In this document: positions 1 to 64,000 of the stretch, in pieces | Numbering within the stretch: the first letter of the stretch is position 1 | Layout of the letters: every line of letters starts with the position of its first letter | NCBI GenBank assembly: GCA_943357895.1 | Contig: CALRGO010000002.1 | Span: 25,926 to 89,925, forward strand | From: Parcubacteria group bacterium | GTDB lineage: Bacteria; Patescibacteriota; Minisyncoccia; UBA6257; UBA11618 | Length of the DNA stretch: 64,000 nt | Direction: 5' to 3' | Made by a program: the position numbers and the translations under genes | Notes under the pieces: generated by a model | What the model saw: only the letters and a program-made list of their open reading frames with translations | Databases searched by the model: none | What the model was told of the DNA's origin: nothing

Positions 1-102
1 GGTGCCTACTGTTCCTGCGGGCGGGTTAGCAAGTGTCCACGCACCGAGAAGTACCGACCAAACGGCGATTAATATGAAAGATCGGCGCATTGTTGCATTA
101 TA

Positions 103-807
103 TTAATATGAACAGCACCATACCGGCGCGAGTGTGCATGCGTAGTCGTCGGCAAGCGTGCCGTCCGTGAGTTGTATGCGTCCGTAATCCTGATTAGTGA
201 CGGATCCCGTGTCCGCAAGCCAACCCCATGTGTTTGCCATGGCGAACAAATCGTCATTTCTGGTATTCGCCACGTCGCACCGCACGCCGTTGCGGTTGCC
301 CGATCCGCATACGCCAGCGCCCCGCTCTGCTGCCGAGCATACCCACCAACCTACGGGGCATGCGGCCGCTGATCCTGCCCAGCTCGCGGGCCGCGTGCTA
401 CGGCTTACCTTTACCGTTCTCCCACTTACCGTGCGCGTACATTCCCCCGCGGTATTAATGACGGCAGTCCCTGGCCTGCCTTGGCTCCAGATCCTCGTAG
501 TGCTTGATGTCATCGCCGCGATCTGCGCATCCACGTACGCCTTATTCGCCGCGTCGAGGCTCGATGTGGGGGTAGCTACGTTCAAAATCCTATTATTCGT
601 CATATCAAGCGACTTACGTATGGTCGTCGTGCCGTTCACGTCGAGCGCGGTCGCAGGGGCTGAGGTTTTTATACCGATGTTCATCGCGCTATCACTGAAA
701 AGTCCGCCGAGAGTGATTCCCGGCGTACCGGACGGTGGCGAAGCGAACGTCCATGCGGCAAGTATGCCGGACCATGCGAGTATTAATATAAAAACCTTGT
801 TAGGCAT
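103..807 (-). CDS. secreted protein with phage tail-fibre-like motif and Cys-rich C-terminus
   Basis: N-terminal hydrophobic signal (MPNKVFILILAWSGILAAWTFA); segment ILNVATPTSSLDAANKAYVDAQ resembles conserved tail-fibre/receptor-binding motif; 234 aa ORF. Confidence 0.5.
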   Translation of the reverse strand: MPNKVFILILAWSGILAAWTFASPPSGTPGITLGGLFSDSAMNIGIKTSAPATALDVNGTTTIRKSLDMTNNRILNVATPTSSLDAANKAYVDAQIAAMTSSTTRIWSQGRPGTAVINTAGECTRTVSGRTVKVSRSTRPASWAGSAAACPVGWWVCSAAERGAGVCGSGNRNGVRCDVANTRNDDLFAMANTWGWLADTGSVTNQDYGRIQLTDGTLADDYACTLAPVWCCSY

Positions 808-848
808 CTTGATAAGTGTACCACGGCGTACTACGCTCTAAGGGATAT

Positions 849-2252
849 ATGTCATTAGTTATCCACAACACGCTTACGGGCACGAACGAGATTTTTAAGA
901 AATCAAAGAAGTCTTTAAAGATGTTCGTTTGTGGGCCTACCGTTTATGGGCCGGCTCATATCGGCCACGCGCGAGTAGAAATCACATTTGACGCGTTCGC
1001 GCGGTACCTACGCGAGGCGGGATACGGTCTTACGTATATTCAGAACGTTACGGATGTGGATGATAAGATTATTGTCGCGGCAAAGGCTGAGGGTGTTTCG
1101 CCCGTGGCGCTCGCGCGGCAATTCGAAAAAGAATATATGGCGATAATGAAGATTTTGCGCGTGACGAGCGTAGACCGTAGGGCGCGCGCTTCGGCCTTTA
1201 TTAAAGAGATTCAAGAGCAAATTATACGCTTGCTGCAAAAAGGATATGCCTATGAAACGGAAAACGGCGTGTATTTCGAGGTACGGAAGTTTAAAGAGTA
1301 TGGCGCTCTTTCGGGGCAGGATTTGGATGCTACGCGCCCGCATTACCGCATCGAACCCGACCCCAAGAAAAAAGATCCGCTCGACTTCGCGTTGTGGAAA
1401 AATACCAGCAAGGACGACGGCATTAGTTGGAAGAGCCCGTGGGGCGAGGGTAGGCCCGGGTGGCATATAGAAGACACGGCAATCACCGAAAAGCTTTTAG
1501 GCCAACAGTACGACATCCATGGCGGCGGCTTGGATTTGAAGTTTCCTCACCATGAAGCAGAAATCGCCCAACAAGAAGCCGCGTCCGGCAAGAAACCCTT
1601 CGTGCGCGCGTGGATGCACGTGGGCATGGTGCTTTCGGCGAAGGGTGAAAAGATGTCGAAGAGCCTTAAGAACTTTTTGTTAGTGGAGGACTTCTTAAAG
1701 AAAAATTCCGTGGATGTTTTGCGGTTTATGTTCCTTTCCGCGCATTACCGCTCGCCTATTAATTATTCAGACGGGCTTGTGGAGCAGTCCCGCGCCGCAC
1801 TCGCGACTATCAGCGAATTTTTAGGCAAGCTTGATTTCGTGGCCGTGTCTGGCAAAGCCGGCGCCATTTCGCGCGCCATTTCGAGCGAGATTATAAAATG
1901 CGAAAAATTGTTTACGGTGGCGATGGATGACGACTTTAATACGCCGCAGGCGATTGGCGCGCTTTTTGCGTTTATGAACGGACAGGGAAAATCCGTATGG
2001 ATTTTATCTCGCGCGGAGGCCGTTGCCGTACGTAGCTTTCTCCTTAAAAAACTTTCGGTATTCGGTCTTATTTTTAAAAGTTCTGCGGCGCCCGCATCCG
2101 TGCGCGCATTACTTAGGAAGCGCGAAATTGCCCGTATCGGCAAAGATTTTGCCGCGGCAGACGCGGTGCGCGTAGAAATAGCGAAGGCGGGCTATGCGGT
2201 CGAAGATACGCCTATTGGTCCCCGTATTTTTTCTCTACCCTCTACCCACTAA
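849..2252 (+). CDS. cysS: cysteine--tRNA ligase
   Basis: HIGH motif (HIGHAR) and KMSKS motif present; start taken at internal Met MSLVIHNTLTG typical of CysRS N-terminus (ORF opens at 816). Confidence 0.9.
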   Translation: MSLVIHNTLTGTNEIFKKSKKSLKMFVCGPTVYGPAHIGHARVEITFDAFARYLREAGYGLTYIQNVTDVDDKIIVAAKAEGVSPVALARQFEKEYMAIMKILRVTSVDRRARASAFIKEIQEQIIRLLQKGYAYETENGVYFEVRKFKEYGALSGQDLDATRPHYRIEPDPKKKDPLDFALWKNTSKDDGISWKSPWGEGRPGWHIEDTAITEKLLGQQYDIHGGGLDLKFPHHEAEIAQQEAASGKKPFVRAWMHVGMVLSAKGEKMSKSLKNFLLVEDFLKKNSVDVLRFMFLSAHYRSPINYSDGLVEQSRAALATISEFLGKLDFVAVSGKAGAISRAISSEIIKCEKLFTVAMDDDFNTPQAIGALFAFMNGQGKSVWILSRAEAVAVRSFLLKKLSVFGLIFKSSAAPASVRALLRKREIARIGKDFAAADAVRVEIAKAGYAVEDTPIGPRIFSLPSTH

Positions 2253-2267
2253 TCACTATCCACTCCG

Positions 2268-3620
2268 TTGCCCACGCTTAAAGTCCCGCCGCAAAACATC
2301 GAGGCCGAAGAGGTTGTGCTAGGCGCGATAATGATCGACGCGGATGCCATTATCAAGGTGACGGACGTCCTTGCGCCCATTGATTTTTATTTACCCGCAC
2401 ATCGGCTTATTTTTGAGACGCAGGTTGCGCTCTTTGAACGGCACCAGCCGATAGACATTGTAAACCTCACGAACCGCATGAAAGAGGATGGTACGCTCGA
2501 CCGCGTAGGCGGGGCTTCGTACCTCTCTACCCTCATTGAGGGCGTGCCATCGTCTTCACACATCGTCCACTACGCCGGCCTCGTGAAAGAAAAGCGGGTA
2601 CTTCGCTCTATTATCGAAACGGCGGCCGAGGCGACGGAGGCGGCATTCAATCCGCAAAAGGAAGTCGAGTCCATTTTGGACGACGTCGAGCAGAAGATGT
2701 TCGCCATTTCGCAGGGGTCCGTGCGGCAGAAGTTCGTAGCAGTTAAGGACGAGCTAAAGAACGCCTATGAGCGAATTGAGCGCCTGCAAAGCGGCGACGG
2801 CGCTTTGCGCGGCGTCGGTACCGGCTTCCGCGAACTCGACAGTTGCCTTGGGGGGTTGCAGAAGTCGGACTTGGTAATCGTGGGTGCGCGCCCGTCTGTT
2901 GGTAAGACTACGTTCGTTATGGATATTGCGCGGCACGCTGCCATTAAGGAGGGGGTGGTTGTTGGCGTATTCTCGCTTGAAATGTCGCGCGATCAGGTCA
3001 TTGACCGCCTCATAGCGGCCGAATCGAATGTGGCTTTATGGCGGCTCCGTAACGGCAAAATCCAAGACGATACGGAATTTCAAATGATACAGGCGGGGCT
3101 CGACGTTCTTTCCCGCGCGCCGATATTCATAGACGATACCGCCGGCCCCACAATGCTCCAAATCAAGTCCATGGCGCGGCGGCTCCAGATGGAGCACGGG
3201 CTTGGGCTCCTCGTCGTCGATTATCTTCAGCTCATACAGCCGCGTACTAATAGCGATAATATGGTGCAGCAGATTACGGAAATCTCGCGTGCCCTGAAGG
3301 GCCTTGCGCGCGAACTAAATATCCCCGTGGTCGCGTTATCCCAACTTTCGCGTGAGGTGGATAAACGCGAAGTGAAGATCCCCCGCCTTTCGGATTTGCG
3401 CGAGTCAGGCTCGATAGAACAAGACGCAGACGTTGTTATGTTTTTGTACCGCAAGGACCGCGATAAGCTGAACCCCTCGCCCGAAGAGCAGAACACGGCG
3501 GAGGTGATTGTCGCTAAGCACCGCAACGGCGCCTTGATCAACACGAAGGTTAAGTTCGACCCCGACCGCGTAAGCTTTAGGGATATCGACCACGTGCACT
3601 CGAACAATAACGGTTTTTAA
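2268..3620 (+). CDS. dnaB: replicative DNA helicase DnaB
   Basis: N-terminal IEAEEVVLGAIMID motif, Walker A GARPSVGKT, RecA-like C-terminal domain; 450 aa. Confidence 0.9.
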   Translation: MPTLKVPPQNIEAEEVVLGAIMIDADAIIKVTDVLAPIDFYLPAHRLIFETQVALFERHQPIDIVNLTNRMKEDGTLDRVGGASYLSTLIEGVPSSSHIVHYAGLVKEKRVLRSIIETAAEATEAAFNPQKEVESILDDVEQKMFAISQGSVRQKFVAVKDELKNAYERIERLQSGDGALRGVGTGFRELDSCLGGLQKSDLVIVGARPSVGKTTFVMDIARHAAIKEGVVVGVFSLEMSRDQVIDRLIAAESNVALWRLRNGKIQDDTEFQMIQAGLDVLSRAPIFIDDTAGPTMLQIKSMARRLQMEHGLGLLVVDYLQLIQPRTNSDNMVQQITEISRALKGLARELNIPVVALSQLSREVDKREVKIPRLSDLRESGSIEQDADVVMFLYRKDRDKLNPSPEEQNTAEVIVAKHRNGALINTKVKFDPDRVSFRDIDHVHSNNNGF

Positions 3621-3621
3621 T

Positions 3622-4197
3622 ATGCTCCCCCGTTCTATACAGAAATTCATATCCGCCTTTGCCGCCTTGCCTTCTATCGGGCCGCGACAAGCGACGCGCT
3701 TGGCGTTTTATTTAGTGTCGTTAGGTTCGGCTTCGATAGTCGACATTGCGGATGCCGCGCGGGGCTTGGCGGCGCTCTCGACCTGCCCCGACTGCTTCTT
3801 TTTTTCCGAAGGGCCGGTATGCCCCTTCTGTGGTAACCCTGCACGGCGGAAGGATGTGCTAGCCGTCGTTGAGCGGCCGACAGACGTTATAGCAATAGAG
3901 GCAACTCGCAAGTTCAACGGCGTGTATTTGGTGCTCGGCGAACTTAAAAAGACGGGCGCATTGCAGCCGGAGCAGAAGCTTAAGCTCGAGCGTGGCAAGG
4001 CGCGCGGCCCGTTTAAAGAAATACTCTTAGCGCTCGACCAAACTACCTACGGCGACTTTAACGCGCAGACAATTACGAAAGAGCTTTCGGGCGTTACGGA
4101 AAAAATAACTCGCTTAGGCCGCGGCATCCCCACCGGCGGCGAAATAGAATTTGCCGACGAGGATACCTTGGGGAGCGCTATCGAGAAGAGAAGTTGA
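3622..4197 (+). CDS. recR: recombination protein RecR
   Basis: HhH N-terminus (PSIGPRQATRLAF), C4 zinc finger CPDC...CPFC, Toprim domain; 191 aa. Confidence 0.9.
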   Translation: MLPRSIQKFISAFAALPSIGPRQATRLAFYLVSLGSASIVDIADAARGLAALSTCPDCFFFSEGPVCPFCGNPARRKDVLAVVERPTDVIAIEATRKFNGVYLVLGELKKTGALQPEQKLKLERGKARGPFKEILLALDQTTYGDFNAQTITKELSGVTEKITRLGRGIPTGGEIEFADEDTLGSAIEKRS

Positions 4198-4265
4198 TTA
4201 GAACCGTATCATTATAAAGACGGTCGTCGTTATAATGATATGATCGGGTAGTGCTGAGTAAGCCG

Positions 4266-4414
4266 GCGCGCATATACTTCTCGGGAAACGTCCTCGCTGC
4301 TCTCCTGCGGAGCAGCGGGACTCGCTCTCAGCGGCGCAATCGCCTAAAAAGGCGATACCCAGAGCTGCGCCGCCTCCGAGATGTTCCCGATAAGCATATC
4401 CACGCCGTCTTTCC
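4266..4414. repeat. copy A of a diverged inverted structured element (inverted relative to copy B)
   Basis: Reverse complement shares identical 16-mers ggaaagacggcgtgga and ggaacatctcggaggc plus agctctgggta, gagagcga, gcgcgccggct with 5154-5373; nested hairpins 4331-4373. Confidence 0.5.
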
Positions 4415-4488
4415 GCTATGTCAGCGCCATCTAATTATTGTGGATAACTTTTAACGCCCGTTAGCTGGATTATGCAATACTTAGAAGT

Positions 4489-5125
4489 ATGAATAAAAAA
4501 TTCTTACTTATTTCGATTGCCGCCGGCACCTTGCTTGCGGGGGGGGGCTTCAGCAGATGTCGCGGATTCATATAGAGAATGCATAGATACTACCGATAGG
4601 GCTTATTGTGATGCCTTGTTTCCGAGAGAGTTTGTTTATGAAAATGGATCACGATTTGTTAGGGGAAGAGACGGTTTATATTTTTACGAGTACGTTGATA
4701 TTAATGGAAGGATTGTGCGTGATGAGCGTGCGGGTGCGGGATACCCTACCATAGAGTCTATTGTAGAAGATCTTAGTAGAGGTCCTTCGTTGCCGCCCGG
4801 TCACTATCGGTCTTGCCCTTGCGGACCCGCAACGATTTCTTCGAATTCTTGTGCGTCGTGTCCTCCTGCGTACTTCCCTCCCTCTACTTCAGTGCCTAGG
4901 CCGGAAGATTATATTTATTTAATGCATCGTCCGCGTCCCTTGCGAGTGACTCTCTTAAGTCCTGTAGCCCCCTCAAGGACTAGATATTCCCGTCCAAGAA
5001 TAACCCCCGGCACTCCTCCTAGTGTGAGTATTTTACCAACTTGGCTTCTTCGAAATTTATTAGGCAACTCGCCAACGATGGATAGCGGAAGCGGACTCGG
5101 CCCTCGCTCGGGAGGCGAGCGTTAA
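4489..5125 (+). CDS. secreted proline/cysteine-rich protein, reading frame interrupted by +1 frameshift in a G9 homopolymer (4539-4547)
   Basis: ATG at 4489 encodes signal peptide MNKKFLLISIAAGTLLAGG in frame 1, which stops after the G9 run; ORF 4517-5125 continues in frame 2 as ASADVADSYREC...; removing one G fuses them and gives an AxA signal peptidase site (GGASA/DV). Confidence 0.45.
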
Positions 5126-5153
5126 AGTTGCTTCTAGATTTTTATGTCATCGA

Positions 5154-5373
5154 GGAAAGACGGCGTGGACGTGTTTTGAGGAACATCTCGGAGGCCCGAT
5201 AGCTCTGGGTAATTCGCCGCAGCGAATTTATCGGGCCGAGAGCGAATGCCTTTTTTCCGCAGGTGGGGGCTTTCTCTAAATCCGTCGTACGGATTTAGCT
5301 AGAAAACCTTATGCAAAGCGCAGCGGAGCTAACCTTTAGCTGATGTTTCCGAAAAGCACGTGCGCGCCGGCTG
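5154..5373. repeat. copy B of the diverged inverted structured element
   Basis: See copy A; nested hairpin 5193-5237 (outer stem ggcccgata/tatcgggcc, inner attcgc/gcgaat) has the same architecture as 4331-4373 but different stem sequence; about 80 bp extra insertion with two small palindromes. Confidence 0.5.
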
Positions 5374-5402
5374 ATTAGGTGATGCGTATAATTTTATCAA
5401 TC

Positions 5403-5436
5403 AAAAAACCGGCTCAGGGTTCTGAGTCGGTTTTTT
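5403..5436. terminator. bidirectional intrinsic terminator between convergent genes
   Basis: A6-ccggctcag-ggtt-ctgagtcgg-T6 (one G-U pair); serves rplU on minus strand and upstream plus-strand gene. Confidence 0.6.
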
Positions 5437-5442
5437 CTTTTC

Positions 5443-5754
5443 CTATTTAATACCAGTTATCTCCACTTCGGTGAATTCTTGGCGGTGGCCTTTCTTCTTC
5501 TTATAGCGAGCTTTCGAGTGGTATTTGAATACAATTACTTTGCGTGCCCTGCCTTGCCCTACGAGCTTCGCCGTAACCGTTGCGCCGGTAACGAGCGGGG
5601 TGCCGACGATGACTTTACCGCCGTCTTCGGTTAAGAGAACCTCCTTAAAAATAACGGAGCCGTCGGCTTCGGGCACTATTTTTTCTATCTTCAGTTTTTC
5701 GCCAACGGCCACCTTGTACTGCTTGCCGCCGGTTTTTACAATTGCGAATGCCAT
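5443..5754 (-). CDS. rplU: 50S ribosomal protein L21
   Basis: MAFAIVKTGGKQYKVAVGEKLKIEK... canonical L21 N-terminus; 103 aa. Confidence 0.9.
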   Translation of the reverse strand: MAFAIVKTGGKQYKVAVGEKLKIEKIVPEADGSVIFKEVLLTEDGGKVIVGTPLVTGATVTAKLVGQGRARKVIVFKYHSKARYKKKKGHRQEFTEVEITGIK

Positions 5755-5766
5755 TTCTTTAGGTGA

Positions 5767-6102
5767 TTAGTTAACGGTAATAATACACGATATTGTAATT
5801 ACAATCAAGAGCGCTATAAAGGCGGTTACGGCGCTTGTAATACGCGCAAGGATAGGGTTTCTGCTCACGAGCACGCCCGCAAGGCATGCATTTAAACAGG
5901 TAATAATAGCGCCTGAAAATAACATATGGAGGGCATCATATTTTTCCCCGAGGAAATCCGCTCCCCGACCGCCCAAAAAGTGGATTATGATACGGCCTTC
6001 CGTATTCGCGAGCTTTACGTAATACAGGGAAAAGCCTATGAGGAGAGTGAACGCGGCGCTTGCGAAAAGCGCCGCATCCGCGTTTTTACGTAAATCATAC
6101 AT
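5767..6102 (-). CDS. small hypothetical integral membrane protein
   Basis: Start set at internal Met (MYDLRKNADAALFASAAFTLLIGF...) 4 nt after ddl stop; the longer ORF to 6210 would overlap ddl by about 100 nt; 3-4 predicted TM helices. Confidence 0.4.
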   Translation of the reverse strand: MYDLRKNADAALFASAAFTLLIGFSLYYVKLANTEGRIIIHFLGGRGADFLGEKYDALHMLFSGAIITCLNACLAGVLVSRNPILARITSAVTAFIALLIVITISCIITVN

Positions 6103-6106
6103 ACGC

Positions 6107-7267
6107 TTATTTCCCCCTCCCGAGTTTTTTAGACCAATCCGCGTGCGCAAGAATGCTCGAGGCGAAAGTGGATGTGAAGCCTTTTTTCTTTTTATTTTTT
6201 TCAAGCGCAAGCGTAATAAGCTTCTTTACAAGTTCTGGAAGCGCTACGCCGCTCTTTTCCCATAGGTGGTGGTAGAGTGTCCCTGGCAGAGGGTTGATTT
6301 CGTTCACATATAGTTTTTTTGATTCCTTATCGTAAAGGAAGTCCACGCGCGCGGTACCTGAGCATTCGAATTTTAAAAACACTTCTTTCGCAAGATTTTG
6401 TACGGCGGCCGTCGTCGCTTCTTCGAGCTCCGCGGGGATTATAAGGCTCTGCTTTGCGTTGCCGAGCTGGGCGCCGCCGCCCGAAATATATTTATCTTCG
6501 TACGAAAAAAAGTCTTCGGTAAATACCGATTCTTGCACTAAGGAGGCACGCGGTACGTCGTTGCCTATTACGGCACACGTGAGGTCGCAAACATTCGGCA
6601 CGCCTTCTTCAACTATTACTTTTTCATCGTAGTGGAAGGCGACATCGAGCGCAAAAGAAAGCTCCTTACCATTACGCACCTTAGCGATACCGATGGATGA
6701 GCCAAGTCGCGCGGGCTTTACGAAGAGCGGCCACGCAAGGCCCGTATTTATTTTTGTCACATAATCTTCCTTTTTAGCTTCCCAGTCAGATTTATAGAAG
6801 TAGATGAATTTGGTCGTGGGGAATCCCGCCTGTTCATATAGTTGTTTTGTTAACACCTTATCCATGGCGATGGCGCTTGCCGCTACGCCGCAGCCGACGT
6901 AGGGAATATCGAACATTTCAAAGAGTCCTTGCACGGTACCGTCTTCGCCGTTTTGGCCGTGGAATGCGGGGAATGCGACGTCGATTGTAATTGTTTTCCC
7001 GAATAATCCTTTTTGGTTAAAAACCATTTTTCCGCGGGATGATTCGAGGTCGAGATTCCATTTCGCGAGCGAAGAAAAATCACTTTGTTTTTTAAAGTTC
7101 GCTATATTATGCAGTTCGTCCCCTATGTGCCAGCTACCATCTTTACCAATATAAATTGCATGCGCATCAATACCAGCCTTTTTGAGGCCTGCAAGAATGA
7201 GGTGGCCGGTCAATATTGAGATGTCGTGTTCGGGGTTCTTACCTCCGAAAAATACGCCGATAGTCAT
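6107..7267 (-). CDS. ddl: D-alanine--D-alanine ligase
   Basis: MTIGVFFGGKNPEHDISILTG N-terminus, ATP-grasp fold, adjacent to murF; C-terminal Lys-rich extension. Confidence 0.85.
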   Translation of the reverse strand: MTIGVFFGGKNPEHDISILTGHLILAGLKKAGIDAHAIYIGKDGSWHIGDELHNIANFKKQSDFSSLAKWNLDLESSRGKMVFNQKGLFGKTITIDVAFPAFHGQNGEDGTVQGLFEMFDIPYVGCGVAASAIAMDKVLTKQLYEQAGFPTTKFIYFYKSDWEAKKEDYVTKINTGLAWPLFVKPARLGSSIGIAKVRNGKELSFALDVAFHYDEKVIVEEGVPNVCDLTCAVIGNDVPRASLVQESVFTEDFFSYEDKYISGGGAQLGNAKQSLIIPAELEEATTAAVQNLAKEVFLKFECSGTARVDFLYDKESKKLYVNEINPLPGTLYHHLWEKSGVALPELVKKLITLALEKNKKKKGFTSTFASSILAHADWSKKLGRGK

Positions 7268-7271
7268 TGTT

Positions 7272-8696
7272 TTACAGGTAATTATCTGGCCAATCGTTTT
7301 GGAATAGTACTACGTCCCCACTCTTTAGGATAGCGGGCAACGCCGCATGGGCATCTAGGGCGGTATCGAACCATAGGATACCTTGGCTCTTAAAATCGCC
7401 CGCTTTTAGTCCTTCAGCTATGGCGCCCGTCGCACTGTTTTTAATGAGGATTACGATATCTGCCACCGCGGCGAGATCCGTACCGATCATGCGGTGAATT
7501 TCGGCGCTTCGCGAACCCATCTCTACGAGGCCGGGGGTGACGTAGATTTTACGTTTGTTTTTAAAGCGCGCGAGAACGCGCACCGCTTCACGCGCGCCGT
7601 CCGGGTTGCCGTTATAGCTGTCGTCTATTACAAGTACACCGCTTGCTGCAGTAAACGGTTCAAGGCGGTGTGCTAGGGGGCGGGTCATTGCAACGCCGTG
7701 CGTAATTTCAGCGCGTGTCATACCGAGTGTTTCTGCAACGCAGACGGCGCCCATTATTGTTGCGGGCGCGTAGCCGCCTAGGAGTGGGGTTGAAAGATGG
7801 TATGCCTCCCCATGCGCGTTCGTAAGTGAAAATGACTGCCGCAAGCCGTCCGGTTCGAAGCGGACGTCCGCGATGCCGTAGCGCGGTAGGTCGCCCGTAA
7901 GGTCGCCGTAGAAAATTACCGTACGTCCTTCGAGATTTTTTTCATATTCCCCGCGCACGCGCTTATCTTCGGCATTTAGTACGGCGATGGCTGCGGGTTT
8001 GCTGTGGCGCACAATTTCGAATTTAGCGCTTACTGTTTTTACAAGGCTACCGAATCGTTCCATATGCGCTTCGTTGATGCCCGTCAGCACGGCGACGTCC
8101 GGCGGGGTAAGTGCGCAGAGTTCGCGAATATCTCCTATGTGGTGCGCGCCCATTTCTACCACGAGGACTTCGGTTTCAGCCGATACCTTTTCGAGTATAA
8201 AGCGGGCGATCCCTACGGGGGTGTTTACGCTTTCGGGTGTTGCAAGCGTCGCAAACCGTTCGGTGAGTATTGCGGCGAGTACCGCCTTCATCGTCGTTTT
8301 GCCGTAACTGCCGGTAATAGCGACAACTTTAAGGTTGGGGAATCGCGCGAGCTTATGCCTTGCTTTGTGTAGTATGCGGCCTTTTGCGAACGAGTCGAGT
8401 GGCAACGTTATAAGTACGGCGAGCGCAAGGTAGGTGGGGAAAATAAAAAGGCTTATGAGTGCGAAGATTGCGGCGGCTATAGCACCTGCTAAATAGAGGC
8501 TAATGGCCGTTACGGCCGCGGCCGCGATTATAGCGATGAGTGTTATCGCTTTAAGCTTCGTTGTCCAAACAGCTTTTTGGCGCATGTCGGCGTTAACCGA
8601 ATAGCGGCGTGCCAAAACGCCAAAATAACGCCCAAGGTCGTACTGTTCGAGCTGCAGGAGCGCGATATGGTAGCGGATGAGTCGTGCTGGATTCAT
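7272..8696 (-). CDS. murF: UDP-MurNAc-tripeptide--D-Ala-D-Ala ligase (MurF-like) with N-terminal two-helix membrane anchor replacing the canonical N-terminal domain
   Basis: Mur ligase P-loop ITGSYGKTT, central and C-terminal Mur ligase domains; first ~100 aa are hydrophobic (TLIAIIAAAAVTAISLYLAGAIAAAIFALISLFIF). Confidence 0.7.
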   Translation of the reverse strand: MNPARLIRYHIALLQLEQYDLGRYFGVLARRYSVNADMRQKAVWTTKLKAITLIAIIAAAAVTAISLYLAGAIAAAIFALISLFIFPTYLALAVLITLPLDSFAKGRILHKARHKLARFPNLKVVAITGSYGKTTMKAVLAAILTERFATLATPESVNTPVGIARFILEKVSAETEVLVVEMGAHHIGDIRELCALTPPDVAVLTGINEAHMERFGSLVKTVSAKFEIVRHSKPAAIAVLNAEDKRVRGEYEKNLEGRTVIFYGDLTGDLPRYGIADVRFEPDGLRQSFSLTNAHGEAYHLSTPLLGGYAPATIMGAVCVAETLGMTRAEITHGVAMTRPLAHRLEPFTAASGVLVIDDSYNGNPDGAREAVRVLARFKNKRKIYVTPGLVEMGSRSAEIHRMIGTDLAAVADIVILIKNSATGAIAEGLKAGDFKSQGILWFDTALDAHAALPAILKSGDVVLFQNDWPDNYL

Positions 8697-8822
8697 GGGG
8701 GTTATTATAGCGTATTTTGTTGGTTTTGGCGATTTTTTGACCGACTATTTATTTTATGGCATTATAAGCCCGGTTGTTTCCAAATTTACAAGAATCACAC
8801 GCGTCTTTTCAGGAGTAATATC

Positions 8823-9407
8823 ATGCAGCGAACTGTTAATGATCTTATCAGGCAAGATGTTTTTACTACGGGAGAGATCGCCTTGCTTTGGGATGTTGCG
8901 CCCCGTACGGTTACTAAGATGACTGATCGTACCCACAATCCCTTACCGTCATATCGTATCGGCGATGGTCTTGATAGACGCATGCCTCGTGACACGCTTC
9001 TCATTTTCATGAAGGCGCATCATATTCCCCTTATGCGTTTAGAAGATCCTTCGTTTCCGCGGGTTTTATTTGTTTGTACGAACAAAGACATCGTCGAAGG
9101 ATTTTCAGGGCAGAGCTTCTCGGTACGTTTCGCCGGCAACTTACTTGACGCTGGTATCGAGTTGCAGTCATTTTGGCCCGCATTAGTCATTTTGGATTAC
9201 GATTTCTGTCCTGATGCAGATGTGGTCTGTGCGCAGGTACGGGCGTATCCAACTAATCCCCTCGTTATCGGCATTGGAATGGATATGAATATTCCTCATG
9301 AGTATGTGAATTCATTCATTGATAAGAAGTTAGCCATTGAAGGTTTGCTTCAGGTTGACGTTGGTCGTTTGCTGGCTAAGCGGTACGAAAAGAAAGGTGA
9401 CGAGTGA
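8823..9407 (+). CDS. HTH (excisionase/MerR-like) DNA-binding protein fused to receiver-like domain
   Basis: Start at Met after strong SD aggag (8811-8815); TTGEIALLWDVAPRTVTKM helix-turn-helix; C-terminal RVLFVCTN...LVILDYDF resembles CheY-like receiver; the longer ORF from 8577 overlaps murF and is rejected. Confidence 0.5.
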   Translation: MQRTVNDLIRQDVFTTGEIALLWDVAPRTVTKMTDRTHNPLPSYRIGDGLDRRMPRDTLLIFMKAHHIPLMRLEDPSFPRVLFVCTNKDIVEGFSGQSFSVRFAGNLLDAGIELQSFWPALVILDYDFCPDADVVCAQVRAYPTNPLVIGIGMDMNIPHEYVNSFIDKKLAIEGLLQVDVGRLLAKRYEKKGDE

Positions 9408-9435
9408 AGACCTTCTATCCGCCGGCACATGGTGA

Positions 9436-17844: not shown

Positions 17845-18507
17845 TTAGGCGTTTTCCGTGCGCCATTTTTCTATTTCTTTGTGGTGGCCGGAGACGAGGA
17901 CTTCGGGGACTTTCCATTCTTTTGTTTTCGTTGGTTTGAATATTTCGGGGCGAGTGTAGGCCTTGTATGAGCCTTTTATGCTTTCAAGGGATTCGATTTT
18001 ACCGAGTACTTCTGGCACGAAGCGGCTTACGGCCTCAATTACCGTCATTGCGGGTAGTTCCCCACCCATTAAGACAAAGTCACCCATCGAAATTTCTTCG
18101 TCTGCGATATGTTCCGCTACGCGTTCGTCTACACCTTCGTACCGGCCGCAGATAAAGACGATGTTTTTATACTGCGCCAAGCGCTCGGCTTCTGCGCCGC
18201 TAAACTGTTTGCCGCGGGTTGAAAATAATATAATACGAGTATCTTTTTTTGCCGTGCCCTTAGTCACGGCTTTCACGGCTTTGTAAATTGGCTCTATGCC
18301 GAGAACCATCCCCGGCCCCCCGCCATAGGGAATACCGTCTACCTTGCGGTGAATCCCCTCACCCCATAGGCGTAGGTCGTGAGCTTGCACGCTAATTTTC
18401 CCCGCCTCCTTCGCGCGCTTTAAAAGCGAGTGGTCGCTATAGGACCCCGCGCCGAAGAGTTCGGGAAAAATGGTGATGATGTGGAAATTTATTTTGGGAG
18501 AATTCAT
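17845..18507 (-). CDS. trmD: tRNA (guanine37-N1)-methyltransferase
   Basis: FHIITIFPELF N-terminus, SPOUT fold motifs; 220 aa. Confidence 0.9.
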   Translation of the reverse strand: MNSPKINFHIITIFPELFGAGSYSDHSLLKRAKEAGKISVQAHDLRLWGEGIHRKVDGIPYGGGPGMVLGIEPIYKAVKAVTKGTAKKDTRIILFSTRGKQFSGAEAERLAQYKNIVFICGRYEGVDERVAEHIADEEISMGDFVLMGGELPAMTVIEAVSRFVPEVLGKIESLESIKGSYKAYTRPEIFKPTKTKEWKVPEVLVSGHHKEIEKWRTENA

Positions 18508-18530
18508 AATGACATTTAGATGTGAAAGTT

Positions 18531-18625
18531 TGATTTAAAAGTTATCCCGAGTTTTGGCGAGGCTAAAACTTTTCAATCATGTCCGGAGGGAAGCGAAGCG
18601 ACGAGGACGATTCCAATATTTTAAA
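18531..18625. repeat. repeat element R2 (second copy of the element embedded in the tRNA remnant), occupying the usual rimM position
   Basis: Shares tgatttaaaagttatcccgag, gagggaagc, agcgacgaggacgattcc (18 nt exact), ttttaaaa with reverse complement of 15833-15935. Confidence 0.45.
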
Positions 18626-18626
18626 A

Positions 18627-18663
18627 GAAAAACCGCGTGAGGGATATCCTTACGCGGCTTTTC
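18627..18663 (-). terminator. intrinsic terminator after KH-domain gene
   Basis: Minus strand: 10-bp stem ccgcgtaagg/ccctcacgcgg with G-U pair then T5. Confidence 0.55.
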
Positions 18664-18683
18664 AAATAACGTTACGGGAGATT

Positions 18684-19028
18684 CTAGAAACCGTCTGTTT
18701 GCGTTTCCGCGTGCTGTTCCGGCTCTACGTGCTGTTCGCCCTGTCCTACCTGCGGTGTCATGCCACGGGTCGAGCCTTCGGGCTCTTCGATCTTTAGGTT
18801 TACGCGGGCGTTGTTCTTGATGCCGACGATTCTAAGGAGTGAGCGGATGGATTTTGCCGTAGCACCCTGCCGGCCGACGACGTGGCCCATGTCCTTCTGG
18901 TTAACCTTCAGCGAAAGCAAAACGCCCATTTCGTCGATCTTCCTTTCGACTTTTACGTCTTCGGGAGTGTCGACAATAGACTTAACGAGGTATTCGAGAA
19001 ATTCTTGGTCTGCGAATCGTTCTGCCAT
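18684..19028 (-). CDS. KH-domain RNA-binding protein (KhpA/YlqC family)
   Basis: VGRQGATAKSIRSLL GXXG KH motif; located after rpsP as in rpsP-khpA-rimM-trmD operons. Confidence 0.8.
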   Translation of the reverse strand: MAERFADQEFLEYLVKSIVDTPEDVKVERKIDEMGVLLSLKVNQKDMGHVVGRQGATAKSIRSLLRIVGIKNNARVNLKIEEPEGSTRGMTPQVGQGEQHVEPEQHAETQTDGF

Positions 19029-19032
19029 ATTT

Positions 19033-19269
19033 TTAGATTACCACGCCAGCTTTTTTAAGCAAGGCGCTTACCGTGTCTGTGGGCTGGGCACCCATTTTAA
19101 CCCAATGCGTGACGCGCGTGCCGTTAAACTGTGACTTTTTCGTGTGCGGGTTGTACCAGCCTAAGTCTTCGACTTGGCTGCCGTTTAACTTATCGCGCTT
19201 TTCGCCGACGATAAGGCGGTACATCGCCTGATGCTTCTTACCGATGCGTTGGAGTTTTATGGCTAACAT
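19033..19269 (-). CDS. rpsP: 30S ribosomal protein S16
   Basis: MLAIKLQRIGKKHQAMYRLIV canonical S16. Confidence 0.9.
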   Translation of the reverse strand: MLAIKLQRIGKKHQAMYRLIVGEKRDKLNGSQVEDLGWYNPHTKKSQFNGTRVTHWVKMGAQPTDTVSALLKKAGVVI

Positions 19270-19283
19270 GTGAGTCTATAATA

Positions 19284-20015
19284 CTACACAGACTTCTTTT
19301 TTTCAAGTGCTTCGAGTGCCTTCTTTGCGGCATCTACTTCTGCCTCTTGCTTTGAGTAGCCAACGCCTTCGGCTACGAACTCGTTTTCGAAGTAGACGCT
19401 TACCTTGAATACCTTGTTATGCTCCGGCCCCGTTTCGCTTATTACGCGGTAGCTCGGCGTCATTTTTTTACTTGCCTGCGTCATTTCCTGCAGGGTGCTC
19501 TTGGGGTCGCGGTGGCTACCATTTTTCATAATCTCGTGCAGATTATTCATAACGAAGTTCGCTACGAAGGTGCGCGCCGCCGTAAGGCCGCCGTCTAAAT
19601 ATAATGCGCCTATCAGCGCCTCCATGGCGTTTGCGATAATCACTTCGCGGGCGCGGCCCGTGTCTTTGGCTTCGCCGCGGGAGAGGAGTACGGACTTTTC
19701 GAGCGCGATATCGTTACCCGCCTTCGCGAGCAACTGGTAATTCACGAGCGCGGCGCGAAGTGATGTGAGCTTACCTTCGTCTTCGTCGGGGAAGCGGTTA
19801 TATAATTCCTCGGTTACCGTAAGTTCGAGTACCGCGTCGCCTAAAAATTCCAGCCGTTCGTTGTGCGGCGTTTCCCACGCGGGGTTTTCGTTGCGGTATG
19901 AGCGGTGCGTTAAAGCCTCCTTTATAAGGGCTTTGGTAGTAAAAGAATAATTGATTGTTTTTTCGAGGCTTGCGCTATTCACTTTTGGGTTGTTCTGCGG
20001 CGGGCGTTTCCCCAT
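19284..20015 (-). CDS. rnc: ribonuclease III
   Basis: [13 protein letters not shown] RNase III signature, C-terminal dsRBD; start may be GTG at 19982 to avoid 41-nt overlap with nusB. Confidence 0.9.
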
Positions 20016-20436
20016 TAACCGCTTCGAGTTCTTTGAAGATAGTCCCCAAAACGCCGTTGATAAATTTACCGGAGTTTGGGCCGCCGTAGTTTTTAACTAT
20101 TTCGATGGCTTCGTTGATGGCGACCTTGGGTGGCACTTCTTCAGGGTTTGCGTAGAGCAGTTCGTAGAGGCCAATGCGCAGGGCGTTGCGGTCGATTATC
20201 GCGATGCGTTCCAAGGGCCATTCGGGGGCTGCCTTTGTGATAACGGCATCAATCGCCTCTATATGTTTTTTTACGCCTTCGGCAATTTTACGCGCAAATT
20301 CGGGCTCGTCGATCCCCGGGGCAAATTCCTCGAGGTTGCGGTCGACGATCTTTTCTAAGTCGTCCTTCTGCCCAAAAAAATCCCATTCATAGAGGGACTG
20401 GAGTACTACGGAGCGCGCTAATTGCCGAGTTGCCAT
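19975..20436 (-). CDS. nusB: transcription antitermination factor NusB
   Basis: Start set at [20 protein letters not shown] (canonical NusB N-terminus); upstream ORF extension to 20700 is non-homologous and overlaps rpmF. Confidence 0.8.
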
Positions 20437-20449
20437 ATGAAGGCAGTAT

Positions 20450-20620
20450 AGAACCCATCTCAAAAATAGTCTAGGAAGACATCCACGCCGCTTTCGGTTA
20501 TTTCCGGCTGCGAATCGCGATTTTCTCCTCGGAATACCTCGGTATTCCTCGTCGAAAAATCCCGTTTCTCGCTCGTAAATACCACGAAACCGCCTGCGGC
20601 CTATTTTTGAGATGGGTTCT
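20450..20620. repeat. MITE-like element: 20-bp perfect terminal inverted repeats flanking 131 bp, immediately 3' of rpmF
   Basis: agaacccatctcaaaaatag (20450-20469) is the exact reverse complement of 20601-20620; internal palindrome ggaatacctcggtattcc (20532-20549); 13-bp direct repeat accgcctgcggcc at 20589 and 20735. Confidence 0.5.
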
Positions 20621-20621
20621 G

Positions 20622-20789
20622 CTACTTCTTGCGGGAAGGGTACGTGCCGCACTGGGCGCACGCTTTGTGGGGAACAATCGGGCCTTTGCATTTTGCGCAT
20701 GCCGCCATGTTCGTTTTCTTCATGGCTAAGTGGGACCGCCTGCGGCCTACTTTGCCCTTGCTGTGATGCTTTACTGGTACGCCTCCCAT
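20622..20789 (-). CDS. rpmF: 50S ribosomal protein L32
   Basis: Unlisted 55-aa minus-strand [58 protein letters not shown]; basic N-terminus plus CxxC...CxxC zinc ribbon typical of L32. Confidence 0.65.
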
Positions 20790-20811
20790 GTCTTCTGGAT
20801 TTAAGATTAAG

Positions 20812-21393
20812 TTAAGTAGCCTTTAGTATGACAAGATTCTTGATAAACGTCAAACGGTGCAGGGGGCATGGGCCGTGGCGCTTAAGCGCCTTTATATGGA
20901 CTGCCGTGCCGTAGCCCTTATTCTCTTTAAAATTATAGGCTGGATGGCGCTTATGCATGCGCTCCATGTAGGCATCGCGCGCGACTTTAGCAAGGATTGA
21001 GGCGAGAGCGATGGCGGGGATTTTCTCGTCCCCTTTTATTATTGCCTTCTGTGGGATGGTTTTTGGGAGCTTTATTCCCGCGTCGAGCAGGGCGGGGGTA
21101 TTGGAATTACCGGTTACTTTTCTATATGCGCGATACGCGGTACGGTTTGCGGCTGCCGAGATATTTATTGCGTCTATGGTCGCAGGCGCTCCGCGTGCGA
21201 CGGCGTATTTTATTTCTTTGCGGGTTTTGATCCATGCGCACCATGCCCCACGTTGCTTCTCGGTAAGCTTTTTGGAGTCACGCAGTGGCAGGCCGGAGCT
21301 TTTAAGATCGACGTTGTCTGGCAGCGCAACGCAAGCCACGACTACCGGCCCTGCAAGCGGCCCGCGCCCCACTTCGTCTATGCCGATTATCAT
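20812..21393 (-). CDS. rnhB: ribonuclease HII
   Basis: MIIGIDEVGRGPLAGPVV canonical RNase HII N-terminus. Confidence 0.9.
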   Translation of the reverse strand: MIIGIDEVGRGPLAGPVVVACVALPDNVDLKSSGLPLRDSKKLTEKQRGAWCAWIKTRKEIKYAVARGAPATIDAINISAAANRTAYRAYRKVTGNSNTPALLDAGIKLPKTIPQKAIIKGDEKIPAIALASILAKVARDAYMERMHKRHPAYNFKENKGYGTAVHIKALKRHGPCPLHRLTFIKNLVILKAT

Positions 21394-21425
21394 AGGGCGA
21401 CTATAGCATAGTCCGGATTAATTTA

Positions 21426-21455
21426 TTGACTTATTACCATTAATAATGGTATTAT
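21426..21455 (+). promoter_or_regulatory. candidate sigma70-type promoter with operator-like palindromes
   Basis: TTGACT-N18-TATTAT 65 nt upstream of ORF 21520; spacer contains palindrome ccatta-a-taatgg; flanked by 11-bp inverted repeat ccggattaatt / aattaatccga (21411-21421, 21466-21476). Confidence 0.35.
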
Positions 21456-21519
21456 ATAATCAGCAATTAATCCGAATTTCTCGGAAAAATCTTCCATAAA
21501 CCCCTAGCGAGGAATCAAT

Positions 21520-21948
21520 ATGGCCGCCACAATCCCAATGCAAAAAGACAACTTGGCATCGCTACCTGAGCTCACTCCTTTACCTGTTCCATTCAACGGA
21601 AATCTAGTTAGGTACATATGTTTTCCATTAGACTTAGGAAGAGAAAAAAATACGCGAACGGTGTGTCATGTGCTAACGCGAAGGCTGGATAAGGTTGGTG
21701 TAATGGATACTGATAAGACCGAAAATGCCATCCTATTCGGCTCTGATGAGCCTAGCGACTATTTTGTTCAAGTCTCGTCATATGCTCTTAGTGAGGCTGA
21801 AAAAACGCATCCGAATCCGGAAAGCGTCGTTTTTCAAATCCATCATGGCAAGCAGTTAGGAAAGTACTACCCTCCGTTTTTTCAAAAAATTCTTTTGGTG
21901 GTTGATGCGGAGGGAGTTACACATCTTACTAATCTTGCGGCTTGGTAA
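21520..21948 (+). CDS. hypothetical protein
   Basis: 142 aa ORF preceded by candidate promoter; no recognisable domain. Confidence 0.45.
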   Translation: MAATIPMQKDNLASLPELTPLPVPFNGNLVRYICFPLDLGREKNTRTVCHVLTRRLDKVGVMDTDKTENAILFGSDEPSDYFVQVSSYALSEAEKTHPNPESVVFQIHHGKQLGKYYPPFFQKILLVVDAEGVTHLTNLAAW

Positions 21949-22031
21949 TCTGAGATTGGATGCAGAAAATGAATAGCCCGCCGGATGAAAGTCTGGCGGT
22001 TTTTTTATTCTTCCCGCATACTTTTATCGAT

Positions 22032-25000
22032 ATGAAATTCGTCCACCTGCATACCCATAGCCATTATTCTTTGCTCGATGGTTTAGCGAAGCCCACGGAG
22101 CTTGTTGCGCGGGCGAAAGAGTTGGGAATGGAGGCGTTGGCGCTTACCGACCACGGCAACTTATACGGCGCAATCGAGTTTTACCAGCTGGCGAAGAAGG
22201 CGGGCATAAAGCCCATTTTGGGTGTGGAAGCATATATTTGCCCGCGGACGCGCTTTGACAAGGCGCACGGCGCGGACGACAAGAGTTATCACTTAACACT
22301 CCTCGTCGAAAATAAAACGGGCTGGCATAACTTAATGAAGCTCGTCACGAAAGCGAACCTCGAAGGATTTTACTATAAGCCGCGTATGGACCGTGAGTTA
22401 CTTCGTATGCACCACGAGGGGCTCATTGCCCTTTCTGGCTGTGCATCAGGCGAATTAATACGCACTATTTTAAAAAGCGGCATGGTAGCCGCTGAACAAG
22501 TGGTGCGCGACTACGAAGAAATCTTCGGCAAAGGCAATTACTTTTTAGAAATTGGGCACCACCCTAATTTTTCGCCTAAGGATCATGCGGTCGTAAAGCC
22601 TGCGCTCATCGAGCTTTCTAAAAAATTTGGCATACCGCTCGTTGCTACGCAAGATATTCATTATTTAAAAAAGGAGGACGCACAGTACCACGATATACTG
22701 CTCGCGGTCGGTACCGGTAACCGTATAACGGATGAAAAGCGGTTAACGCTGAAGGCCGACGACTTTTCGATGCGTAGTCCCGAAGAAATGGCCGAGTGTT
22801 TTGCCGATTTACCAGAAGCACTTGCGCAGACGGTAGTTATTGCCGAGCGGTGTAATATAGAGCTCACGCTTGGTAAGAGCATTTTACCCGTATTCCCTTT
22901 ACCAGAAGGCGAAACAGATAATTCGTACCTTATGCGGCTTGTGCATGAGCGCACAGCCGGCCGCTACCCTGAAAAAACGAAGGAAGTTGAAGATCGTATT
23001 GCCTATGAGCTTTCCGTCATCGCCGGTACGGGCTACGCTGGCTACTTTCTTATCGTGCAGGATTTTATTAACTGGGCGAAAGATCGCGGTATTGTCGTCG
23101 GCCCTGGCAGAGGCTCCGCTGCCGGCAGTATCACCGCCTATATATTAGGAATCACAAACGTTGATCCCCTGCCTTTCAACTTACTCTTCGAGCGTTTCCT
23201 TAACCCCGACCGTATACAGATGCCGGACATTGACGTGGACATCGCCGACTCCCGCCGCGGGGAAGTCTTGGGCTACTTGAAGGAAAAGTACGGCGACGAC
23301 CGCGTTGCTAACATCATTACGTTCGGTACCATGGCCGCGCGCGCTGCGGTGCGCGACGTTGGGCGCGCTTTGGGTGCTGATTATTCGCTGTGCGACAAGC
23401 TTGCGAAGCTGATCCCTATGAAGGTTGGGCAAGAATTGGCCGCCGCGCTCGAAACCACGGAAGACTTGCGGTCGTTCATCGCGAGCGACCCCATGGCGAA
23501 GCGCATCATAGACGCCGCCGGCCACTTAGAAGGCGTTGCGCGGCACGCTTCGGTGCATGCATGTGGCACCGTGGTAGCCCCTGGTACGCTTTCTGATTAT
23601 CTCCCCTTGCAGTACGCACCGCAGGACCCGTCTACCATCGTCACGCAGTTTGAAATGCATGCCGTTGAATCCTTGGGTATTTTAAAGATGGATATTTTAG
23701 GTTTAAAAAACCTTAGTATTCTTGAAGAGGCAATCCGTTTAGTACGCGAAGCCGGCAAGGGCGAAATCGACGCGAACCATTTGCCGCAGGGCGATGAAAA
23801 AACGTATGCGATGTTGCGGGAGGGCGATACGACGGGCGTCTTCCAGTTCGAATCCGCCGGTATGCGTCGCTATATGAAGCTCTTGAAGCCTAATCAGCTC
23901 GAAGACTTGGTGGCGCTTGTGGCTTTATACCGCCCCGGCCCTATGGAATCTATTCCGTCTTTCATCGACCGCAAGCACGGCAAGGAAAAAATAAAATATT
24001 TGCACCCCAAGCTTGAGCCGATCTTGCGACCAACCTACGGCATTGGCGTGTACCAAGAGCAAATGATGCAAATCGCCCGCGACCTTGCGGGCTACACGCT
24101 GGCCGAAGCCGATACCTTACGTAAGGCTATTGGTAAAAAGATACAATCACTCCTCGACGAGCAGCGCGAAAAGATTATTAAGGGTATGGTTGCGCGCGAT
24201 ATCCCTATGGACGTTGCTAAAGAGATTTGGGAGTTATTTCCCTCGTTTGCCCGCTATGGCTTCAACAAGAGCCACGCTGTGTGCTATGCCGTGATTGGCT
24301 ACCAAACGGCATACCTGAAGGCTAACTATCCGGTTGAGCTTATGACAGCGCTTTTGAATGCCGATGCGGGCGATACCGAGCGTATGACATTCCTTGTTGC
24401 CGAATGCGCGAAGATGGGTATAAAAGTACTACCGCCCGATATAAACAAAAGTGCGGTTCATTTTGCTCCAGAAGAGCAAAATATCCGCTTCGGGTTGCTC
24501 GCTATCAAAAATGTGGGCGCAAATATTGTGGATGCGCTTGTTGCGGAACGGAACGCGGGCGGCCCCTTCGCGACACTTGCGGAGCTTTTGTATCGTGTGC
24601 ACCACAAGGATTTGAATAAGAAGTCACTCGAAAGCCTTATGAAGGCAGGCGCCTTGGATTCGCTCGGTACGAACCGATCCACCCTCATCGGCAACCTCGA
24701 GGAAATTATTAAATTCAGTTCGCTCGTGAAGAAGTCTAAAAACGAATCGCAGGCGGGGCTCTTCGGCGGCGCGGTTATTTCCGCAAACGCACTTAAATTA
24801 ACGCCAATGCCTGAAATCCCTTCCGCTGAACAGCTACAGTGGGAAAAGGAATTAATTGGGTTTTATATATCAAGTCATCCGCTTGAGGCGTACAAGGAAA
24901 AACTTATTGCGATAAAGGCACGGCCGATAAAAGAAGCGTTGCTGGTAAAAGCGGTGAAAGAGGAAGTGATAGTAGGTGGGCTTGTTGCTGCGGTGCGGAA

Positions 25001-25202
25001 AATTATGACCAAAACAAATAAGCCGATGATGTTTGTTACGCTCGAAGACATGGGTGGCACGCTCGACGTTATTGTATTCCCGAAGACTTTAGAGAAAGGT
25101 GAAGAACCGTGGCAGGTTGGTGCTGTTATCGCTATCTTAGGCCACATGTCATGGCGCGACGATGAACCGAGCTTGATAGCAGAGGGTGCTCGCATCCTTT
25201 AA
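22032..25202 (+). CDS. dnaE: DNA polymerase III alpha subunit (compact form)
   Basis: PHP domain start MKFVHLHTHSHYSLLDG, polymerase core, HhH and OB-fold; 1056 aa from internal Met (ORF opens at 21960). Confidence 0.9.
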   Translation: MKFVHLHTHSHYSLLDGLAKPTELVARAKELGMEALALTDHGNLYGAIEFYQLAKKAGIKPILGVEAYICPRTRFDKAHGADDKSYHLTLLVENKTGWHNLMKLVTKANLEGFYYKPRMDRELLRMHHEGLIALSGCASGELIRTILKSGMVAAEQVVRDYEEIFGKGNYFLEIGHHPNFSPKDHAVVKPALIELSKKFGIPLVATQDIHYLKKEDAQYHDILLAVGTGNRITDEKRLTLKADDFSMRSPEEMAECFADLPEALAQTVVIAERCNIELTLGKSILPVFPLPEGETDNSYLMRLVHERTAGRYPEKTKEVEDRIAYELSVIAGTGYAGYFLIVQDFINWAKDRGIVVGPGRGSAAGSITAYILGITNVDPLPFNLLFERFLNPDRIQMPDIDVDIADSRRGEVLGYLKEKYGDDRVANIITFGTMAARAAVRDVGRALGADYSLCDKLAKLIPMKVGQELAAALETTEDLRSFIASDPMAKRIIDAAGHLEGVARHASVHACGTVVAPGTLSDYLPLQYAPQDPSTIVTQFEMHAVESLGILKMDILGLKNLSILEEAIRLVREAGKGEIDANHLPQGDEKTYAMLREGDTTGVFQFESAGMRRYMKLLKPNQLEDLVALVALYRPGPMESIPSFIDRKHGKEKIKYLHPKLEPILRPTYGIGVYQEQMMQIARDLAGYTLAEADTLRKAIGKKIQSLLDEQREKIIKGMVARDIPMDVAKEIWELFPSFARYGFNKSHAVCYAVIGYQTAYLKANYPVELMTALLNADAGDTERMTFLVAECAKMGIKVLPPDINKSAVHFAPEEQNIRFGLLAIKNVGANIVDALVAERNAGGPFATLAELLYRVHHKDLNKKSLESLMKAGALDSLGTNRSTLIGNLEEIIKFSSLVKKSKNESQAGLFGGAVISANALKLTPMPEIPSAEQLQWEKELIGFYISSHPLEAYKEKLIAIKARPIKEALLVKAVKEEVIVGGLVAAVRKIMTKTNKPMMFVTLEDMGGTLDVIVFPKTLEKGEEPWQVGAVIAILGHMSWRDDEPSLIAEGARIL

Positions 25203-25209
25203 TTCTATA

Positions 25210-25250
25210 AAAAAAGAACGCCCGTGCCGGCTAACCGGTTACGGGCGTTT
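25210..25250 (-). terminator. hairpin terminator between dnaE and GNAT gene (functional on minus strand)
   Basis: 9-bp stem aacgcccgt/acgggcgtt; minus strand followed by T-rich tcttttttt. Confidence 0.45.
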
Positions 25251-25863
25251 AAGGAAATGACTTGATTATTCCTTTTCCATCTTTCTTTATGCGGATTGTT
25301 CCCCTTTTAAATCCCCAAGGTGGAGGATATTCAAAAGTGTAGAACGTTGCTGCTGGTTCGCCATATTCTTCGTAAAATTCATGCATTTCCGTTACCACGA
25401 AGCCGATTTTTTTGGATGCGAGAAATAAATGCATGTCTTTATCTTTGTCGCTTACATCAAAGCACAGGCTTTTATTCCATTCCTCCAAAGCTTTTGAAAA
25501 TAGCCGATGCATGAGGCGCATTCCATATCCCTGCCTTCGGTAATCCTTATCGATTTGGAATAGATGAATATATGCTCGGTTGTTTTTTTCCGCAAATGCC
25601 ATTATGCATCCTCTAATAGCATTATCTTCTTCGATGACGAGGCCATAATGGCGATCATCACGCATCCATTCGCGGAATGCATCATATTCATAATTCCAAT
25701 CAGGCCGAGGATTTTGGCTCATAAGGCGCATGATGTGCGGTATGTCACCATAATCCCATTCTCGTATGTTTTTTATAGATTCTTTTTTGCGTAACCATGA
25801 GAACATATAAAACCTCTTTCTTTTTTCGTATTTTTTTGAAAAGTACTCGTTGCAAAGGACCAT
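25249..25863 (-). CDS. GNAT family N-acetyltransferase
   Basis: Acetyl-CoA binding motif A RRQGYGMRLMHRLF; start may be at internal Met (25806). Confidence 0.7.
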   Translation of the reverse strand: MVLCNEYFSKKYEKRKRFYMFSWLRKKESIKNIREWDYGDIPHIMRLMSQNPRPDWNYEYDAFREWMRDDRHYGLVIEEDNAIRGCIMAFAEKNNRAYIHLFQIDKDYRRQGYGMRLMHRLFSKALEEWNKSLCFDVSDKDKDMHLFLASKKIGFVVTEMHEFYEEYGEPAATFYTFEYPPPWGFKRGTIRIKKDGKGIIKSFP

Positions 25864-25941
25864 CCCCTGCCATATTTCGGATAGTACTCTCTCTTTTTAC
25901 GGTTTGCCAGTGCCACGTTTTTCGTTTATCTTTTCATTACT

Positions 25942-27147
25942 ATGGAAGAACCTGAAAAGAAGCATCGTGATCACCGTGAATTAGGGCAGTTGCTTGATTT
26001 ATTTTCGTTCCACGACATCGCCCCCGGCGCTGCTTTTTGGCACCCCAACGGCATGACTATTTTTCGCGTACTTGAATCTGCCGCGCGCCAGATGAACGAC
26101 CGCGCGGGCTATAAAGAAATCTCGACGCCTATTATGGTGAAGAGCGACGTATTTAAAAAATCCGGTCACTGGGAACATTACCGCAAGAACATGTTCCACT
26201 TTGTGAACCCAACGGACGAAAACGAAGAGTTGGCAATAAAGCCGATGAACTGCCCCGAATCGACGTACGTGTTTAACGCTTCGACCCGCAGTTATCGTGA
26301 CATGCCTTTGCGGTTCGCTGAATTGGGGCGCTTACACCGTAACGAGCTTTCGGGAACGTTAGGTGGGCTCTTCCGCGTGCGGCAGATGACGATGGATGAC
26401 GCGCACGTATATTGCCGCCCCGACCAAGTAGAGACGGAGATTCGGCATATCGTGGACCTCACGATGCGTTTTTACGCCGTGTTCGGCTTCAAGCCGACGT
26501 GCGTCTTGGCAACCCGCCCCGAGAAGTTTATGGGCGATGCGGCCGATTGGGATAAGGCCGAGGCGGCTTTGAAGAGCGCCCTTGCGGCAAGCGGTATGGA
26601 ATATGAATTACAAGAAGGCGAAGGCGCCTTCTACGGCCCGAAGATCGAGTTCCACTTGCGTGACTCGCAGGACCGCGATTGGCAGATGGGTACGGCTCAG
26701 CTGGACCTCGTAATGCTTCCTAAACAGTTTGAGACGCAGTACGTGGACGAAAGCGGCGAAAAGAAAATGCCATGGGTGATCCACCGCGCCATATTCGGCA
26801 CCTTTGAGCGCTTCATCGGCATGATGCTCGAGCACACGGATGGCACGCTCCCCGTTTGGCTCGCGCCCGTACAAGCAACAGTGCTTTATGTGAACGACAG
26901 TCAGCGTGCCTATGCAGAGGAAGTGGTTGCAGCGCTCGTAGCGGCCGGCGTGCGTGCAGAACTAGATACGCAAAACGCCACCTTAGGTAAAAAAATCCGC
27001 GCAGCGGAAGTGCTGCGCATCCCCGTGATAGCCGTAATAGGCGAAAAGGAAGTCGCTGCCCGTACCGTAAGCGTACGCAACGACGTAAAGCCGTTCGATG
27101 TCTTCATCGCGGATACTGCTAAAGCGGCGAAGATTCCGATTATTTAG
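25942..27147 (+). CDS. thrS: threonine--tRNA ligase, N-terminally truncated (catalytic + anticodon-binding domains only)
   Basis: Begins at the HRDHRELGQLLDLF motif, which lies ~residue 240 of full-length ThrRS; class II motifs and C-terminal anticodon-binding domain present; no TGS or editing domain encoded upstream. Confidence 0.8.
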   Translation: MEEPEKKHRDHRELGQLLDLFSFHDIAPGAAFWHPNGMTIFRVLESAARQMNDRAGYKEISTPIMVKSDVFKKSGHWEHYRKNMFHFVNPTDENEELAIKPMNCPESTYVFNASTRSYRDMPLRFAELGRLHRNELSGTLGGLFRVRQMTMDDAHVYCRPDQVETEIRHIVDLTMRFYAVFGFKPTCVLATRPEKFMGDAADWDKAEAALKSALAASGMEYELQEGEGAFYGPKIEFHLRDSQDRDWQMGTAQLDLVMLPKQFETQYVDESGEKKMPWVIHRAIFGTFERFIGMMLEHTDGTLPVWLAPVQATVLYVNDSQRAYAEEVVAALVAAGVRAELDTQNATLGKKIRAAEVLRIPVIAVIGEKEVAARTVSVRNDVKPFDVFIADTAKAAKIPII

Positions 27148-27157
27148 TAATAGTAAA

Positions 27158-27191
27158 TAAAAAAACTAAGGAGCTCTTCCTTAGTTTTTTT
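27158..27191. terminator. bidirectional intrinsic terminator between thrS and gatB
   Basis: A8-ctaagga-gctct-tccttag-T7. Confidence 0.65.
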
Positions 27192-27201
27192 ATTCCTTTT
27201 T

Positions 27202-28611
27202 TTATTTAAGTAGACGTTCAAAAATTTCCCTAAGGAGGGCGGGGTTGCCGGTGCCTTTCAGTTCTTTCATTGCCTTACCTACTAAAAAGTGCAGGGATTC
27301 TAGTTTTCCTTTTTTGTAGTCTTCGAGTGCTTTGGGGTTTTCTGCGAGGATTTTTTGCGCCGTTTCTTCGAGTCCTGCCGCGTCTGAAACTTGGTGGAGG
27401 TTTTTTTCGGTAACCGTTGCTTCGGCTGTGGCACCGGTTTTTACCATATGTGTTAAGGCGTCTTTCGCGCCGCGACTACCTACTTCGCCTTTCGCTACCA
27501 TCGCTACGAGGGACGCGAAGTTAGCGGGCGTTAGTTTCAGACCCGTAAATTGCATGCCGTCTTTTTTCATCATTCCCCATAAGTCGCTCGTGAAGTAGTT
27601 GAGGAGTAAGGCGTAGTTGGGTGTGGCGTCGAGTTCTTTGAGTTCGCTTGCCGCTTCCTCAAAGAATTCTGCTGCTGCGCGGTCTTCGGTTACCACATAG
27701 GAATCCACCTCCTTCATGCCGTATTCATTAATAAAGCGCGCGCGCTTTTCGTGCGGTAGTTCAGGGATGGCCGCTTTAAGCGCTTCTAAATCGAAGGCGT
27801 CTGCATACATCGGCGGCAAGTCCGGCTCGGGGAAATAGCGGTAGTCGTGCGCATCTTCTTTCGTGCGCTGGCTTACGGTAATCCCCTTTTCCGCGTTCCA
27901 TCCGCGCGTTTCTTGAATTATTTTTTCACCTGAGTCGAGCGCTGCCGCGTGTCGCTTGTATTCGTATTCAATGGCGTCATGAACGGCCTTAAACGAATTG
28001 ATGTTTTTAACTTCAACTTTCGTGCCCATGTTTATAGAGATGTTGGCTTCCAAGCGCATGAGGCCTTTTTCCATATCAGCGTCGGACGTCCCCAAGTAGC
28101 GTAAAATGCGGCGCAGTTCTTCACCGAAGGCCGCAGCTTCTTCTGCTGTCCTAATATCCGGCTCTGTGACTATTTCCATAAGGGGCGCGCCCGCGCGGTT
28201 AAAATTAACGAGCGATTCGTTTCCAGTGTGCGTCAAGCTGCCCGCGTCTTCTTCTAAATGGATGCGCGTGATGCGGATGCCGTTCAAATTGCCACCTAAA
28301 ACGAGTGGTTCGTCGTACTGCGATATTTGGTAGCCCTTGGGTAGGTCGGGATAAAAATAGTTTTTGCGGTCGAACTTCGACCGGCCTTTAGGGAATACCG
28401 TGCCGCCCAAGGCCAAGCCGAGCTGGAGTACCAGTTCAACGGCCTTCTTATTAATGGTTGGCAGCGTGCCGAGGTGGCCCGTACAGACGGGGCAAACATT
28501 AACGTTCGGATGCGTTTCGTCGGGGTCGTTAACGCAGTCGCAGAACATCTTCGTGCGCGTTTTCAGTTCCACGTGGATTTCGAGACCGACGGTAAGTTGG
28601 CGTTCTTCCAT
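27202..28611 (-). CDS. gatB: Asp-tRNA(Asn)/Glu-tRNA(Gln) amidotransferase subunit B
   Basis: GLEIHVELKTRTKMFCDC N-terminus, GatB/YqeY C-terminal domain. Confidence 0.9.
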   Translation of the reverse strand: MEERQLTVGLEIHVELKTRTKMFCDCVNDPDETHPNVNVCPVCTGHLGTLPTINKKAVELVLQLGLALGGTVFPKGRSKFDRKNYFYPDLPKGYQISQYDEPLVLGGNLNGIRITRIHLEEDAGSLTHTGNESLVNFNRAGAPLMEIVTEPDIRTAEEAAAFGEELRRILRYLGTSDADMEKGLMRLEANISINMGTKVEVKNINSFKAVHDAIEYEYKRHAAALDSGEKIIQETRGWNAEKGITVSQRTKEDAHDYRYFPEPDLPPMYADAFDLEALKAAIPELPHEKRARFINEYGMKEVDSYVVTEDRAAAEFFEEAASELKELDATPNYALLLNYFTSDLWGMMKKDGMQFTGLKLTPANFASLVAMVAKGEVGSRGAKDALTHMVKTGATAEATVTEKNLHQVSDAAGLEETAQKILAENPKALEDYKKGKLESLHFLVGKAMKELKGTGNPALLREIFERLLK

Positions 28612-28620
28612 GCGCTGATT

Positions 28621-29976
28621 CTAGCGGAGACTCCCTAAGTATTCAATTACCGCTGCTTTTGTGGCGTCTCCCCACGACCCCTTGGCATACCTCAAAAGCG
28701 CGCTTGCGAGCCTCCATGCTTGCGGTCCTTTTACTGCCTGCACGACCGCTTCCTGCAGTTCCTCCACCGTGCGTTCGGTGGGCGGTCCATATATGCCGGT
28801 TGCGCCAGTCGTCGCTAATGCCCGCGCCTCCGGCCCCGTGTTCCATTTAATGAGAAGTTCTTGGAGCGCGCGCACGTCCTCTCCCGCATCCCCGCGAATG
28901 AGCGGCGTTTTTATCATGGCCGGATCCTTTTGCGTTGCCGGTGCCGGTACCGGCGTTCCGTTCGCACTTCTCCATTCCGCTACGGCGCGTTGCGTTACCG
29001 GCCCGTAATAGCCCGTCGCCCCCGCAGCCGCAAGTTCTCCCGCAGCCGGTCCGCTCGCGGCACGTATCAAGGCGCCTTGGAGTAACTTGACGTTTTTACC
29101 GCGTTTTTCTTTTTGGGCGCGCTGTATAAGCGTTTCAATGTCGGTTTCTTCTGGCGCTCCCCCTGCGGTGCCTGCAGGGGTGGTGGGGGAAGCCGGTTGG
29201 GTTGCGGCCACCTGAATTAGGGGTTGCGCCGAAGAGTTAAGCCGTACTCCGCCGTTGCGTGCCGCAATTACGACGCCGAATGATCCGTTATTGATATCGC
29301 TCGGCACGGGTTGCGTTCCCCATAGGTCGCTGCCGTTGCCGTACGACCTGAATTCGTCTTGTGCGGGCCACGGCTCTTCTTTGGCATATTCCCCGCCAAC
29401 AATTTTTCCACCCACGACAAGGCGCACGGAATAATCTTTTATTGAGTCAGGGCCCTCGGCAGAACGTTTAAGGTCGAGTGTTATGCCCTTTATAGTGCTT
29501 GATTTTGGAATCGCAAAGCCGAAGTTAAGTGCGCGTATATAATACGATGATTCGCCAAACTGCATTTCTGCCGCTGAACGGTTACCGTCTTCGATACCGG
29601 CATTTTCAGGGTAGAGCCAGCCTGTTCCGCCGACGCTCACGTCGTTTGATACCGACCCGAGCGGCTTCGTTTGGATTTTTCCATTATCGTAATGGACGGT
29701 AAGGCGTAGATAGTCGATACGCGCCTTGGTTTTAGGCGAATACGAATAACCTCCGCCACCGCCTCCTCCTCCCCCGCCACCGCCCGAACCGCTGCTCGTG
29801 CCGCCGCTGTCGCCGAAGGCAATGTTGTATGAGAGTGGAAGTGACGAGGAGTTAAGGAACGCGCCACCGCCTACGAATATGAAAAAGAAAAGAATGCCGA
29901 CTGCCGATTTGGCATTTTGGCTTCCTCGCTCGTCCGCGAGCATACGAAAAAATTTCCGCCTGAGCTGTTGCGTCAT
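28621..29976 (-). CDS. secreted/membrane-anchored glycine-rich protein with two putative peptidoglycan-binding domains
   Basis: N-terminal TM; poly-Gly tract (GGGGGGGGGGGG); two GATGYYGP/TGATGIYGP repeats typical of PG_binding_1. Confidence 0.6.
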   Translation of the reverse strand: MTQQLRRKFFRMLADERGSQNAKSAVGILFFFIFVGGGAFLNSSSLPLSYNIAFGDSGGTSSGSGGGGGGGGGGGGYSYSPKTKARIDYLRLTVHYDNGKIQTKPLGSVSNDVSVGGTGWLYPENAGIEDGNRSAAEMQFGESSYYIRALNFGFAIPKSSTIKGITLDLKRSAEGPDSIKDYSVRLVVGGKIVGGEYAKEEPWPAQDEFRSYGNGSDLWGTQPVPSDINNGSFGVVIAARNGGVRLNSSAQPLIQVAATQPASPTTPAGTAGGAPEETDIETLIQRAQKEKRGKNVKLLQGALIRAASGPAAGELAAAGATGYYGPVTQRAVAEWRSANGTPVPAPATQKDPAMIKTPLIRGDAGEDVRALQELLIKWNTGPEARALATTGATGIYGPPTERTVEELQEAVVQAVKGPQAWRLASALLRYAKGSWGDATKAAVIEYLGSLR

Positions 29977-30028
29977 GCGTATGTATAAATACTATCAGGA
30001 GTTACGATGCTTGCGCACTGTTAATAAC

Positions 30029-31462
30029 TTATAATGCGAGGCCTGCGGGCGCGTATTTAAGAACTCGCTCACTTACGCGGGTGAAATAAGGATTATTCTG
30101 AGGGTATATGGGCGTGCTACGGCGAGCGTTATAGATAAGGGACGGAATCGCGAACGATTTCCACGGCTCTTCGTTGAATGACGCAAAAATTACGGGGTGC
30201 CCCGTGTACCCCCCGACGAACCCTCGATATATCGCATTGTTTATGAATATCGGCATGCCCCCGTACTTTCCTTGCAGGGCGGTAAGCTCGGCAAATTCTA
30301 CACGGTTCACGAGAGGTTCCATGCGTGCAGCTTGATACAGGGAATATCCTGCGAGCGCGGCTAGTATGAAAAATAACGCTATTTTTTTGAGGACTGTTTT
30401 TTGGCGGTATTCAAATAGGGAGAGCGCATACCCTGCAAGGACGATGCAGCTTATATCAAATAGCACGATGAACCGGTTGTGGAATACCGCATTGACCGAA
30501 ACGAGGACGAGATTTACAAGCGCGTACCATCCGACAGCCGGCATTGATTTTTTTCCCACGCACCATGCAATACCGAGAAGCGCGAATGGGACATAAAAAA
30601 GCATGAGCGCGTCATGGTAAAAGGAAAATCCAACGAAATGCCCCGCAAGAAGTCCCGATACAGAGGGTGCATACGTTTCTTGTGCGTAATCCGTTGCATA
30701 TGTTGCATAGCCGATTATTTCTTTCGCGTGGAATGCCGTCATGGCGAGTACTGAGATCGCTGCGGCTTTGAACGCATACGCTTTTTTATTATCTGTTATA
30801 CCTGCGGCAATAAAGGTTAGTGCAAGTGGAACCGCCGTAAGGGGGTGGATGATTCCCGCAAGTGCCGCGTATACGAATCCGCGCGTACGGGCTAAGCCGT
30901 AGGCATGGAGAGCGAAGAGCGAAAATGCCATACCTATTTCCATTTTAAGGAAGAACGACCAGTAAAAAAGAAATTGCGGCAGGGAAAGCGCGTAGGCTAT
31001 AAGGCTGGAGAACGCCGCTCGCGCGCCGAAGCGGTCTTTTGCGAGTACATATATCCCTCTGCCGATTACTGCAGTGGTCAGCAAATGGAATGCGATGAGA
31101 ATGGCTTGCGTTCCGATACCTGCGGCGTATAAGGGGAGGCCAGCAAGTGCAAGGGGGTTGCCTGCGCAGGAGGCGAGAGATGCGAAGCAGGTGTTCCATG
31201 CGCCGTAGTACGCCCCTATATCTGCTCCGAGTGCCGACCACCCGTAACGTATGAAGGGTATGAGGCGCGTAGTGGCGAGGATGGTTAGGGGGATAAGAAA
31301 TACGAAGAACGTGGGCTTACTACTTTCTATTTTTTGGGTATCGGCTCCGAGTGTTACGAAGACGCCCACCCCGAGCATGCAATAGAGCAAAAAAATCGGG
31401 ATGGTTGCGTGAAGCGGCGTTGCCAAAAGCACAAGCGCGAGATAGGTTGCTAGTACGTACAT
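30029..31462 (-). CDS. polytopic membrane protein, putative GT-C-type glycosyltransferase/polymerase
   Basis: About 11 predicted TM helices then soluble C-terminal domain; start set at Met 31462 because the longer ORF overlaps the divergent GT2 gene. Confidence 0.5.
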   Translation of the reverse strand: MYVLATYLALVLLATPLHATIPIFLLYCMLGVGVFVTLGADTQKIESSKPTFFVFLIPLTILATTRLIPFIRYGWSALGADIGAYYGAWNTCFASLASCAGNPLALAGLPLYAAGIGTQAILIAFHLLTTAVIGRGIYVLAKDRFGARAAFSSLIAYALSLPQFLFYWSFFLKMEIGMAFSLFALHAYGLARTRGFVYAALAGIIHPLTAVPLALTFIAAGITDNKKAYAFKAAAISVLAMTAFHAKEIIGYATYATDYAQETYAPSVSGLLAGHFVGFSFYHDALMLFYVPFALLGIAWCVGKKSMPAVGWYALVNLVLVSVNAVFHNRFIVLFDISCIVLAGYALSLFEYRQKTVLKKIALFFILAALAGYSLYQAARMEPLVNRVEFAELTALQGKYGGMPIFINNAIYRGFVGGYTGHPVIFASFNEEPWKSFAIPSLIYNARRSTPIYPQNNPYFTRVSERVLKYAPAGLAL

Positions 31463-31477
31463 GTCTGTATCATCGTA

Positions 31478-32149
31478 ATGAAAGGGATTGCTGTTGTCAT
31501 TCCCGCATATAATGAGAGTGCTCGCGTAGTAGCGGTTGCTTTGGGAGCCGCACGGCATGCGGAGTTCGTTATTGTGGTGGACGATGGGTCGCGCGACGGT
31601 ACATGGAAGGCGCTCGCGGATCTTCCTCGGCCCGTCTATGTTCTCCGGCACCGTGTGAATATGGGTAAGGGGGCAGCGCTTATGACGGGGTGTGCGGCGG
31701 CACTTCGCCTCGGGGCGGAAATTCTAGTCACAATGGACGCAGATGGTCAGCACCCCCCGGAATATATTCCCCGAATCATACGCCATATGCGCGAAAAAAA
31801 TCTTGATTTCGTTTTTACGGAGCGCATGGCGGGAAACCAAATGCCCTTCGTGCGGCGCGCGGGTAATTATGTGATCAATAAGACGGCGCTTCATTTATTT
31901 GGTTTGCGTACGAATGACGTATGGTGCGGATTCCGCGCAGTGCGCGCATCATGCTTACCGCGCGTCATGTGGCGCGCACGTGATTATTCGGGCGAAGTGC
32001 AGATGGCTCTCGCGGTGGGTCGTAGCGGCATGTCATACGGTTCGTATCCTATTCCCACTATTTATGATGCGGGCGCTGCTAAAGGTGTGCATATTTTACA
32101 CGGGCTTAAATTACTTGCGCAGATGGCGGTTTGGCGTTTTTTTAGTTAA
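31478..32149 (+). CDS. glycosyltransferase family 2 (polyprenol-phosphate sugar transferase-like)
   Basis: VVIPAYNE, DDGSRDGT and DADGQH motifs of GT-A fold GT2; 223 aa. Confidence 0.75.
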   Translation: MKGIAVVIPAYNESARVVAVALGAARHAEFVIVVDDGSRDGTWKALADLPRPVYVLRHRVNMGKGAALMTGCAAALRLGAEILVTMDADGQHPPEYIPRIIRHMREKNLDFVFTERMAGNQMPFVRRAGNYVINKTALHLFGLRTNDVWCGFRAVRASCLPRVMWRARDYSGEVQMALAVGRSGMSYGSYPIPTIYDAGAAKGVHILHGLKLLAQMAVWRFFS

Positions 32150-32160
32150 TTATAATTTCC

Positions 32161-33036
32161 ATGTCTGAAAAAATAATTCGGAGGGATCGTTGTCCATTGT
32201 GCGGCTTCAAGGCTAAATCTATTCTTTATGACGCCGATGTTGCTCATCCTTCCGTGGCTCATTTTTTAAAAGATTATTACAAGGGGCGCGTTACTATTGG
32301 GGATCTTAAGGAGTGGCGTTATCAAGTCGCAGAATGTCCATTGTGTGGGTTTATTTGGCAAACATACGTTTTAGGCGATACTTTGGCGCATAAGCTGTAT
32401 TCCGAATGGATATCCCCTTCCGAATCAATGGATAAGAAAAAGGCCGCGGGGATGGCACTTCGTCGCGGTTATGCGGAAGAGGCGGTCGCTATTTCCTTTT
32501 TAATTAAAAAGCCCGCTGAGCAGATTATTGTTTTAGATTATGGTATGGGATGGGGGCAATGGTGTTTTATGATGTGGGCTTTTGGATATAAGATTTTCGG
32601 ATACGAGATCGCGTCCGAGCGCGTATCTTCAGCGCAGGGGGCGGGTATATCCGTTCTCGATGACGACGCTTTTAAAACGATGCACTTCGACTTCGTTAAT
32701 TGCGAGCAGGTTCTCGAGCACGTTTCAAGTCCCCTCGAGACGTTTAAAAAATTAGCCCAATCTTTGAAATGCGGAGGTTACTTACGCGTAGCGGTTCCTA
32801 ACGGCGCCGGCATAAGGCGCGCTATGCAGGATCCTTTTTGGATCCCCGGCAAGAATGCTATACATCCGCTTGAGCATGTCAACTGTTTTACTCGAAAGAC
32901 ATTGGTTAATCTGGGTATTGCCGCTGGTTTGCGGCCACTTAGCCGCTTTGGTCTTTTGCGTGTATTTTTTTCTTCGCCGCGTTTATGTGTGCGGCATATT
33001 TTAGGCGGCACTTCCCTTTATTTCTTAAAAATTTGA
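32161..33036 (+). CDS. class I SAM-dependent methyltransferase with N-terminal zinc ribbon
   Basis: CPLCG...CPLCG pair, motif I VLDYGMGWGQW, motif FDFVNCEQVLEHV. Confidence 0.7.
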   Translation: MSEKIIRRDRCPLCGFKAKSILYDADVAHPSVAHFLKDYYKGRVTIGDLKEWRYQVAECPLCGFIWQTYVLGDTLAHKLYSEWISPSESMDKKKAAGMALRRGYAEEAVAISFLIKKPAEQIIVLDYGMGWGQWCFMMWAFGYKIFGYEIASERVSSAQGAGISVLDDDAFKTMHFDFVNCEQVLEHVSSPLETFKKLAQSLKCGGYLRVAVPNGAGIRRAMQDPFWIPGKNAIHPLEHVNCFTRKTLVNLGIAAGLRPLSRFGLLRVFFSSPRLCVRHILGGTSLYFLKI

Positions 33037-33061
33037 TAATCTTTCATAATCCAAGCAATCT

Positions 33062-33394
33062 ATGGTCGGTATTCAGCTTATATGTATTATCATCGGTCTT
33101 GCGGCAATTCATCTTACGCATTTGTATTATAAGCGTTTTTATTTTTCAAAAAGGGAGTTATTTTTTTGGGTGGGGCTTTGGTGTATTTTTATAGTAGTTG
33201 GGCTTTTTCCGCAGAGTGTTTTGCCGGTGAGTGGTTATTTAGGGCTAACCCGCCCTATGGATTTTATAATGATTCTGGCTTTTGTAGTCCTTTTTTCCCT
33301 TGCTTTTCATAATTATGTTCTTGGTCGTAAGCAGGAGCGCGATTTCGAGCGTTTGGTTCGCGAAATTGCCTTGCGAGATGCGAATTTGAAATAG
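33062..33394 (+). CDS. small membrane protein, DUF2304-like
   Basis: 110 aa, 3-4 TM helices with charged C-terminal tail; this kind of small membrane protein commonly accompanies GT2 genes. Confidence 0.5.
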   Translation: MVGIQLICIIIGLAAIHLTHLYYKRFYFSKRELFFWVGLWCIFIVVGLFPQSVLPVSGYLGLTRPMDFIMILAFVVLFSLAFHNYVLGRKQERDFERLVREIALRDANLK

Positions 33395-33397
33395 AAT

Positions 33398-34555
33398 ATG
33401 CATATCATATTTTTTGCGGCTTTTTACTATCCGTATCGCGGTGGATATGTTGAAAGTATCTATGAGGTTTCGCATGGCCTCGTCCGCCGCGGTTTTACCG
33501 TAACTATAGTCACTTGTAATACCCATGCCATAGCAGAAGAAGAAAACCATGAGGGGGTTCGTGTGGTACGTATTCCTTGCTGGAGCCCCGCATGGCTTCA
33601 TAGCAGCTTTCCTTTGCCGAAGCCATGGGCAATCTTTTCTTTCTTGTGGCGGTTCCGCGGCTGCCGCTTAGACGCCATAATTACGGAAACCCGTTTTTAT
33701 CCCACGACCTTTTTAGGATTCCTTATAGGGTTTTTTCGCAGGATACCGGTTGTGCATGTGGAGCAAGGAAGTTGCCATCCGGCAAGTCATAATTTCCTTA
33801 TCAGATGGATGGGCCTGCTTGTAGACCATACTTTTGGATCCGTTGTTTGTAGGAGTGCCACGGTAACAGTGGGCGTTTCTGCCGAAGCAGCGGCTTTTGC
33901 GCGGCATCTCGGCGCGCGGAATCCATTTGTTATTTATAATCCAGTTGATATAGCGTTTTGGCATTCGCAGTCGCTTGTTTATACGAAAGATGATTTTTTT
34001 CGCATTTTGTTCGTGGGGAGGCTCGTATATGCTAAGGGTGCCCAAGACCTTTTATATTCACTTGTTTCCTTGCGGGCGTCCCTCACGCAAAAAGAATTTA
34101 GTCGGTTGCGCTGCATCGTTATTGGAGATGGTCCATACCGCGCTTCACTCGTACGTCTTATTGAGTCTCTTTCGCTTTCACAGGTAGTTATTTTTTTAGG
34201 TGAATGTGGTCGTGCGGCTATTCGTGAAGAGCTTTGGCAGGCATCCGTTTTCGTTAATCCTTCATATTCCGAAGGCTTGCCAGTATGCGTTTTAGAGGCG
34301 GCGGCATGCGCGGTGCCAATAATTGCGACAGACGTCGGCGGGACGAGGGAGATTATTTCTGCAGGTTGCGGCTTACTCATTTTGCCACGTTCTCCGGATG
34401 CGCTTGCTGGTGGCATTGCTCGTGCTTTGCGCTACCCAGCTGAATTTCGGCGTTATGGTATAGCCGCCCGTGCCCGCTCTGAAGACTTTTTTTCAACTCC
34501 GCACATCGTCGATGCGTATGAGTCGACTCTCCGTTCGGCTACCTGTCATGCGTAA
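33398..34555 (+). CDS. glycosyltransferase family 4
   Basis: GT-B C-terminal motif EGLPVCVLEAAACAVPIIATDVGG. Confidence 0.8.
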   Translation: MHIIFFAAFYYPYRGGYVESIYEVSHGLVRRGFTVTIVTCNTHAIAEEENHEGVRVVRIPCWSPAWLHSSFPLPKPWAIFSFLWRFRGCRLDAIITETRFYPTTFLGFLIGFFRRIPVVHVEQGSCHPASHNFLIRWMGLLVDHTFGSVVCRSATVTVGVSAEAAAFARHLGARNPFVIYNPVDIAFWHSQSLVYTKDDFFRILFVGRLVYAKGAQDLLYSLVSLRASLTQKEFSRLRCIVIGDGPYRASLVRLIESLSLSQVVIFLGECGRAAIREELWQASVFVNPSYSEGLPVCVLEAAACAVPIIATDVGGTREIISAGCGLLILPRSPDALAGGIARALRYPAEFRRYGIAARARSEDFFSTPHIVDAYESTLRSATCHA

Positions 34556-35768
34556 TGTCCTTATTTTTTCCGTTGATTATTTCCCGTACGTCGGAGGCGC
34601 GGAGATTGCGGTGCGTGAGACGTGTAAGCGTATCCCTGACTGCGCATTTACTCTTATAACGTGCCGGAATAGCCGTATTCTTCCGCGACATGAAATTATT
34701 GATGGTGTTTCGGTTTTTCGTGTCGGCATTGGCTTCCGACATATCGATAAATACATCATGCCTTTTACTGCTTTCGTTACCGCGATTCAGTTAAACCGCA
34801 AGCGCCGCTTTTCTATGGCATGGGCAATCATGGCTAATACGGGGGCTATCGCGGCGTTCGTATTCACAAGGCTGTATCCGAATGTTCGTTATCTTTTGAC
34901 TTTGCAAGAAGGCGATTCCGATTCGTATTATCGGAATCGTACGTGGTTTTGGGCTCCTTTGTATCGCGCACTTCATGCGCGCGCTGATCATATGCATGTT
35001 ATTAGTAATCATCTTGCCGCGCGTGCCCGTCGATTCGGCTATCGTGGGTCCGTTTCGGTTATTCCTAACGGCATTGATCCGGCGTTATTCAATATAGACC
35101 CCCTTTCACCCGAATTGATCGCGTGTATAAGAAAGGATATGGGTATTTTACAAGGTGAACAGATTATCATTACCACTTCCCGCTTAGAAGAAAAAAATGG
35201 CATTGATATTTTTTTACGTGCGATTGCTATCGTTACGCGCGATATTACATTACCAATCAAGGCTGTTGTTGCTGGATCGGGTAGCGAAGAAAAACGCCTT
35301 AAGCAGATTGCTGTGGATCTCGGTGTCGCCGATTCGGTTATTTTTTTAGGTTATAGCGTTCATGAAAAGATGCTACGCCTGCTGAAAGCGTCGTCCGTTT
35401 TTGTGCGACCTTCCCGCTCGGAGGGATTGGGTAATAGTTTTCTTGAGGCGATGGCATGCGGCATACCGATTATAGGAACGCCCGTCGGCGGTATACCCGA
35501 TTTTCTTATTGATGGGAAAACGGGCCTTTTTTCTAACCCGGAAGATCCGGCATCTCTTGCCGATGCCATACGACGGATACTTTCTGATGGTCAGCTGCGG
35601 AACGTTTTGGTTACAGGCGGAATTGCCGCGGTGGAAAAAACCTATTTATGGGATTCTATTGCATCAAAAATTTCATCTATGCTCAATCAGACGCTGAAAT
35701 GCCGCGCGCATGACGTTGTATATACCGAGAGCGAAAAAAATAAGCATAAGCAGAACAAAGGGAAGTAA
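34548..35768 (+). CDS. glycosyltransferase family 4
   Basis: Start at Met overlapping previous stop by 8 nt; EGLGNSFLEAMACGIPIIGTPVGG motif. Confidence 0.8.
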   Translation: MRNVLIFSVDYFPYVGGAEIAVRETCKRIPDCAFTLITCRNSRILPRHEIIDGVSVFRVGIGFRHIDKYIMPFTAFVTAIQLNRKRRFSMAWAIMANTGAIAAFVFTRLYPNVRYLLTLQEGDSDSYYRNRTWFWAPLYRALHARADHMHVISNHLAARARRFGYRGSVSVIPNGIDPALFNIDPLSPELIACIRKDMGILQGEQIIITTSRLEEKNGIDIFLRAIAIVTRDITLPIKAVVAGSGSEEKRLKQIAVDLGVADSVIFLGYSVHEKMLRLLKASSVFVRPSRSEGLGNSFLEAMACGIPIIGTPVGGIPDFLIDGKTGLFSNPEDPASLADAIRRILSDGQLRNVLVTGGIAAVEKTYLWDSIASKISSMLNQTLKCRAHDVVYTESEKNKHKQNKGK

Positions 35769-37790
35769 AGGAACTAGATAGCGAGTAAATCCAACGCTCA
35801 CTATAGTCAACGTTGCTGCCTGCGTCAGTACCAGGCCGCCCGTAAGGATATAGTCTTTGCGTTTGACTGCCGGCGCTATGCTACGGGGCATCATAAGATA
35901 CAGGACGGATGCGAAAAGAAATGCAATAAAAGGTATGGATATTGCGATCTCTACGGGATTAATGCCGAAGAACACCTCCGCTTTACTTATAAGGAGACGT
36001 CCATATGCCCGCGGCTCCTCCTGCATCCATTGGAAGGTGCGGGTTGCGCGGCCGTCGACGAACCGATACGCTATTTTTTCGACGAGGGGTGGGAGAGGCT
36101 GCTGTGGCACGAATGCCTCCGGAACGGGCGTGCCTATCATCAGGCTTGATGTGCCGCTTGATCGCAGAAAGAGCTCTGCTTTTCCTCCTACGGCAATATT
36201 TCTTATTACGAAAGGAGCGAGCATTAAGCTATAGCTAATCATAAAAATAACGGCAGGTAAAAGACTTTTTCGTTTTAGGCTTACGGCCATCCAGAGCAGA
36301 ATAACGGGTACGAAAAATTCCATATTGCTTCGCATGAGGACGAGTAATCCCGTAAGTACTCCCCCTACCCCGAAGAGGGCATATTTTTTTGAATTTACTG
36401 GTTGTTTTTCCGCCGAAAAAAGAGCGAGTACTGTTATTGCGGCTAATAATGCGCCTGCAGGATATAATTGTGTCGAATAATTCCGCATAAGCGGGTGAAA
36501 AAATACTCCTATGCCCGCCATGTAGAGAAACGGATTACGTGTCCCAGTTATTATTTGACCGATTTTTATTGTTATGAGTGCTGTTCCTATAAGCGCAATA
36601 CTTTGAATGAAAAATATGGGGAAAAGAGCCTCTCCTAAAATAAGGTGTGCGATGGCGAGAAGGTAGTAGTATAATATTTGCCAATAGTAAGAATCTTTTT
36701 CATATGTGGTCATCGCCCAGTCGCCTGTTGCGGCGATATGGCGTGCAAATGTTTCGTAGAGAACGGGATCATTCCCTGTTGGGAGTAGATTAAAATACCG
36801 CGACTCTGCCATAGCGAGGAGATTATATGTTGAAAAAGCAAGTCCTGCTAAAAATAAGACTGAAAATATAAAACGATCCGATCGTATCCATTCTCGCCAT
36901 GCTGCGCCGCGGGTTTTCATTATTAAATATGCTATTAAAAGCAGGAAAATAAGCATGATTCCACTTTCGTTTACTATCCCCCATATTCGATCTTCAGCAA
37001 GCCTTTTTTCAGTCGCGGGATGAGTATAGAAAAATCTTTCCGTAATTGCCGTTTCTTCACCCTCTGTCCACGCGAGGTAAATAAATCGGTTTGTTTTTGC
37101 CCCCGCATCGTAGCGTATCTCAAGTGGAATGGTGCCGCTTGAGCGTGAGGGAAGATGGATGGCGGCGGGGAGATTGCCTATGGGGGTGATAACCCTGTCT
37201 AGTATGACGGTAATTTTTGCGTCTTGATTAGCAGAGACTGTTATAGAGTCGTAAGTTGGAGGAACGCGTAGATTTGTTTTCCAAAGAGCTATAAACGGAA
37301 TAGCGGTCTTATCAATTTCTTTTCCGTTGCCGTTAAAGCGATCCTTTTCGTTCAGAAACCATAAAGGAAAAGGATCGGCGTGGAGTGAGTAGCCGGCGTT
37401 ATTAAAATTGATTTCTTGGTCAATCTTCGTAGTCAGGAACGCTGTCGGCGCGCCGTATTCCGTTGTCTCGGGGGCCTGATATTCGCTTATTACGCCATGG
37501 GCGGGTGAGAATAGTGTTGCGGCTATTTTTATGCCGATACAGAGCGTTATAGCGCACGCGAGTAGTGCGTATCGTTTGCCCCCATCTATTTTTGTGGTGG
37601 AAGAATTTTCTGGTAGGGCTACGAATAAGACAATAAATGCCGCGATAAGTAAGAGTTCATGAAGCGAGCCTAAGGGAATTCCGTTCACCCACGACCCAAC
37701 GCCGGGAATCGCGATGAACGTTAAAAACAGAAGCTCGCAAAAACGTTTGAGAATGAATGGGTTTTTGTTTATGCTGGATGGTGATGTCAT
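35673..37790 (-). CDS. large membrane glycosyltransferase-like protein (GT-C fold, ArnT/PMT_2-like) with N-terminal extracytoplasmic domain
   Basis: Signal-anchor, ~230 aa soluble beta-rich domain, then ~11 TM helices; 705 aa; 3' end overlaps convergent GT4 gene by 96 nt. Confidence 0.55.
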   Translation of the reverse strand: MTSPSSINKNPFILKRFCELLFLTFIAIPGVGSWVNGIPLGSLHELLLIAAFIVLFVALPENSSTTKIDGGKRYALLACAITLCIGIKIAATLFSPAHGVISEYQAPETTEYGAPTAFLTTKIDQEINFNNAGYSLHADPFPLWFLNEKDRFNGNGKEIDKTAIPFIALWKTNLRVPPTYDSITVSANQDAKITVILDRVITPIGNLPAAIHLPSRSSGTIPLEIRYDAGAKTNRFIYLAWTEGEETAITERFFYTHPATEKRLAEDRIWGIVNESGIMLIFLLLIAYLIMKTRGAAWREWIRSDRFIFSVLFLAGLAFSTYNLLAMAESRYFNLLPTGNDPVLYETFARHIAATGDWAMTTYEKDSYYWQILYYYLLAIAHLILGEALFPIFFIQSIALIGTALITIKIGQIITGTRNPFLYMAGIGVFFHPLMRNYSTQLYPAGALLAAITVLALFSAEKQPVNSKKYALFGVGGVLTGLLVLMRSNMEFFVPVILLWMAVSLKRKSLLPAVIFMISYSLMLAPFVIRNIAVGGKAELFLRSSGTSSLMIGTPVPEAFVPQQPLPPLVEKIAYRFVDGRATRTFQWMQEEPRAYGRLLISKAEVFFGINPVEIAISIPFIAFLFASVLYLMMPRSIAPAVKRKDYILTGGLVLTQAATLTIVSVGFTRYLVPLLPFVLLMLIFFALGIYNVMRAAFQRLIEHR

Positions 37791-38644
37791 ATTTCGTTCT
37801 TACGAGGCCGGGTCAGTGGATTAAGAATATTCTCGTTTTTGCCCCCATTTTTTTTATAGGAAGGGCGGGAAATTATGAAGATATGCGCGCCGTCTTTTTT
37901 ACGTTTCTTGTATTTACCCTTTTTTCCGTTGCTGCTTATATCATTAATGATATCATCGATCGCGATGATGACGCACTCCATCCAGTAAAACGTTTTCGCC
38001 CGATAGCGAGCGGGGTTATATCCCCTGCTCGTGCGGCAGTTTTTGCTGCTGTTATTTTTTCTTGCGCTGTATGGATAATGATGCGTTTTATTCCTTCTAT
38101 CATGCATAGCATGGTAGCCTATGCCTTTTTAACAGCGTTTTACACCTTTTATTTAAAGCGAATTCCCCTTGTCGATATAGTTACGGTTACATCGTTTTAT
38201 TTGCTTCGTGTTGCGGCAGGAGGGTCTGCGATACATATCATTCCTTCACGTTGGCTTGTCGCATGCGTCATGTTTCTTGCCCTTTTTATCGTATTAGGTA
38301 AGCGTCGTGCGGAATGTGCGCATTCCGCCTCAGCTATTCGTCCCGCACTTACTTTATATGCATCTGAACCGTACGGTATGCGAGAGATGCTTGATCATCT
38401 TCTCCCCGTTGCCGCCGCAGCAACTATTTCATCGTACGGAGCATATACAATCCTTGCCGTTCATTCTGATCTCGCTGTATATTCGCTCTTTTTCGTTATA
38501 TTTGGCATATTCCGATATTTTTTTCTGATTTACCGTTCGGCATTCGCTGAATCTGCCGAAATAGCGCTTACTAAGGATATGCCATTGCTTTTTTCCGTTT
38601 GCGGTTGGGGTATTTTTATGTATATTGTCGTATATCATTTATGA
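37757..38644 (+). CDS. UbiA-family prenyl-phosphate transferase, decaprenyl-phosphate phosphoribosyltransferase (DPPR synthase)-like
   Basis: RPGQWIKNILVFAP N-terminal motif, NDIIDRDDDALHPVKRFRPIASG Asp-rich motif and YLLRVAAGG...GKRRAE region resemble mycobacterial Rv3806c-type enzymes; 8-9 TM helices; true start probably Met 37778 or 37784. Confidence 0.65.
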   Translation: MGFCLCWMVMSYFVLTRPGQWIKNILVFAPIFFIGRAGNYEDMRAVFFTFLVFTLFSVAAYIINDIIDRDDDALHPVKRFRPIASGVISPARAAVFAAVIFSCAVWIMMRFIPSIMHSMVAYAFLTAFYTFYLKRIPLVDIVTVTSFYLLRVAAGGSAIHIIPSRWLVACVMFLALFIVLGKRRAECAHSASAIRPALTLYASEPYGMREMLDHLLPVAAAATISSYGAYTILAVHSDLAVYSLFFVIFGIFRYFFLIYRSAFAESAEIALTKDMPLLFSVCGWGIFMYIVVYHL

Positions 38645-39351
38645 ATCATTTTGATTATATCGACGACTACGATGAGGAGATTCCCTTGCATTTGCGAGAT
38701 TATTTTATGGAGCGAAAAATAGGTTATATTCGCGCCCGTATCCTTGAAAACTACGGGAATGCATCATGTTCATTGCTCGATGCCGGTTGCGGTACTGGCT
38801 GGCACGTCGCCGCTCTTATCGACGCTGGTTATGATGTGACAGGAATCGACGCATCTGAGCGACAAATAGCCCATGCGCGGCTGACGCATCCGCAGTGTAA
38901 ATTTATTTGCAGTAGCATGCTCTCACTTCCTTTTCCCGACGGCTCCTTTGATGTTGTTTACGCGATAAATTCTTTACATCATCTTGATTCTCCTGCGGCG
39001 CAGAAAACCGCGTTAGGGGAATTACGTCGCGTAACGAAAACCGGGGGGATTATAATCGTGCATGAGATGAATACCCGTAATCCCCTTATTCGGTGGTATC
39101 TTAGATTTCTTTTCCCCCGCTTAAAATCAATTGATGCCGGAAATGAACAATGGATCCTTCCTTCGTATTGGGAGAAGCATTATCCAGAGGTCTGTGGACC
39201 CGTTTCTTATTTCACTTTTACGCCCGATTTCACTCCACGCTTACTTTTGCCTTTTTTTAGGATGGTAGACCGTTTCTTAGAGTCGACTTTATTGCGCTTT
39301 TGGTCTGCGCATTACGCTGTTACTTTGCGTTTTGAAAAAAATACTCTATGA
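38641..39351 (+). CDS. class I SAM-dependent methyltransferase (type 11)
   Basis: ATGA start/stop overlap with upstream gene; motif I LLDAGCGTGWH, motif post-I DVTGIDAS. Confidence 0.75.
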   Translation: MNHFDYIDDYDEEIPLHLRDYFMERKIGYIRARILENYGNASCSLLDAGCGTGWHVAALIDAGYDVTGIDASERQIAHARLTHPQCKFICSSMLSLPFPDGSFDVVYAINSLHHLDSPAAQKTALGELRRVTKTGGIIIVHEMNTRNPLIRWYLRFLFPRLKSIDAGNEQWILPSYWEKHYPEVCGPVSYFTFTPDFTPRLLLPFFRMVDRFLESTLLRFWSAHYAVTLRFEKNTL

Positions 39352-40379
39352 AATATCTTGTTACTGGTGGCTCGGGTTTTCTCGGTATTAATCTTATCAG
39401 GCATCTTCTTGGGGAGGGCGCCGAAGTTCGCTCTTTTGATATCGCGGATTTTACGTATCCTGAGGCGGCATACGTGGATGCCGTTTTAGGCGACGTGCGG
39501 GATAGCGCGTCCGTTGCCCGCGCCATGCGCGGTGTTGATGCGGTAATACATTGCGCCGCGGCGCTTCCTTTGTATTCCGATTACGACATCGTATCTACTG
39601 ACGTCTCAGGAACGGAAAATATTCTTGCCGCGGCGGCGTCGGCGGGTGTCTCGCGTGTTGTGTATATATCCTCTACCGCCGTTTACGGAATTTTAAGCGC
39701 TTGCCTAGCGGATGAAGATACGCCGCTCGTCGGCGTTGGTCCGTACGGTAAAGCAAAGATTGACGCCGAGGCATTGTGCCTTTCGTACCGCAGGCGTGGC
39801 ATGTGCGTCCCTATCCTCCGTCCTAAATCATTCGTCGGTCCCGAGCGACTTGGTATATTCTCCTTGTTATACGAATGGGCGTTTTCAGGAAGGAATTTCC
39901 CCATCATCGGCAGTGGGCACAACCGGTACCAGCTTCTTGATGTCGCCGATTTATGCTCTTTTATTTCAACAGTATTGCATGCTGACGCCCGTATAGCAAA
40001 CGACACATTTAATGTCGGCGCGCGGGAATTTTCAACCGTACGTGAGGAATATCAAGCGGTGCTCGATCGCGCGGGGCACGGCAAGCGCGTTATTTCGTTT
40101 CCTGCCGGCCCCGCCATAGCTGCTTTGCGTATGCTTCACGCATGCCGTCTTTCGCCGGTCTATCCATGGGTTTACGAGACTGCAGGTAAGGATTCGTACG
40201 TTTCCATTGCGAAAGCCGAGCGGGAGCTGGGATATTCGCCGCTATATTCCAATATGGACGCACTATTGCGCAATTACGAGTGGTATATTGCTAACCGTCC
40301 GGCCTCCGGCGCGCGGGGTATATCCCACCGAACATCATGGAGGGGGGGCATGCTTGATTTTCTTAAATTATTTTTTTGA
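39348..40379 (+). CDS. NAD-dependent epimerase/dehydratase (extended SDR)
   Basis: VTGGSGFLG Rossmann motif, catalytic YGKAK (YxxxK); G7 homopolymer near 3' end (40343-40349). Confidence 0.8.
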   Translation: MKYLVTGGSGFLGINLIRHLLGEGAEVRSFDIADFTYPEAAYVDAVLGDVRDSASVARAMRGVDAVIHCAAALPLYSDYDIVSTDVSGTENILAAAASAGVSRVVYISSTAVYGILSACLADEDTPLVGVGPYGKAKIDAEALCLSYRRRGMCVPILRPKSFVGPERLGIFSLLYEWAFSGRNFPIIGSGHNRYQLLDVADLCSFISTVLHADARIANDTFNVGAREFSTVREEYQAVLDRAGHGKRVISFPAGPAIAALRMLHACRLSPVYPWVYETAGKDSYVSIAKAERELGYSPLYSNMDALLRNYEWYIANRPASGARGISHRTSWRGGMLDFLKLFF

Positions 40380-40831
40380 TGGCTAGTCCGCTTCATTATT
40401 TTTTCGAACTTGATCTTACGGCTTTCTCTCAAGACGTTTTTATTGTTGATGTTGAGGGTACAATTGCCCTACACGGGGCACATGCGGCGGATCCGGCTTC
40501 AGCTCGCAATATGGACGCCGTGCGTAAAGAAAAAAATATATTTCTTTGTTCGAATGCGCTTGATCAGTTGCGTATCGAGCGCATAGCCGCCGCTATCAAT
40601 GTCGGCTGCATCGCCTTATGGGGGGGGAAGCCGTGGGGGCGATTACCGGCCAGATTTCCGCGTAGTTCCGCTATAGTAGTTTTTGGCGATAAGTTCTTAA
40701 CCGACGGGTTATTCGCTTGGCGTATTGGTGCCCGTTTTATAAGAGTTCGCCGTCTTGTTTGCGGGAAGGAATCATTTCTAGAAAAGATATTTTTAAAAAT
40801 AGATGATTATCTCGCCTTATTTTTAAAATGA
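40376..40831 (+). CDS. HAD-superfamily phosphatase-like protein
   Basis: Motif I-like FIVDVEGT and motif IV-like VVFGDKFLTDG; 151 aa; contains in-frame G8 tract (40620-40627). Confidence 0.4.
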   Translation: MMASPLHYFFELDLTAFSQDVFIVDVEGTIALHGAHAADPASARNMDAVRKEKNIFLCSNALDQLRIERIAAAINVGCIALWGGKPWGRLPARFPRSSAIVVFGDKFLTDGLFAWRIGARFIRVRRLVCGKESFLEKIFLKIDDYLALFLK

Positions 40832-41928
40832 AAATTCTCATAGCAACGGGTATTTTTCCTCCTGATATTGGCGGGCCGGCGACCTATGTTCCTTTCGTTG
40901 CAGATGAGTTCGTCCGGCGCGGGCATTCGGTGCGGGTTGTGACGTACGGATCACGCCGCGCCGGCGGCTTATCGTATCCGGTTACGGGTGTTCCCCGCTT
41001 TCCGTTGCCGTTGCGGTATTTTTTGTTTTTTTTCGCGTGTGTCCGATACGGAGTTTTTGCTGATTGCATTTTTGCGCAGGACGCCTCGTCTTCGGGTGTA
41101 CCCGCGGCTTGCGCCTCCTTCATTTTACGGAAACGACTTATTGTGAAAATAGTGGGCGATTTTTCTTGGGAGTATGCTCGTAATGCGGAATTAGTGATGG
41201 ATGAAATTGATAATTTTCAAAAGAGATCTACGTATCCTTTTATCGTGCGGATGATCCGTTTTTGCCAAAAGGCCGTATGTCGCCGCGCCGCTTGCATAAC
41301 CGTACCAAGTCGTTATTTGAAGGGCATTGTTATGGGTTGGGGTGTTAATACGGAAAAAATAACCGTAATACCTAATGCGGTTATCGTTACCGCGCATCCG
41401 GTTTTGGCGGAGCGAGACCGCTTCATGGTTTTTACTGCGGGGCGTTTTGTCCCATGGAAGGGTTTTGATGGATTAATTCGCGCTTTCGCAAAAGCGCGAG
41501 ATGCGGCTCCGTCTGCGCGCCTCATGATTGCAGGAGACGGCCCGTGTCGGGAGAGTCTTGTTATGGTGGCTTCCGATGCAGGGGTTCTCGATGTAGTTTT
41601 ATTTTTAGGGCGCATATCCCCTTCGGAGATGGCTACGTGGTATTCCCGCGCCGGATGCTTCGCTCTTTTTTCTTCGTACGAAGGCCTTTCGCACGTCATT
41701 CTTGAGGCGTTGTCGTACGGGCTGCCTGTTATAGCGAGCGACGCAGGAGGAAATGCGGAGGCGGTTACTGACGGCATAAACGGCATAGTGGTTAAAAGCG
41801 GCGACGAAGAAGCTCTCGCGATGGCGTTGGTGAATTTTTTTAAGAATCCTATGTTTATTAAGAAGAATATAAGTTATTCGACCGCGGCGATGATCGATGA
41901 TATTTTAGGGGTATTACAGGGTTCATGA
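40828..41928 (+). CDS. glycosyltransferase family 4
   Basis: MKILIATGIFPPDIGGPATY N-terminus; EGLSHVILEALSYGLPVIASDAGG. Confidence 0.8.
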   Translation: MKILIATGIFPPDIGGPATYVPFVADEFVRRGHSVRVVTYGSRRAGGLSYPVTGVPRFPLPLRYFLFFFACVRYGVFADCIFAQDASSSGVPAACASFILRKRLIVKIVGDFSWEYARNAELVMDEIDNFQKRSTYPFIVRMIRFCQKAVCRRAACITVPSRYLKGIVMGWGVNTEKITVIPNAVIVTAHPVLAERDRFMVFTAGRFVPWKGFDGLIRAFAKARDAAPSARLMIAGDGPCRESLVMVASDAGVLDVVLFLGRISPSEMATWYSRAGCFALFSSYEGLSHVILEALSYGLPVIASDAGGNAEAVTDGINGIVVKSGDEEALAMALVNFFKNPMFIKKNISYSTAAMIDDILGVLQGS

Positions 41929-43076
41929 AATTACTCATGTTTTCGCTCGACCGTATGATTTTAGAGGACGGCTCCGCCTCGCAGAAAAAAATAATCGAAT
42001 ATGTAGCGTTTGCCGAAGAAATCCATGTTATTCTTTTCTCTTTTCGTGGTGAATCATCCCACCTGATCCATCCGCGGGTTTTTATATATCCTACAAGTCA
42101 TTATTTCCGTTTTAATCCATGGTATTTTTTCCGCGCTTTTGCAATGGCACGTACTATTATCCGTGTGCGGAATTTTAGTCCTGAAAAGGACGTTATGACG
42201 GCGCAAGATGTATTCCCGACGGGGGTCGCGGCGTATGCCGTACGGAAGCTATTTGGTATACCTCTTCAGCTGCAGGTGCATATCGATTTTTTTAAGGCTC
42301 GTTTTAGGACTGAGTCACTCATGAACCGTTTATATTTTCTATGTGCGCGTTTTCTTTTACCACGTGCGGATGCGGTCCGTGTTGTTTCAGCTGAAATCAG
42401 GGAATATCTTGTTGATGTAATGGCAATTAAGCCTAAAAAAATAGCCCTACTTCCTGTATTTTGCGATATCCGTTTCATTGTAGATGCCGCACCCCGTTTT
42501 GATTTGCATAAAAAATATCCTGATCATTCTTTTTTGATAGTCGCTATCGCCCGTTTTGTTCCCCAGAAGAACCTCGAGCTTTGTATTCGCTCGATGGACT
42601 TAATCTTTGCGTCTCATAGGAATATAGGGCTTGTTCTTGTAGGAAGTGGGCCGGAGGAGCATCGATTGCGTTCTCTCTCGGCTGCGGGCAGTGCTCATAA
42701 AAATATATTCTTCGAGTCATGGACGGACACGGCTGTTTCGTACAATAAAGGTGCGGATGTTTTTCTATTTCCCTCATGGTATGAGGGTTGGGGGCTTGCC
42801 GTTATTGAGGCTATGGCATGCGGCGTGCCGGTTGTAGCGACTCCCGTCGGCTGCGTTCCCCTGCTGATTGAAAACGGAAAGAGCGGTTATATTATAGAAC
42901 ATGATGATGCGGCAGCGGTCGCGCAGCATATACGTTTTCTTTACGAAAATTGCGCTTCGCGTTTAGCTATGGGGGCCTTTGCTCGGGAGGCAGTTCTTAC
43001 CCGTTTGTCATATGATAAAACCGCATATTTTAAGGAGTATGCTCAGGCGCTCGCTATAGCATTTCATGGAGCATAA
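41925..43076 (+). CDS. glycosyltransferase family 4
   Basis: EGWGLAVIEAMACGVPVVATPVGC motif. Confidence 0.8.
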   Translation: MKLLMFSLDRMILEDGSASQKKIIEYVAFAEEIHVILFSFRGESSHLIHPRVFIYPTSHYFRFNPWYFFRAFAMARTIIRVRNFSPEKDVMTAQDVFPTGVAAYAVRKLFGIPLQLQVHIDFFKARFRTESLMNRLYFLCARFLLPRADAVRVVSAEIREYLVDVMAIKPKKIALLPVFCDIRFIVDAAPRFDLHKKYPDHSFLIVAIARFVPQKNLELCIRSMDLIFASHRNIGLVLVGSGPEEHRLRSLSAAGSAHKNIFFESWTDTAVSYNKGADVFLFPSWYEGWGLAVIEAMACGVPVVATPVGCVPLLIENGKSGYIIEHDDAAAVAQHIRFLYENCASRLAMGAFAREAVLTRLSYDKTAYFKEYAQALAIAFHGA

Positions 43077-44127
43077 AAAAAAGATTCTGCTTTTCAATCT
43101 TGCCGTCGATGAGGACGACCCTATTTTGGCGTTCTCAGTTACGCTTATCGCGCGCCTTGCGCGCGAAGCGGAGTTAGTACATGTGATAACAGTTCGCGCA
43201 GGACGTTTTCGACTACCTTCGAACGTTACCGTGTGCTCCGTCGGGCGCGAGTCTGATAGAGGCAGGATTGCCAGTATCTTTTCTTTTTATGGGCATCTTT
43301 TACATGCTATAAAAAAGGAGCGCTTCGATATATGCTTCGCCCATATGAATCCTTTATTCGTCGCGCTTGCAGGCCCCGTCTGTTTTATTCAGCGCATCCG
43401 GATTGTGTTATGGTACGCACATCGCCATCAGGGAATTATCGCACGGATCGCTCACTTTTTTTCATGGCGCGTACTTACGACTAATCGGGGAGGCTACTCT
43501 TTATTTTCAGATAAGGTGGTAGCTACGGGGCATATGATCGATACAGATTTTTTTAAGCCCGTTATAGGGCTCAAAAAATCAGCCTCGCCGCTTTTTGTTT
43601 CCGTCGGCAGGGTTGCTCCTATTAAGGATTTGATGACGTTCATTCGCGCAGCGGGTATTTTGCGCGATAACGGACATCAGTTTCGATGCGTTTGCGTCGG
43701 CCCTGTATTGCCGCATGATGAGGTGTATTATTCGGCTCTGCAGGCTGAGGTCGCCCGACTTTCTCTTTCGGAATATTTTTCTTTTGCTGGATCCGTTATG
43801 CGTGAGAATCTACCTTTCGAATATGGGCGCGCCACTGCCCACGTAAATTTATGCCCGTATGGAGCGCTCGATAAAGCCGTCCTTGAGGCTATGGCATGCG
43901 GCGTGCCGAGCTTTTTCGCGAATGACGAATTCGTTTCGGTCGCCGGCCGTTTTTCGAGCGGGCTGTTTTTTAAATACGGCGATCCGCGCGATCTCGCCCG
44001 CCTTCTTGAGAAATTTCTCCTTTCGCTGGCTCAAGATAATTTAGTTCGGAATGAATTGCGTGCTATGGTCGTGCGACGACATAGTCTTAATTCTTTTGCG
44101 CATACATTCATGGAATTAATTACATGA
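43066..44127 (+). CDS. glycosyltransferase family 4-like
   Basis: LEAMACGVPSFFANDE GT-B C-terminal motif. Confidence 0.65.
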   Translation: MEHKKKILLFNLAVDEDDPILAFSVTLIARLAREAELVHVITVRAGRFRLPSNVTVCSVGRESDRGRIASIFSFYGHLLHAIKKERFDICFAHMNPLFVALAGPVCFIQRIRIVLWYAHRHQGIIARIAHFFSWRVLTTNRGGYSLFSDKVVATGHMIDTDFFKPVIGLKKSASPLFVSVGRVAPIKDLMTFIRAAGILRDNGHQFRCVCVGPVLPHDEVYYSALQAEVARLSLSEYFSFAGSVMRENLPFEYGRATAHVNLCPYGALDKAVLEAMACGVPSFFANDEFVSVAGRFSSGLFFKYGDPRDLARLLEKFLLSLAQDNLVRNELRAMVVRRHSLNSFAHTFMELIT

Positions 44128-44774
44128 GAACGATAGTGGGTGAATTAGTTCGCGGCAAAGGATTATGGCGCGCCTTGTTGTACGAGGCAATCTTTTCTTC
44201 AGCGGTTGCTTTACGTGCGCCGATTATAGACATCGCCTCCGGAGGCAATCCCGGTTATTGGCGTATTTTAGGTTTAAAAAAAGCTGATATAACGACGATT
44301 GACGTTAATGCGTCCACCCACCCTTCTTTAGTCTATGATTTTTCTTCGTTTCGATTATCCTATCCCGATGCGTCTTTCGAGTCGGCATTTCTTATGAACT
44401 GCGTTTACATATTCTCCGACCCGCTTTCCGTTATGCGAGAAGTGCGCCGTATATTACGGTTGGGCGGTGTGGCACTTATGAGCTTTCCTCTTGTATTTCC
44501 TTATACTCCAGAGCCGCGCGATTTATACCGGTTTACCGAAGAGGGTGTTCGGTATCTATGTGCGGAATCAGGACTTGTTATTGTAGCTCTCATGCCACTT
44601 GGCGGAAGATGGGCATCTGCCGCATATCTTATAAGTCCTTTTTTGCGTCCGTATTTTATTTTCGCATTCCCCGTATATTTTATGACCGTTTTTCTTGATA
44701 TGGTATCCGCTTTTTTCCTTCCTCGTCTATCTTCCGCACCAATCGGTTATTTCGCCATCGTTAAAAAAATATGA
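44124..44774 (+). CDS. SAM-dependent methyltransferase-like protein
   Basis: IDIASGGNPGYW motif I-like, LRLGGVALMSFP; hydrophobic C-terminus. Confidence 0.5.
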   Translation: MRTIVGELVRGKGLWRALLYEAIFSSAVALRAPIIDIASGGNPGYWRILGLKKADITTIDVNASTHPSLVYDFSSFRLSYPDASFESAFLMNCVYIFSDPLSVMREVRRILRLGGVALMSFPLVFPYTPEPRDLYRFTEEGVRYLCAESGLVIVALMPLGGRWASAAYLISPFLRPYFIFAFPVYFMTVFLDMVSAFFLPRLSSAPIGYFAIVKKI

Positions 44775-45532
44775 TTGGATATTGGGCACGAGAATTACTT
44801 TACGGTGTCCTTCGGGTAACGTTATCGTTCAAGCGCGATACCAGTCTCTACGTGCTCATGTATCATTCTGTGGGCGGCGACGGACCCCTTTCGGTTTCTG
44901 TTGCAGAGTTTAATTGGCAGATGCGCTTTATATCCCTTAATTACGACGTTATTTCGCTTTCTAGCGCTCTTTCTGTATCTCGTCTCCCGCGCGTCCGTCC
45001 TGCTATATGTGTGACTTTTGACGACGGGCTCGCTGATCTATACGCAAATGCACTTCCTATTTTAGAGAGGTGGAGAATTCCAGCGACTTTTTTTATTACG
45101 ACGGGATATATCGGCGGCTTACACCCCGTTTTTTACGGGCATGAGCGATGTATGTCTGCCACAGAAATAAAAGATCTGCATTTTCGCGGCTACGAAATTG
45201 GCGCACATACCGTCAGTCATCCCAAGCTCGCCCGTATTGACGCGCATGCTGCGTACGGGGAGATTGCTGGTTCTAAGGCGGTGCTTGAATTGATAACTGG
45301 CGCTCGTGTCCGTTCTTTCGCTTATCCTAAAGGTAGCTATACTGAAGCAGTGGAAAAATTAGTTGAGTCCGCCGGTTTCGAGGTGGCGTGTGCGGTGCGT
45401 GAGGCTGCGTGCGATTCTCAAGGTGATCGTTTCGCCTTGCCGCGCATAGCCGTCGACGCCTCGATAGGACGAATGCAGTTTAAGGGGAAGATTTCTCCTG
45501 CTATATCTGTTTATGAATATATTAAAAAATAA
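44771..45532 (+). CDS. polysaccharide deacetylase (NodB/CE4 family)
   Basis: TFDDG motif (ICVTFDDGLAD), HxxxxH-type (GAHTVSHP). Confidence 0.8.
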   Translation: MIGYWARELLYGVLRVTLSFKRDTSLYVLMYHSVGGDGPLSVSVAEFNWQMRFISLNYDVISLSSALSVSRLPRVRPAICVTFDDGLADLYANALPILERWRIPATFFITTGYIGGLHPVFYGHERCMSATEIKDLHFRGYEIGAHTVSHPKLARIDAHAAYGEIAGSKAVLELITGARVRSFAYPKGSYTEAVEKLVESAGFEVACAVREAACDSQGDRFALPRIAVDASIGRMQFKGKISPAISVYEYIKK

Positions 45533-46181
45533 TATGCCAATAACTAGCGGAATTTTAGCGTTCGAGAACTCGCATTGGTCGCGCGGCGATCAGGAATTGG
45601 TTTTGCGACATACGCTTGCACTTCCTTTTATTTCCGCCGGACCCGTTCTTGATATTGGGGGTGGCGACGGCCTTTTTAGCTCTCTTATAAAAAAGAAAAC
45701 CGGATTTGATATCCGTCTTGTCGATATATCCCCCATTGCCGTTCAGAAGGCGCGAGAAAAAGGTCTTGACGCTGAAGTTCTCGACATATCCGCCGACTTG
45801 CCATTTCATGATAAGAGTTTTGGTACTGTTTGCGCTCTTGATGTATTAGAGCATGTTTATGATCCACTTTTTCTTTTGTGTGAAATGAAGAGGGTGGGTG
45901 GGTCGGTGGTTATATCCGTACCTAATTTCCATTTTATTTTAGGGAGAATAAGTATGGCTTTTGGCTATATACCTTTTCAATCGAAACCGCGCCGCGGGCA
46001 TATTTATTGGTTTAATTATCCTATTTTATTAAAAATAATTCGTGATGCCGGCATGCATATCGAATCTATTTCCTACGGACCGATTATGCGCTTAGGTGTG
46101 CTTGGCCGCGCACTCGCCAGCTTATGGCCAAACGTTTTTGCTGATAGCTTTGTAGTTTTATTAAAAGAAACTGGTGCATGA
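45513..46181 (+). CDS. class I SAM-dependent methyltransferase
   Basis: VLDIGGGDGLFS motif I, CALDVLEHVYDP. Confidence 0.75.
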   Translation: MNILKNNMPITSGILAFENSHWSRGDQELVLRHTLALPFISAGPVLDIGGGDGLFSSLIKKKTGFDIRLVDISPIAVQKAREKGLDAEVLDISADLPFHDKSFGTVCALDVLEHVYDPLFLLCEMKRVGGSVVISVPNFHFILGRISMAFGYIPFQSKPRRGHIYWFNYPILLKIIRDAGMHIESISYGPIMRLGVLGRALASLWPNVFADSFVVLLKETGA

Positions 46182-47380
46182 GCAGTATATTGTCGATTGC
46201 ATATATCGCAAATATCCGCCTACCAACGGAAAAAGCACACGGTTACCAGATAATGAAAATGTGCGAAGCTTTGGCGGACGAAGGCGCTCATATTGTTCTT
46301 ACTTGTCCCATCCGTCGTCAAACGAACAGCGTGATACAAGAAGCGGCGGACCCCTTCGATTATTATGGGATTCGGCGCATTTTTACGGTCAGATATATCG
46401 CCAATTTCGATATTTTTAGGATAGAGCGGTATATTCCAGCAGGATTTTTTAAGTTCTTCTTTTATATACATTCGGTCGTATGGGGTGCGTATGCTCTTTA
46501 TATGGTTAGAAAAACCTCTGATGCTGTGTATTTGCATGACGATATCCCGCTAGGGATGCTTGCGACGTTTTTTAAAATTCCCCTTATATACGAAGTTCAT
46601 GGGATTCCAGCGGGCGTAGGTAGGTTGACCGTGCGATTTGCGTGCGGCTCCTCCACTTTATTAGTCGGTGCCCTTACGGCTCATATACGTGACCGGCTCA
46701 TTGGTGAATTCGGCTACGATTTCGCAAAGACTGTCATCCTTCCCGATGGCGTTGATCTCGGCTTGTTCTCAGAAAGCCATCCGCGAAGCTATTTTAGAAA
46801 AAAAGCCGGTTTTCTGGCACGCGGGCCGCTCGTGGGGTACGTCGGTACATTTACATCTTTGGGTTATGAGAAGGGGGTTGGTTCTTTGATACGGGCAATG
46901 GCGCTCGTGCGTGAAAAATATCCTGATGCGACTCTTGTTTGCGTGGGCGGTCCGGATGAGCTTATCCCCCAATACGAGAGATTAGTAGCTCATAGTGGAA
47001 TTCCCAAACATGCCGTTTGTTTTACGGGTCATGTAAATTCTTCGGGTGCCGTTTTGCGAATGCGTGCGTGCGACGTTTTAGTTATTCCTTTGCCGTATAA
47101 TGAATTTTTTGCGTATCATACTTCCCCGCTCAAACTTTTTGAATATATGGCTTCGCGTGTCCCTATAGTTGCGTCAGACCTCCCTTCTTTGCGGGAAGTC
47201 ATTTCCGAGCGAACGACCGTTTTTGCGGAGCCAGGAAACGCTGCATCGCTTGCGGCGGGTATTTGCTGTGTGCTTGATGATCCCCGCGCGGCCGAAGAGC
47301 GTGCGGAGGTGGCATATACGGATGTTCTGTCTTATGCATGGCGGGAGCGAGCAAAGGTCGTTATGGGATACATATCATAA
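46178..47380 (+). CDS. glycosyltransferase family 4
   Basis: GT-B architecture, C-terminal nucleotide-sugar binding region. Confidence 0.75.
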   Translation: MSSILSIAYIANIRLPTEKAHGYQIMKMCEALADEGAHIVLTCPIRRQTNSVIQEAADPFDYYGIRRIFTVRYIANFDIFRIERYIPAGFFKFFFYIHSVVWGAYALYMVRKTSDAVYLHDDIPLGMLATFFKIPLIYEVHGIPAGVGRLTVRFACGSSTLLVGALTAHIRDRLIGEFGYDFAKTVILPDGVDLGLFSESHPRSYFRKKAGFLARGPLVGYVGTFTSLGYEKGVGSLIRAMALVREKYPDATLVCVGGPDELIPQYERLVAHSGIPKHAVCFTGHVNSSGAVLRMRACDVLVIPLPYNEFFAYHTSPLKLFEYMASRVPIVASDLPSLREVISERTTVFAEPGNAASLAAGICCVLDDPRAAEERAEVAYTDVLSYAWRERAKVVMGYIS

Positions 47381-47382
47381 TA

Positions 47383-48411
47383 ATGCCTCTTCCGTTATGG
47401 AAAGCCGCTCCGCGCGCTTTCTTGCATTTCAATATTTTAAAAAGCTTTCCAAAGACTGTAGTCCAGTCATTAGGATTATATTTGCGCCAATCGCTAGAAA
47501 AATTTTCTTCTAAGCCCCTATTACTAGTTTTTTCGATTTCTCCGGATCATCTCCGTTTATGGTATTTTTTAGCAAAAAAACGGATTCGGATGGAAGATTG
47601 GCGCTTAGTTATCGTCGATAGTGCTGGAACTTTCGACCCGAAGCTCTTTCCGGATGCCGAGGTTTACCGTTTTTTAAATATTTATCATGGAAGAAAGATT
47701 GATTTTTTTCTGCGCCACCTTTCGTCGGAAGAAATTTTCATTTGCGACGACGATAAATATCTTGAGCGTGCTATTGACTCCGAACTTCGTCTTTTGAAGA
47801 ATCTAGACGTCGCTGCGGTTTCTTTGTGCTCGCGTAATTCTTTTTCGTTCGTGATCGGTGGCGTGCATCATAAGCCGATGGGCTCTTATGCGCTTTTATT
47901 TAAAAAAAGCGCGATCATCGAAAACAACCTTTTTTTCCAGTCTCCTCGGTATGCTGTATCCACCTACAAGGAATTTCCCGTAGGTGTTAAGCATCAGTTC
48001 GGGTATGATACTGCCGATTATGCTAACGAAAAACTGCTTCTTACTGGGTTTGAGATACCTTGCGCGGATGGTGCTGTTACGGGATTTGATGGCTTAAGTA
48101 CTTCATTTGTGTTTCTTTCTTCGTATTCGAAACGGGATGTTACGGAGATGCTTCTCGGTGCTCGGCATTATAGCGGCGGATCTGTAAACGGGGCCGTGAT
48201 GCGGAGTATATATTGCCGTACACAATTTGAAGAGGTTTTTAAGGCGGTTTTTAATGAAAATCCTATTTTTATGAGCGGTTATTCAGGGACTGAAGTGCGC
48301 GCTATTATTCAGGCCAATCTTTTTCTTGATCCGCTTCAAAAAAAGGATATTTTAGGATACTGTGACGCTATGGACAATGTGCGGGAAAAACTTATAAGGC
48401 AAGCAATATGA
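47383..48411 (+). CDS. hypothetical protein, possible GT-A-like glycosyltransferase
   Basis: Start 3 nt after upstream stop; possible DxD-like CDDD motif; no confident family. Confidence 0.35.
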   Translation: MPLPLWKAAPRAFLHFNILKSFPKTVVQSLGLYLRQSLEKFSSKPLLLVFSISPDHLRLWYFLAKKRIRMEDWRLVIVDSAGTFDPKLFPDAEVYRFLNIYHGRKIDFFLRHLSSEEIFICDDDKYLERAIDSELRLLKNLDVAAVSLCSRNSFSFVIGGVHHKPMGSYALLFKKSAIIENNLFFQSPRYAVSTYKEFPVGVKHQFGYDTADYANEKLLLTGFEIPCADGAVTGFDGLSTSFVFLSSYSKRDVTEMLLGARHYSGGSVNGAVMRSIYCRTQFEEVFKAVFNENPIFMSGYSGTEVRAIIQANLFLDPLQKKDILGYCDAMDNVREKLIRQAI

Positions 48412-48992
48412 GTTTTTTTGCCCGTGTTGCTCGAAAGATAGCTTCTTTTTATGCGGGCCTCTCTTTTAGATGTGATCTGCCCGTCTTCCATAGGAATTTC
48501 TTACCCTCTCTGCTGCCTTCATTCGGATTAGACGGTGTGGGGGCTGAGATTGGGGTTGCTCGGGGAGATTTTTCGGCAATTATTTTAAGAAACAGTAATC
48601 TTAGGTTGCTGTATTCGGTCGATTCATGGAGTGGTGATCGGTTTAAAAATTATCCTATTGCGATGAATAAGCTTTCTTGTTTTAAGGGTCGTTCGGTTAT
48701 TATGAAAAATGCTTCTGAGGATGCGTCTGCGAGCATTAAAGATGCTAGTCTTGATTTTATATATATTGATGCTTCTCATGATTATGAGGCTGTTTTACAG
48801 GATCTTGGGCTATGGTGGCCGAAGCTTAAAAAGGGAGGTATTTTTTCCGGACATGATTATATCGACGGTTCTTTCCCCGAAGGAAATTTTGGGGTTAAAA
48901 AGGCAGTTGATATATTTTTGAGTGATAAGTCCCATGGGAGGCTTTTTATTGTTCCGTGGAAATGGCCTACATGGTATTGCGTTAAAAAATAA
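48408..48992 (+). CDS. class I SAM-dependent O-methyltransferase (TylF/MycF-like)
   Basis: LDFIYIDASHDYEAVLQDL and GGIFSGHDY resemble macrocin O-methyltransferase-like sugar methyltransferases. Confidence 0.65.
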   Translation: MSFFARVARKIASFYAGLSFRCDLPVFHRNFLPSLLPSFGLDGVGAEIGVARGDFSAIILRNSNLRLLYSVDSWSGDRFKNYPIAMNKLSCFKGRSVIMKNASEDASASIKDASLDFIYIDASHDYEAVLQDLGLWWPKLKKGGIFSGHDYIDGSFPEGNFGVKKAVDIFLSDKSHGRLFIVPWKWPTWYCVKK

Positions 48993-49003
48993 GAAAATAG
49001 GTT

Positions 49004-50137
49004 GTGCATCCCCTTCTTATCGCCTATTCAATCGACCCCGTAAGCGGCTATGGAACAATGGCTGATTGCCATTGCAGAGCTCTTCTTGAAAAGAATATTC
49101 CTTTTACGCTTTTACTTCCGCGTTCCGCGAAGCGCGTTGCCGTGCCTTATGCATCGAACATACGGTATATTTTACCCCTATTACCTTTTACATTTAATTC
49201 TTTTTATGATGTGGCTCGCCTCCCGTTATTATATGCCCCCATCTCCCTTGCGGGGATCTCTCCGACTATTGTTCATTCGCTCGTTGATTTTCCGTACGCC
49301 TCCCTTGGTTTTCGTATAGCGCGGAAACGCCACCTGCCTTTTATTTTTTCAGCTGTCGGCACGTACTCCGTTGCGCCATTCGGGAACTGGATCGATAAGC
49401 GTCTTTTTATGCCGGCATATATGAATGCGACCCGCATCCTCGCCATTAGTTATTTTACTGCTCAGGCGATGCAGGAGGCCGCCGGCTATTCGAGGTCGGT
49501 GGATGTACTCTATTCACCCGCTGCGGAGCCCAAGCGTCCTGTCTCCCCGCTACCTACCTTTCCGGAATTACCCGTAAGCGCTCGGGTAATTCTTTCGATA
49601 GGCCCCTTAAAAGAGCGGAAGGGTATGGATATTCTTATTAGGGCTTTGCCGCATGTCTTAAAAGTCGTTCCAGCGGCGCATATCGTCATAGTTGCCGCAT
49701 ATGGTGATGTACAAAAATACGATGCGCTTGCGCGCTCATGCGGCGTTTCTGGCCATCTTAGCATTATGGATGCTGTTACGACTGAAAAACTTTTTTTTCT
49801 TTTTGAAAGATCAGAGGTTTTTGCTATGACTCCCCGTCGTATAGGAGATGAATTCGAGGGGTATGGCCTTGTTTATACGGAGGCGGGGTGGCATGCAAAG
49901 CCTGTTATTGCTTCCCGTTCTGGTGGGGCGCCTGAGGCCGTTATCGACGGTAAAACGGGAATTCTTGTTCCTGAAAATGACGAGCTAAAAACAGCGAGGG
50001 CTCTTATCGCCGTTTTGCAGGACGGCGCGTATGCGGCGCGCTTAGGTAGAGGTGGATATGATCTCGCATTAAGTCGCTGTATTGCGGCATATGCGGGCGC
50101 CGTAGTCCGTTTATACGGATCGCAAGGTAATAAATAG
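49004..50137 (+). CDS. glycosyltransferase family 4
   Basis: EGYGLVYTEAGWHAKPVIASRSGG motif. Confidence 0.8.
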   Translation: MHPLLIAYSIDPVSGYGTMADCHCRALLEKNIPFTLLLPRSAKRVAVPYASNIRYILPLLPFTFNSFYDVARLPLLYAPISLAGISPTIVHSLVDFPYASLGFRIARKRHLPFIFSAVGTYSVAPFGNWIDKRLFMPAYMNATRILAISYFTAQAMQEAAGYSRSVDVLYSPAAEPKRPVSPLPTFPELPVSARVILSIGPLKERKGMDILIRALPHVLKVVPAAHIVIVAAYGDVQKYDALARSCGVSGHLSIMDAVTTEKLFFLFERSEVFAMTPRRIGDEFEGYGLVYTEAGWHAKPVIASRSGGAPEAVIDGKTGILVPENDELKTARALIAVLQDGAYAARLGRGGYDLALSRCIAAYAGAVVRLYGSQGNK

Positions 50138-51301
50138 AGCGACGATTGCATTCGAAAATCGAGCGAGAACTCTTGCGAGTATCGCCCCCAAAACCCCGAA
50201 GGGTGGAATAAGGATACATGAAAAAATAAGCATTGCTCCTGCCGCGCTAGTATTAAGAGTAATAGTCTCTTTTTTGCGGAGTAGCGCCCCAAGGGTCGAT
50301 TCGGCAAGATGCGCAGGAAACGCAAGGAACGAGAGGGCGAGTAGCTGGGAGTATCTGAGTGCCTCCGGATATGCGGGGAATGCGAGGGGGAAAAATAAGG
50401 GGGCGGATGCGGCATATGCTATGAAAACGATGGCGGCAATTCCCGTCGCTTGAGCCGTTCTTGCGATGAGCATCCTTTTGATATGGGTGGTATTCATTGC
50501 TGCAACGTGTGCGACGGAGAGGGTTCCTGCGTTTTTAACGAATCCTTTTATCGTTTCAGGTATCATGCGCGCTATAGCGTAGATAGCAACATCTTTCGGC
50601 CCGAAGAAGGCATTAAGAAGTAGGATGTCGGCATAATTCGTCGCTTGTAAGAGTGCCTCAGTCCAGCTAGTTTTTTTTGCGAATTCAAGATATTCCTTTT
50701 TCCCCGGAATTGTATGTGTGGCGGGGTATTGCGCTAGGTAATACGTATACAGGCCGGCAGTCAGGGCGTTTGTGGAGAAAAAAGCGAAAACGAGGGCGGC
50801 GGCGCTATGGGGGAGAAAATATGCCGAAGCGATGAGTGCTGTGGCAAGCGCGCCTGATATAGTGAGGGATCGTGTCGCATAGCGCTGTATATCCCCCGTC
50901 CCCACATAATAGCTTTCGTAGAGACCGCTTATGGCGTAGGGGGTAAAAAATAATCCTCCAATAGCGGCGGCAATACTCAAGCCGTAAGCCCCTGTTAGTG
51001 CATAATACAATGAAAAAAATGCTAATACTGCGATTCCTTGCCATGATTTTTTAATAACCATAGCAGTCCCCTCCGCAAAGGCTCCGTGAATTCTTCGTGC
51101 TCCGGCGGCAATCAGGACTCCCGACATTTTAGGGTATACCGTAAGAAGAGCTATGCCCATAAGCGTACTTATTATCTGGTATTCACCCATGACCGTTTTC
51201 GAGACGAGTCGCGCTACTAAGGTATAAGCGGTAAAAAGCAGAATACTGCCTCCGGCTGACGCTAATCCCATATATGCGTTATTGCGTATGAAGCTTCGCA
51301 T
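50111..51301 (-). CDS. oligo/polysaccharide flippase (MOP superfamily, Wzx-like)
   Basis: ~12 TM helices, polysaccharide biosynthesis protein architecture; 396 aa. Confidence 0.6.
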   Translation of the reverse strand: MRSFIRNNAYMGLASAGGSILLFTAYTLVARLVSKTVMGEYQIISTLMGIALLTVYPKMSGVLIAAGARRIHGAFAEGTAMVIKKSWQGIAVLAFFSLYYALTGAYGLSIAAAIGGLFFTPYAISGLYESYYVGTGDIQRYATRSLTISGALATALIASAYFLPHSAAALVFAFFSTNALTAGLYTYYLAQYPATHTIPGKKEYLEFAKKTSWTEALLQATNYADILLLNAFFGPKDVAIYAIARMIPETIKGFVKNAGTLSVAHVAAMNTTHIKRMLIARTAQATGIAAIVFIAYAASAPLFFPLAFPAYPEALRYSQLLALSFLAFPAHLAESTLGALLRKKETITLNTSAAGAMLIFSCILIPPFGVLGAILARVLARFSNAIVALFITLRSV

Positions 51302-52562
51302 TTGTTTTTTTAAGTACAGCTATGCTGCCATACCCGCAATTTCTCAGGAAGGGGTAGTCCCTGAAACGCTCCATTTTTTTAGCTAAGGGAATTAATCGCG
51401 GAAAATACGGCAGGCATAGGCTGGAGGCTTGGAATGCGGTTATTTCGAATCCCCCCCTGCGTAGTTCTTTACGCATGACATGTGGGTAACGCCATATATG
51501 CGGCAATGCCTTGTTGCCACGATACCCCTCGTCAACCCCTGCGCTGCCGAGGTTTGCTAGTATCCTGCCGCAGCCTACGAACCATGCAAAGGGCGACCAG
51601 CGTGAGATTTCCCAAAAAACATCTTCGCCTAAAATAACAGCGGCGCAGGGATTAAGACATGTTGGTAACGCTATTACCGCTTTGCTTTTCGTGACGCGCC
51701 GCACTTCAGCGAGCCCTTTTTCAAAGCTCGGGAGATGTTCTAATATATGGGAGCTTATTACCCAGTCAAATGAGCTATCCTCGAAAGGGAGATTTTCAGC
51801 GTCCGCCATCACGAACCGTATTTTATTTTCCATGCCGGCTTCTACTGCGTGGCGCTTTGCTTTCGCTATATTGTACTCCGAGATGTCGCACGCGGTTATC
51901 ATGACGCCTTTCTTCGCGAGCATAATTGCAAGCGTTCCGTCCCCGCATCCGTTGTCTAATGCTGCTGTTCCGGCAGGTACGTACTCGACGATCGATGTAT
52001 ATTCCGTTTCATGGACGTACCGCCATAGGGGAAATGCGATACTTTTTTTACTTTCTATGCTTGATTCCTCCCGCTCTTTATAGAGTTCTTTTATAGTTTC
52101 ATTTGATGTATTTTCAGGTTCCGTATTTTTTTCGCCGTAGTCATGAGCGTTAATAAAAATTCCTAAGCATAGGATCGCGGCGATAATGCCGCTTATGGCT
52201 ATAGGCGGAAGACCACTACCCTGCGCTCCTAATTCGGCTACAGTGTGGGCGTTATAGTACCAAAAAGAGCCCCATAAGATGGATGCCCCTGCAATACTGA
52301 AAGAAAAAAGATCTCGTATGTTGATGCGGGTGCGCGCACGAATCAATTTCGGCGCCTTTTTTAATTTCGGTGTAAGAAGGCTTGCTCCTTCCAGTAGGGC
52401 GCTTATACCGACAATCCAGTATATTATCTGCCGCGCCACACCCATGCGTTCCAAAAATCCATTCGAAACGCCATCGATAGCGATGAGAGCTAGTCCCATG
52501 AAAACATACCAAGCAAAAACCAAGCTATTTATTTCAAGAATAAGAAGTAGTATCTTTTTCAT
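51279..52562 (-). CDS. membrane-anchored class I SAM-dependent methyltransferase
   Basis: Two N-terminal TM helices; motif I LDNGCGDGTLA, DWVISSHILEHLP. Confidence 0.7.
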   Translation of the reverse strand: MKKILLLILEINSLVFAWYVFMGLALIAIDGVSNGFLERMGVARQIIYWIVGISALLEGASLLTPKLKKAPKLIRARTRINIRDLFSFSIAGASILWGSFWYYNAHTVAELGAQGSGLPPIAISGIIAAILCLGIFINAHDYGEKNTEPENTSNETIKELYKEREESSIESKKSIAFPLWRYVHETEYTSIVEYVPAGTAALDNGCGDGTLAIMLAKKGVMITACDISEYNIAKAKRHAVEAGMENKIRFVMADAENLPFEDSSFDWVISSHILEHLPSFEKGLAEVRRVTKSKAVIALPTCLNPCAAVILGEDVFWEISRWSPFAWFVGCGRILANLGSAGVDEGYRGNKALPHIWRYPHVMRKELRRGGFEITAFQASSLCLPYFPRLIPLAKKMERFRDYPFLRNCGYGSIAVLKKTNAKLHTQ

Positions 52563-52563
52563 T

Positions 52564-54390
52564 TTATTCCTTTATATAAGCTGAAAAATCCTTCAGTTCT
52601 TTTTTGATAGGAAATATATTAAGCATCTTCATTTCAATTTCATTGCTTTCCGTTTCTTTTGAGACGAGGATCATCGCGGGATTGGCGGTTAAAAAATCAA
52701 CTTCCCGCGGCAGAATGGAATTGAAGGCGGGGCAGCGTATTTCCGTGCAATATTCTTCCAGAACCATCGTTTCGCGGGGGGCAAACGCCCATGCCATATA
52801 CGTTGAATGGGCTTTTTTCGGGATTATCGTTATTGGGCGCAATACGGTCGCATGTAGTGATTTTGCTAATTCGAGTAATTCTTTAATTTGGTCGTATTGC
52901 TCTCTTTTTCGCTTTCCGCCGTCATGACCCTCTATCATGTCATTAAAAACCATTTTTTGTTGGTTGGATGCAGCAAGTACGAATACCGGCAAAAGTCCTA
53001 TCGTGAGAACGGCAATAAATCCCTTACCGATGCGCGGCGAGGCGATCAATGCAATGCCGTCCGCCCCCCACTCGGCAATCAGTAGTGTGAGAATGACGGC
53101 GCTGGGATAGAGAAAAAGATAATAACGGAAAGACTGCCAGCTCGCGTAAAACGCGTGGTATGCCAAAAGCGGCGTTATAAGGAGTGCCCATGGCACGGCA
53201 AATCCCGCGGCTATTTCCGTACGCTTGTTTTTTAAAAAAGCGAGTAAGGTGCCGATTACGCCACCCCAAAGGAGAATCTCCTGTTCTCTCCCTAAATACG
53301 GCTGGGAGAAAAGCGTTAGATGCTCGGCATATTGGTCATAATACGAAATGAGCGTGGGGTTGAAATAATAGAGCACGTGGGACGCATAAAGCGCATAAAG
53401 GATGGCAACGATAGCTGTGGGAAAAAAGAATATTTTTTTAAAGAAGTGCCATGGCGCAGGCTTCGTCTTTTCCTTTTTAAATATAGTGGTAACTATCTGC
53501 ACGCCTTCGCTAATAATCGTCCCCATGCCGATAATAAGGGCGAATACGGCGAGCGTTCCTAGGTGTAGGGCATAAAAAACCGCAAGAAAGACCCAGAGAA
53601 TACGGAGATCTTTTTCATTTTTAAAAAGTATAAAACCGGCAATAAAAAGAAAAATAGCGATTCCTTGCGGAGCTATATCCCCTGAAATTAGATAATAGTT
53701 TATCCAATGAAGGGAAAAAAGCATGGGTACTGCCATAAGTCCTAGCATTTTTCGCGAAAGGGATATACGGGTGAGTTCGGCGATCGCAATGGCTATAAGT
53801 GTGTATATGCCATAAGTCCAAAGAATCATAAAATTTCCGTAGACATCCAGATCTTTAGGAAAAAATGCGACATAGGGAGAAAGTAGCAGAAAAAAAATTG
53901 GCCGGTGGATTTGACTTGTGAATATCTTTACGGTGACGAACGTGGCGTCATGTAGGGATGCTTCGGCATATGCCAGCCAATAATATTGGTCGCTCGCTGC
54001 ATTGAAATAGGGCGCGGTAATTTCCTTAAAATGTACATGTAGTATGGCGAGCATCATGAGGATGGTCGCACCGGAGGCAATGTCGTATGCGCCTATACGA
54101 ATGGCGGGCATGGGCCCCTTTTTTTGCCGGAGCATTACGGCAAGCAGGGCAATAACCGTACCACTTACTACGAGAATCCGCACCGCGGGTGTAATGGGAA
54201 GTGATGCCGCGCAACTTACGAGAAAGGAAATGATTAATTGAAAAAAAAGACCCCCTATTGCGGCATATATAAAGAAAAGAAGGGTGTTTATTTCTTTGCG
54301 TTCCGTAAGGAGTGGGACAGCAAGTAATCCCGGCACGGCGCAGGTTAGGATGAACGGCGGTAGAAATTGAGTTGCGATAAAATGCCACAT
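52564..54390 (-). CDS. polytopic membrane protein (GT-C/polymerase-like) with C-terminal soluble domain
   Basis: About 14 predicted TM helices over 470 aa then ~130 aa hydrophilic tail; 608 aa. Confidence 0.5.
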   Translation of the reverse strand: MWHFIATQFLPPFILTCAVPGLLAVPLLTERKEINTLLFFIYAAIGGLFFQLIISFLVSCAASLPITPAVRILVVSGTVIALLAVMLRQKKGPMPAIRIGAYDIASGATILMMLAILHVHFKEITAPYFNAASDQYYWLAYAEASLHDATFVTVKIFTSQIHRPIFFLLLSPYVAFFPKDLDVYGNFMILWTYGIYTLIAIAIAELTRISLSRKMLGLMAVPMLFSLHWINYYLISGDIAPQGIAIFLFIAGFILFKNEKDLRILWVFLAVFYALHLGTLAVFALIIGMGTIISEGVQIVTTIFKKEKTKPAPWHFFKKIFFFPTAIVAILYALYASHVLYYFNPTLISYYDQYAEHLTLFSQPYLGREQEILLWGGVIGTLLAFLKNKRTEIAAGFAVPWALLITPLLAYHAFYASWQSFRYYLFLYPSAVILTLLIAEWGADGIALIASPRIGKGFIAVLTIGLLPVFVLAASNQQKMVFNDMIEGHDGGKRKREQYDQIKELLELAKSLHATVLRPITIIPKKAHSTYMAWAFAPRETMVLEEYCTEIRCPAFNSILPREVDFLTANPAMILVSKETESNEIEMKMLNIFPIKKELKDFSAYIKE

Positions 54391-54394
54391 ACCC

Positions 54395-55009
54395 TTACGG
54401 GATGGGCTTCCCGACTACTTCCAGTTCGTATGCACCAATCCAGTCTTTTTCAGCCTGCGCCTTGAGGCGTAGGTGGGAGGTTTGCATGCGGTCGTTTATG
54501 ACTGTTTTCACGTCTGCTGGAGAAGGTCCGCTCGCGAGTACTTTCCATGCGGATCCGTTATCCGAAGATTCAAGGGACCATGACCGTATGTAATTTGTAT
54601 TTACTCCGTAATCCCCCCAGCGTATGATAATTTGTTTGATCTCGTAGCTGTCGAGGAGAGTCACGGTATAATCTATTGTATTGCTTCCGGGTGCCGCGAG
54701 CGTTTCCTCTGATCCATCGATTAGCTTTTCTGCGCCTCTTCCTTGGCCGATACTGAGGTCTGAGCGTTCGGGGGTATTGCTTATAACGGACATTTCGTTC
54801 GGCGCGAGGCGTCGGAACGTCGTCATTTCCGTTCCTATGTCCGATTTTCCGCAAATGAAGCTTGCGGGAGAAAGATCAAATTTAAATCCGGTGCCAAGAC
54901 ATGCTCGGACGATAAGAGCCGCCATTCCGACGGAAAGGCATACAGATATGATTATGCCGACTGTTAGTGTCCGTAAAAATCCTTTTTCCATTGCTTTGAT
55001 TGTAGTCAC
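54395..55009 (-). CDS. membrane-anchored discoidin (F5/8 type C)-like carbohydrate-binding protein
   Basis: N-terminal TM; LIDGSEETLAAPG...IRWGD...WSLESSDNGSAWKVL pattern resembles discoidin/CBM32 domains. Confidence 0.5.
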   Translation of the reverse strand: MTTIKAMEKGFLRTLTVGIIISVCLSVGMAALIVRACLGTGFKFDLSPASFICGKSDIGTEMTTFRRLAPNEMSVISNTPERSDLSIGQGRGAEKLIDGSEETLAAPGSNTIDYTVTLLDSYEIKQIIIRWGDYGVNTNYIRSWSLESSDNGSAWKVLASGPSPADVKTVINDRMQTSHLRLKAQAEKDWIGAYELEVVGKPIP

Positions 55010-55090
55010 TGATATTCTTTCCAGTCAATCAGAGTAGTATGTTAGTTCTGGTATTTTTCCCTTTGTCATGGATACTATTACTATATACGC

Positions 55091-56590
55091 ATGCGCTTTA
55101 TTTCTTTTATTCATTCTCTGCACGTCGTTATCGCCTGCATTCTCGGTGTCGGGATTTATTGGCTCGCCGCGCCGCTTGGTTGGATAGGGGCTCTAATAGC
55201 CGTTCTGTCTATGATGGTGACGGTCGGCATTGCGGATCGATTGTCGAGTGCGGGCGTGCGTACCTTATTCCTCATATGCGTTCTTTTCCATATAGCGGGG
55301 TTTACGGTCATCGCCTATCCGTCGGCGCAGGATGCGTATAACCGCTACGGTGATTTCCATAGCGGCATTACCGATGCGAATTACGGGAATATTCTTTTGC
55401 AGCCGTGGCACGCCGCTCCCGTTCTCAGGCTTTTTTTTGCGGAAGGTAAAATAGTCAAAGGTGTTATCAATTTTATCCGGCCTCCTGCAGGAGAAAGCGA
55501 AAGCATCGATGCTGCCGTCGAAGCTATTATTGCCATCGGAATCGTAAGCAGGATCGTGGCATTTGTCCTCTTTTATTTTTTCGTACAATCAGCCGGCCTC
55601 CGAGCGCGCGCCGTTGCCGCGGCACTTCTTATTTTTACTTTCCAATATACGAATATTGCATTGACCCAGAGCATGAAGTTTGTCGCCGGCCTGCCATTTT
55701 TTATGTTCTGGTTAGTAAGTTTTTCGGAGTACGAAAGAACGGGACATAGGCGATGGCTCGCGGCGCACGTCATGGCTCTTCCCCTCCTGCTTATTTCAGA
55801 ACAATGGATTATCTTCTTCGTTGCGGCGCTGTATCTCCTCTATCCTTTTTTCAGGCGGGGCGCCGGCATTCCGTTACGCGTCTTCGATGTTTTCGGCACC
55901 GCCCTAGTCGCGTTCGCTTCGACCACCCTGTATTTTTTGGAATGGGGACGTATAACAAGCAATCACATCCCGCTTTTGCCTCTTGTGCCGTCAGCATTCC
56001 GTTCCGCTTATTTGCATGAATATCCCGCACTCCTCCTCATTTTTTCAATCGCTTGCGGAATAGGTTTGTGTATATATAAAAAAACATTCGGATTTTCCGG
56101 TAAAAAATTTCTGTCGCTCGGCATTGTTCCCTACGCGATCTTTATGCAATCGCTTATTTTCCTTAACCCCGCGATGTTCCTTCAAAAAAATTTCTTATTA
56201 TTTTTTTTACCGTATTGGCTTCTTGTTTCATGTTCTCTCGGTATGATTATTCGCAATGCCTTCGTTGTGCGCAAGATCGACGCCGTTGCGGTTTTAGCTC
56301 TTGTTGCATGGACTATCGGATCTTTGCCTCAGATATTCCTTATGTTGGGTGCTTCCATGCCGACGTCGCCCGTTCTCGACGTAATTATCCTGCCGTTGCT
56401 CGTTGGGGTTGCTAGTAGAGACGCACATAAGGCATTTCTCCTATTTTTTACTCTTGTCGTTCTTGTTGGATTCCTTTCTGTATATAAATTACTGGTATAT
56501 ACGGACGGATGGGCGCGCGCGGGCGTGTTACTTCCCGTAATCCTCGTTCCGATTGCAATCGCCATTACCCGAAAATACCGTTATGCGTAA
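55091..56590 (+). CDS. polytopic membrane protein (GT-C/polymerase-like)
   Basis: About 13 TM helices; 499 aa; no soluble catalytic domain recognisable. Confidence 0.5.
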   Translation: MRFISFIHSLHVVIACILGVGIYWLAAPLGWIGALIAVLSMMVTVGIADRLSSAGVRTLFLICVLFHIAGFTVIAYPSAQDAYNRYGDFHSGITDANYGNILLQPWHAAPVLRLFFAEGKIVKGVINFIRPPAGESESIDAAVEAIIAIGIVSRIVAFVLFYFFVQSAGLRARAVAAALLIFTFQYTNIALTQSMKFVAGLPFFMFWLVSFSEYERTGHRRWLAAHVMALPLLLISEQWIIFFVAALYLLYPFFRRGAGIPLRVFDVFGTALVAFASTTLYFLEWGRITSNHIPLLPLVPSAFRSAYLHEYPALLLIFSIACGIGLCIYKKTFGFSGKKFLSLGIVPYAIFMQSLIFLNPAMFLQKNFLLFFLPYWLLVSCSLGMIIRNAFVVRKIDAVAVLALVAWTIGSLPQIFLMLGASMPTSPVLDVIILPLLVGVASRDAHKAFLLFFTLVVLVGFLSVYKLLVYTDGWARAGVLLPVILVPIAIAITRKYRYA

Positions 56591-57083
56591 TATTTTCACT
56601 TACAGTTGCGCTTTTTTTGCCTGTGTTTCTATTTTTTCTTTCGCGGGTATTTTGCATATCGAAGAAAGCGTTTTACTTTCGGGGGCGGACTTAGTGCCCG
56701 AAACGATAACGGTGCGGAGTGTGTACGGCGATGTTATTCTCAGGAGAACCGCCTATGCCCCCTTTTCTCTTTGGTTTGCGCGGGGTACGTATGCAGGCGC
56801 CGTTGCTAGTGGGCAGTCCCTTGAAAACTCTTTGGTTATACGGGGTGATGAAGTGGCTTCGTTCTCGTCCGCTTATCCCGAGTGGCGGGTATTCGCCGTC
56901 ATGAAGGCGCAGGATGTTGCCGGCAATGAACATTCATGTAATCTCCAGAGATTGTTCGGGGATACAACCTTACGGAGCTATAATTGCGCTCTCGATAAGG
57001 AAAAAATAACGTCCCTTTCTATCATCTTCGTCAAGCCTACTTCGTTGCGGGAAAAAATAACGATACTTGGCGAATCATTGTGA
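56583..57083 (+). CDS. secreted hypothetical protein
   Basis: Start at Met overlapping upstream stop by 8 nt; signal peptide MRNIFTYSCAFFACVSIFSFAG. Confidence 0.4.
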   Translation: MRNIFTYSCAFFACVSIFSFAGILHIEESVLLSGADLVPETITVRSVYGDVILRRTAYAPFSLWFARGTYAGAVASGQSLENSLVIRGDEVASFSSAYPEWRVFAVMKAQDVAGNEHSCNLQRLFGDTTLRSYNCALDKEKITSLSIIFVKPTSLREKITILGESL

Positions 57084-59372
57084 TTAGCGCAAAGACTTTT
57101 CGTACCCGTTCCAATCGATGCGGAAAATACGCGCTTTCGATTGGGAATTAGTTTCGTAATTGGAATATATTTCTTTTAGGTAGGGCGGTATTGTTTCGCC
57201 GGTATAAATCAATAAATATTTATTAGGCACGAACGGTAGCGGATTGAATATCTGGTCTTCGAGGAGAATATGGGTCACTTTGCGGGTACGGAGCACCGGC
57301 ATGGCTTCGGTAATCGAATCGAATTTTCCCGGATAGGTAAGACTGAGGCCGGATTGCGGGGCTATGATATCCTGCAATCCCCTTCCCCCGATTTTAGCGT
57401 CGGGTAAAAGCATCATTATATCGATACCATTTCCCGTAGCGAGTACGCCCTTTACGTTCGTCGATGCCCATAAAGCGACCTGCAGTCTATCTCTATTCAT
57501 GCGGGAAATATCCTTGACGAAAAGCCGTGCCACAAATATGAATGTCGAGAGCGAAACGCAGAGCAAGATTATCTGAGAGGCGGCGAACATGCCGAAGAAT
57601 AGGCGCTCGTCCCGTACGTCGTGCGGCGCCGTAGCGCGGAGCCCTGCCACCGCAACTAGTATGCCTAAGGGGGCGATTGGGAAAACATGCCGAAGGAGAT
57701 AATACAGATGGAAAATAGGTATAAGGCTCATAATCCATATCCCTATGGCGGCCCATACGGGAAACCATACGGGATCGCGCCATGTGCGAACAGCACCCTG
57801 CAGAAAGAAAAAAAGCTGGGGGAGAATACTATACGCGAAATAGAGCAGGACGAGGCATATCCCCGTCGTTATGAAGCGGTTGAATATTTCCGCGGCGGTA
57901 TGCGTCTTAAGATAATGCGGCAGGGTTACGGAAGGCGCCGCCCCCCATACGTCCACGTAGCGTTCTACAAAATATTTACTATTCTCACCGTAATTAAATG
58001 CTGATCCGAATTCCGCCTGCCGCATCAAGAGCATCGGCGAGGCGACGGCAAAAAAAATCGCAATCATGGCCGCCGACCTAAGCAGGAGTCCGCCTAGCGG
58101 CATTTTTTTCCACGCCCAGCATGATACGAGCACTATAGGTAGGACTATTATTCCGTTTGGGCGCACCCAATACGTAAGTCCCGCCACCCCGCTTGCGGCA
58201 TAGGCGAATGCTGGATTATCCCGTGCCTTATAAACGAAGCAAATTGCCGTAAGAAAAAGGAGGGTAAAAAGAGGCTCGGTTAAGATAAAGAGGTTATCCG
58301 ATATAATAAGAGGAAAAGAAAATATAAAGGCTATAAGGGCGGCGTCAATGGTTTTTTTTGATGCGGTGAGCCTGAAGGCCAGCCATCCTATGGGGAATAC
58401 GGCTGCCGCGCCGGTTACCGCAGTAATAAGTATTCCAACGAGCAAGTTTTCAAATATGGATGTAGCTCCCCATGCGTAGAGGAAGGGCGCCATGAATGCC
58501 GATAATCCTATTGCATGCGTTCGTATGGGCGACCAGTCGCCGCGCACTATTTCGAGCGCCTTAAGAATATATATATACGAATCATATTTTTGTATGGGAA
58601 ACATGACGATGTACGATACGTACATTTCAAGGCCGATGCGTACTGCGGCGGCAATAAGGAAAAAACAGAAAATACGTAAAAGGGGTATTTTTTTTATCCG
58701 CTCTTCATAGAGGATATTTTCAATGACTGATTGTACTGCTCGGCGTGCGAGCATGATTCTATTGCGGCACCAGTCAAAAAAACTTATTGTATTTGTTTTC
58801 CGAGCAGCGGTTATCGTATCAATAATACGGATGTCTTTAAAAAATCGCGATCGGTATACAGATTTTTTAACCACGGCGACAGGGCCGAGCCATGCGAGTA
58901 TTTCAGGCGAGGAGCACGTGTCGTGAAAAGCTATCGTCGCGCCTAGGGCGAGCTTCGGTGACCATAGCTCGAAATCACGCGTAACCATTTCGAGCGCATG
59001 ATCCCCATCGATAAAAAGCAGCTCTATTGGTAAATTGAATGTTTCAGCCGCTTTTTCGGAGGTCATGACGAGCGGCCGCACTACGGAAGAAAGTCCGGCG
59101 CGCTCCATATTATTTTGAAATATATCAAATGTTTTGAAATCGCCCTGTTCTGGTAGTCCGTTGTGGGGATCAACGGCATATACAGGAACGCCGTTACCAG
59201 CCTGCGAGCCTGCGCCTAAAAAAACCGCTGATTTCCCCTGCCATGAGCCGATTTCAACGATAACTCCTTTTCCCGTGCACCGCTTGGCACAGTCATATAA
59301 AAATGCGCCCTCTTTTGCCGTGAGCCAGCCGTGAACCGCCTCCGTATTTTTTTTAGCTTCTTTCAGCTCCAT
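57084..59372 (-). CDS. fusion protein: N-terminal class I SAM-dependent methyltransferase + C-terminal polytopic GT-C-like membrane domain
   Basis: N-terminal ~230 aa with GVIVEIGSWQGKSAVFL and LLFIDGDHALE (CmcI/TylF-like MTase); followed by ~500 aa with >12 TM helices; 762 aa. Confidence 0.6.
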   Translation of the reverse strand: MELKEAKKNTEAVHGWLTAKEGAFLYDCAKRCTGKGVIVEIGSWQGKSAVFLGAGSQAGNGVPVYAVDPHNGLPEQGDFKTFDIFQNNMERAGLSSVVRPLVMTSEKAAETFNLPIELLFIDGDHALEMVTRDFELWSPKLALGATIAFHDTCSSPEILAWLGPVAVVKKSVYRSRFFKDIRIIDTITAARKTNTISFFDWCRNRIMLARRAVQSVIENILYEERIKKIPLLRIFCFFLIAAAVRIGLEMYVSYIVMFPIQKYDSYIYILKALEIVRGDWSPIRTHAIGLSAFMAPFLYAWGATSIFENLLVGILITAVTGAAAVFPIGWLAFRLTASKKTIDAALIAFIFSFPLIISDNLFILTEPLFTLLFLTAICFVYKARDNPAFAYAASGVAGLTYWVRPNGIIVLPIVLVSCWAWKKMPLGGLLLRSAAMIAIFFAVASPMLLMRQAEFGSAFNYGENSKYFVERYVDVWGAAPSVTLPHYLKTHTAAEIFNRFITTGICLVLLYFAYSILPQLFFFLQGAVRTWRDPVWFPVWAAIGIWIMSLIPIFHLYYLLRHVFPIAPLGILVAVAGLRATAPHDVRDERLFFGMFAASQIILLCVSLSTFIFVARLFVKDISRMNRDRLQVALWASTNVKGVLATGNGIDIMMLLPDAKIGGRGLQDIIAPQSGLSLTYPGKFDSITEAMPVLRTRKVTHILLEDQIFNPLPFVPNKYLLIYTGETIPPYLKEIYSNYETNSQSKARIFRIDWNGYEKSLR

Positions 59373-59399
59373 AATTTGAAGTAGTATGGCATGTATGTA

Positions 59400-60488
59400 T
59401 TAGTAATTGCCATTATTGTACGTACGGAATCGCGCGCTTGACCATGAATGAATTGGTTTTTCAAGCATATGATACGAAATAAGGGCGACGGGAACAAGGA
59501 ATAAGGGCATTGAAAGCGGCGAAGAATCCCTATAGAAGGCGGGATTGTTCGTAAAAGGTTGCTGCCATAGATACAGGCTATAGGAAGCCAGTCCTATGTT
59601 TCGCATATAATGGAAAGCCCGCGACGCGAGAAATCGGGGGATGTGGCGCAACGCCATAATAAGGCGCAGGATCGCGAACGACGAGAGTAGAGCATATGCG
59701 AATTGTTCGGGGGCATGGCTCGTTTTTGCAGATACGAGAAATAATATACCCATAAAAAGAGCGCTTACTCCAGTAAGGGGCGCGCTCGGGATATTCACAT
59801 AGTGGCGTACGGTAGAACTCGCGGCATAGAGCGCTCCTCCGGCAATGGATGCGAATGCCCATCCGTTGTCTATCCAGCCGTGCATGAAAAATATCTTAAA
59901 TGCTGAAAATACCGAAAAAAGAACACACAGGGCGGCAATGGTAGGCGTTCGCCGAAGCGCCGGAAGTAGCAGTATAAATAATGGCCAAACGGCATAAAAC
60001 TGTTCTTCTACCGAAAGGCTCCAGAGATGGAGCAGATTCCATGTGCAGGGAGTCGCCGAAGCATTTGCGAGGAATGCAATGCAAGAAATGTTCGAACGGT
60101 CGATCGTTGCCGTCCATCCGAGCGCGGCGAAAAGCCCCATGCCGAGAAGATAGCCGGCATAGGCGGGAATAATTCTGAAAAACCGCCGGAGATAGAATTT
60201 TGCAATAGAAATACTTCCTGTCCGATCAAGCTCGCTGATAAGTATTTTCGTTATGAGGAATCCACTTATTACAAGGAATATTTTTACGCCCACGTCTCCA
60301 GCATGCCAACTGACTGTCAGGAAGGCGCGGATAAAATTTTTTTCGTAGGCGGTGTTTCCGAGCGAGACGAAAAACGAATGAAAGCGGAAAAATACCAGAT
60401 GACTTTCTATGACGAGTATAATGCTTATCCCCCGCCAAAAGTCGAGTACGGGATCACGGCCGTCCTTATACCGTTCCGGTTGTTCCAT
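59400..60488 (-). CDS. acyltransferase family 3 (OafA/YrhL-like) membrane O-acyltransferase
   Basis: DFWRGISIILVIESHL N-terminal motif, 10 TM helices. Confidence 0.75.
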   Translation of the reverse strand: MEQPERYKDGRDPVLDFWRGISIILVIESHLVFFRFHSFFVSLGNTAYEKNFIRAFLTVSWHAGDVGVKIFLVISGFLITKILISELDRTGSISIAKFYLRRFFRIIPAYAGYLLGMGLFAALGWTATIDRSNISCIAFLANASATPCTWNLLHLWSLSVEEQFYAVWPLFILLLPALRRTPTIAALCVLFSVFSAFKIFFMHGWIDNGWAFASIAGGALYAASSTVRHYVNIPSAPLTGVSALFMGILFLVSAKTSHAPEQFAYALLSSFAILRLIMALRHIPRFLASRAFHYMRNIGLASYSLYLWQQPFTNNPAFYRDSSPLSMPLFLVPVALISYHMLEKPIHSWSSARFRTYNNGNY

Positions 60489-61923
60489 GGCTCCCCTTTT
60501 CGAAGTATTCCGCTTCGCTGCCGACGGCCTCGATGTCTTCGCGTATGCCTGTTATTACGCTCCGCGCTGCCATAATTCCCATTTCGAGCGAGTGATCTTG
60601 GTTATTGTAACGGAATCTGCCGGGGCGGCCGATGTAATACAGGTTTTCGAAGCGGTCTAAATAGGCTTTTACTGAATCTACGTATGTTTTGTATTCGGTG
60701 TCGTATATCGGGTACACCTTTTTTTGGCGCATGAGGTAGCTTTGCCGTACTTCGCTCCGTTTGCAGAAGCCGAGGGGTTCGAGGTGCTTCATCGTCATTT
60801 CGAGCAATTCTTCCTTCGTCGCGTTCCAGACAGCGTCCCCCTCGAAACAGAAAAATTCCAAAAAGAGCGACGTTTTTCCATGCGGGCTCATTTTTTGGCT
60901 GAAATTATTCATCTCCGTAATCCTACCGAAGGGAATATGTTTTTCGGGGAAATAGATCCATTGGTCGCGCGTAATGCGTTCCTTATCGAGGGTGATGAAG
61001 AGATATACTTGGTCGCGATAGCGCATTTTTTCCGCTGCCGCCGTAATTGCCGCGGGCGGGGCAGGGTCGAGCAGTTTTAAAAATTCCTTCGGCGGGATGC
61101 TCTCAATAAGCGTCTTCGGGGTTATTTCTTTCAGCGCTCCTTTTACGGATACCGTAAGTCCCGTTATGCGGTTGTTATGGTGGCGAATGCGCACGGGATA
61201 ACTTTCGAGTTCCACGGGATTGCCGGCGTCCGCGATCTTTTTCGCGATTGTTTCATAAATAAGCCCCGTACCATATTCGGGGTAATAGAAGCTGTCTACG
61301 AGAGTACGGAGCCCTTTCGTACGGAAAAGGCCGAGCGTCCGCTCCGCTGCGGCTTTCACGAGGAAGCCAACGGACAGTCCCTTAATGCGCTGCGTTGCCC
61401 AGTCTGTATGTATGGTGTTCGCTTTTACACCCCAGATCTTTTCCGTGTAATTGATCATATTAAACTCGGCGAGCGTCCTGCCGAAGTGCGCCACGACATG
61501 GTCTTCGAAATGGCGAATTGGTTTTTTGAAAAGCCCGTAACGGAGCTGGGCGGCAGCGTAGTCCGCTACCATGCGCGTGGCCTTTCGTGGCCCGATATTG
61601 GCGAGTGCTTGGGCGGGGTTGATTGGGTAGTCGTAGAATTTGCCCGCGATGAACTGGCGCGTTTGGCGCTTTACTTCTATCCAGTTTTCTTTGATGAGCC
61701 CTTCGATGAAGCCGTAAAGGTATGGGTTTTTGGAAAAGAAGCGGTGCGGGCCGTTATCCGTGCGGAACGTGAGTCCGTCTGGCTCCGTAAACAAATAGGT
61801 CTTTGCGAGGCCGCCCACGCGGTCGGATTTCTCATAGAGCGTAAAATTCTTTCCGGCGTGCGTAAGTTCCATTGCTGCGGCGAGCCCCGCGGGGCCGGCG
61901 CCCAGAATACACGTCTCTTTCAT
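60466..61923 (-). CDS. FAD-dependent UDP-galactopyranose mutase-like enzyme
   Basis: ILGAGPAGLAAA Rossmann motif, EKSDRVGG, GPHRFF, NYTEKIWGV (cf. UGM YTEKQWG) and C-terminal GRPGRFRYNNQDHSLEMG (cf. UGM GRLAEYKYYDMHQVI); 485 aa. Confidence 0.55.
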   Translation of the reverse strand: MKETCILGAGPAGLAAAMELTHAGKNFTLYEKSDRVGGLAKTYLFTEPDGLTFRTDNGPHRFFSKNPYLYGFIEGLIKENWIEVKRQTRQFIAGKFYDYPINPAQALANIGPRKATRMVADYAAAQLRYGLFKKPIRHFEDHVVAHFGRTLAEFNMINYTEKIWGVKANTIHTDWATQRIKGLSVGFLVKAAAERTLGLFRTKGLRTLVDSFYYPEYGTGLIYETIAKKIADAGNPVELESYPVRIRHHNNRITGLTVSVKGALKEITPKTLIESIPPKEFLKLLDPAPPAAITAAAEKMRYRDQVYLFITLDKERITRDQWIYFPEKHIPFGRITEMNNFSQKMSPHGKTSLFLEFFCFEGDAVWNATKEELLEMTMKHLEPLGFCKRSEVRQSYLMRQKKVYPIYDTEYKTYVDSVKAYLDRFENLYYIGRPGRFRYNNQDHSLEMGIMAARSVITGIREDIEAVGSEAEYFEKGSHGTTGTV

Positions 61924-61950
61924 GCGCTTATCGTACTGGCATTATGGAAT

Positions 61951-61986
61951 AAAAAAAAGACGTCCCTCGTCGGGACGCTTTTTCTG
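61951..61986 (-). terminator. bidirectional intrinsic terminator after rplK
   Basis: A8-gacgtccc-tcgtc-gggacg-cT5. Confidence 0.65.
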
Positions 61987-62001
61987 GTGATAGGTATTCT
62001 T

Positions 62002-62427
62002 TTAGCCTTCTATCTTAATACCCATGTTCTTCGCGGTGCCTTCGATCATGCGGCCGGCCGCGGGGATGTCGTAGACGTTCAAGTCCGGCAACTTCCTTTC
62101 CGCGATGGCGTTTACGTGCGCGCGGGTTACTTTACCGACAATCTTCTTAGATCCTTCGGCGGAGCCCTTCTCGATGCCGGCATATTTCTTTAAAAGCGCG
62201 GCGACCGGCGGGGTCTTCAGCTTGAATTCGAAGCTGCGATCCTCGAATACGGTGATTTCTGCGGGGACTACGTCGCCCAACATGTCTTTCGTCGCTTCGT
62301 TGAAGCGCTTGCAGAAGTCTTGGATGTTTACGCCGTGCTGGCCGAGCGCAGGGCCGACGGGCGGCGTCGGTAACGCTTTACCGGCTTCGATCTGCAACTT
62401 AAGTACTGTCTTGATAGGCTTTGCCAT
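62002..62427 (-). CDS. rplK: 50S ribosomal protein L11
   Basis: [35 protein letters not shown] canonical L11. Confidence 0.9.
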
Positions 62428-62468
62428 TTTTTTAGTGATTAGTGAATAGTGGGTAGTGAATAGAACGA

Positions 62469-63032
62469 CTATAGCTTTTGAATCTGTAACGAATCGAGTT
62501 CGACCATCGTGTCCCTGCCGAATATCGGCGCGAGGACCTTCACTTTGCCCTTCGCCTCGTCCACCTCCGAGACCTTCGCCTCGTAGTCCTTGAACGGGCC
62601 GTCGGTTATTTTAACCATATCGCCAGGGCGGACGTCAATTGCGAAGCTTGTCTTTGCATCCCCCATCCGTGCCATCAATACGTCTATTTCGTCCTTCGAG
62701 AGCGGTGTTGGCTGAGTGCTGTCGGCACCCACAAACCCTGTTACGCGGGGGGTGTTACGGACCAAGTACCACGAGTCGTCGGTGAGCACCATGTCTACGA
62801 GCACGTAGCCGGGGTAGATTTTTTCTTCTATCTCGCGGCGCTTGCCGTTCTTGATCTTGATTAACTTTTCTTTCGGCACGAGCACGTCGAAAATCTTGTC
62901 GTCCATACCTAGGGATTCCACGCGCTGCTTCACATAGCGCACCACGGCGTCTTCATAGCCAGAATACGTGCGGATGGCGTACCAGTGGCGGCCTTCGCCT
63001 TTTTGCTTTTTGGATTGGGTTATCGGCATCAT
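62469..63032 (-). CDS. nusG: transcription termination/antitermination factor NusG
   Basis: NGN domain ([11 protein letters not shown]) and C-terminal KOW. Confidence 0.9.
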
Positions 63033-63036
63033 ATGG

Positions 63037-63222
63037 TTATTGGAGAAGGTAGTTGTTCAAGGCGTAGAGAAGCGCGTAGTCGACGGCGCCGAGGAATGCG
63101 GCGATGCCGATAGAAAGCATGACAACTACGGCCGTCATGCGGATGGTTTCTTGCGCTGTCGGCCAGTTGATTTTGCTAAATTCGGCGCGCGCTTCGGTGA
63201 AGAAGGATGTAAGGCGGTTCAT
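63037..63222 (-). CDS. secE: preprotein translocase subunit SecE
   Basis: 61 aa single-TM protein immediately upstream of nusG. Confidence 0.8.
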   Translation of the reverse strand: MNRLTSFFTEARAEFSKINWPTAQETIRMTAVVVMLSIGIAAFLGAVDYALLYALNNYLLQ

Positions 63223-63265
63223 TGGGTTCTATAATACCAAGTTCGGGTAAAAAGTGCAATAACCG

Positions 63266-64000
<735 letters not shown>

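What the first reader, a model, noticed from the sequence alone, without database searches (positions are those of the whole stretch)
30029..61923. ~32 kb envelope glycan biosynthesis island between gatB and rplK
It holds eight GT4 genes, one GT2, one GT-A-like unknown, at least five polytopic GT-C-like membrane proteins, seven SAM methyltransferases, a CE4 deacetylase, an acyltransferase-3, a MOP flippase, a discoidin-domain protein and a UGM-like mutase. Stops and starts are tightly coupled (ATGA and 4-8 nt overlaps), implying long operons. The island separates rplK from rplJ-rplL, which are normally contiguous with rplA; rplA is absent from the window. The density of methyltransferases predicts a heavily O-methylated polysaccharide or glycoprotein glycan. 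The UGM-like and DPPRS-like genes predict furanose sugars (Galf, Ribf/Araf). This combination is formally arabinogalactan-like and, to my knowledge, is not described for reduced-genome (CPR-like) bacteria.
Basis: partly seen in the sequence, partly recalled or inferred. Interest (0 to 1): 0.7.

Follow-up and report, generated by a model that had tools for sequence, protein, structure and literature searches.

The report
Strain-variable surface-sugar gene island in Harrisonbacteria
A tiny-genome (CPR) bacterium carries a 33 kb, strain-variable block of genes for building a decorated cell-surface sugar polymer, using known types of membrane-lipid-linked sugar-adding systems that I found no report of in this bacterial group.

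Summary
The gene cluster is real and is a true island. A close relative (L005) goes straight from rplK to gatB, so window 28594-62006 (33.4 kb) is an insertion. Two near-identical strains (89% DNA identity in the flank) lose all similarity exactly at the 3' end of the UGM-like gene.

Gene content is mostly as described, with corrections:
- There are seven GT4 genes, not eight.
- Three GT-C enzymes are proven by fold or profile. Two further membrane proteins and the "MOP flippase" stay unassigned.
- gatB lies one gene further left than stated.
- rplA loss and the rplK/rplJ split predate the island.

The "arabinogalactan-like" reading is only partly right. The UbiA gene, a HAD phosphatase, a GalE-type SDR and a divergent GT-C with a PA14 sugar-binding domain match the pentofuranose "three-component" system of Kelly et al. 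2024. There is no DprE1/DprE2, so ribo- or xylofuranose is as likely as arabinofuranose. GT2 plus DUF2304 matches the GacI/GacJ (PpgS/Rv3632) lipid-sugar synthase pair. The flavoenzyme keeps the catalytic residues of eukaryote-type UDP-galactopyranose mutase.

Verdict: a new member of known kinds, of moderate interest because the CPR envelope is uncharted.

The parts
28621..29976 (-). 451-aa membrane-anchored, Gly-rich protein with two PG_binding_1 repeats. It lies inside the indel but is not a biosynthetic enzyme.
   Evidence: Pfam PG_binding_1 E 3.8e-11. One predicted TM segment. Absent between rplK and gatB in L005.
30029..31462 (-). 477-aa polytopic membrane protein (about 10 TM), transcribed divergently from GT2-DUF2304. 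Candidate GT-C that would use the GT2 product; its fold was not established.
   Evidence: No Pfam, NCBIfam or PDB match. A homologue holds the same divergent position next to GT2-DUF2304 in L083/L084 (45% identity) and L086 (39% identity, E 2e-28). Its 90% cluster has 8 members, so it is conserved across strains.
31478..32149 (+). GT2 of the polyprenyl-phosphate sugar synthase type (GacI/PpgS/GtrB-like).
   Evidence: Pfam Glycos_transf_2 E 3e-25. Best NCBIfam match is PpgS at 85 bits, below its cut-off of 370.
32161..33036 (+). SAM methyltransferase (Methyltransf_23) with an N-terminal Cys-rich segment. It is inserted between GT2 and DUF2304 in this genome only.
   Evidence: Absent from the equivalent position in L083/L084/L086.
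33062..33394 (+). DUF2304 small 3-TM protein, a GacJ/Rv3632-type activator of the GT2 synthase.
   Evidence: Pfam DUF2304 at 80.8 bits against a cut-off of 25.5. The role of GacJ/Rv3632 is from bioRxiv 10.1101/180810.
33398..35768 (+). Two GT4 glycosyltransferases (33398-34555 and about 34551-35768).
   Evidence: Pfam Glycos_transf_1 E 1e-33 and 2e-40.
35673..37790 (-). 705-aa GT-C glycosyltransferase. A PA14 carbohydrate-binding domain (about residues 95-260) sits between three N-terminal TM helices and the GT-C core. Invariant Asp341 lies in the first outer loop of the core.
37757..38644 (+). UbiA-family polyprenyl-phosphate phosphoribosyltransferase (PPPRS/DPPRS-like).
   Evidence: PDB 8j8j (Rv3806c) E 1.9e-30. 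NCBIfam DPPRS 163 bits, below the cut-off of 207, and HAD-UbiA fusion family PRK08238 at 148 bits. Motif NDIIDRDDD matches N247/D248/D251/D255 of ORF15 (sequence; PMC11127046).
38641..39351 (+). SAM methyltransferase (Methyltransf_11/25), conserved between UbiA and the SDR.
   Evidence: Same position in the relative's locus.
39348..40379 (+). Extended SDR epimerase/dehydratase (motifs TGGSGFLG and YGKAK). Candidate epimerase acting on the lipid-linked pentofuranose.
   Evidence: Pfam Epimerase E 3.5e-36. PDB matches are generic extended SDRs. Conserved within the UbiA module in L083 and absent in L086.
40376..40831 (+). 151-aa HAD-type phosphatase. Candidate phosphoribose 5-phosphatase (equivalent to the PRP domain).
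   Evidence: NCBIfam YqeG HAD-IIIA E 4.8e-8, 33 bits, below cut-off. Conserved DVEGT, S59, K85 and GDKxxTD. A 149-150-aa gene sits at the same place in L083 and L086.
40828..44127 (+). Three GT4 glycosyltransferases (40828, 41925, 43066).
44124..46181 (+). Methyltransferase (weak Methyltransf_11 match), CE4 polysaccharide deacetylase, and methyltransferase (Methyltransf_23).
46178..50137 (+). GT4, a 342-357-aa protein with no detectable family (contains a CDDDKY stretch), a Methyltransf_24 methyltransferase, and another GT4.
50111..51301 (-). 386-396-aa polytopic membrane protein. Possible flippase, untested.
   Evidence: No Pfam, NCBIfam or PDB match. Ten homologues, none with a Pfam domain.
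51279..52562 (-). Membrane-anchored (3 TM) SAM methyltransferase.
52564..54390 (-). 608-aa GT-C glycosyltransferase with a small C-terminal globular domain.
54395..55009 (-). Membrane-anchored F5/8 type C (discoidin) carbohydrate-binding protein. It is conserved upstream of the GT-C genes in the relatives' islands.
   Evidence: Homologues in L003, L004, L006, L007 and a weak F5_F8_type_C gene in L085.
55091..57083 (+). 499-aa 12-TM protein with a YGDFH loop motif (family undetermined), followed by a 166-176-aa anchored protein.
   Evidence: Two tandem paralogues each in L003 and L004.
57084..59372 (-). Fusion of a Methyltransf_24 domain (residues 39-152) with a PMT_2-like GT-C membrane domain.
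   Evidence: Pfam E 8e-23. hhalign to the 705-aa GT-C family: probability 96%, E 3.6e-9, 320 columns.
59400..60488 (-). Acyltransferase-3 family membrane O-acyltransferase.
60466..61923 (-). FAD-dependent UGM-like pyranose/furanose mutase (NCBIfam PRK07208 family). It is the conserved right-hand edge of the island.
   Evidence: NCBIfam 430.7 bits against a cut-off of 389. PDB T. cruzi UGM 4dsg E 2e-26 over residues 5-459 with catalytic residues conserved. 95% identical in L003/L004, and similarity ends at its 3' end. GC3 0.63.
61951..61983 (.). A-run, 6-bp GC-rich hairpin and T-run between the rplK stop and the mutase start. A terminator-like element that would separate the island from the ribosomal-protein operon.
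   Evidence: Read directly from the sequence printed.

Best explanation
Window 28.6-62.0 kb is a strain-variable locus for a decorated cell-surface glycan in a Candidatus Harrisonbacteria genome. It lies between the conserved neighbours rplK and gatB.

Proposed working (steps marked shown or inferred):
1. Seven cytoplasmic GT4 enzymes, and possibly the unassigned 357-aa protein, build a glycan backbone on an unidentified primer (inferred). No priming phosphoglycosyltransferase is present in the window (shown).
2. The backbone is exported, perhaps by the unassigned 396-aa membrane protein (inferred).
3. At least three GT-C enzymes decorate it outside the membrane using polyprenyl-monophosphate sugars. 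The GT-C folds are shown; the acceptor is inferred.
4. Two donor-making modules are recognisable.
   a. GT2 plus DUF2304, a GacI/GacJ- or PpgS/Rv3632-type lipid-P-(N-acetyl)hexosamine or hexose synthase. It is paired divergently with the 477-aa membrane protein.
   b. A UbiA phosphoribosyltransferase plus a HAD phosphatase making polyprenyl-P-ribofuranose from PRPP. A GalE-type SDR probably epimerises it, giving a xylo- or arabino-configured pentofuranose. This module is paired divergently with the PA14-bearing GT-C. Homology and motifs are shown; chemistry is inferred.
5. A UGM-like flavoenzyme supplies a nucleotide-activated hexofuranose (inferred from conserved catalytic residues).
6. Seven methyltransferases, a CE4 deacetylase and an acyltransferase-3 tailor the product (inferred).

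The conserved edge genes with an unrelated interior between near-identical strains suggest replacement by homologous recombination, as at O-antigen and capsule loci.
For: Island status:
- L005 is collinear with window 64000-62007 and then jumps to 28593, continuing through gatB, thrS and dnaE.
- nusG-rplK-gatB adjacency holds in about 50 of 80 Parcubacteria loci.
- The island is seen only in the window, L003, L004, L006 and L007.

Hypervariability:
- L003 and L004 share 89% nucleotide identity down to about 60450, then almost none: L003 has no further match, and L004 has one 484-nt stretch at 72% in the membrane-anchored methyltransferase gene.
- Proteins fall from 95-100% identity (NusG, L11, mutase) to 31-42% for most interior genes (67% for that methyltransferase).
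- 90% clusters hold 14 members (mutase) and 8 (477-aa edge protein), against 1-4 for interior genes.
- GC3 and codon usage are distinct from the flanks.

GT-C enzymes.

Pentofuranose module:
- UbiA matches Rv3806c at E 2e-30 and carries the NDxxDxxxD motif.
- The HAD protein has the loop-I Asp.
- The SDR has TGxxGxxG and YxxxK (sequence).
- The same order (GT-C divergent from UbiA-MT-SDR-HAD) occurs in a 52%-identical relative. UbiA plus a 150-aa gene without the SDR occurs in a 32%-identical relative, matching the optional epimerase described in PMC11127046.

Other parts:
- GT2-DUF2304 pairing.
- Mutase residues equivalent to TcUGM H62, R176, Y317, R327, Y395, R423 and Y429 are conserved.
- Tailoring enzymes.
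Against: - No priming phosphoglycosyltransferase, Wzy, Wzz, ABC exporter or LCP ligase was recognised in the window, so the backbone pathway and the acceptor are unknown.
- The flippase is unidentified.
- UbiA, HAD and GT2 all score below the curated NCBIfam cut-offs for their closest named families.
- The SDR is a generic extended SDR and could act on a nucleotide sugar instead.
- One distant homologue of the PA14 GT-C sits next to a GT2 plus an epimerase rather than UbiA, so that GT-C family is not tied to pentofuranose donors.
- No biochemical or expression data exist.
Confidence: 0.7

Rival explanations
1. The locus is chiefly a protein-glycosylation system for an S-layer protein, pilin or other surface protein. 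One or more GT-C enzymes would act as oligosaccharyltransferase or protein O-glycosyltransferase. This is not exclusive of the main explanation, because it differs only in the acceptor.
For: - The 705-aa family matches Pfam PMT_2.
- No polysaccharide polymerase, ligase or priming enzyme is present in the window.
Against: - I did not see the WWDYG motif of STT3/AglB/PglB in the invariant-column summary of the 608-aa family. No dedicated motif search was run.
- Fold similarity does not reveal the acceptor.
Confidence: 0.25
2. One reading: an arabinogalactan-like polymer containing Galf and D-Araf, made by a DPA-type pathway as in Corynebacteriales.
For: - DPPRS-like UbiA.
- UGM-like enzyme with an intact active site.
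- A PpgS/Rv3632-like pair plus a CE4 deacetylase echoes the GalN decoration of mycobacterial arabinan.
Against: - No DprE1, DprE2 or Rv3807c homologues. The only flavoprotein is UGM-like, the SDR is of the extended type, and the phosphatase is HAD.
- In PMC11127046, Araf systems carried DprE1/E2 homologues, while a GalE-like SDR gave Xylf.
- No GlfT-type GT2: GlfT1 scores 25.9 bits against a cut-off of 330.
Confidence: 0.15
3. A membrane-anchored lipoglycan of the LM/LAM type. GT4 enzymes would extend a glycolipid primer in the cytoplasm, and GT-C enzymes would extend and decorate it outside.
For: - No phosphoglycosyltransferase is present.
Against: - No inositol or lipid-anchor enzymes were recognised.
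- A priming enzyme may simply be encoded elsewhere, as WecA is for many O-antigens (PMC11127046).
Confidence: 0.15
4. An ordinary capsule or teichoic-type locus with no furanose chemistry. The UbiA and flavoprotein genes would have unrelated roles, for example quinone or carotenoid metabolism.
For: - UbiA and the adjacent methyltransferase (weak UbiE-family match, E 8e-8) could superficially suggest prenylquinone chemistry.
- The flavoprotein also matches the amine-oxidase and phytoene-desaturase superfamily.
Against: - Among UbiA-family NCBIfam models the top matches are the three DPPRS models and the HAD-UbiA fusion family PRK08238 (123-163 bits). Heme O synthase and other prenyltransferases score 54 bits or less.
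- The full-length best PDB matches of the flavoprotein are UGMs, with catalytic residues kept.
- Both genes sit within glycan genes in several independent loci.
Confidence: 0.07

Closest known systems
Pentofuranose three-component side-chain system of Citrobacter youngae O1/O2 (ORF15 PPPRS-PRP, ORF14 MATE flippase, ORF12 GT-C/GT136 with CBM, ORF13 SDR epimerase; Kelly et al. 2024, PMC11127046)
   Same: - A UbiA-type phosphoribosyltransferase related to Rv3806c with the same Asp-rich motif.
- A HAD-type phosphatase with the loop-I Asp.
- An optional GalE-like SDR.
- A GT-C enzyme that carries a carbohydrate-binding domain.
- All of these clustered inside a glycan locus.
   Different: - PPPRS and phosphatase are separate genes here, not one fusion protein.
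- The binding domain is a PA14 fold placed before the GT-C core, not a C-terminal CBM.
- A methyltransferase is a conserved member of the module.
- No MATE flippase was recognised.
- GT136 membership of the GT-C could not be tested.
- The host is a CPR bacterium with no outer membrane or LPS.
Mycobacterial arabinogalactan/LAM pathway (Rv3806c DPPRS, Rv3807c, DprE1/DprE2, Emb/Aft GT-Cs, Glf/GlfT1/GlfT2, PpgS-Rv3632-Rv3779)
   Same: - A DPPRS-like enzyme.
- Several GT-C enzymes using lipid-linked donors.
- A pyranose/furanose mutase.
- A PpgS/Rv3632-like GT2-DUF2304 pair.
   Different: - No DprE1, DprE2, PAP2 phosphatase or GlfT homologues.
- The mutase is of the eukaryote-like PRK07208 type, not bacterial Glf (TIGR00031 scores 49 bits against a cut-off of 304).
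- The GT-C enzymes share only the fold with Aft/Emb.
GacI/GacJ/GacK/GacL GlcNAc side-chain system of the streptococcal group A carbohydrate (Rush et al., bioRxiv 10.1101/180810)
   Same: A GT2 lipid-P-sugar synthase next to a DUF2304 activator, with a polytopic membrane protein as the presumed GT-C user.
   Different: - The sugar is unknown.
- A methyltransferase is inserted between the GT2 and DUF2304 genes in this genome.
- The partner membrane protein has no proven GT-C fold.
- No Wzx-type flippase was identified.
Hypervariable O-antigen and capsule loci flanked by conserved genes (for example between galF and gnd in Enterobacteriaceae)
   Same: - A fixed chromosomal site.
- Conserved edge genes.
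- Lower GC than the flanks.
- Interior replaced between near-identical strains.
- No integrase or flanking repeats.
   Different: - The flanks are rplK and gatB.
- Recognisable Wzx/Wzy/Wzz or ABC-transporter genes are missing.
- GT-C enzymes are unusually numerous.

Membership tests
Pentofuranose three-component system (PMC11127046) | UbiA-family polyprenyl-phosphate phosphoribosyltransferase related to DPPRS, with the N-D-x-x-D-x-x-x-D motif | tested here: met
   PDB 8j8j E 1.9e-30. Among UbiA-family NCBIfam models the DPPRS models score highest, though 163 bits is below the cut-off of 207. Motif NDIIDRDDD is present (sequence compared).
Pentofuranose three-component system (PMC11127046) | HAD-family phosphoribose phosphatase with a catalytic Asp in loop I | tested here: inconclusive
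   The 151-aa protein matches YqeG HAD-IIIA at only 33 bits against a cut-off of 89. DVEGT, S, K and GDKxxTD are conserved in two genomes. The second acidic residue is Glu, not Asp. No PRP-specific model was available.
Pentofuranose three-component system (PMC11127046) | GT-C fold transferase encoded alongside, with a carbohydrate-binding module | tested here: met
   [not shown]
Pentofuranose three-component system (PMC11127046) | The GT-C belongs to CAZy family GT136 | not testable with these tools
   No ORF12/GT136 sequence or CAZy model was available. Family members match Pfam PMT_2.
Pentofuranose three-component system (PMC11127046) | MATE-family flippase for the lipid-linked donor | tested here: inconclusive
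   The only candidate (50111-51301) has no Pfam, NCBIfam or PDB match, and its homologues carry no Pfam domain. It was not modelled.
Pentofuranose three-component system (PMC11127046) | Optional cytoplasmic GalE-like SDR epimerase with TGxxGxxG and YxxxK | tested here: met
   TGGSGFLG and YGKAK in 39348-40379. Pfam Epimerase E 3.5e-36. The substrate is untested.
Mycobacterial DPA/arabinogalactan pathway | DprE1 (FAD/VAO-type oxidase) and DprE2 (classical SDR) epimerase pair | tested here: not met
   No such domains in any island gene. The only flavoprotein is UGM-like, and the only SDR is of the extended type.
Mycobacterial DPA/arabinogalactan pathway | Emb/Aft-family arabinofuranosyltransferases (sequence families) | tested here: not met
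   No Pfam or NCBIfam match to arabinosyltransferase families. Only fold-level similarity, ranking below OST, ArnT and PMT enzymes.
Mycobacterial DPA/arabinogalactan pathway | Galactofuranosyltransferases GlfT1/GlfT2 | tested here: not met
   The single GT2 scores 25.9 bits against the GlfT1 cut-off of 330. Its best match is PpgS.
UDP-galactopyranose mutase (eukaryote-type) | FAD Rossmann motif plus the histidine loop and the Arg/Tyr residues that bind the substrate | tested here: met
   The alignment to T. cruzi UGM 4dsg covers residues 5-459. GxGxxG is present, the loop reads GPH (GGH in UGM), and equivalents of R176, Y317, R327, Y395, R423, Y429 and the NQDHS segment are conserved (residue numbers are from my own knowledge of TcUGM).
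UDP-galactopyranose mutase (bacterial Glf, TIGR00031) | Score above the curated equivalog cut-off | tested here: not met
   49.3 bits against a cut-off of 303.75. It belongs instead to the uncharacterised family PRK07208 (430.7 bits against 389).
GacI/GacJ (PpgS/Rv3632) lipid-P-sugar synthase pair | DUF2304 small membrane protein encoded with a GT2 synthase | tested here: met
   DUF2304 scores 80.8 bits against a cut-off of 25.5, and the GT2 lies 0.9 kb upstream. The two are directly adjacent in relatives. The GT2 itself is below the PpgS cut-off, 85 against 370.
   Met for 35673-37790, 52564-54390 and 57084-59372 (hhalign 96%). Undetermined for 30029-31462 and 55091-56590. hhalign also fails to link the two proven GT-C enzymes (7.7%), so those negatives carry little weight.
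Wzx/Wzy- or ABC-transporter-dependent polysaccharide locus | Priming phosphoglycosyltransferase, polymerase, chain-length regulator or ABC exporter | tested here: not met
   None was recognised among the ORFs of about 100 aa or more that I scanned across the window, including every ORF taken as an island gene. They may be encoded elsewhere in the genome.

The most novel reading that the evidence does not exclude
Harrisonbacteria, and perhaps other Parcubacteria, devote roughly 3-5% of a genome of about 1 Mb or less to a surface glycan. The glycan would be largely assembled outside the membrane by an unusually large set of GT-C enzymes. It would carry furanose and O-methyl sugars and be swapped wholesale between strains. 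It would then be the main determinant of host attachment or phage susceptibility in these episymbionts. This would be the first report I am aware of, in the CPR, of a PRPP-derived lipid-pentofuranose pathway and of a eukaryote-type pyranose/furanose mutase. Its module layout would be new: split PPPRS and phosphatase, an embedded methyltransferase, and PA14 placed ahead of the GT-C core.
Probability: 0.3. Interest if true: 0.6.

Novelty: new member of a known kind. Interest (0 to 1): 0.45.

Why it matters
The structure and assembly of the CPR cell envelope are still described as unclear (PMC5220378). These organisms live attached to host cells, so surface glycans are likely to matter for host recognition and phage defence.

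This locus gives concrete, testable predictions:
- Lipid-linked pentofuranose and hexofuranose donors.
- Heavy O-methylation.
- Extracytoplasmic GT-C decoration.
- A fixed chromosomal site (rplK-gatB) where glycan diversity between strains can be surveyed in metagenomes.

It also extends the pentofuranose three-component pathway, defined in 2024, to a deep bacterial lineage. It adds two or more sequence-dark GT-C families, one with 2316 relatives. None of the individual parts is new in kind.

Tried and rejected
Searches that gave nothing:
- Pfam at E up to 10 and NCBIfam at E up to 0.1 for the polytopic proteins and the two small unknowns.
- Sequence or profile searches of the PDB for the 477-aa, 499-aa, 396-aa and 357-aa proteins.
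- hhalign of the 499-aa and 477-aa families against the two proven GT-C families. These negatives carry little weight, because hhalign also fails to link the two proven GT-C families.
- All-against-all phmmer of island proteins. Only the GT4 genes and the methyltransferases are detectably related to each other.
- Flanking direct or inverted repeats, integrase or tRNA at the island edges. None was found, so I rejected a mobile-element origin.
- Rfam. Only the two tRNAs matched.
- The promoter/terminator scan of 29800-38000 was no better than shuffled sequence.
- Literature searches for CPR together with galactofuranose, decaprenyl or GT-C, and for PRK07208.
- Source names of clustered proteins were uninformative: 'NAD(P)-binding protein' and 'hypothetical protein'.

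Not available: the AFDB fold library.

Ideas rejected:
- That the 220-aa ORF upstream of rplJ is rplA. It is TrmD.
- That 28621-29976 is gatB or gatA. It is a PG_binding protein.

Full report
ORGANISM AND SETTING

The window is part of a 206 kb metagenomic contig. The NusG protein at 62469-63032 is 99-100% identical to proteins from Candidatus Harrisonbacteria MAGs. Its next relatives are Wolfebacteria, Liptonbacteria and other Parcubacteria.

The flanks hold housekeeping genes:
- gatB at 27202-28611, a threonyl-tRNA synthetase, and dnaE.
- rplJ-rplL at 16092-16986.
- rplK at 62002-62427, followed by nusG, secE and gyrB.

No L1 gene is present in the window. The 220-aa ORF upstream of rplJ is TrmD. 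Loss of L1 defines the OD1-L1 group of Parcubacteria (PMC5220378).

THE OBSERVATION

Pfam scans of 30 ORFs between 30029 and 61923 found:
- seven SAM methyltransferases;
- a CE4 deacetylase, an acyltransferase-3 and a discoidin-domain protein;
- a UbiA-family protein, an extended SDR and a flavoprotein.

Eight ORFs had no match, five of them polytopic membrane proteins. The 762-aa methyltransferase fusion is a sixth polytopic protein; only its N-terminal domain matched Pfam. Eight ATGA overlaps link the + strand genes between 37757 and 50137. The gene adjoining the cluster on the left (28621-29976) is not gatB. It is a membrane-anchored, Gly-rich protein with peptidoglycan-binding repeats.

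IS IT AN ISLAND?

Yes.
- In about 50 of 80 Parcubacteria loci, nusG-rplK is followed by gatB within 0-5 kb. Island genes follow rplK only in the window and in four close relatives: L003, L004, L006 and L007.
- At the DNA level, L005 (NusG 91% identical) is collinear with window 64000-62007. It then jumps to 28593 and continues through gatB, thrS and dnaE. Window 28594-62006 (33.4 kb) is therefore an indel, and it includes the peptidoglycan-binding protein.
- rplA never follows rplK in these relatives. The split of rplK from rplJ-rplL predates the island and is not caused by it.
- L003 and L004 are 89% identical to the window from 64000 down to about 60450, which is the 3' end of the flavoprotein gene. 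Beyond that point L003 has no detectable DNA similarity. L004 has one 484-nt stretch at 72% in the membrane-anchored methyltransferase gene.
- Their proteins drop from 95-100% identity to 31-42% for most interior genes (67% for that methyltransferase), with genes gained and lost.
- Clusters at 90% identity hold 14 members for the flavoprotein and 8 for the left-edge 477-aa protein. Interior genes have 1-4.
- Island GC is 0.473, against 0.50-0.53 in the flanks. GC3 is 0.34-0.56 against 0.47-0.73. The flavoprotein gene (GC3 0.63) resembles the housekeeping genes.
- No repeats, integrase or tRNA mark the edges.
- A hairpin flanked by A- and T-runs lies between rplK and the island.

This is the pattern of a hypervariable surface-glycan locus exchanged by recombination in conserved flanks. 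It is not the pattern of a mobile element.

THE MEMBRANE PROTEINS

The 608-aa protein (52564-54390)
- It has 22 homologues, none with a Pfam domain.
- An AlphaFold model built from 19 sequences is confident: pLDDT 85, pTM 0.90.

The 705-aa protein (35673-37790)
- The word-based search found only five close homologues.
- A profile search of 1.84 billion representatives found 2316 relatives.
- Of 50 aligned members, 28 match Pfam PMT_2 and 13 match PA14.
- It is a GT-C enzyme with a PA14 domain placed between three N-terminal helices and the GT-C core.

The 762-aa protein (57084-59372)
- Its membrane part aligns to the 705-aa family at hhalign probability 96%, so it is a methyltransferase-GT-C fusion.
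- In L006 the methyltransferase part is a separate or broken ORF. In L007 no homolog of it was detected upstream of the GT-C gene.

The undetermined proteins
- The 477-aa and 499-aa proteins could not be assigned.
- These negatives are weak, because hhalign also fails to connect the two proven GT-C families.
- The 396-aa 'flippase' and the 357-aa 'GT-A-like' protein match nothing.

DONOR-MAKING MODULES

The pentofuranose module
- The UbiA protein is closest to decaprenyl-phosphate phosphoribosyltransferase: PDB 8j8j, E 1.9e-30. NCBIfam DPPRS scores 163 bits, below the cut-off of 207. The HAD-UbiA fusion family PRK08238 scores 148 bits.
- It carries NDIIDRDDD, the N-D-x-x-D-x-x-x-D motif shown to be essential in C. 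youngae ORF15 and Rv3806c.
- Downstream lie a methyltransferase, an extended SDR with TGGSGFLG and YGKAK, and a 151-aa HAD-type protein. The HAD protein has a conserved loop-I Asp (DVEGT), Ser, Lys and GDKxxTD.
- The PA14 GT-C is transcribed divergently from this operon.
- The same arrangement occurs in a relative whose GT-C is 52% identical.
- A 32%-identical homologue sits next to UbiA plus a 150-aa gene with no SDR.
- Another homologue sits next to a GT2 plus an epimerase instead.

This matches the system defined by Kelly et al. 2024 (PMC11127046). In that system:
- a UbiA-type synthase with a HAD phosphatase makes polyprenyl-P-ribofuranose from PRPP;
- an optional GalE-like SDR converts it to the xylo epimer (DprE1/E2 homologues give arabino);
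- a flippase exports it;
- a GT-C carrying a carbohydrate-binding module adds it to a finished glycan.

The window has no DprE1/E2 homologue. Arabinofuranose is therefore not specifically predicted.

The GT2-DUF2304 module
- The GT2 (best NCBIfam match PpgS, 85 bits, below cut-off) and the DUF2304 protein match the GacI/GacJ and PpgS/Rv3632 pairs.
- In those pairs the small protein stimulates a lipid-P-HexNAc synthase, and a GT-C enzyme uses the product (bioRxiv 10.1101/180810).
- The 477-aa membrane protein is divergently paired with GT2-DUF2304 in three different loci. That is circumstantial support for it being the user enzyme.

THE FLAVOPROTEIN

- It belongs to the uncharacterised NCBIfam family PRK07208 (430.7 bits). 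It fails the bacterial Glf model, scoring 49 bits against a cut-off of 304.
- Its best solved relatives are eukaryote-type UDP-galactopyranose mutases: T. cruzi 4dsg at E 2e-26 over residues 5-459, and A. fumigatus at E 1e-17.
- In the alignment the histidine loop reads GPH (GGH in UGM).
- The equivalents of TcUGM R176, Y317, R327, Y395, R423 and Y429, and the NQDHS segment, are all conserved. The residue numbers come from my own knowledge of that enzyme.
- A nucleotide-sugar pyranose/furanose mutase is the most likely function. The substrate is unknown.

WHAT IS MISSING

- No priming phosphoglycosyltransferase, polymerase, chain-length regulator, ABC exporter or LCP ligase was recognised anywhere in the window.
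- The acceptor could be a polysaccharide, a lipoglycan or a protein. It cannot be decided from the sequence.

COMPARISON AND NOVELTY

Each recognisable part belongs to a known kind:
- a hypervariable glycan locus;
- a pentofuranose three-component system;
- a GacI/GacJ-type synthase pair;
- a UGM-like mutase;
- GT4 enzymes and tailoring enzymes.

[quoted passage not shown] Their main text has no occurrence of 'Patescibacteria', 'Candidatus' or 'phyla'. My literature searches found no paper linking CPR bacteria with furanose, decaprenyl or GT-C chemistry. A Parcubacteria genome paper notes many glycosyltransferases and an unknown envelope.

The variant features are:
- split PPPRS and phosphatase genes;
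- an embedded methyltransferase;
- PA14 placed ahead of the GT-C core;
- a methyltransferase-GT-C fusion;
- at least three GT-C enzymes in one locus of a very small genome.

I rate it a new member of known kinds, with moderate interest.

Noticed in passing
window 62002-64000 and 27202-28611; loci L005, L009-L082: nusG-rplK is followed by gatB in about 50 of 80 Parcubacteria loci, directly or within a few kb. rplA is absent there. The classical rplKAJL cluster appears to be rearranged in many lineages of this group.
   Followed up: partly
window 28621-29976 (-): A 451-aa protein with an N-terminal anchor, a run of about 20 Gly/Ser residues and two PG_binding_1 repeats lies inside the indel. A 503-aa counterpart sits at the same place in a related genome.
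   Followed up: partly
window 57084-59372; L006 10585-13036; L007 12420-14057: The methyltransferase-GT-C fusion is intact in the window. In L006 the methyltransferase part is split into separate ORFs. In L007 no homolog of the methyltransferase part was detected upstream of the GT-C gene.
   Followed up: partly
L003 10232-13740; L004 12643-16067: Relatives carry two tandem, diverged paralogues (24-31% identity) of the unassigned 499-aa membrane protein. The window has one. All share a YGDFH loop motif.
   Followed up: no
window 25942-27147 (+): The threonyl-tRNA synthetase is only 401 aa and matches positions 166-544 of the 565-position model. It seems to lack the N-terminal TGS/editing region.
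   Followed up: no
window 19975-20700 (-): NusB is 241 aa, and the NusB match starts at residue 92. It therefore has an N-terminal extension of about 90 residues with no recognised family, or the true start lies further downstream.
   Followed up: no
window 17290-17745 (-): An FHA-domain protein lies just upstream of rplJ, where rplA would classically be.
   Followed up: no
window 61951-61983: An A-run, a 6-bp GC hairpin and a T-run lie between the rplK stop and the start of the mutase gene. It looks like a two-way terminator.
   Followed up: no
contig with P0002 (289 kb), L085, L086: Related islands swap the variable part for other tailoring genes: a sulfotransferase, a His_Phos_1 phosphatase, asparagine synthase-like amidotransferases and DUF2334. 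This suggests sulfated or amidated variants of the glycan.
   Followed up: no
[not shown]
   Followed up: no

What the first reader, a model, noticed from the sequence alone, without database searches (positions are those of the whole stretch)
37757..40831. DPPR-synthase-like UbiA transferase + SDR epimerase + HAD phosphatase: a lipid-linked pentofuranose donor pathway outside Actinobacteria
ORF 37757-38644 carries N-terminal RPGQWIKNILV and the extended Asp-rich block NDIIDRDDDALHPVKRFRPIASG. As I recall them, these match the decaprenyl-phosphate 5-phosphoribosyltransferase (Rv3806c) family rather than quinone or heme prenyltransferases. It is co-linear with a type-11 MTase, an extended-SDR NAD epimerase (YxxxK) and a small HAD-like phosphatase. 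In mycobacteria the arabinofuranose donor DPA is made by UbiA (DPPRS), a phosphatase, then DprE1/DprE2 (FAD oxidase plus SDR reductase), and is consumed by GT-C arabinosyltransferases. Homologs are otherwise known in Azorhizobium Nod-factor arabinosylation. Here there are a DPPRS-like enzyme, a phosphatase candidate and a single SDR. No VAO-type DprE1 is visible. Several GT-C-like membrane proteins flank the operon. This suggests a polyprenyl-phosphate-ribose (or single-enzyme epimerised pentose) donor feeding periplasmic glycosylation in a CPR-like cell.
Basis: partly seen in the sequence, partly recalled or inferred. Interest (0 to 1): 0.85.

Follow-up and report, generated by a model that had tools for sequence, protein, structure and literature searches.

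The report
Lipid-linked pentofuranose glycosylation operon in CPR

Summary
ORF 37757-38644 is a DPPRS-type UbiA phosphoribosyltransferase: the only solved-structure match is Mtb Rv3806c (E 1.9e-30, 37% identity), and 12 of 13 functional residues are kept. It overlaps by 1-4 nt with a type-11 methyltransferase, an extended SDR and a 150-aa HAD protein.

This matches the three-component pentofuranose system of Kelly et al. (PNAS 2024, PMC11127046), which includes a single SDR epimerase (Ribf to Xylf). At least 598 species representatives in about 20 phyla carry the gene.

Local peculiarities:
- The methyltransferase and SDR form an accessory cassette, absent from relative L093.
- HAD motif I reads DxE instead of DxD.
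- No SMR or MATE flippase lies in the operon.

The final pentose is undetermined.

The parts
37757..38644 (+). Polyprenyl-phosphate 5-phosphoribosyltransferase (PPPRS; DPPRS-type UbiA-superfamily enzyme), 295 aa. An alternative start at residue 10 gives 286 aa.
   Evidence: PF01040 3e-20. Best NCBIfam hits are the DPPRS equivalogs NF008978 (163 bits) and NF008977 (156 bits), both below their cut-offs of 207 and 234. Heme o synthase scores only 54 bits. The only PDB hits are Mtb Rv3806c 8j8j/8j8k (E 1.9e-30), at 37% identity over 248 aa. Residues R22, K28, Y70, N73, D74, D77, D81, K87, R90, Y138, K143 and Y157 of Rv3806c are all conserved. Q135 is Thr here.
38641..39351 (+). SAM-dependent methyltransferase (type 11), 236 aa; target unknown. 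Part of an accessory cassette together with the SDR.
   Evidence: PF08241 2.8e-24. All NCBIfam hits are far below cut-off. ATGA overlaps on both sides. Among the fetched loci it is present only in the window's contigs and L006; it is absent from L007, L009, L024 and L093.
39348..40379 (+). Extended SDR, NAD-type, 343 aa. Candidate epimerase or oxidoreductase acting on polyprenyl-phosphate ribofuranose.
   Evidence: PF01370 3.5e-36 and PF01073 1.4e-23. It carries TGGSGFLG, SSTAVYG and PYGKAK. Orthologs 58-60% identical lie directly beside PPPRS in L007, L009 (Peregrinibacteria) and L024 (Kaiserbacteria). Homologs 35-51% identical lie beside DPPRS-type UbiA genes in Natronococcus, Streptomyces, Rhizobium CCGE531 and NGR234.
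40376..40831 (+). HAD-superfamily phosphoribose 5-phosphatase (PRP), split from the PPPRS; 150-151 aa.
   Evidence: BLASTP to the N-terminal HAD domain of fused HAD-UbiA relatives: 36% identity, E 4e-18 (P0062), and 29%, E 5e-13 (P0016). A profile built from fused domains only gives E 2.4e-25 and a unique hit in the window. Motifs II (CSN), III (KP) and IV (GDKxxTD) are kept. Motif I is DVEGT instead of DxDGT.
35673..37790 (-). GT-C fold glycosyltransferase (PMT_2/ArnT-like) with an extracytoplasmic PA14 carbohydrate-binding insert. The long form is 705 aa; gene callers give 671 aa from 37688. Predicted user of the lipid-linked pentofuranose.
40828..47380 (+). Downstream genes of the same operon: four GT4 glycosyltransferases, two methyltransferases and a polysaccharide deacetylase. 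Presumed builders and modifiers of the acceptor glycan.
   Evidence: Pfam annotations. Overlapping stop/start junctions.
33062..33394 (+). DUF2304 small three-TM protein next to a PpgS-like GT2 (31478-32149). It is the only small multi-TM protein in the island, and only a speculative flippase candidate.
   Evidence: PF10066 1e-22. TM scan. No window homolog of the SMR transporters found inside the L007, L009 and L046 operons.

Best explanation
The locus is a split-gene version of the three-component system that decorates extracytoplasmic glycans with pentofuranoses.

Proposed steps:
1. The UbiA-family enzyme (37757-38644) transfers ribose-5-phosphate from PRPP to a polyprenyl phosphate on the cytoplasmic face. 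Inferred from residue-level conservation with Rv3806c.
2. The HAD protein (40376-40831) removes the 5-phosphate to give polyprenyl-P-ribofuranose. Inferred from homology to the fused, experimentally characterised kind of domain.
3. The extended SDR (39348-40379) transiently oxidises and re-reduces one ring carbon with bound NAD. This converts the ribofuranose into an epimer. Xylofuranose is expected by analogy with C. youngae ORF13; arabinofuranose is not excluded. Inferred from gene linkage only.
4. The methyltransferase (38641-39351) may methylate the pentose or the finished glycan. Speculative.
5. The donor is flipped by an unidentified transporter.
6. The PA14-bearing GT-C enzyme (35673-37790) transfers the pentofuranose to a glycan assembled by the GT4 enzymes of the same operon. 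The fold is shown; the donor and acceptor are inferred from adjacency.

The methyltransferase and SDR form an optional cassette. Relative L093 has UbiA directly followed by HAD and would be expected to add plain ribofuranose.
For: - DPPRS identity.
- HAD as PRP: fused HAD-UbiA relatives at 37-43% identity, and direct homology.
- SDR linkage: orthologs adjacent to PPPRS in four CPR lineages. Homologs are adjacent or near in haloarchaea, Streptomyces and rhizobia. The only genes shared by those loci are the UbiA, a phosphatase (HAD, PHP or EEP) and large membrane or GT-C-like genes. One rhizobial record, CP032687.1, is cited by Kelly et al. as a candidate system.
- The SDR's best family hits are lipid-acting extended SDRs (HpnA, OleD, 3-beta-HSD).
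- GT-C fold. Conserved divergent pairing with UbiA.
- Operon coupling.
- Cassette behaviour of the methyltransferase and SDR.
- Experimental precedent for every step except methylation: PMC11127046 and PMC10994848.
Against: - The UbiA protein scores below the curated NCBIfam DPPRS cut-offs (163 against 207 bits).
- The ribose-O3 contact Q135 is Thr here.
- HAD motif I has Glu at the general acid/base position (DVEGT), so phosphatase activity may be altered.
- No SMR or MATE flippase homolog exists in the window, unlike L007, L009 and the rhizobial loci.
- The GT-C family is not detectably linked to PPPRS outside the window's own lineage.
- There are no biochemical data.
Confidence: 0.72

Rival explanations
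1. The SDR and methyltransferase are ordinary nucleotide-sugar enzymes, for example a UDP- or dTDP-hexose epimerase/reductase and an O-methyltransferase. They would supply the GT4 enzymes of the operon. The lipid-linked donor would then be plain ribofuranose made by UbiA and HAD alone.
For: The closest solved structures are dTDP-glucose 4,6-dehydratases and nucleotide-sugar epimerases (E 1e-26 to 1e-20). PF16363 and PF01370 match. The operon is full of Leloir GT4 genes that need nucleotide sugars. L093 works without the SDR.
Against: The SDR subfamily sits next to DPPRS-type genes in CPR, haloarchaea, Streptomyces and rhizobia, in loci whose other genes differ. All nucleotide-sugar equivalogs score far below cut-off, for example galE 58 bits against 262. 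The sequence has SSTA where 4,6-dehydratases carry TDE (the TDE signature is from my own knowledge). The best family hits are lipid-acting SDRs.
Confidence: 0.17
2. The SDR is the reductase half of a two-enzyme, DprE1/DprE2-like 2'-epimerase. The oxidase would be a non-VAO flavoprotein, such as the PRK07208-family protein at 60466-61923 or a gene outside the window. The product would be polyprenyl-P-arabinofuranose.
For: A PRK07208-family flavoprotein closes the island (NF005548, 430 bits against a cut-off of 389). Its homologs lie next to PPPRS genes in Gemmatimonadaceae L031 (290 bits) and Bryobacteraceae L022 (180 bits). Rhizobial loci with the window-type SDR also carry a GMC flavin oxidoreductase. 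Only 64 kb of the genome was examined.
Against: The flavoprotein is 20 kb away and on the other strand. L007, L009, L024, Natronococcus and Streptomyces pair the SDR with PPPRS and show no PRK07208-type homolog or adjacent flavoprotein. The SDR next to UbiA in L031 is only 28% identical to the window's SDR. The window's SDR is an extended SDR and gives no DprE2 hit.
Confidence: 0.1
3. The UbiA-family protein is an aromatic, heme or archaeal-lipid prenyltransferase and has no role in glycan synthesis.
For: It belongs to PF01040. JGI auto-annotation calls many homologs 4-hydroxybenzoate polyprenyltransferase.
Against: Heme o synthase, UbiA and DGGGPS models score 54 bits or less, against 156-163 bits for the DPPRS models. 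No aromatic prenyltransferase structure is matched at E 0.01. The phosphoribose and pyrophosphate ligands, which the structure paper says are not conserved in other UbiA enzymes, are all present.
Confidence: 0.01

Closest known systems
Three-component pentofuranose side-chain glycosylation system of Citrobacter youngae O1/O2: ORF15 (PRP-PPPRS), ORF14 (transporter), ORF12 (GT-C, GT136), ORF13 (SDR epimerase). Kelly et al., PNAS 2024, PMC11127046.
   Same: It has a DPPRS-type UbiA enzyme, a HAD-family phosphoribose phosphatase, a single cytoplasmic SDR with TGxxGxxG and YxxxK instead of DprE1/E2, and a GT-C enzyme with a carbohydrate-binding module. The genes are embedded among GT4 genes of a glycan cluster. 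The epimerase is optional between close relatives (O1 against O2; L093 against the window).
   Different: The PRP is a separate gene downstream rather than an N-terminal fusion; the authors note one such case in a phage. Motif I reads DxE. A methyltransferase sits between the PPPRS and the SDR. There is no MATE or SMR transporter in the operon or the window. The GT-C is PMT_2-related with a PA14 insert after the N-terminal helices rather than a C-terminal Ig-like CBM. GT136 membership and ORF13 orthology were not tested. The host is a CPR bacterium, presumably monoderm, so the acceptor is not an LPS O antigen.
Mycobacterial decaprenyl-phosphoarabinose pathway: Rv3806c DPPRS, Rv3807c, DprE1/DprE2, and the Emb/Aft GT-C enzymes.
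   Different: The phosphatase is HAD rather than the Rv3807c type. There is no VAO-type DprE1 and no classical-SDR DprE2 in the window. A single extended SDR takes their place. The product is therefore not necessarily arabinofuranose.
Candidate systems on rhizobial symbiotic plasmids (Rhizobium sp. CCGE531 CP032687.1, S. fredii NGR234 pNGR234a), haloarchaeal megaplasmids (Natronococcus) and a Streptomyces plasmid.
   Same: They carry the same SDR subfamily (35-51% identity) next to DPPRS-type UbiA genes with the full PRPP-binding residue set. A phosphatase and large membrane or GT-C-like proteins are also present.
   Different: The phosphatase is non-orthologous: HAD-fused in rhizobia, PHP domain in Natronococcus, EEP family in Streptomyces. 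These loci carry an SMR or LPG-synthase-like transporter. The rhizobial loci add a second SDR and a GMC oxidoreductase. None has been characterised experimentally as far as the held literature shows.

Membership tests
DPPRS/PPPRS (PRPP-dependent polyprenyl-phosphate phosphoribosyltransferases of the UbiA superfamily) | UbiA-superfamily membrane fold and profile | tested here: met
   PF01040 3e-20, covering residues 33-262.
DPPRS/PPPRS (PRPP-dependent polyprenyl-phosphate phosphoribosyltransferases of the UbiA superfamily) | Closer to characterised DPPRS than to any aromatic, heme or lipid prenyltransferase | tested here: met
   DPPRS models score 163, 156 and 123 bits. The next non-DPPRS family, heme o synthase, scores 54 bits. 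Rv3806c is the only PDB match at E<=0.01.
DPPRS/PPPRS (PRPP-dependent polyprenyl-phosphate phosphoribosyltransferases of the UbiA superfamily) | Score above the curated NCBIfam equivalog cut-off | tested here: not met
   163 against 207 bits (NF008978), 156 against 234 (NF008977), 123 against 474 (NF008976). The models are tuned to closer relatives, so this lowers automatic naming rather than the functional inference.
DPPRS/PPPRS (PRPP-dependent polyprenyl-phosphate phosphoribosyltransferases of the UbiA superfamily) | Mg, ribose, 5'-phosphate and pyrophosphate ligands defined in the Rv3806c structures (R22, K28, Y70, N73, D77, K87, R90, Q135, Y138, K143, Y157) and the NDxxDxxxD motif | tested here: met
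   12 of 13 positions are identical. Q135 is Thr126; that position varies in the family (N 56, Q 15, T 13 of 95).
DPPRS/PPPRS (PRPP-dependent polyprenyl-phosphate phosphoribosyltransferases of the UbiA superfamily) | PRPP-dependent transfer of ribose-5-phosphate to polyprenyl phosphate | not testable with these tools
   Needs an enzyme assay.
Three-component pentofuranose glycosylation system (Kelly et al. 2024) | HAD-family phosphoribose phosphatase (PRP) with a catalytic Asp in loop I | tested here: met
   Homology to the fused PRP-type domains. The nucleophile Asp is present and motifs II-IV are kept. The D+2 residue is Glu in the window and in L006, and the effect of this is unknown.
Three-component pentofuranose glycosylation system (Kelly et al. 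2024) | Small MATE- or SMR-type transporter encoded with the synthase (donor flippase) | tested here: not met
   The SMR proteins of L007, L009 and L046 have no homolog among the window's stop-to-stop ORFs of at least 40 aa, even at E 10 (814 ORFs). The only small multi-TM protein in the island is DUF2304 (33062-33394).
Three-component pentofuranose glycosylation system (Kelly et al. 2024) | GT-C fold glycosyltransferase encoded next to the synthase | tested here: met
Three-component pentofuranose glycosylation system (Kelly et al. 2024) | The GT-C belongs to CAZy family GT136 (ORF12-like) | not tested
   No ORF12 sequence was available. Relatives of the window's protein hit PF13231 PMT_2. It shows no detectable similarity to the rhizobial 658-aa protein.
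Three-component pentofuranose glycosylation system (Kelly et al. 2024) | Auxiliary SDR epimerase orthologous to ORF13 (Ribf to Xylf) | tested here: inconclusive
   The SDR motifs and conserved linkage to PPPRS are met. The ORF13 sequence is only an image in the supplement, so orthology and C3 specificity are unknown.
Mycobacterial DPA pathway (DprE1/DprE2 type) | VAO-type FAD oxidase DprE1 (PF01565) | tested here: not met
   No such family appears on any called gene or ORF of the window. The rest of the genome was not examined.
Mycobacterial DPA pathway (DprE1/DprE2 type) | Classical (about 250 aa) SDR reductase DprE2 | tested here: not met
   The window's SDR is a 343-aa extended SDR. No DprE2 model appears among its NCBIfam hits at E<=0.01.
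Nucleotide-sugar 4,6-dehydratases / GalE epimerases (rival home for the SDR) | Score above the curated cut-offs, and the TDE catalytic triad for dehydratases | tested here: not met
   dTDP-glucose dehydratase 82 bits against 365; galE 58 against 262. The sequence has SSTAVYG.

The most novel reading that the evidence does not exclude
The window-type extended SDR may define a stand-alone, NAD-dependent epimerase family for polyprenyl-phosphate ribofuranose. It would be distinct from both DprE1/E2 and C. youngae ORF13, and it travels with DPPRS-type enzymes from haloarchaea to CPR bacteria. In this lineage it would work with the inserted methyltransferase to make a methylated, epimerised pentofuranose donor. 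That could be a single-enzyme route to arabinofuranose for a CPR cell-envelope glycan, with a PA14-bearing GT-C of a new family as the transferase.
Probability: 0.2. Interest if true: 0.6.

Novelty: new member of a known kind. Interest (0 to 1): 0.38.

Why it matters
CPR/Patescibacteria have tiny genomes and largely unknown envelopes. Here about half of a 64-kb window is devoted to one glycan island, with a lipid-linked pentofuranose branch. This gives concrete, testable enzymes for asking what these cells display on their surface, which matters for their episymbiotic lifestyle.

More generally, this SDR subfamily co-occurs with DPPRS-type genes in Archaea, CPR, Actinobacteria and rhizobia, while the phosphatase is non-orthologously replaced (HAD, PHP, EEP). 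That gives a useful bioinformatic marker for pentofuranose-modifying systems, and a candidate for a one-enzyme alternative to the drug target DprE1/E2.

None of this overturns current understanding. It extends a pathway published in 2024.

Tried and rejected
1. The first related-loci run, with a 16-sequence alignment, failed because no conserved stretch was found. A 7-sequence alignment worked. It returned only relatives of 38% identity or less, so the window's own genus is not among the 80 loci returned.
2. Structure prediction of the 671-aa membrane protein from a 4-sequence alignment was useless (pLDDT 44). It worked only after the exhaustive profile search supplied 52 sequences.
3. Direct Pfam and NCBIfam scans of the large membrane proteins at relaxed thresholds gave nothing. 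Single-sequence hhalign of 30029-31462, 52564-54390 and 55091-56590 against the GT-C family gave probabilities of 0.4% or less. A family profile for 30029-31462 reached only 67%, so these proteins stay unassigned.
5. I looked for the ORF13 sequence in the paper's supplement, but it is only an image. The phage example BK026208.1 did not come up in the phage collection search.
6. The idea that the Saccharibacteria loci (L025) carry DprE1/E2 was rejected. Their neighbours are a regulator, GT4, GT2 and Wzy_C.
7. The GT-C family HMM finds no clear members beside PPPRS outside the window's lineage.
8. General clustering of neighbours across the 80 loci was dominated by antisense ORFs and was too heterogeneous to add to Kelly et al.'s survey.

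Full report
OBSERVATION.
- 37757-38644 is a UbiA-superfamily protein (PF01040, 3e-20).
- 38599/38641-39351 is a type-11 methyltransferase (PF08241, 2.8e-24).
- 39348-40379 is an extended SDR (PF01370, 3.5e-36).
- 40376-40831 has no Pfam hit and only a weak YqeG-type HAD hit (4.8e-8).

From the UbiA gene to the GT4 gene ending at 47380, the stop and start codons overlap or abut (-4, -4, -1, -4, -4, -11, -4, -4, +1, -4 nt). This is one translationally coupled operon of at least eleven genes.

The window itself is part of a 206-kb metagenomic contig (ENA ERZ27280257). Housekeeping genes (dcw cluster, ribosomal proteins, DnaE, GatB) flank a glycan island of about 33 kb. A member of the 90%-identity NusG cluster is labelled Candidatus Paceibacterota, so the 'CPR-like' guess is right.

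THE UbiA PROTEIN IS A DPPRS-TYPE PHOSPHORIBOSYLTRANSFERASE.
- Its best NCBIfam matches are three decaprenyl-phosphate phosphoribosyltransferase equivalogs (163, 156 and 123 bits) and the HAD-UbiA fusion model PRK08238 (148 bits). Heme o synthase, 4-hydroxybenzoate prenyltransferase and DGGGPS models reach at most 54 bits. All the DPPRS scores are below the curated cut-offs, so this is a divergent member.
- Against all PDB sequences, the only matches are the two M. tuberculosis Rv3806c entries (E 1.9e-30), at 37% identity over 248 residues.
- The Rv3806c structure paper defines the ligands for Mg (N73, D77), ribose (N73, Q135), the 5'-phosphate (K28, Y70, Y157) and the pyrophosphate (R22, K87, R90, K143, Y138). 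It states that the phosphoribose-binding residues are not conserved in other UbiA enzymes (PMC10994848).
- In an alignment of 95 family members, the window's protein keeps 12 of the 13 positions examined. Only Q135 differs (Thr126), and that position varies across the family (N 56, Q 15, T 13).
- The quinone or heme prenyltransferase alternative is effectively excluded.

THE FAMILY IS NOT RARE OUTSIDE ACTINOBACTERIA.
- The word-indexed search found more than 5,000 homologs at E<=1e-10. NCBI already names many of them DPPRS in Ignavibacteria, Flavobacterium, Calditrichaceae and Paceibacterota.
- A scan of one genome per species found at least 598 hits. The best 80 span roughly twenty phyla, including Peregrinibacteria, Kaiserbacteria and Saccharibacteria.

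THE HAD PROTEIN IS THE SPLIT PHOSPHORIBOSE PHOSPHATASE.
- Several homologs of about 425 aa carry an N-terminal HAD domain fused to the UbiA domain.
- The window's 151-aa ORF aligns to that domain with 36% identity (E 4e-18) and 29% identity (E 5e-13).
- A profile built only from the fused domains finds it, and nothing else among 814 window ORFs, at E 2.4e-25.
- HAD motifs II to IV are conserved. Motif I reads DVEGT in the window and in its close relative L006, where every other sequence has DxDGT. The nucleophile Asp is present, but the general acid/base is Glu. The consequence is unknown.

THE SDR IS GENOMICALLY TIED TO DPPRS-TYPE GENES.
- Orthologs 58-60% identical, more conserved than the UbiA protein itself, lie directly beside the PPPRS gene in three places: an unnamed metagenomic lineage (L007), a Peregrinibacteria genome (L009) and a Kaiserbacteria genome (L024, where HAD and UbiA are fused). 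L006 has a 77%-identical ortholog.
- tblastn against plasmids found 48-51% identical SDRs in haloarchaea, 45-47% in Streptomyces and Nonomuraea, and 35-37% in rhizobia.
- In Natronococcus the gene lies in a run of SDR, DolP-Man mannosyltransferase, LPG-synthase-type membrane protein, PHP-domain protein, UbiA and GT39.
- In Streptomyces sp. SAT1 the run is SDR, UbiA, GT2, EEP-family phosphatase, GT2, LPG-synthase domain and deacetylase.
- In Rhizobium sp. CCGE531 and S. fredii NGR234 the SDR sits with an SMR transporter, a GMC oxidoreductase, a 658-aa hypothetical membrane protein, a second SDR and a 480-aa UbiA protein.
- All three UbiA proteins tested (Rhizobium, Natronococcus, Streptomyces) carry the DPPRS ligand set. 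The SDRs score 352, 303 and 211 bits against the window's SDR.
- What these loci share is the UbiA enzyme, the SDR, a phosphatase of interchangeable family, and large membrane or GT-C-like proteins. That pattern argues that the SDR acts in the lipid-linked pentose pathway rather than on a nucleotide sugar.
- Its best family hits are lipid-acting extended SDRs (HpnA, OleD, 3-beta-HSD), all below cut-off. It has SSTAVYG where 4,6-dehydratases have TDE (the TDE signature is from my own knowledge).

THE DIVERGENT NEIGHBOUR IS A GT-C ENZYME.
- The protein at 35673-37790 has no profile hit and only four word-search homologs.
- An exhaustive profile search found 1,223 relatives. Of 52 aligned, 34 match PF13231 (PMT_2, the ArnT/PMT family) and 15 match PA14. 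The family profile matches PA14 structures at E 1e-21.
- With that alignment the AlphaFold model reached pLDDT 92.2 and pTM 0.92.
- N-termini of homologs support the 705-aa long form. Its start codon overlaps the 5' end of the UbiA gene on the other strand.
- The divergent pairing with UbiA is kept in L006 and in L093, where the GT-C is only 32% identical.

THE METHYLTRANSFERASE AND SDR ARE AN ACCESSORY CASSETTE. L093 is syntenic with the window over the GT2, DUF2304, GT4, GT-C, UbiA, HAD and further GT4 genes. But there the UbiA gene is followed directly by the HAD gene (with canonical DIDGT), with no methyltransferase or SDR. Among the fetched loci the methyltransferase occurs only in the window's own lineage.

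WHAT IS MISSING.
- No VAO-type DprE1 and no DprE2-like classical SDR occur in the window.
- No homolog of the SMR transporters found inside the L007 and L009 operons and the rhizobial loci exists in the window. The flippase is therefore unidentified.

COMPARISON WITH WHAT IS KNOWN. Kelly, Duong, Nothof, Lowary and Whitfield (PNAS 2024, PMC11127046) showed the following in Citrobacter youngae.
- A HAD phosphatase fused to a DPPRS-like enzyme makes undecaprenyl-P-ribofuranose from PRPP.
- A small transporter is proposed to flip the donor.
- A GT-C enzyme with a carbohydrate-binding module (founding GT136) adds the sugar to the O antigen.
- A single cytoplasmic SDR (ORF13) converts the donor so that xylofuranose is added instead.
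- Arabinofuranose systems use DprE1/E2 homologs.

The authors report candidate systems in Gram-negatives, Gram-positives and a phage (with a split phosphatase). They list Rhizobium sp. CCGE531 CP032687.1, the same record in which I found the window-type SDR. The window's operon is therefore a member of this known kind. I found no paper in the held library that discusses it in CPR bacteria.

MOST LIKELY MECHANISM.
1. PRPP and polyprenyl phosphate give polyprenyl-P-ribofuranose-5-P (UbiA enzyme).
2. Dephosphorylation (HAD).
3. NAD-dependent epimerisation at C3, or possibly C2 (SDR).
4. Possibly methylation (methyltransferase).
5. Flipping by an unknown transporter.
6. Transfer to a glycan built by the operon's GT4 enzymes, by the PA14-bearing GT-C.

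Steps 1 and 2 rest on residue-level and domain-fusion homology to characterised enzymes. Step 6 rests on a confident fold plus conserved adjacency. Step 3 rests on gene linkage and precedent. Step 4 is speculation. I put 0.72 on the overall scheme. I cannot say whether the product is xylofuranose, arabinofuranose or something else.

VERDICT. The novelty claim is not: this is a new member, in a poorly known lineage, of a system described in 2024 and already widely annotated.
- Interest is moderate (0.38).
- It provides concrete handles on CPR envelope glycobiology.
- It reveals an SDR subfamily that accompanies DPPRS-type genes across Bacteria and Archaea, with non-orthologous phosphatases.
- It has local oddities: the DxE motif, the inserted methyltransferase, the missing flippase and the PA14-bearing GT-C.

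Noticed in passing
window 30029-31651 (-), 31478-32149 (+), 33062-33394 (+): A second lipid-linked-sugar module. It has a PpgS-like GT2 (NF058614, 85 bits), a DUF2304 small membrane protein and an unannotated multi-TM protein of 477-540 aa. The layout recalls, from my own memory of that system, the mycobacterial PpgS/Rv3632/Rv3779 arrangement. It is syntenic in L006 and L093. The membrane protein's family has 21 homologs, none with Pfam hits. It is only weakly related to the GT-C family (hhalign probability 67%, E 5e-5).
   Followed up: partly
window 60466-61923 (-): A flavoprotein of the uncharacterised PRK07208 family (NF005548, 430 bits, above the cut-off of 389; amine-oxidase/UDP-galactopyranose-mutase-like) closes the glycan island. 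Homologs lie right beside PPPRS genes in Gemmatimonadaceae (L031, 290 bits) and Bryobacteraceae (L022, 180 bits). It could be a non-VAO oxidase partner for pentose epimerisation, or a furanose mutase.
   Followed up: partly
window 40376-40831; L006 9690-10181: HAD motif I reads DVEGT in the window and its close relative, with Glu at the general acid/base position. All fused and split relatives elsewhere, including L093, have DxDGT.
   Followed up: partly
window 37757-37790: The 5' ends of the divergent GT-C gene (long form, supported by homolog N-termini) and the UbiA gene overlap by up to 34 nt on opposite strands. This leaves no intergenic promoter region unless the shorter starts are used.
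   Followed up: partly
L090 (Natronococcus plasmid NZ_CP099392.1) and L091 (Streptomyces plasmid NZ_CP016082.1): The window-type SDR and a DPPRS-type UbiA gene co-occur with a PHP-domain protein (haloarchaea) or an EEP-family phosphatase (Streptomyces) instead of a HAD. This looks like non-orthologous displacement of the 5-phosphatase. It places the module in Archaea.
   Followed up: partly
L007 267-1406 (-); L009 8701-9822 (-): S-adenosylmethionine synthetase (metK) lies next to the PPPRS-SDR-HAD operon in two separate CPR lineages, while the window's lineage has a methyltransferase inside the operon. This may be coincidence or a SAM-related link.
   Followed up: no
window 28600-62000: The island encodes seven SAM-methyltransferase domains, at 32161, 38641, 44124, 45534, 48408, 51279 (-) and 57084 (-). 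The last sits in a 762-aa protein with about nine TM segments. The island also has seven GT4 genes, a deacetylase, an acyltransferase_3 and an F5/8-type-C protein. This suggests a heavily modified glycan.
   Followed up: no
window 52564-54390 (-), 55091-56590 (+), 50111-51301 (-): Three more polytopic membrane proteins (about 12, 12 and 6 TM-like segments) have no profile hit and no detectable relation to the GT-C family. They could be polymerases, ligases, flippases or further GT-Cs.
   Followed up: partly
window 37757-38644, residue 126: The ribose-O3 contact of Rv3806c (Q135) is Thr in the window and Ala or Val in its closest relatives. Most family members have Asn or Gln.
   Followed up: partly
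window 28621-29976 (-): A single-TM protein with a PG_binding_1 domain (3.8e-11) and weak peptidoglycan-hydrolase similarity sits between gatB and the island. It is not a GT-C.
   Followed up: no

What the first reader, a model, noticed from the sequence alone, without database searches (positions are those of the whole stretch)
57084..59372. Methyltransferase fused to a GT-C-like polytopic membrane domain
This is a single 762-aa ORF. The N-terminal ~230 aa form a class I SAM MTase with a CmcI/TylF-like signature (GVIVEIGSWQGKS, LLFIDGDHALE). This is followed, without a stop, by ~500 aa with more than 12 TM helices resembling GT-C glycosyltransferases or polymerases. Such a fusion would couple sugar O-methylation to membrane glycosyl transfer or polymerisation. 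It lies next to the acyltransferase-3 and UGM-like genes.
Basis: partly seen in the sequence, partly recalled or inferred. Interest (0 to 1): 0.6.

Follow-up and report, generated by a model that had tools for sequence, protein, structure and literature searches.

The report
Methyltransferase fused to membrane glycosyltransferase
One real gene in an uncultured candidate-phyla (Patescibacteria) bacterium joins a cytoplasmic sugar O-methyltransferase to an outward-facing, lipid-donor (GT-C) glycosyltransferase; its relatives encode the two as neighbouring genes, so they probably decorate the same surface glycan, and the fusion is rare but built from known parts.

Summary
Window 57084-59372 (minus strand) is one 762-aa ORF. 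The identical protein lies on 12 independently assembled contigs. An 82%-identical relative keeps the fusion, with dN/dS about 0.06-0.17 in every part, so it is not a frameshift artefact.

- **N-terminal domain (aa 1-195):** a Methyltransf_24 class I SAM O-methyltransferase. Its closest solved relative is the mycobacterial sugar 1-O-methyltransferase MeT1, not CmcI or TylF.
- **C-terminal domain (aa 621-762):** a soluble domain predicted to lie outside the cell.

The positive-inside pattern puts the methyltransferase in the cytoplasm and the GT-C active site outside.

In relatives the two enzymes are separate adjacent genes, in either order, or the methyltransferase is absent. A UDP-galactopyranose-mutase-like flavoprotein is the near-constant partner.

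Most likely the methyltransferase methylates a lipid-linked sugar before it is flipped, and the GT-C domain transfers a sugar outside. Substrates are unknown. I rate it a new variant of a known kind, of moderate interest.

The parts
57084..59372 (-). Whole fusion gene, 762 aa plus stop codon
   Evidence: ORF list and translation. The identical protein lies on 12 contigs. An 82%-identical homologue is also fused.
58788..59372 (-). Cytoplasmic class I SAM-dependent O-methyltransferase domain (aa 1-195), Methyltransf_24, MeT1-like
   Evidence: Pfam PF13578 scores 81.8 bits against a cut-off of 26.3, E=8e-23. The PDB sequence hit is 6g7d, E=7e-18. The AF2 model has pLDDT 93.7. Foldseek best hit is MeT1 (6g80/6g7d), E about 2e-17, TM 0.76-0.80. 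Invariant residues among 46 homologues are E40, G42, G46, D68, D122, H125, H150 and D151.
58686..58787 (-). Basic helical linker (aa 196-229) running from the methyltransferase core into TM1. It contains the fusion junction.
   Evidence: AF2 predicts helix 198-224 in the domain model and 195-222 in the full model. The equivalent C-terminal helix exists in free-standing homologues. dN/dS is 0.165.
58688..58695 (-). A8 homopolymer run at the fusion junction (codons for IKKI). The fused relative has A7 at the same place.
   Evidence: Sequence read. Junction DNA of both fused genes is shown.
57513..58685 (-). GT-C fold membrane domain (aa 230-620), 11 predicted TM helices. Conserved residues predicted to face outward: D264, Y268, K271, E274, E366, R404, R451, G456, R561.
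58581..58583 (-). Codon of D264, the candidate catalytic Asp in the first extracytoplasmic loop (motif Q-K-Y-D-S-Y-I-Y)
   Evidence: Invariant in 15 close homologues. It is D in 82 of 86 family members, with E or N in the rest.
57087..57512 (-). C-terminal soluble alpha/beta domain (aa 621-762), predicted extracytoplasmic, function unknown
59400..60488 (-). Upstream neighbour: Acyl_transf_3 membrane O-acyltransferase, an alternative or additional modifier gene in this slot
   Evidence: Pfam PF01757, E=7e-23. It occupies the same slot in L005, L007 and L013.
60466..61923 (-). UDP-galactopyranose-mutase-like flavoprotein, the near-constant partner of this GT-C family
   Evidence: Best PDB hit is T. 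cruzi UGM 4dsg, E=2e-26 over aa 5-459, with UGM motifs kept. NCBIfam NF005548 scores 430.7 bits against a cut-off of 389. It lies next to the GT-C gene in 7 of the 11 distinct related loci examined, besides the window.
54395..55009 (-). Membrane-anchored F5/8 type C (discoidin, galactose-binding-like) protein, conserved downstream of the GT-C gene
   Evidence: Pfam PF00754, E=2.5e-9, and one N-terminal TM helix. Conserved in L001, L003, L005 and L007.
52564..54390 (-). Conserved 608-aa polytopic membrane protein of unknown family in the same operon-like block
   Evidence: 11 hydropathy peaks and no Pfam or NCBIfam hit. Conserved in L001, L003 and L007. hhalign finds no relation to the GT-C family.
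50111..52562 (-). Methyltransf_11 protein (51279-52562) and a Wzx-like flippase (50111-51301) that complete the conserved block
   Evidence: Pfam. The homologous genes in relatives carry Polysacc_synt. Local phmmer table.

Best explanation
The gene encodes a bifunctional enzyme that spans the membrane and decorates a cell-surface glycan or glycoprotein of a Patescibacteria (Harrisonbacteria-like) cell.

Shown by computation:
- The fusion is real and has been kept by selection.
- The N-terminal 195 aa are a MeT1-like, probably metal-dependent, SAM O-methyltransferase.
- A basic helix leads straight into helix 1 of an 11-helix GT-C fold domain.
- The conserved acidic and basic residues (D264, E366, R404, R451, R561) and the C-terminal globular domain are predicted to lie outside.
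- The methyltransferase is predicted to lie in the cytoplasm, where SAM is available.

Inferred:
- The GT-C domain takes a sugar from a flipped polyprenyl-phosphate-sugar donor and transfers it to an extracytoplasmic acceptor.
- The methyltransferase works at the inner membrane face on a lipid-linked intermediate of the same pathway. Most likely this is the GT-C domain's own polyprenyl-phosphate-sugar donor before it is flipped. That is the only route by which the residue added outside could carry an O-methyl group. On its own I rate this sub-claim at about 0.35-0.4.
- Because a UDP-galactopyranose-mutase-like enzyme is the family's near-constant partner, the sugar may be a furanose such as galactofuranose.
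- The fusion arose from the gene order 'methyltransferase, then GT-C' seen in relatives, by loss of the stop codon and the short spacer. It tethers the methyltransferase to the membrane beside its partner.
For: - **Real fusion:** (12 contigs; fused homologue; dN/dS 0.06-0.17 in all four parts).
- **Methyltransferase:** (MeT1 TM 0.76-0.80). MeT1 is a sugar 1-O-methyltransferase (PMC9883506).
- **Conserved Asp in the first outer loop, and conserved Arg residues:**
- **Topology:** six K/R-rich loops all fall on one side, giving N-in and C-out with 11 helices. In other family members the same domain follows a GtrA domain or a Wzx domain. From general knowledge, both have an even number of helices, which fits an N-in start.
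- **Use of flipped lipid-linked substrates:** the GtrA and Wzx fusions are fusions to flippase families.
- **Functional link of the two enzymes (Rosetta-stone pattern):** a free-standing Methyltransf_24 gene lies directly upstream of the GT-C gene in L001, L002 and L012, and directly downstream in L003.
- **UGM-like partner:**
- **Candidate donor synthases in the window:** an ArnC/DPMS/GtrB-like GT2 and a DPPR-synthase-like UbiA protein.
Against: - No substrate, donor or acceptor is identified. No activity was measured.
- Topology comes from hydropathy and the positive-inside rule only. The model coordinates could not be inspected, and the stretch aa 493-530 could be counted as one helix or two.
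- The query itself does not reach any Pfam GT-C model.
- Most family members work without this methyltransferase, so methylation is an optional decoration and the fusion need not imply channelling.
- The closest characterised methyltransferase, MeT1, acts on a free soluble oligosaccharide, not on a lipid-linked one.
- No polyprenyl-phosphate-sugar synthase or small flippase lies next to the gene. The candidate synthases are 19-25 kb away, each next to another polytopic membrane protein that may be its own partner.
- In my recollection, UGM products (UDP-furanoses) are normally used by cytoplasmic transferases.
Confidence: 0.5

Rival explanations
1. The architecture is the same, but the methyltransferase does not touch the GT-C donor. 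It methylates the undecaprenyl-diphosphate-linked repeat unit or backbone (the future acceptor), or a chain terminus, on the cytoplasmic face. The GT-C domain independently adds a side-chain sugar outside. The fusion only anchors the methyltransferase to the membrane and balances expression.
For: - The cluster carries many cytoplasmic GT4 and GT2 enzymes, a Wzx-like flippase and three further methyltransferases, typical of a Wzx-dependent repeat unit that is heavily modified before export.
- Methyltransf_24 domains also occur fused to cytoplasmic GT1 and sulfotransferase modules (P0014-P0018).
- Free-standing relatives carry their own hydrophobic or basic C-terminal tail, which could be a membrane anchor.
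- From my own knowledge, methylation of a dolichol-phosphate-linked oligosaccharide in the cytoplasm has a precedent in archaeal AglP.
Against: The Methyltransf_24 gene is always directly next to the GT-C gene, in either order, or fused to it. It is never next to the cytoplasmic glycosyltransferases of the cluster. That points to a dependence on the GT-C step in particular.
Confidence: 0.3
2. The GT-C-like domain is not a side-chain glycosyltransferase. It would be a protein O-glycosyltransferase (PMT-like) acting on S-layer or pilus proteins, a polymerase or ligase, or a non-catalytic scaffold like the GT-C-fold subunit PIGU.
For: - Weak to moderate Pfam PMT_2 and PMT hits in family members.
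Against: - A scaffold role is unlikely given the near-invariant D264, E366, R451 and R561.
- The protein sequence contains no WWDYG-type oligosaccharyltransferase motif.
- Polymerases and ligases that use diphosphate-linked donors belong to other folds, according to the classification in PMC10920833 as listed. I did not read that paper in depth.
- A protein acceptor is not excluded. It is compatible with the main explanation, which leaves the acceptor open.
Confidence: 0.15
3. The fusion is an artefact, or a non-functional accident such as a recent frameshift at the A8 run that joined two genes. In that case one half would be decaying or the protein would be misassembled.
For: An A8 homopolymer sits exactly at the junction. 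In most relatives the two genes are separate.
Against: - The identical 762-aa product lies on 12 contigs from ENA, Logan and NCBI assemblies of different samples.
- A second lineage, 82% identical with dS above 0.8, keeps the same in-frame junction although its junction DNA differs (A7).
- dN/dS is far below 1 in every part, including the linker.
- All methyltransferase and GT-C signature residues are intact.
Confidence: 0.03

Closest known systems
ArnT and the PMT_2-type GT-C glycosyltransferases (GT-C-A class: ArnT, Pmt1/2/4, AglB/PglB/STT3)
   Different: The query itself matches no Pfam or NCBIfam GT-C model. Identity to solved structures is 9-14%. It has no WWDYG motif. It has 11 helices, where I recall 13 for ArnT. 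It carries a cytoplasmic methyltransferase at the N-terminus. I know of no such fusion in these families and found none in two literature searches.
Three-component extracytoplasmic glycosylation systems: GtrA/GtrB/GtrC-type, and the pentofuranose system of Citrobacter youngae (PPPRS + flippase + GT136 GT-C; PMC11127046)
   Same: An outward-facing GT-C enzyme that would use a flipped polyprenyl-phosphate-monosaccharide. GT136 ORF12 also has 11 helices, a small helical domain after helix 1, a candidate catalytic Asp there and a C-terminal extracytoplasmic domain. One family member is fused to GtrA. The window encodes a GtrB/ArnC/DPMS-like GT2 and a PPPRS-like UbiA protein. Cytoplasmic tailoring of the lipid-linked donor before flipping has a precedent in the epimerases of that system.
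   Different: The donor synthase and flippase are not adjacent to this gene. The conserved partner is a UGM-like flavoprotein instead. The tailoring enzyme would be a methyltransferase and is covalently fused to the GT-C enzyme. Sequence relatedness to GT136 was not tested.
MeT1, the methylmannose-polysaccharide 1-O-methyltransferase of Mycobacterium hassiacum (PDB 6G7D/6G80)
   Same: Same Pfam family (Methyltransf_24). It is the best sequence match (E=7e-18) and the best structure match (TM 0.76-0.80, 28% identity). The motifs VEIG..GKS, VD.H, FIDG.H and HD are shared. Hundreds of homologues of about 234 aa are named 'MMP 1-O-methyltransferase' by JGI.
   Different: MeT1 is a soluble protein that acts on the free reducing end of a cytoplasmic oligomannoside. 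A lipid-linked sugar has no free anomeric hydroxyl, so the position methylated here must differ. This domain is tethered to a membrane enzyme.

Membership tests
GT-C fold glycosyltransferase superfamily | Polytopic membrane domain of about 7-13 helices | tested here: met
   11 helices from family-averaged hydropathy and AF2 secondary structure.
GT-C fold glycosyltransferase superfamily | Structural similarity to solved GT-C enzymes | tested here: met
GT-C fold glycosyltransferase superfamily | Helical extracytoplasmic loop after helix 1 carrying a conserved catalytic Asp or Glu | tested here: met
   Helices 264-276 and 289-301 follow TM1. D264 is D in 82 of 86 members, E in 3 and N in 1. Its catalytic role is not tested.
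GT-C fold glycosyltransferase superfamily | Uses a lipid-phosphate-linked sugar donor on the extracytoplasmic face | not testable with these tools
   Indirect evidence only. The conserved Arg residues are predicted outside. Family members are fused to GtrA and Wzx flippase domains.
Pfam PMT_2 (PF13231; ArnT/PMT-like GT-C) | Score above the gathering threshold (26.1 bits) | tested here: not met
   The query gives no hit at E<=1. More distant family members do pass: P0010 28.5, P0087 28.8, P0093 29.6, P0079 34.3, P0114 31.5 and P0042 32.1 bits. The family is therefore a divergent relative, not a recognised member.
Oligosaccharyltransferases (STT3/AglB/PglB) | WWDYG-type motif in the C-terminal extracytoplasmic domain | tested here: not met
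Pfam Methyltransf_24 (PF13578), MeT1-like O-methyltransferases | Profile match above threshold, and a class I Rossmann methyltransferase fold | tested here: met
   81.8 bits against a cut-off of 26.3. The AF2 model has pLDDT 93.7. The best structural match is MeT1, TM 0.76-0.80.
Pfam Methyltransf_24 (PF13578), MeT1-like O-methyltransferases | SAM-binding motif I (E-x-G-x-x-x-G) and conserved acidic and His residues of cation-dependent O-methyltransferases | tested here: met
   E40, G42, G46, D68, D122, H125, H150 and D151 are invariant in 46 homologues and align with MeT1. Binding of metal and SAM was not tested.
Pfam Methyltransf_24 (PF13578), MeT1-like O-methyltransferases | 1-O (anomeric) methylation of 3-O-methylmannosides | not testable with these tools
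   The specificity is known only for MeT1 (PMC9883506). It is unlikely to apply to a lipid-linked substrate.
   Neither family is reported at E<=1. The only PDB sequence hit at E<=1 is MeT1. SpnH, which I recall as TylF-type, is a second-tier structural match (TM 0.68-0.71, rank 15).
Three-component extracytoplasmic glycosylation system (Gtr-type or GT136 pentofuranose type) | Dedicated polyprenyl-phosphate-sugar synthase and flippase genes linked to the GT-C gene | tested here: inconclusive
   Candidate synthases exist in the window at 31478-32149 (ArnC/DPMS/GtrB-like) and 37757-38644 (DPPR-synthase-like). They lie 19-25 kb away, and the UbiA-type one was not found in the related loci. A Wzx-like gene is in the conserved block. 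One family member is fused to GtrA.
CAZy GT136 | Sequence similarity to Citrobacter youngae ORF12 | not tested
Only the overall architecture could be compared, using the description in PMC11127046.

The most novel reading that the evidence does not exclude
This GT-C family and its near-constant UGM-like flavoprotein partner would define an undescribed route for adding hexofuranose (for example galactofuranose) outside the cell from a polyprenyl-phosphate-furanose donor. The route would occur in Patescibacteria and in some archaea (an Altiarchaeota MAG, plus one unnamed locus that looks archaeal). In the fused form, the donor itself would be O-methylated on the cytoplasmic face by the tethered methyltransferase before flipping. 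That would be the first case of a methylated lipid-linked monosaccharide donor made by an enzyme fused to the transferase that consumes it.
Probability: 0.2. Interest if true: 0.7.

Novelty: new variant of a known kind. Interest (0 to 1): 0.45.

Why it matters
Gene fusions of this Rosetta-stone kind are among the few ways to assign partners in the glycan pathways of uncultured candidate-phyla bacteria. Here the fusion ties a widespread but poorly understood methyltransferase subfamily (Methyltransf_24, MeT1-like) to an unannotated GT-C family with at least 128 clusters at 50% identity.

It also raises a concrete, testable idea. A sugar that is attached outside the cell can only be methylated beforehand, on its lipid carrier.

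If confirmed, this would:
- add 'methylation of the lipid-linked donor' to the known tailoring steps of three-component glycosylation systems, where epimerisation is already known;
- give a handle on surface-glycan diversity in Patescibacteria, whose cell surface mediates their attachment to hosts.

Tried and rejected
- **Frameshift or assembly artefact:** rejected.
- **Transporter fold:** rejected. MFS, PepT and SLC hits appear only at Foldseek E>0.05 with probability <=0.15 and TM about 0.1.
- **Oligosaccharyltransferase:** rejected, because there is no WWDYG motif.
- **Profile search of PDB sequences with the membrane-domain alignment:** only noise (paraoxonase, E=0.075). The link to GT-C is visible by fold and by weak PMT_2 hits, not by direct sequence search.
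- **NCBIfam on the fusion:** no family.
- **Is the conserved 608-aa neighbour a paralogous GT-C?** hhalign found no relation (probability 0.2%).
- **Do the other long family members (about 670-1028 aa) carry the methyltransferase?** No. One has GtrA, one has Wzx, and the others have unassigned extensions.
- **The 120 best methyltransferase homologues:** all are free-standing, 181-307 aa.
- **Literature searches for a methyltransferase-GT-C fusion or for extracytoplasmic galactofuranosylation:** no precedent found.
- **AlphaFold-database fold library:** not available.
Full report
**Observation.** Window 57084..59372 holds one uninterrupted 762-aa ORF with an ATG start, on the minus strand. The plus-strand reading is full of stops. 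The neighbours are as described: an Acyl_transf_3 gene at 59400-60488(-) and a flavoprotein at 60466-61923(-) whose best solved relative is UDP-galactopyranose mutase.

**The fusion is real.** The identical 762-aa protein is called on 12 contigs from ENA, Logan and NCBI assemblies of different samples. A second protein, P0002, comes from MAG GCA_030649015.1. It is 765 aa and 82% identical, and it has the same in-frame junction (IKKLPILRIF against IKKIPLLRIF) although the DNA there differs. Nei-Gojobori dN/dS between the two genes is 0.058 for the methyltransferase, 0.165 for the linker, 0.127 for the membrane domain and 0.055 for the C-terminal domain. dS is 0.8-2.7, so it is saturated and the ratios are rough, but dN is far below dS everywhere. 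An A8 run does lie exactly at the junction (58688-58695). It is A7 in the relative.

**N-terminal domain.**
- Pfam gives Methyltransf_24 (PF13578) for aa 39-152 at 81.8 bits against a 26.3-bit cut-off. It gives nothing for CmcI or TylF at E<=1.
- The only solved-structure sequence match is 6g7d (E=7e-18, aa 11-172).
- With 46 homologues the domain folds at pLDDT 93.7.
- Its best structural matches are 6g80 and 6g7d, Mycobacterium hassiacum MeT1 (E about 2e-17, TM 0.76-0.80, 28% identity).
- Next come cation-dependent catechol/CCoA-type O-methyltransferases and the sugar 4'-O-methyltransferase SpnH (TM 0.68-0.71).
- MeT1 is the 1-O-methyltransferase of methylmannose polysaccharide (PMC9883506).
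- E40, G42, G46, D68, D122, H125, H150 and D151 are invariant among the homologues.
- The 120 closest homologues are all free-standing proteins of 181-307 aa.
- A long C-terminal helix (aa 198-224), rich in Arg and Lys, is shared with them. In the fusion it runs into helix 1 of the membrane domain.

**C-terminal part.** The query has no Pfam or NCBIfam hit beyond the methyltransferase. An AF2 model built on 15 sequences is confident from aa 230 to 762, with pLDDT mostly 85-95.
- The Foldseek top 34 PDB hits are all GT-C fold proteins. They include STT3 at E=8.5e-7 and ArnT (5f15 and 5ezm) at target-normalised TM 0.54-0.55, along with AglB, DPY19, ALG9, PglB, Emb, AftA/B and Pmt1/2.
- Transporters appear only at E>0.05 and probability <=0.15.

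The second refutation criterion, a transporter rather than GT-C, therefore also fails.

An exhaustive profile search finds 128 clusters (at 50% identity) at E<=1e-30 and 403 at E<=1e-10. Several of the more distant members pass the Pfam PMT_2 threshold. The family is thus an unannotated, divergent branch of the ArnT/PMT-like GT-C enzymes.

Across 86 members (17-69% identical to the query), the conserved residues are:
- D264 (95% D, otherwise E or N), Y268, K271 and E274 in the loop after helix 1;
- E366 (always E or D);
- R404 (R, K or H), R451 (99%), G456 (100%) and R561 (98%).

**Topology.** Family-averaged hydropathy gives 11 helices: 231-255, 311-330, 341-355, 366-380, 391-403, 406-420, 431-447, 501-525, 536-555, 561-578 and 591-610. 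The six K/R-rich loops (226-235, 331-340, 381-390, 421-432, 526-535, 581-590) all fall on one side. This places the N-terminus and the methyltransferase in the cytoplasm. It places every conserved charged residue and the C-terminal alpha/beta domain (aa 621-762) outside.

In other family members a GtrA domain or a Wzx domain precedes the GT-C domain. From general knowledge, both have an even number of helices, which agrees with an N-in start. The stretch 493-530 could be read as one helix or two.

**Relatives and context.** Named relatives are Candidatus Harrisonbacteria MAGs (Patescibacteria, Parcubacteria group). More distant ones come from other Patescibacteria, Saccharibacteria, a Desulfobacteraceae MAG and Altiarchaeota.

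The close relatives share this gene order: gyrB-secE-nusG-rplK, then UGM-like flavoprotein, modifier gene(s), GT-C, membrane-anchored F5/8 type C protein, a roughly 615-aa membrane protein, Methyltransf_11, and Wzx.

The modifier slot varies:

| Locus | Modifier slot |
|---|---|
| L001, L002, L012 | free-standing 256-aa Methyltransf_24 gene 5 nt upstream of the GT-C gene |
| L003 | 241-aa Methyltransf_24 gene directly downstream of the GT-C gene |
| L005, L006, L013, L007 | Acyl_transf_3 instead |
| Window | Acyl_transf_3 plus the fused methyltransferase |
| L004 | fused methyltransferase |

The UGM-like gene accompanies the GT-C gene in 7 of the 11 distinct related loci examined, besides the window. 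These include a Saccharibacteria locus and an unnamed locus that looks archaeal, since it carries an eRF1 gene. This protein keeps the UGM sequence motifs when aligned with T. cruzi UGM: NYxxKxW, WxYFPExxxPFxRxT and GRxGxxRYxxNQDHS.

The fusion is therefore confined to one small clade. It most simply derives from the L001-type gene order by loss of the stop codon and spacer.

**Mechanism.**

Shown by computation: a conserved fusion of a MeT1-like O-methyltransferase, predicted to lie in the cytoplasm, to a GT-C domain predicted to face outward.

Inferred:
- The GT-C domain uses a flipped polyprenyl-phosphate-sugar. The GtrA and Wzx fusions in the family support the use of flipped lipid-linked substrates.
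- The methyltransferase acts at the inner leaflet on a lipid-linked intermediate of the same pathway.
- SAM is cytoplasmic, and the methyltransferase gene is always next to, or fused with, the GT-C gene rather than the cytoplasmic glycosyltransferases. The most economical reading is therefore that it methylates the GT-C donor before flipping.
- This parallels the cytoplasmic epimerisation of undecaprenyl-phosphate-ribofuranose in the pentofuranose system of Kelly et al. (PMC11127046).
- The UGM-like partner and the galactose-binding-like F5/8C protein hint at a galactofuranose-type sugar. That is speculative.

The main rival is that the methyltransferase modifies the diphosphate-linked repeat unit (the acceptor) and the fusion is only a membrane anchor. 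A protein acceptor (PMT-like) is not excluded.

**Comparison and novelty.** Both parts belong to known kinds (Methyltransf_24, and the GT-C fold near ArnT/PMT_2). The system resembles three-component extracytoplasmic glycosylation. What differs:
- the covalent fusion of a cytoplasmic methyltransferase to a GT-C enzyme, for which two literature searches found no precedent;
- the unannotated GT-C family itself;
- its pairing with a UGM-like enzyme.

I rate it a new variant of a known kind, interest 0.45.

**Limits.** No substrate is identified. The topology is predicted, not measured. Membership of a CAZy family, including GT136, was not tested. The candidate donor synthases in the window (GT2 at 31478-32149, UbiA/DPPR-synthase-like at 37757-38644) are distant from this gene and may serve other polytopic proteins nearby.

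Noticed in passing
window 60466-61923 (-); also L001, L003, L004, L005, L007, L008, L015: A eukaryote-type UDP-galactopyranose-mutase-like flavoprotein (best PDB hit 4dsg, E=2e-26; NCBIfam NF005548 above its cut-off; UGM motifs kept) lies beside this GT-C family in bacterial loci and in one locus that looks archaeal. It is a more constant partner than the methyltransferase. A mutase paired with a lipid-donor transferase is unexpected, because in my recollection UDP-furanoses are normally used in the cytoplasm.
   Followed up: partly
window 35673-40831: This looks like a separate pentofuranose-type three-component module. It has a UbiA-family protein (37757-38644) whose best hits are decaprenyl-phosphate phosphoribosyltransferase (PDB 8j8j, E=2e-30; NCBIfam E=1e-47, below its cut-off). 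Next come a Methyltransf_11 gene, an NAD-dependent epimerase (39348-40379) and a 151-aa ORF with a faint HAD-like hit (40376-40831). A divergently oriented 705-aa protein with 13 hydropathy peaks and no family lies at 35673-37790(-).
   Followed up: partly
window 30029-32149: A 223-aa GT2 (31478-32149, +) has only polyprenyl-phosphate glycosyltransferases as PDB sequence hits (ArnC, DPMS, GtrB/sll0501). It sits next to a divergently oriented 540-aa protein with 9 hydropathy peaks and no family (30029-31651, -). This may be another lipid-donor synthase and membrane transferase pair.
   Followed up: partly
window 52564-54390 (-); L001 5388-7244; L003 4352-6199; L007 6548-8401: A conserved membrane protein of about 610 aa has about 11 hydropathy peaks plus a soluble C-terminal part with conserved Cys residues. 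It has no Pfam or NCBIfam hit and no profile relation to the GT-C family. It is always in the same block as the GT-C gene and the F5/8C gene.
   Followed up: partly
window 54395-55009 (-): A small protein with one N-terminal helix and an F5/8 type C (discoidin, galactose-binding-like) domain is conserved directly downstream of the GT-C gene. It might act as a detached carbohydrate-binding module, like the CBM fused to GT136 ORF12.
   Followed up: no
window 55091-57083 (+): Two ORFs lie on the opposite strand between the fusion gene and the F5/8C gene: 499 aa with 12 hydropathy peaks, and 176 aa. The 176-aa ORF ends at 57083, directly abutting the stop codon of the fusion gene. The 499-aa ORF has homologues in L005/L013 on the same strand as the GT-C gene (local phmmer). 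A 176-aa ORF lies between those homologues, but its relatedness was not detected. This suggests an inversion in the window's lineage.
   Followed up: partly
window 58688-58695 (-): An A8 homopolymer lies exactly at the junction between the methyltransferase and GT-C parts (A7 in the fused relative L004). A one-base slip here would uncouple the two halves. Whether that happens, for example as phase variation, is unknown.
   Followed up: no
window 48408-48992 (+): A second, distantly related Methyltransf_24 gene (194 aa, Pfam E=1e-17) lies in the same glycan island. The window has at least six further methyltransferase genes among many GT4 genes and a polysaccharide deacetylase, which points to a heavily methylated glycan.
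   Followed up: no
proteins P0044 and P0093: Other members of the GT-C family are fused at the N-terminus to a GtrA domain (P0044, 696 aa) or to a Wzx/Polysacc_synt flippase (P0093, 1028 aa). Several others carry an unassigned N-terminal extension of about 200 aa (P0067, P0068, P0097, P0100, P0107, P0108).
   Followed up: partly
L004 3203-6439; L017 6443-10445: The gyrB gene of the fused relative carries an intein (1078 aa, Intein_splicing). The Altiarchaeota locus L017 has two tandem paralogues of the GT-C gene.
   Followed up: no
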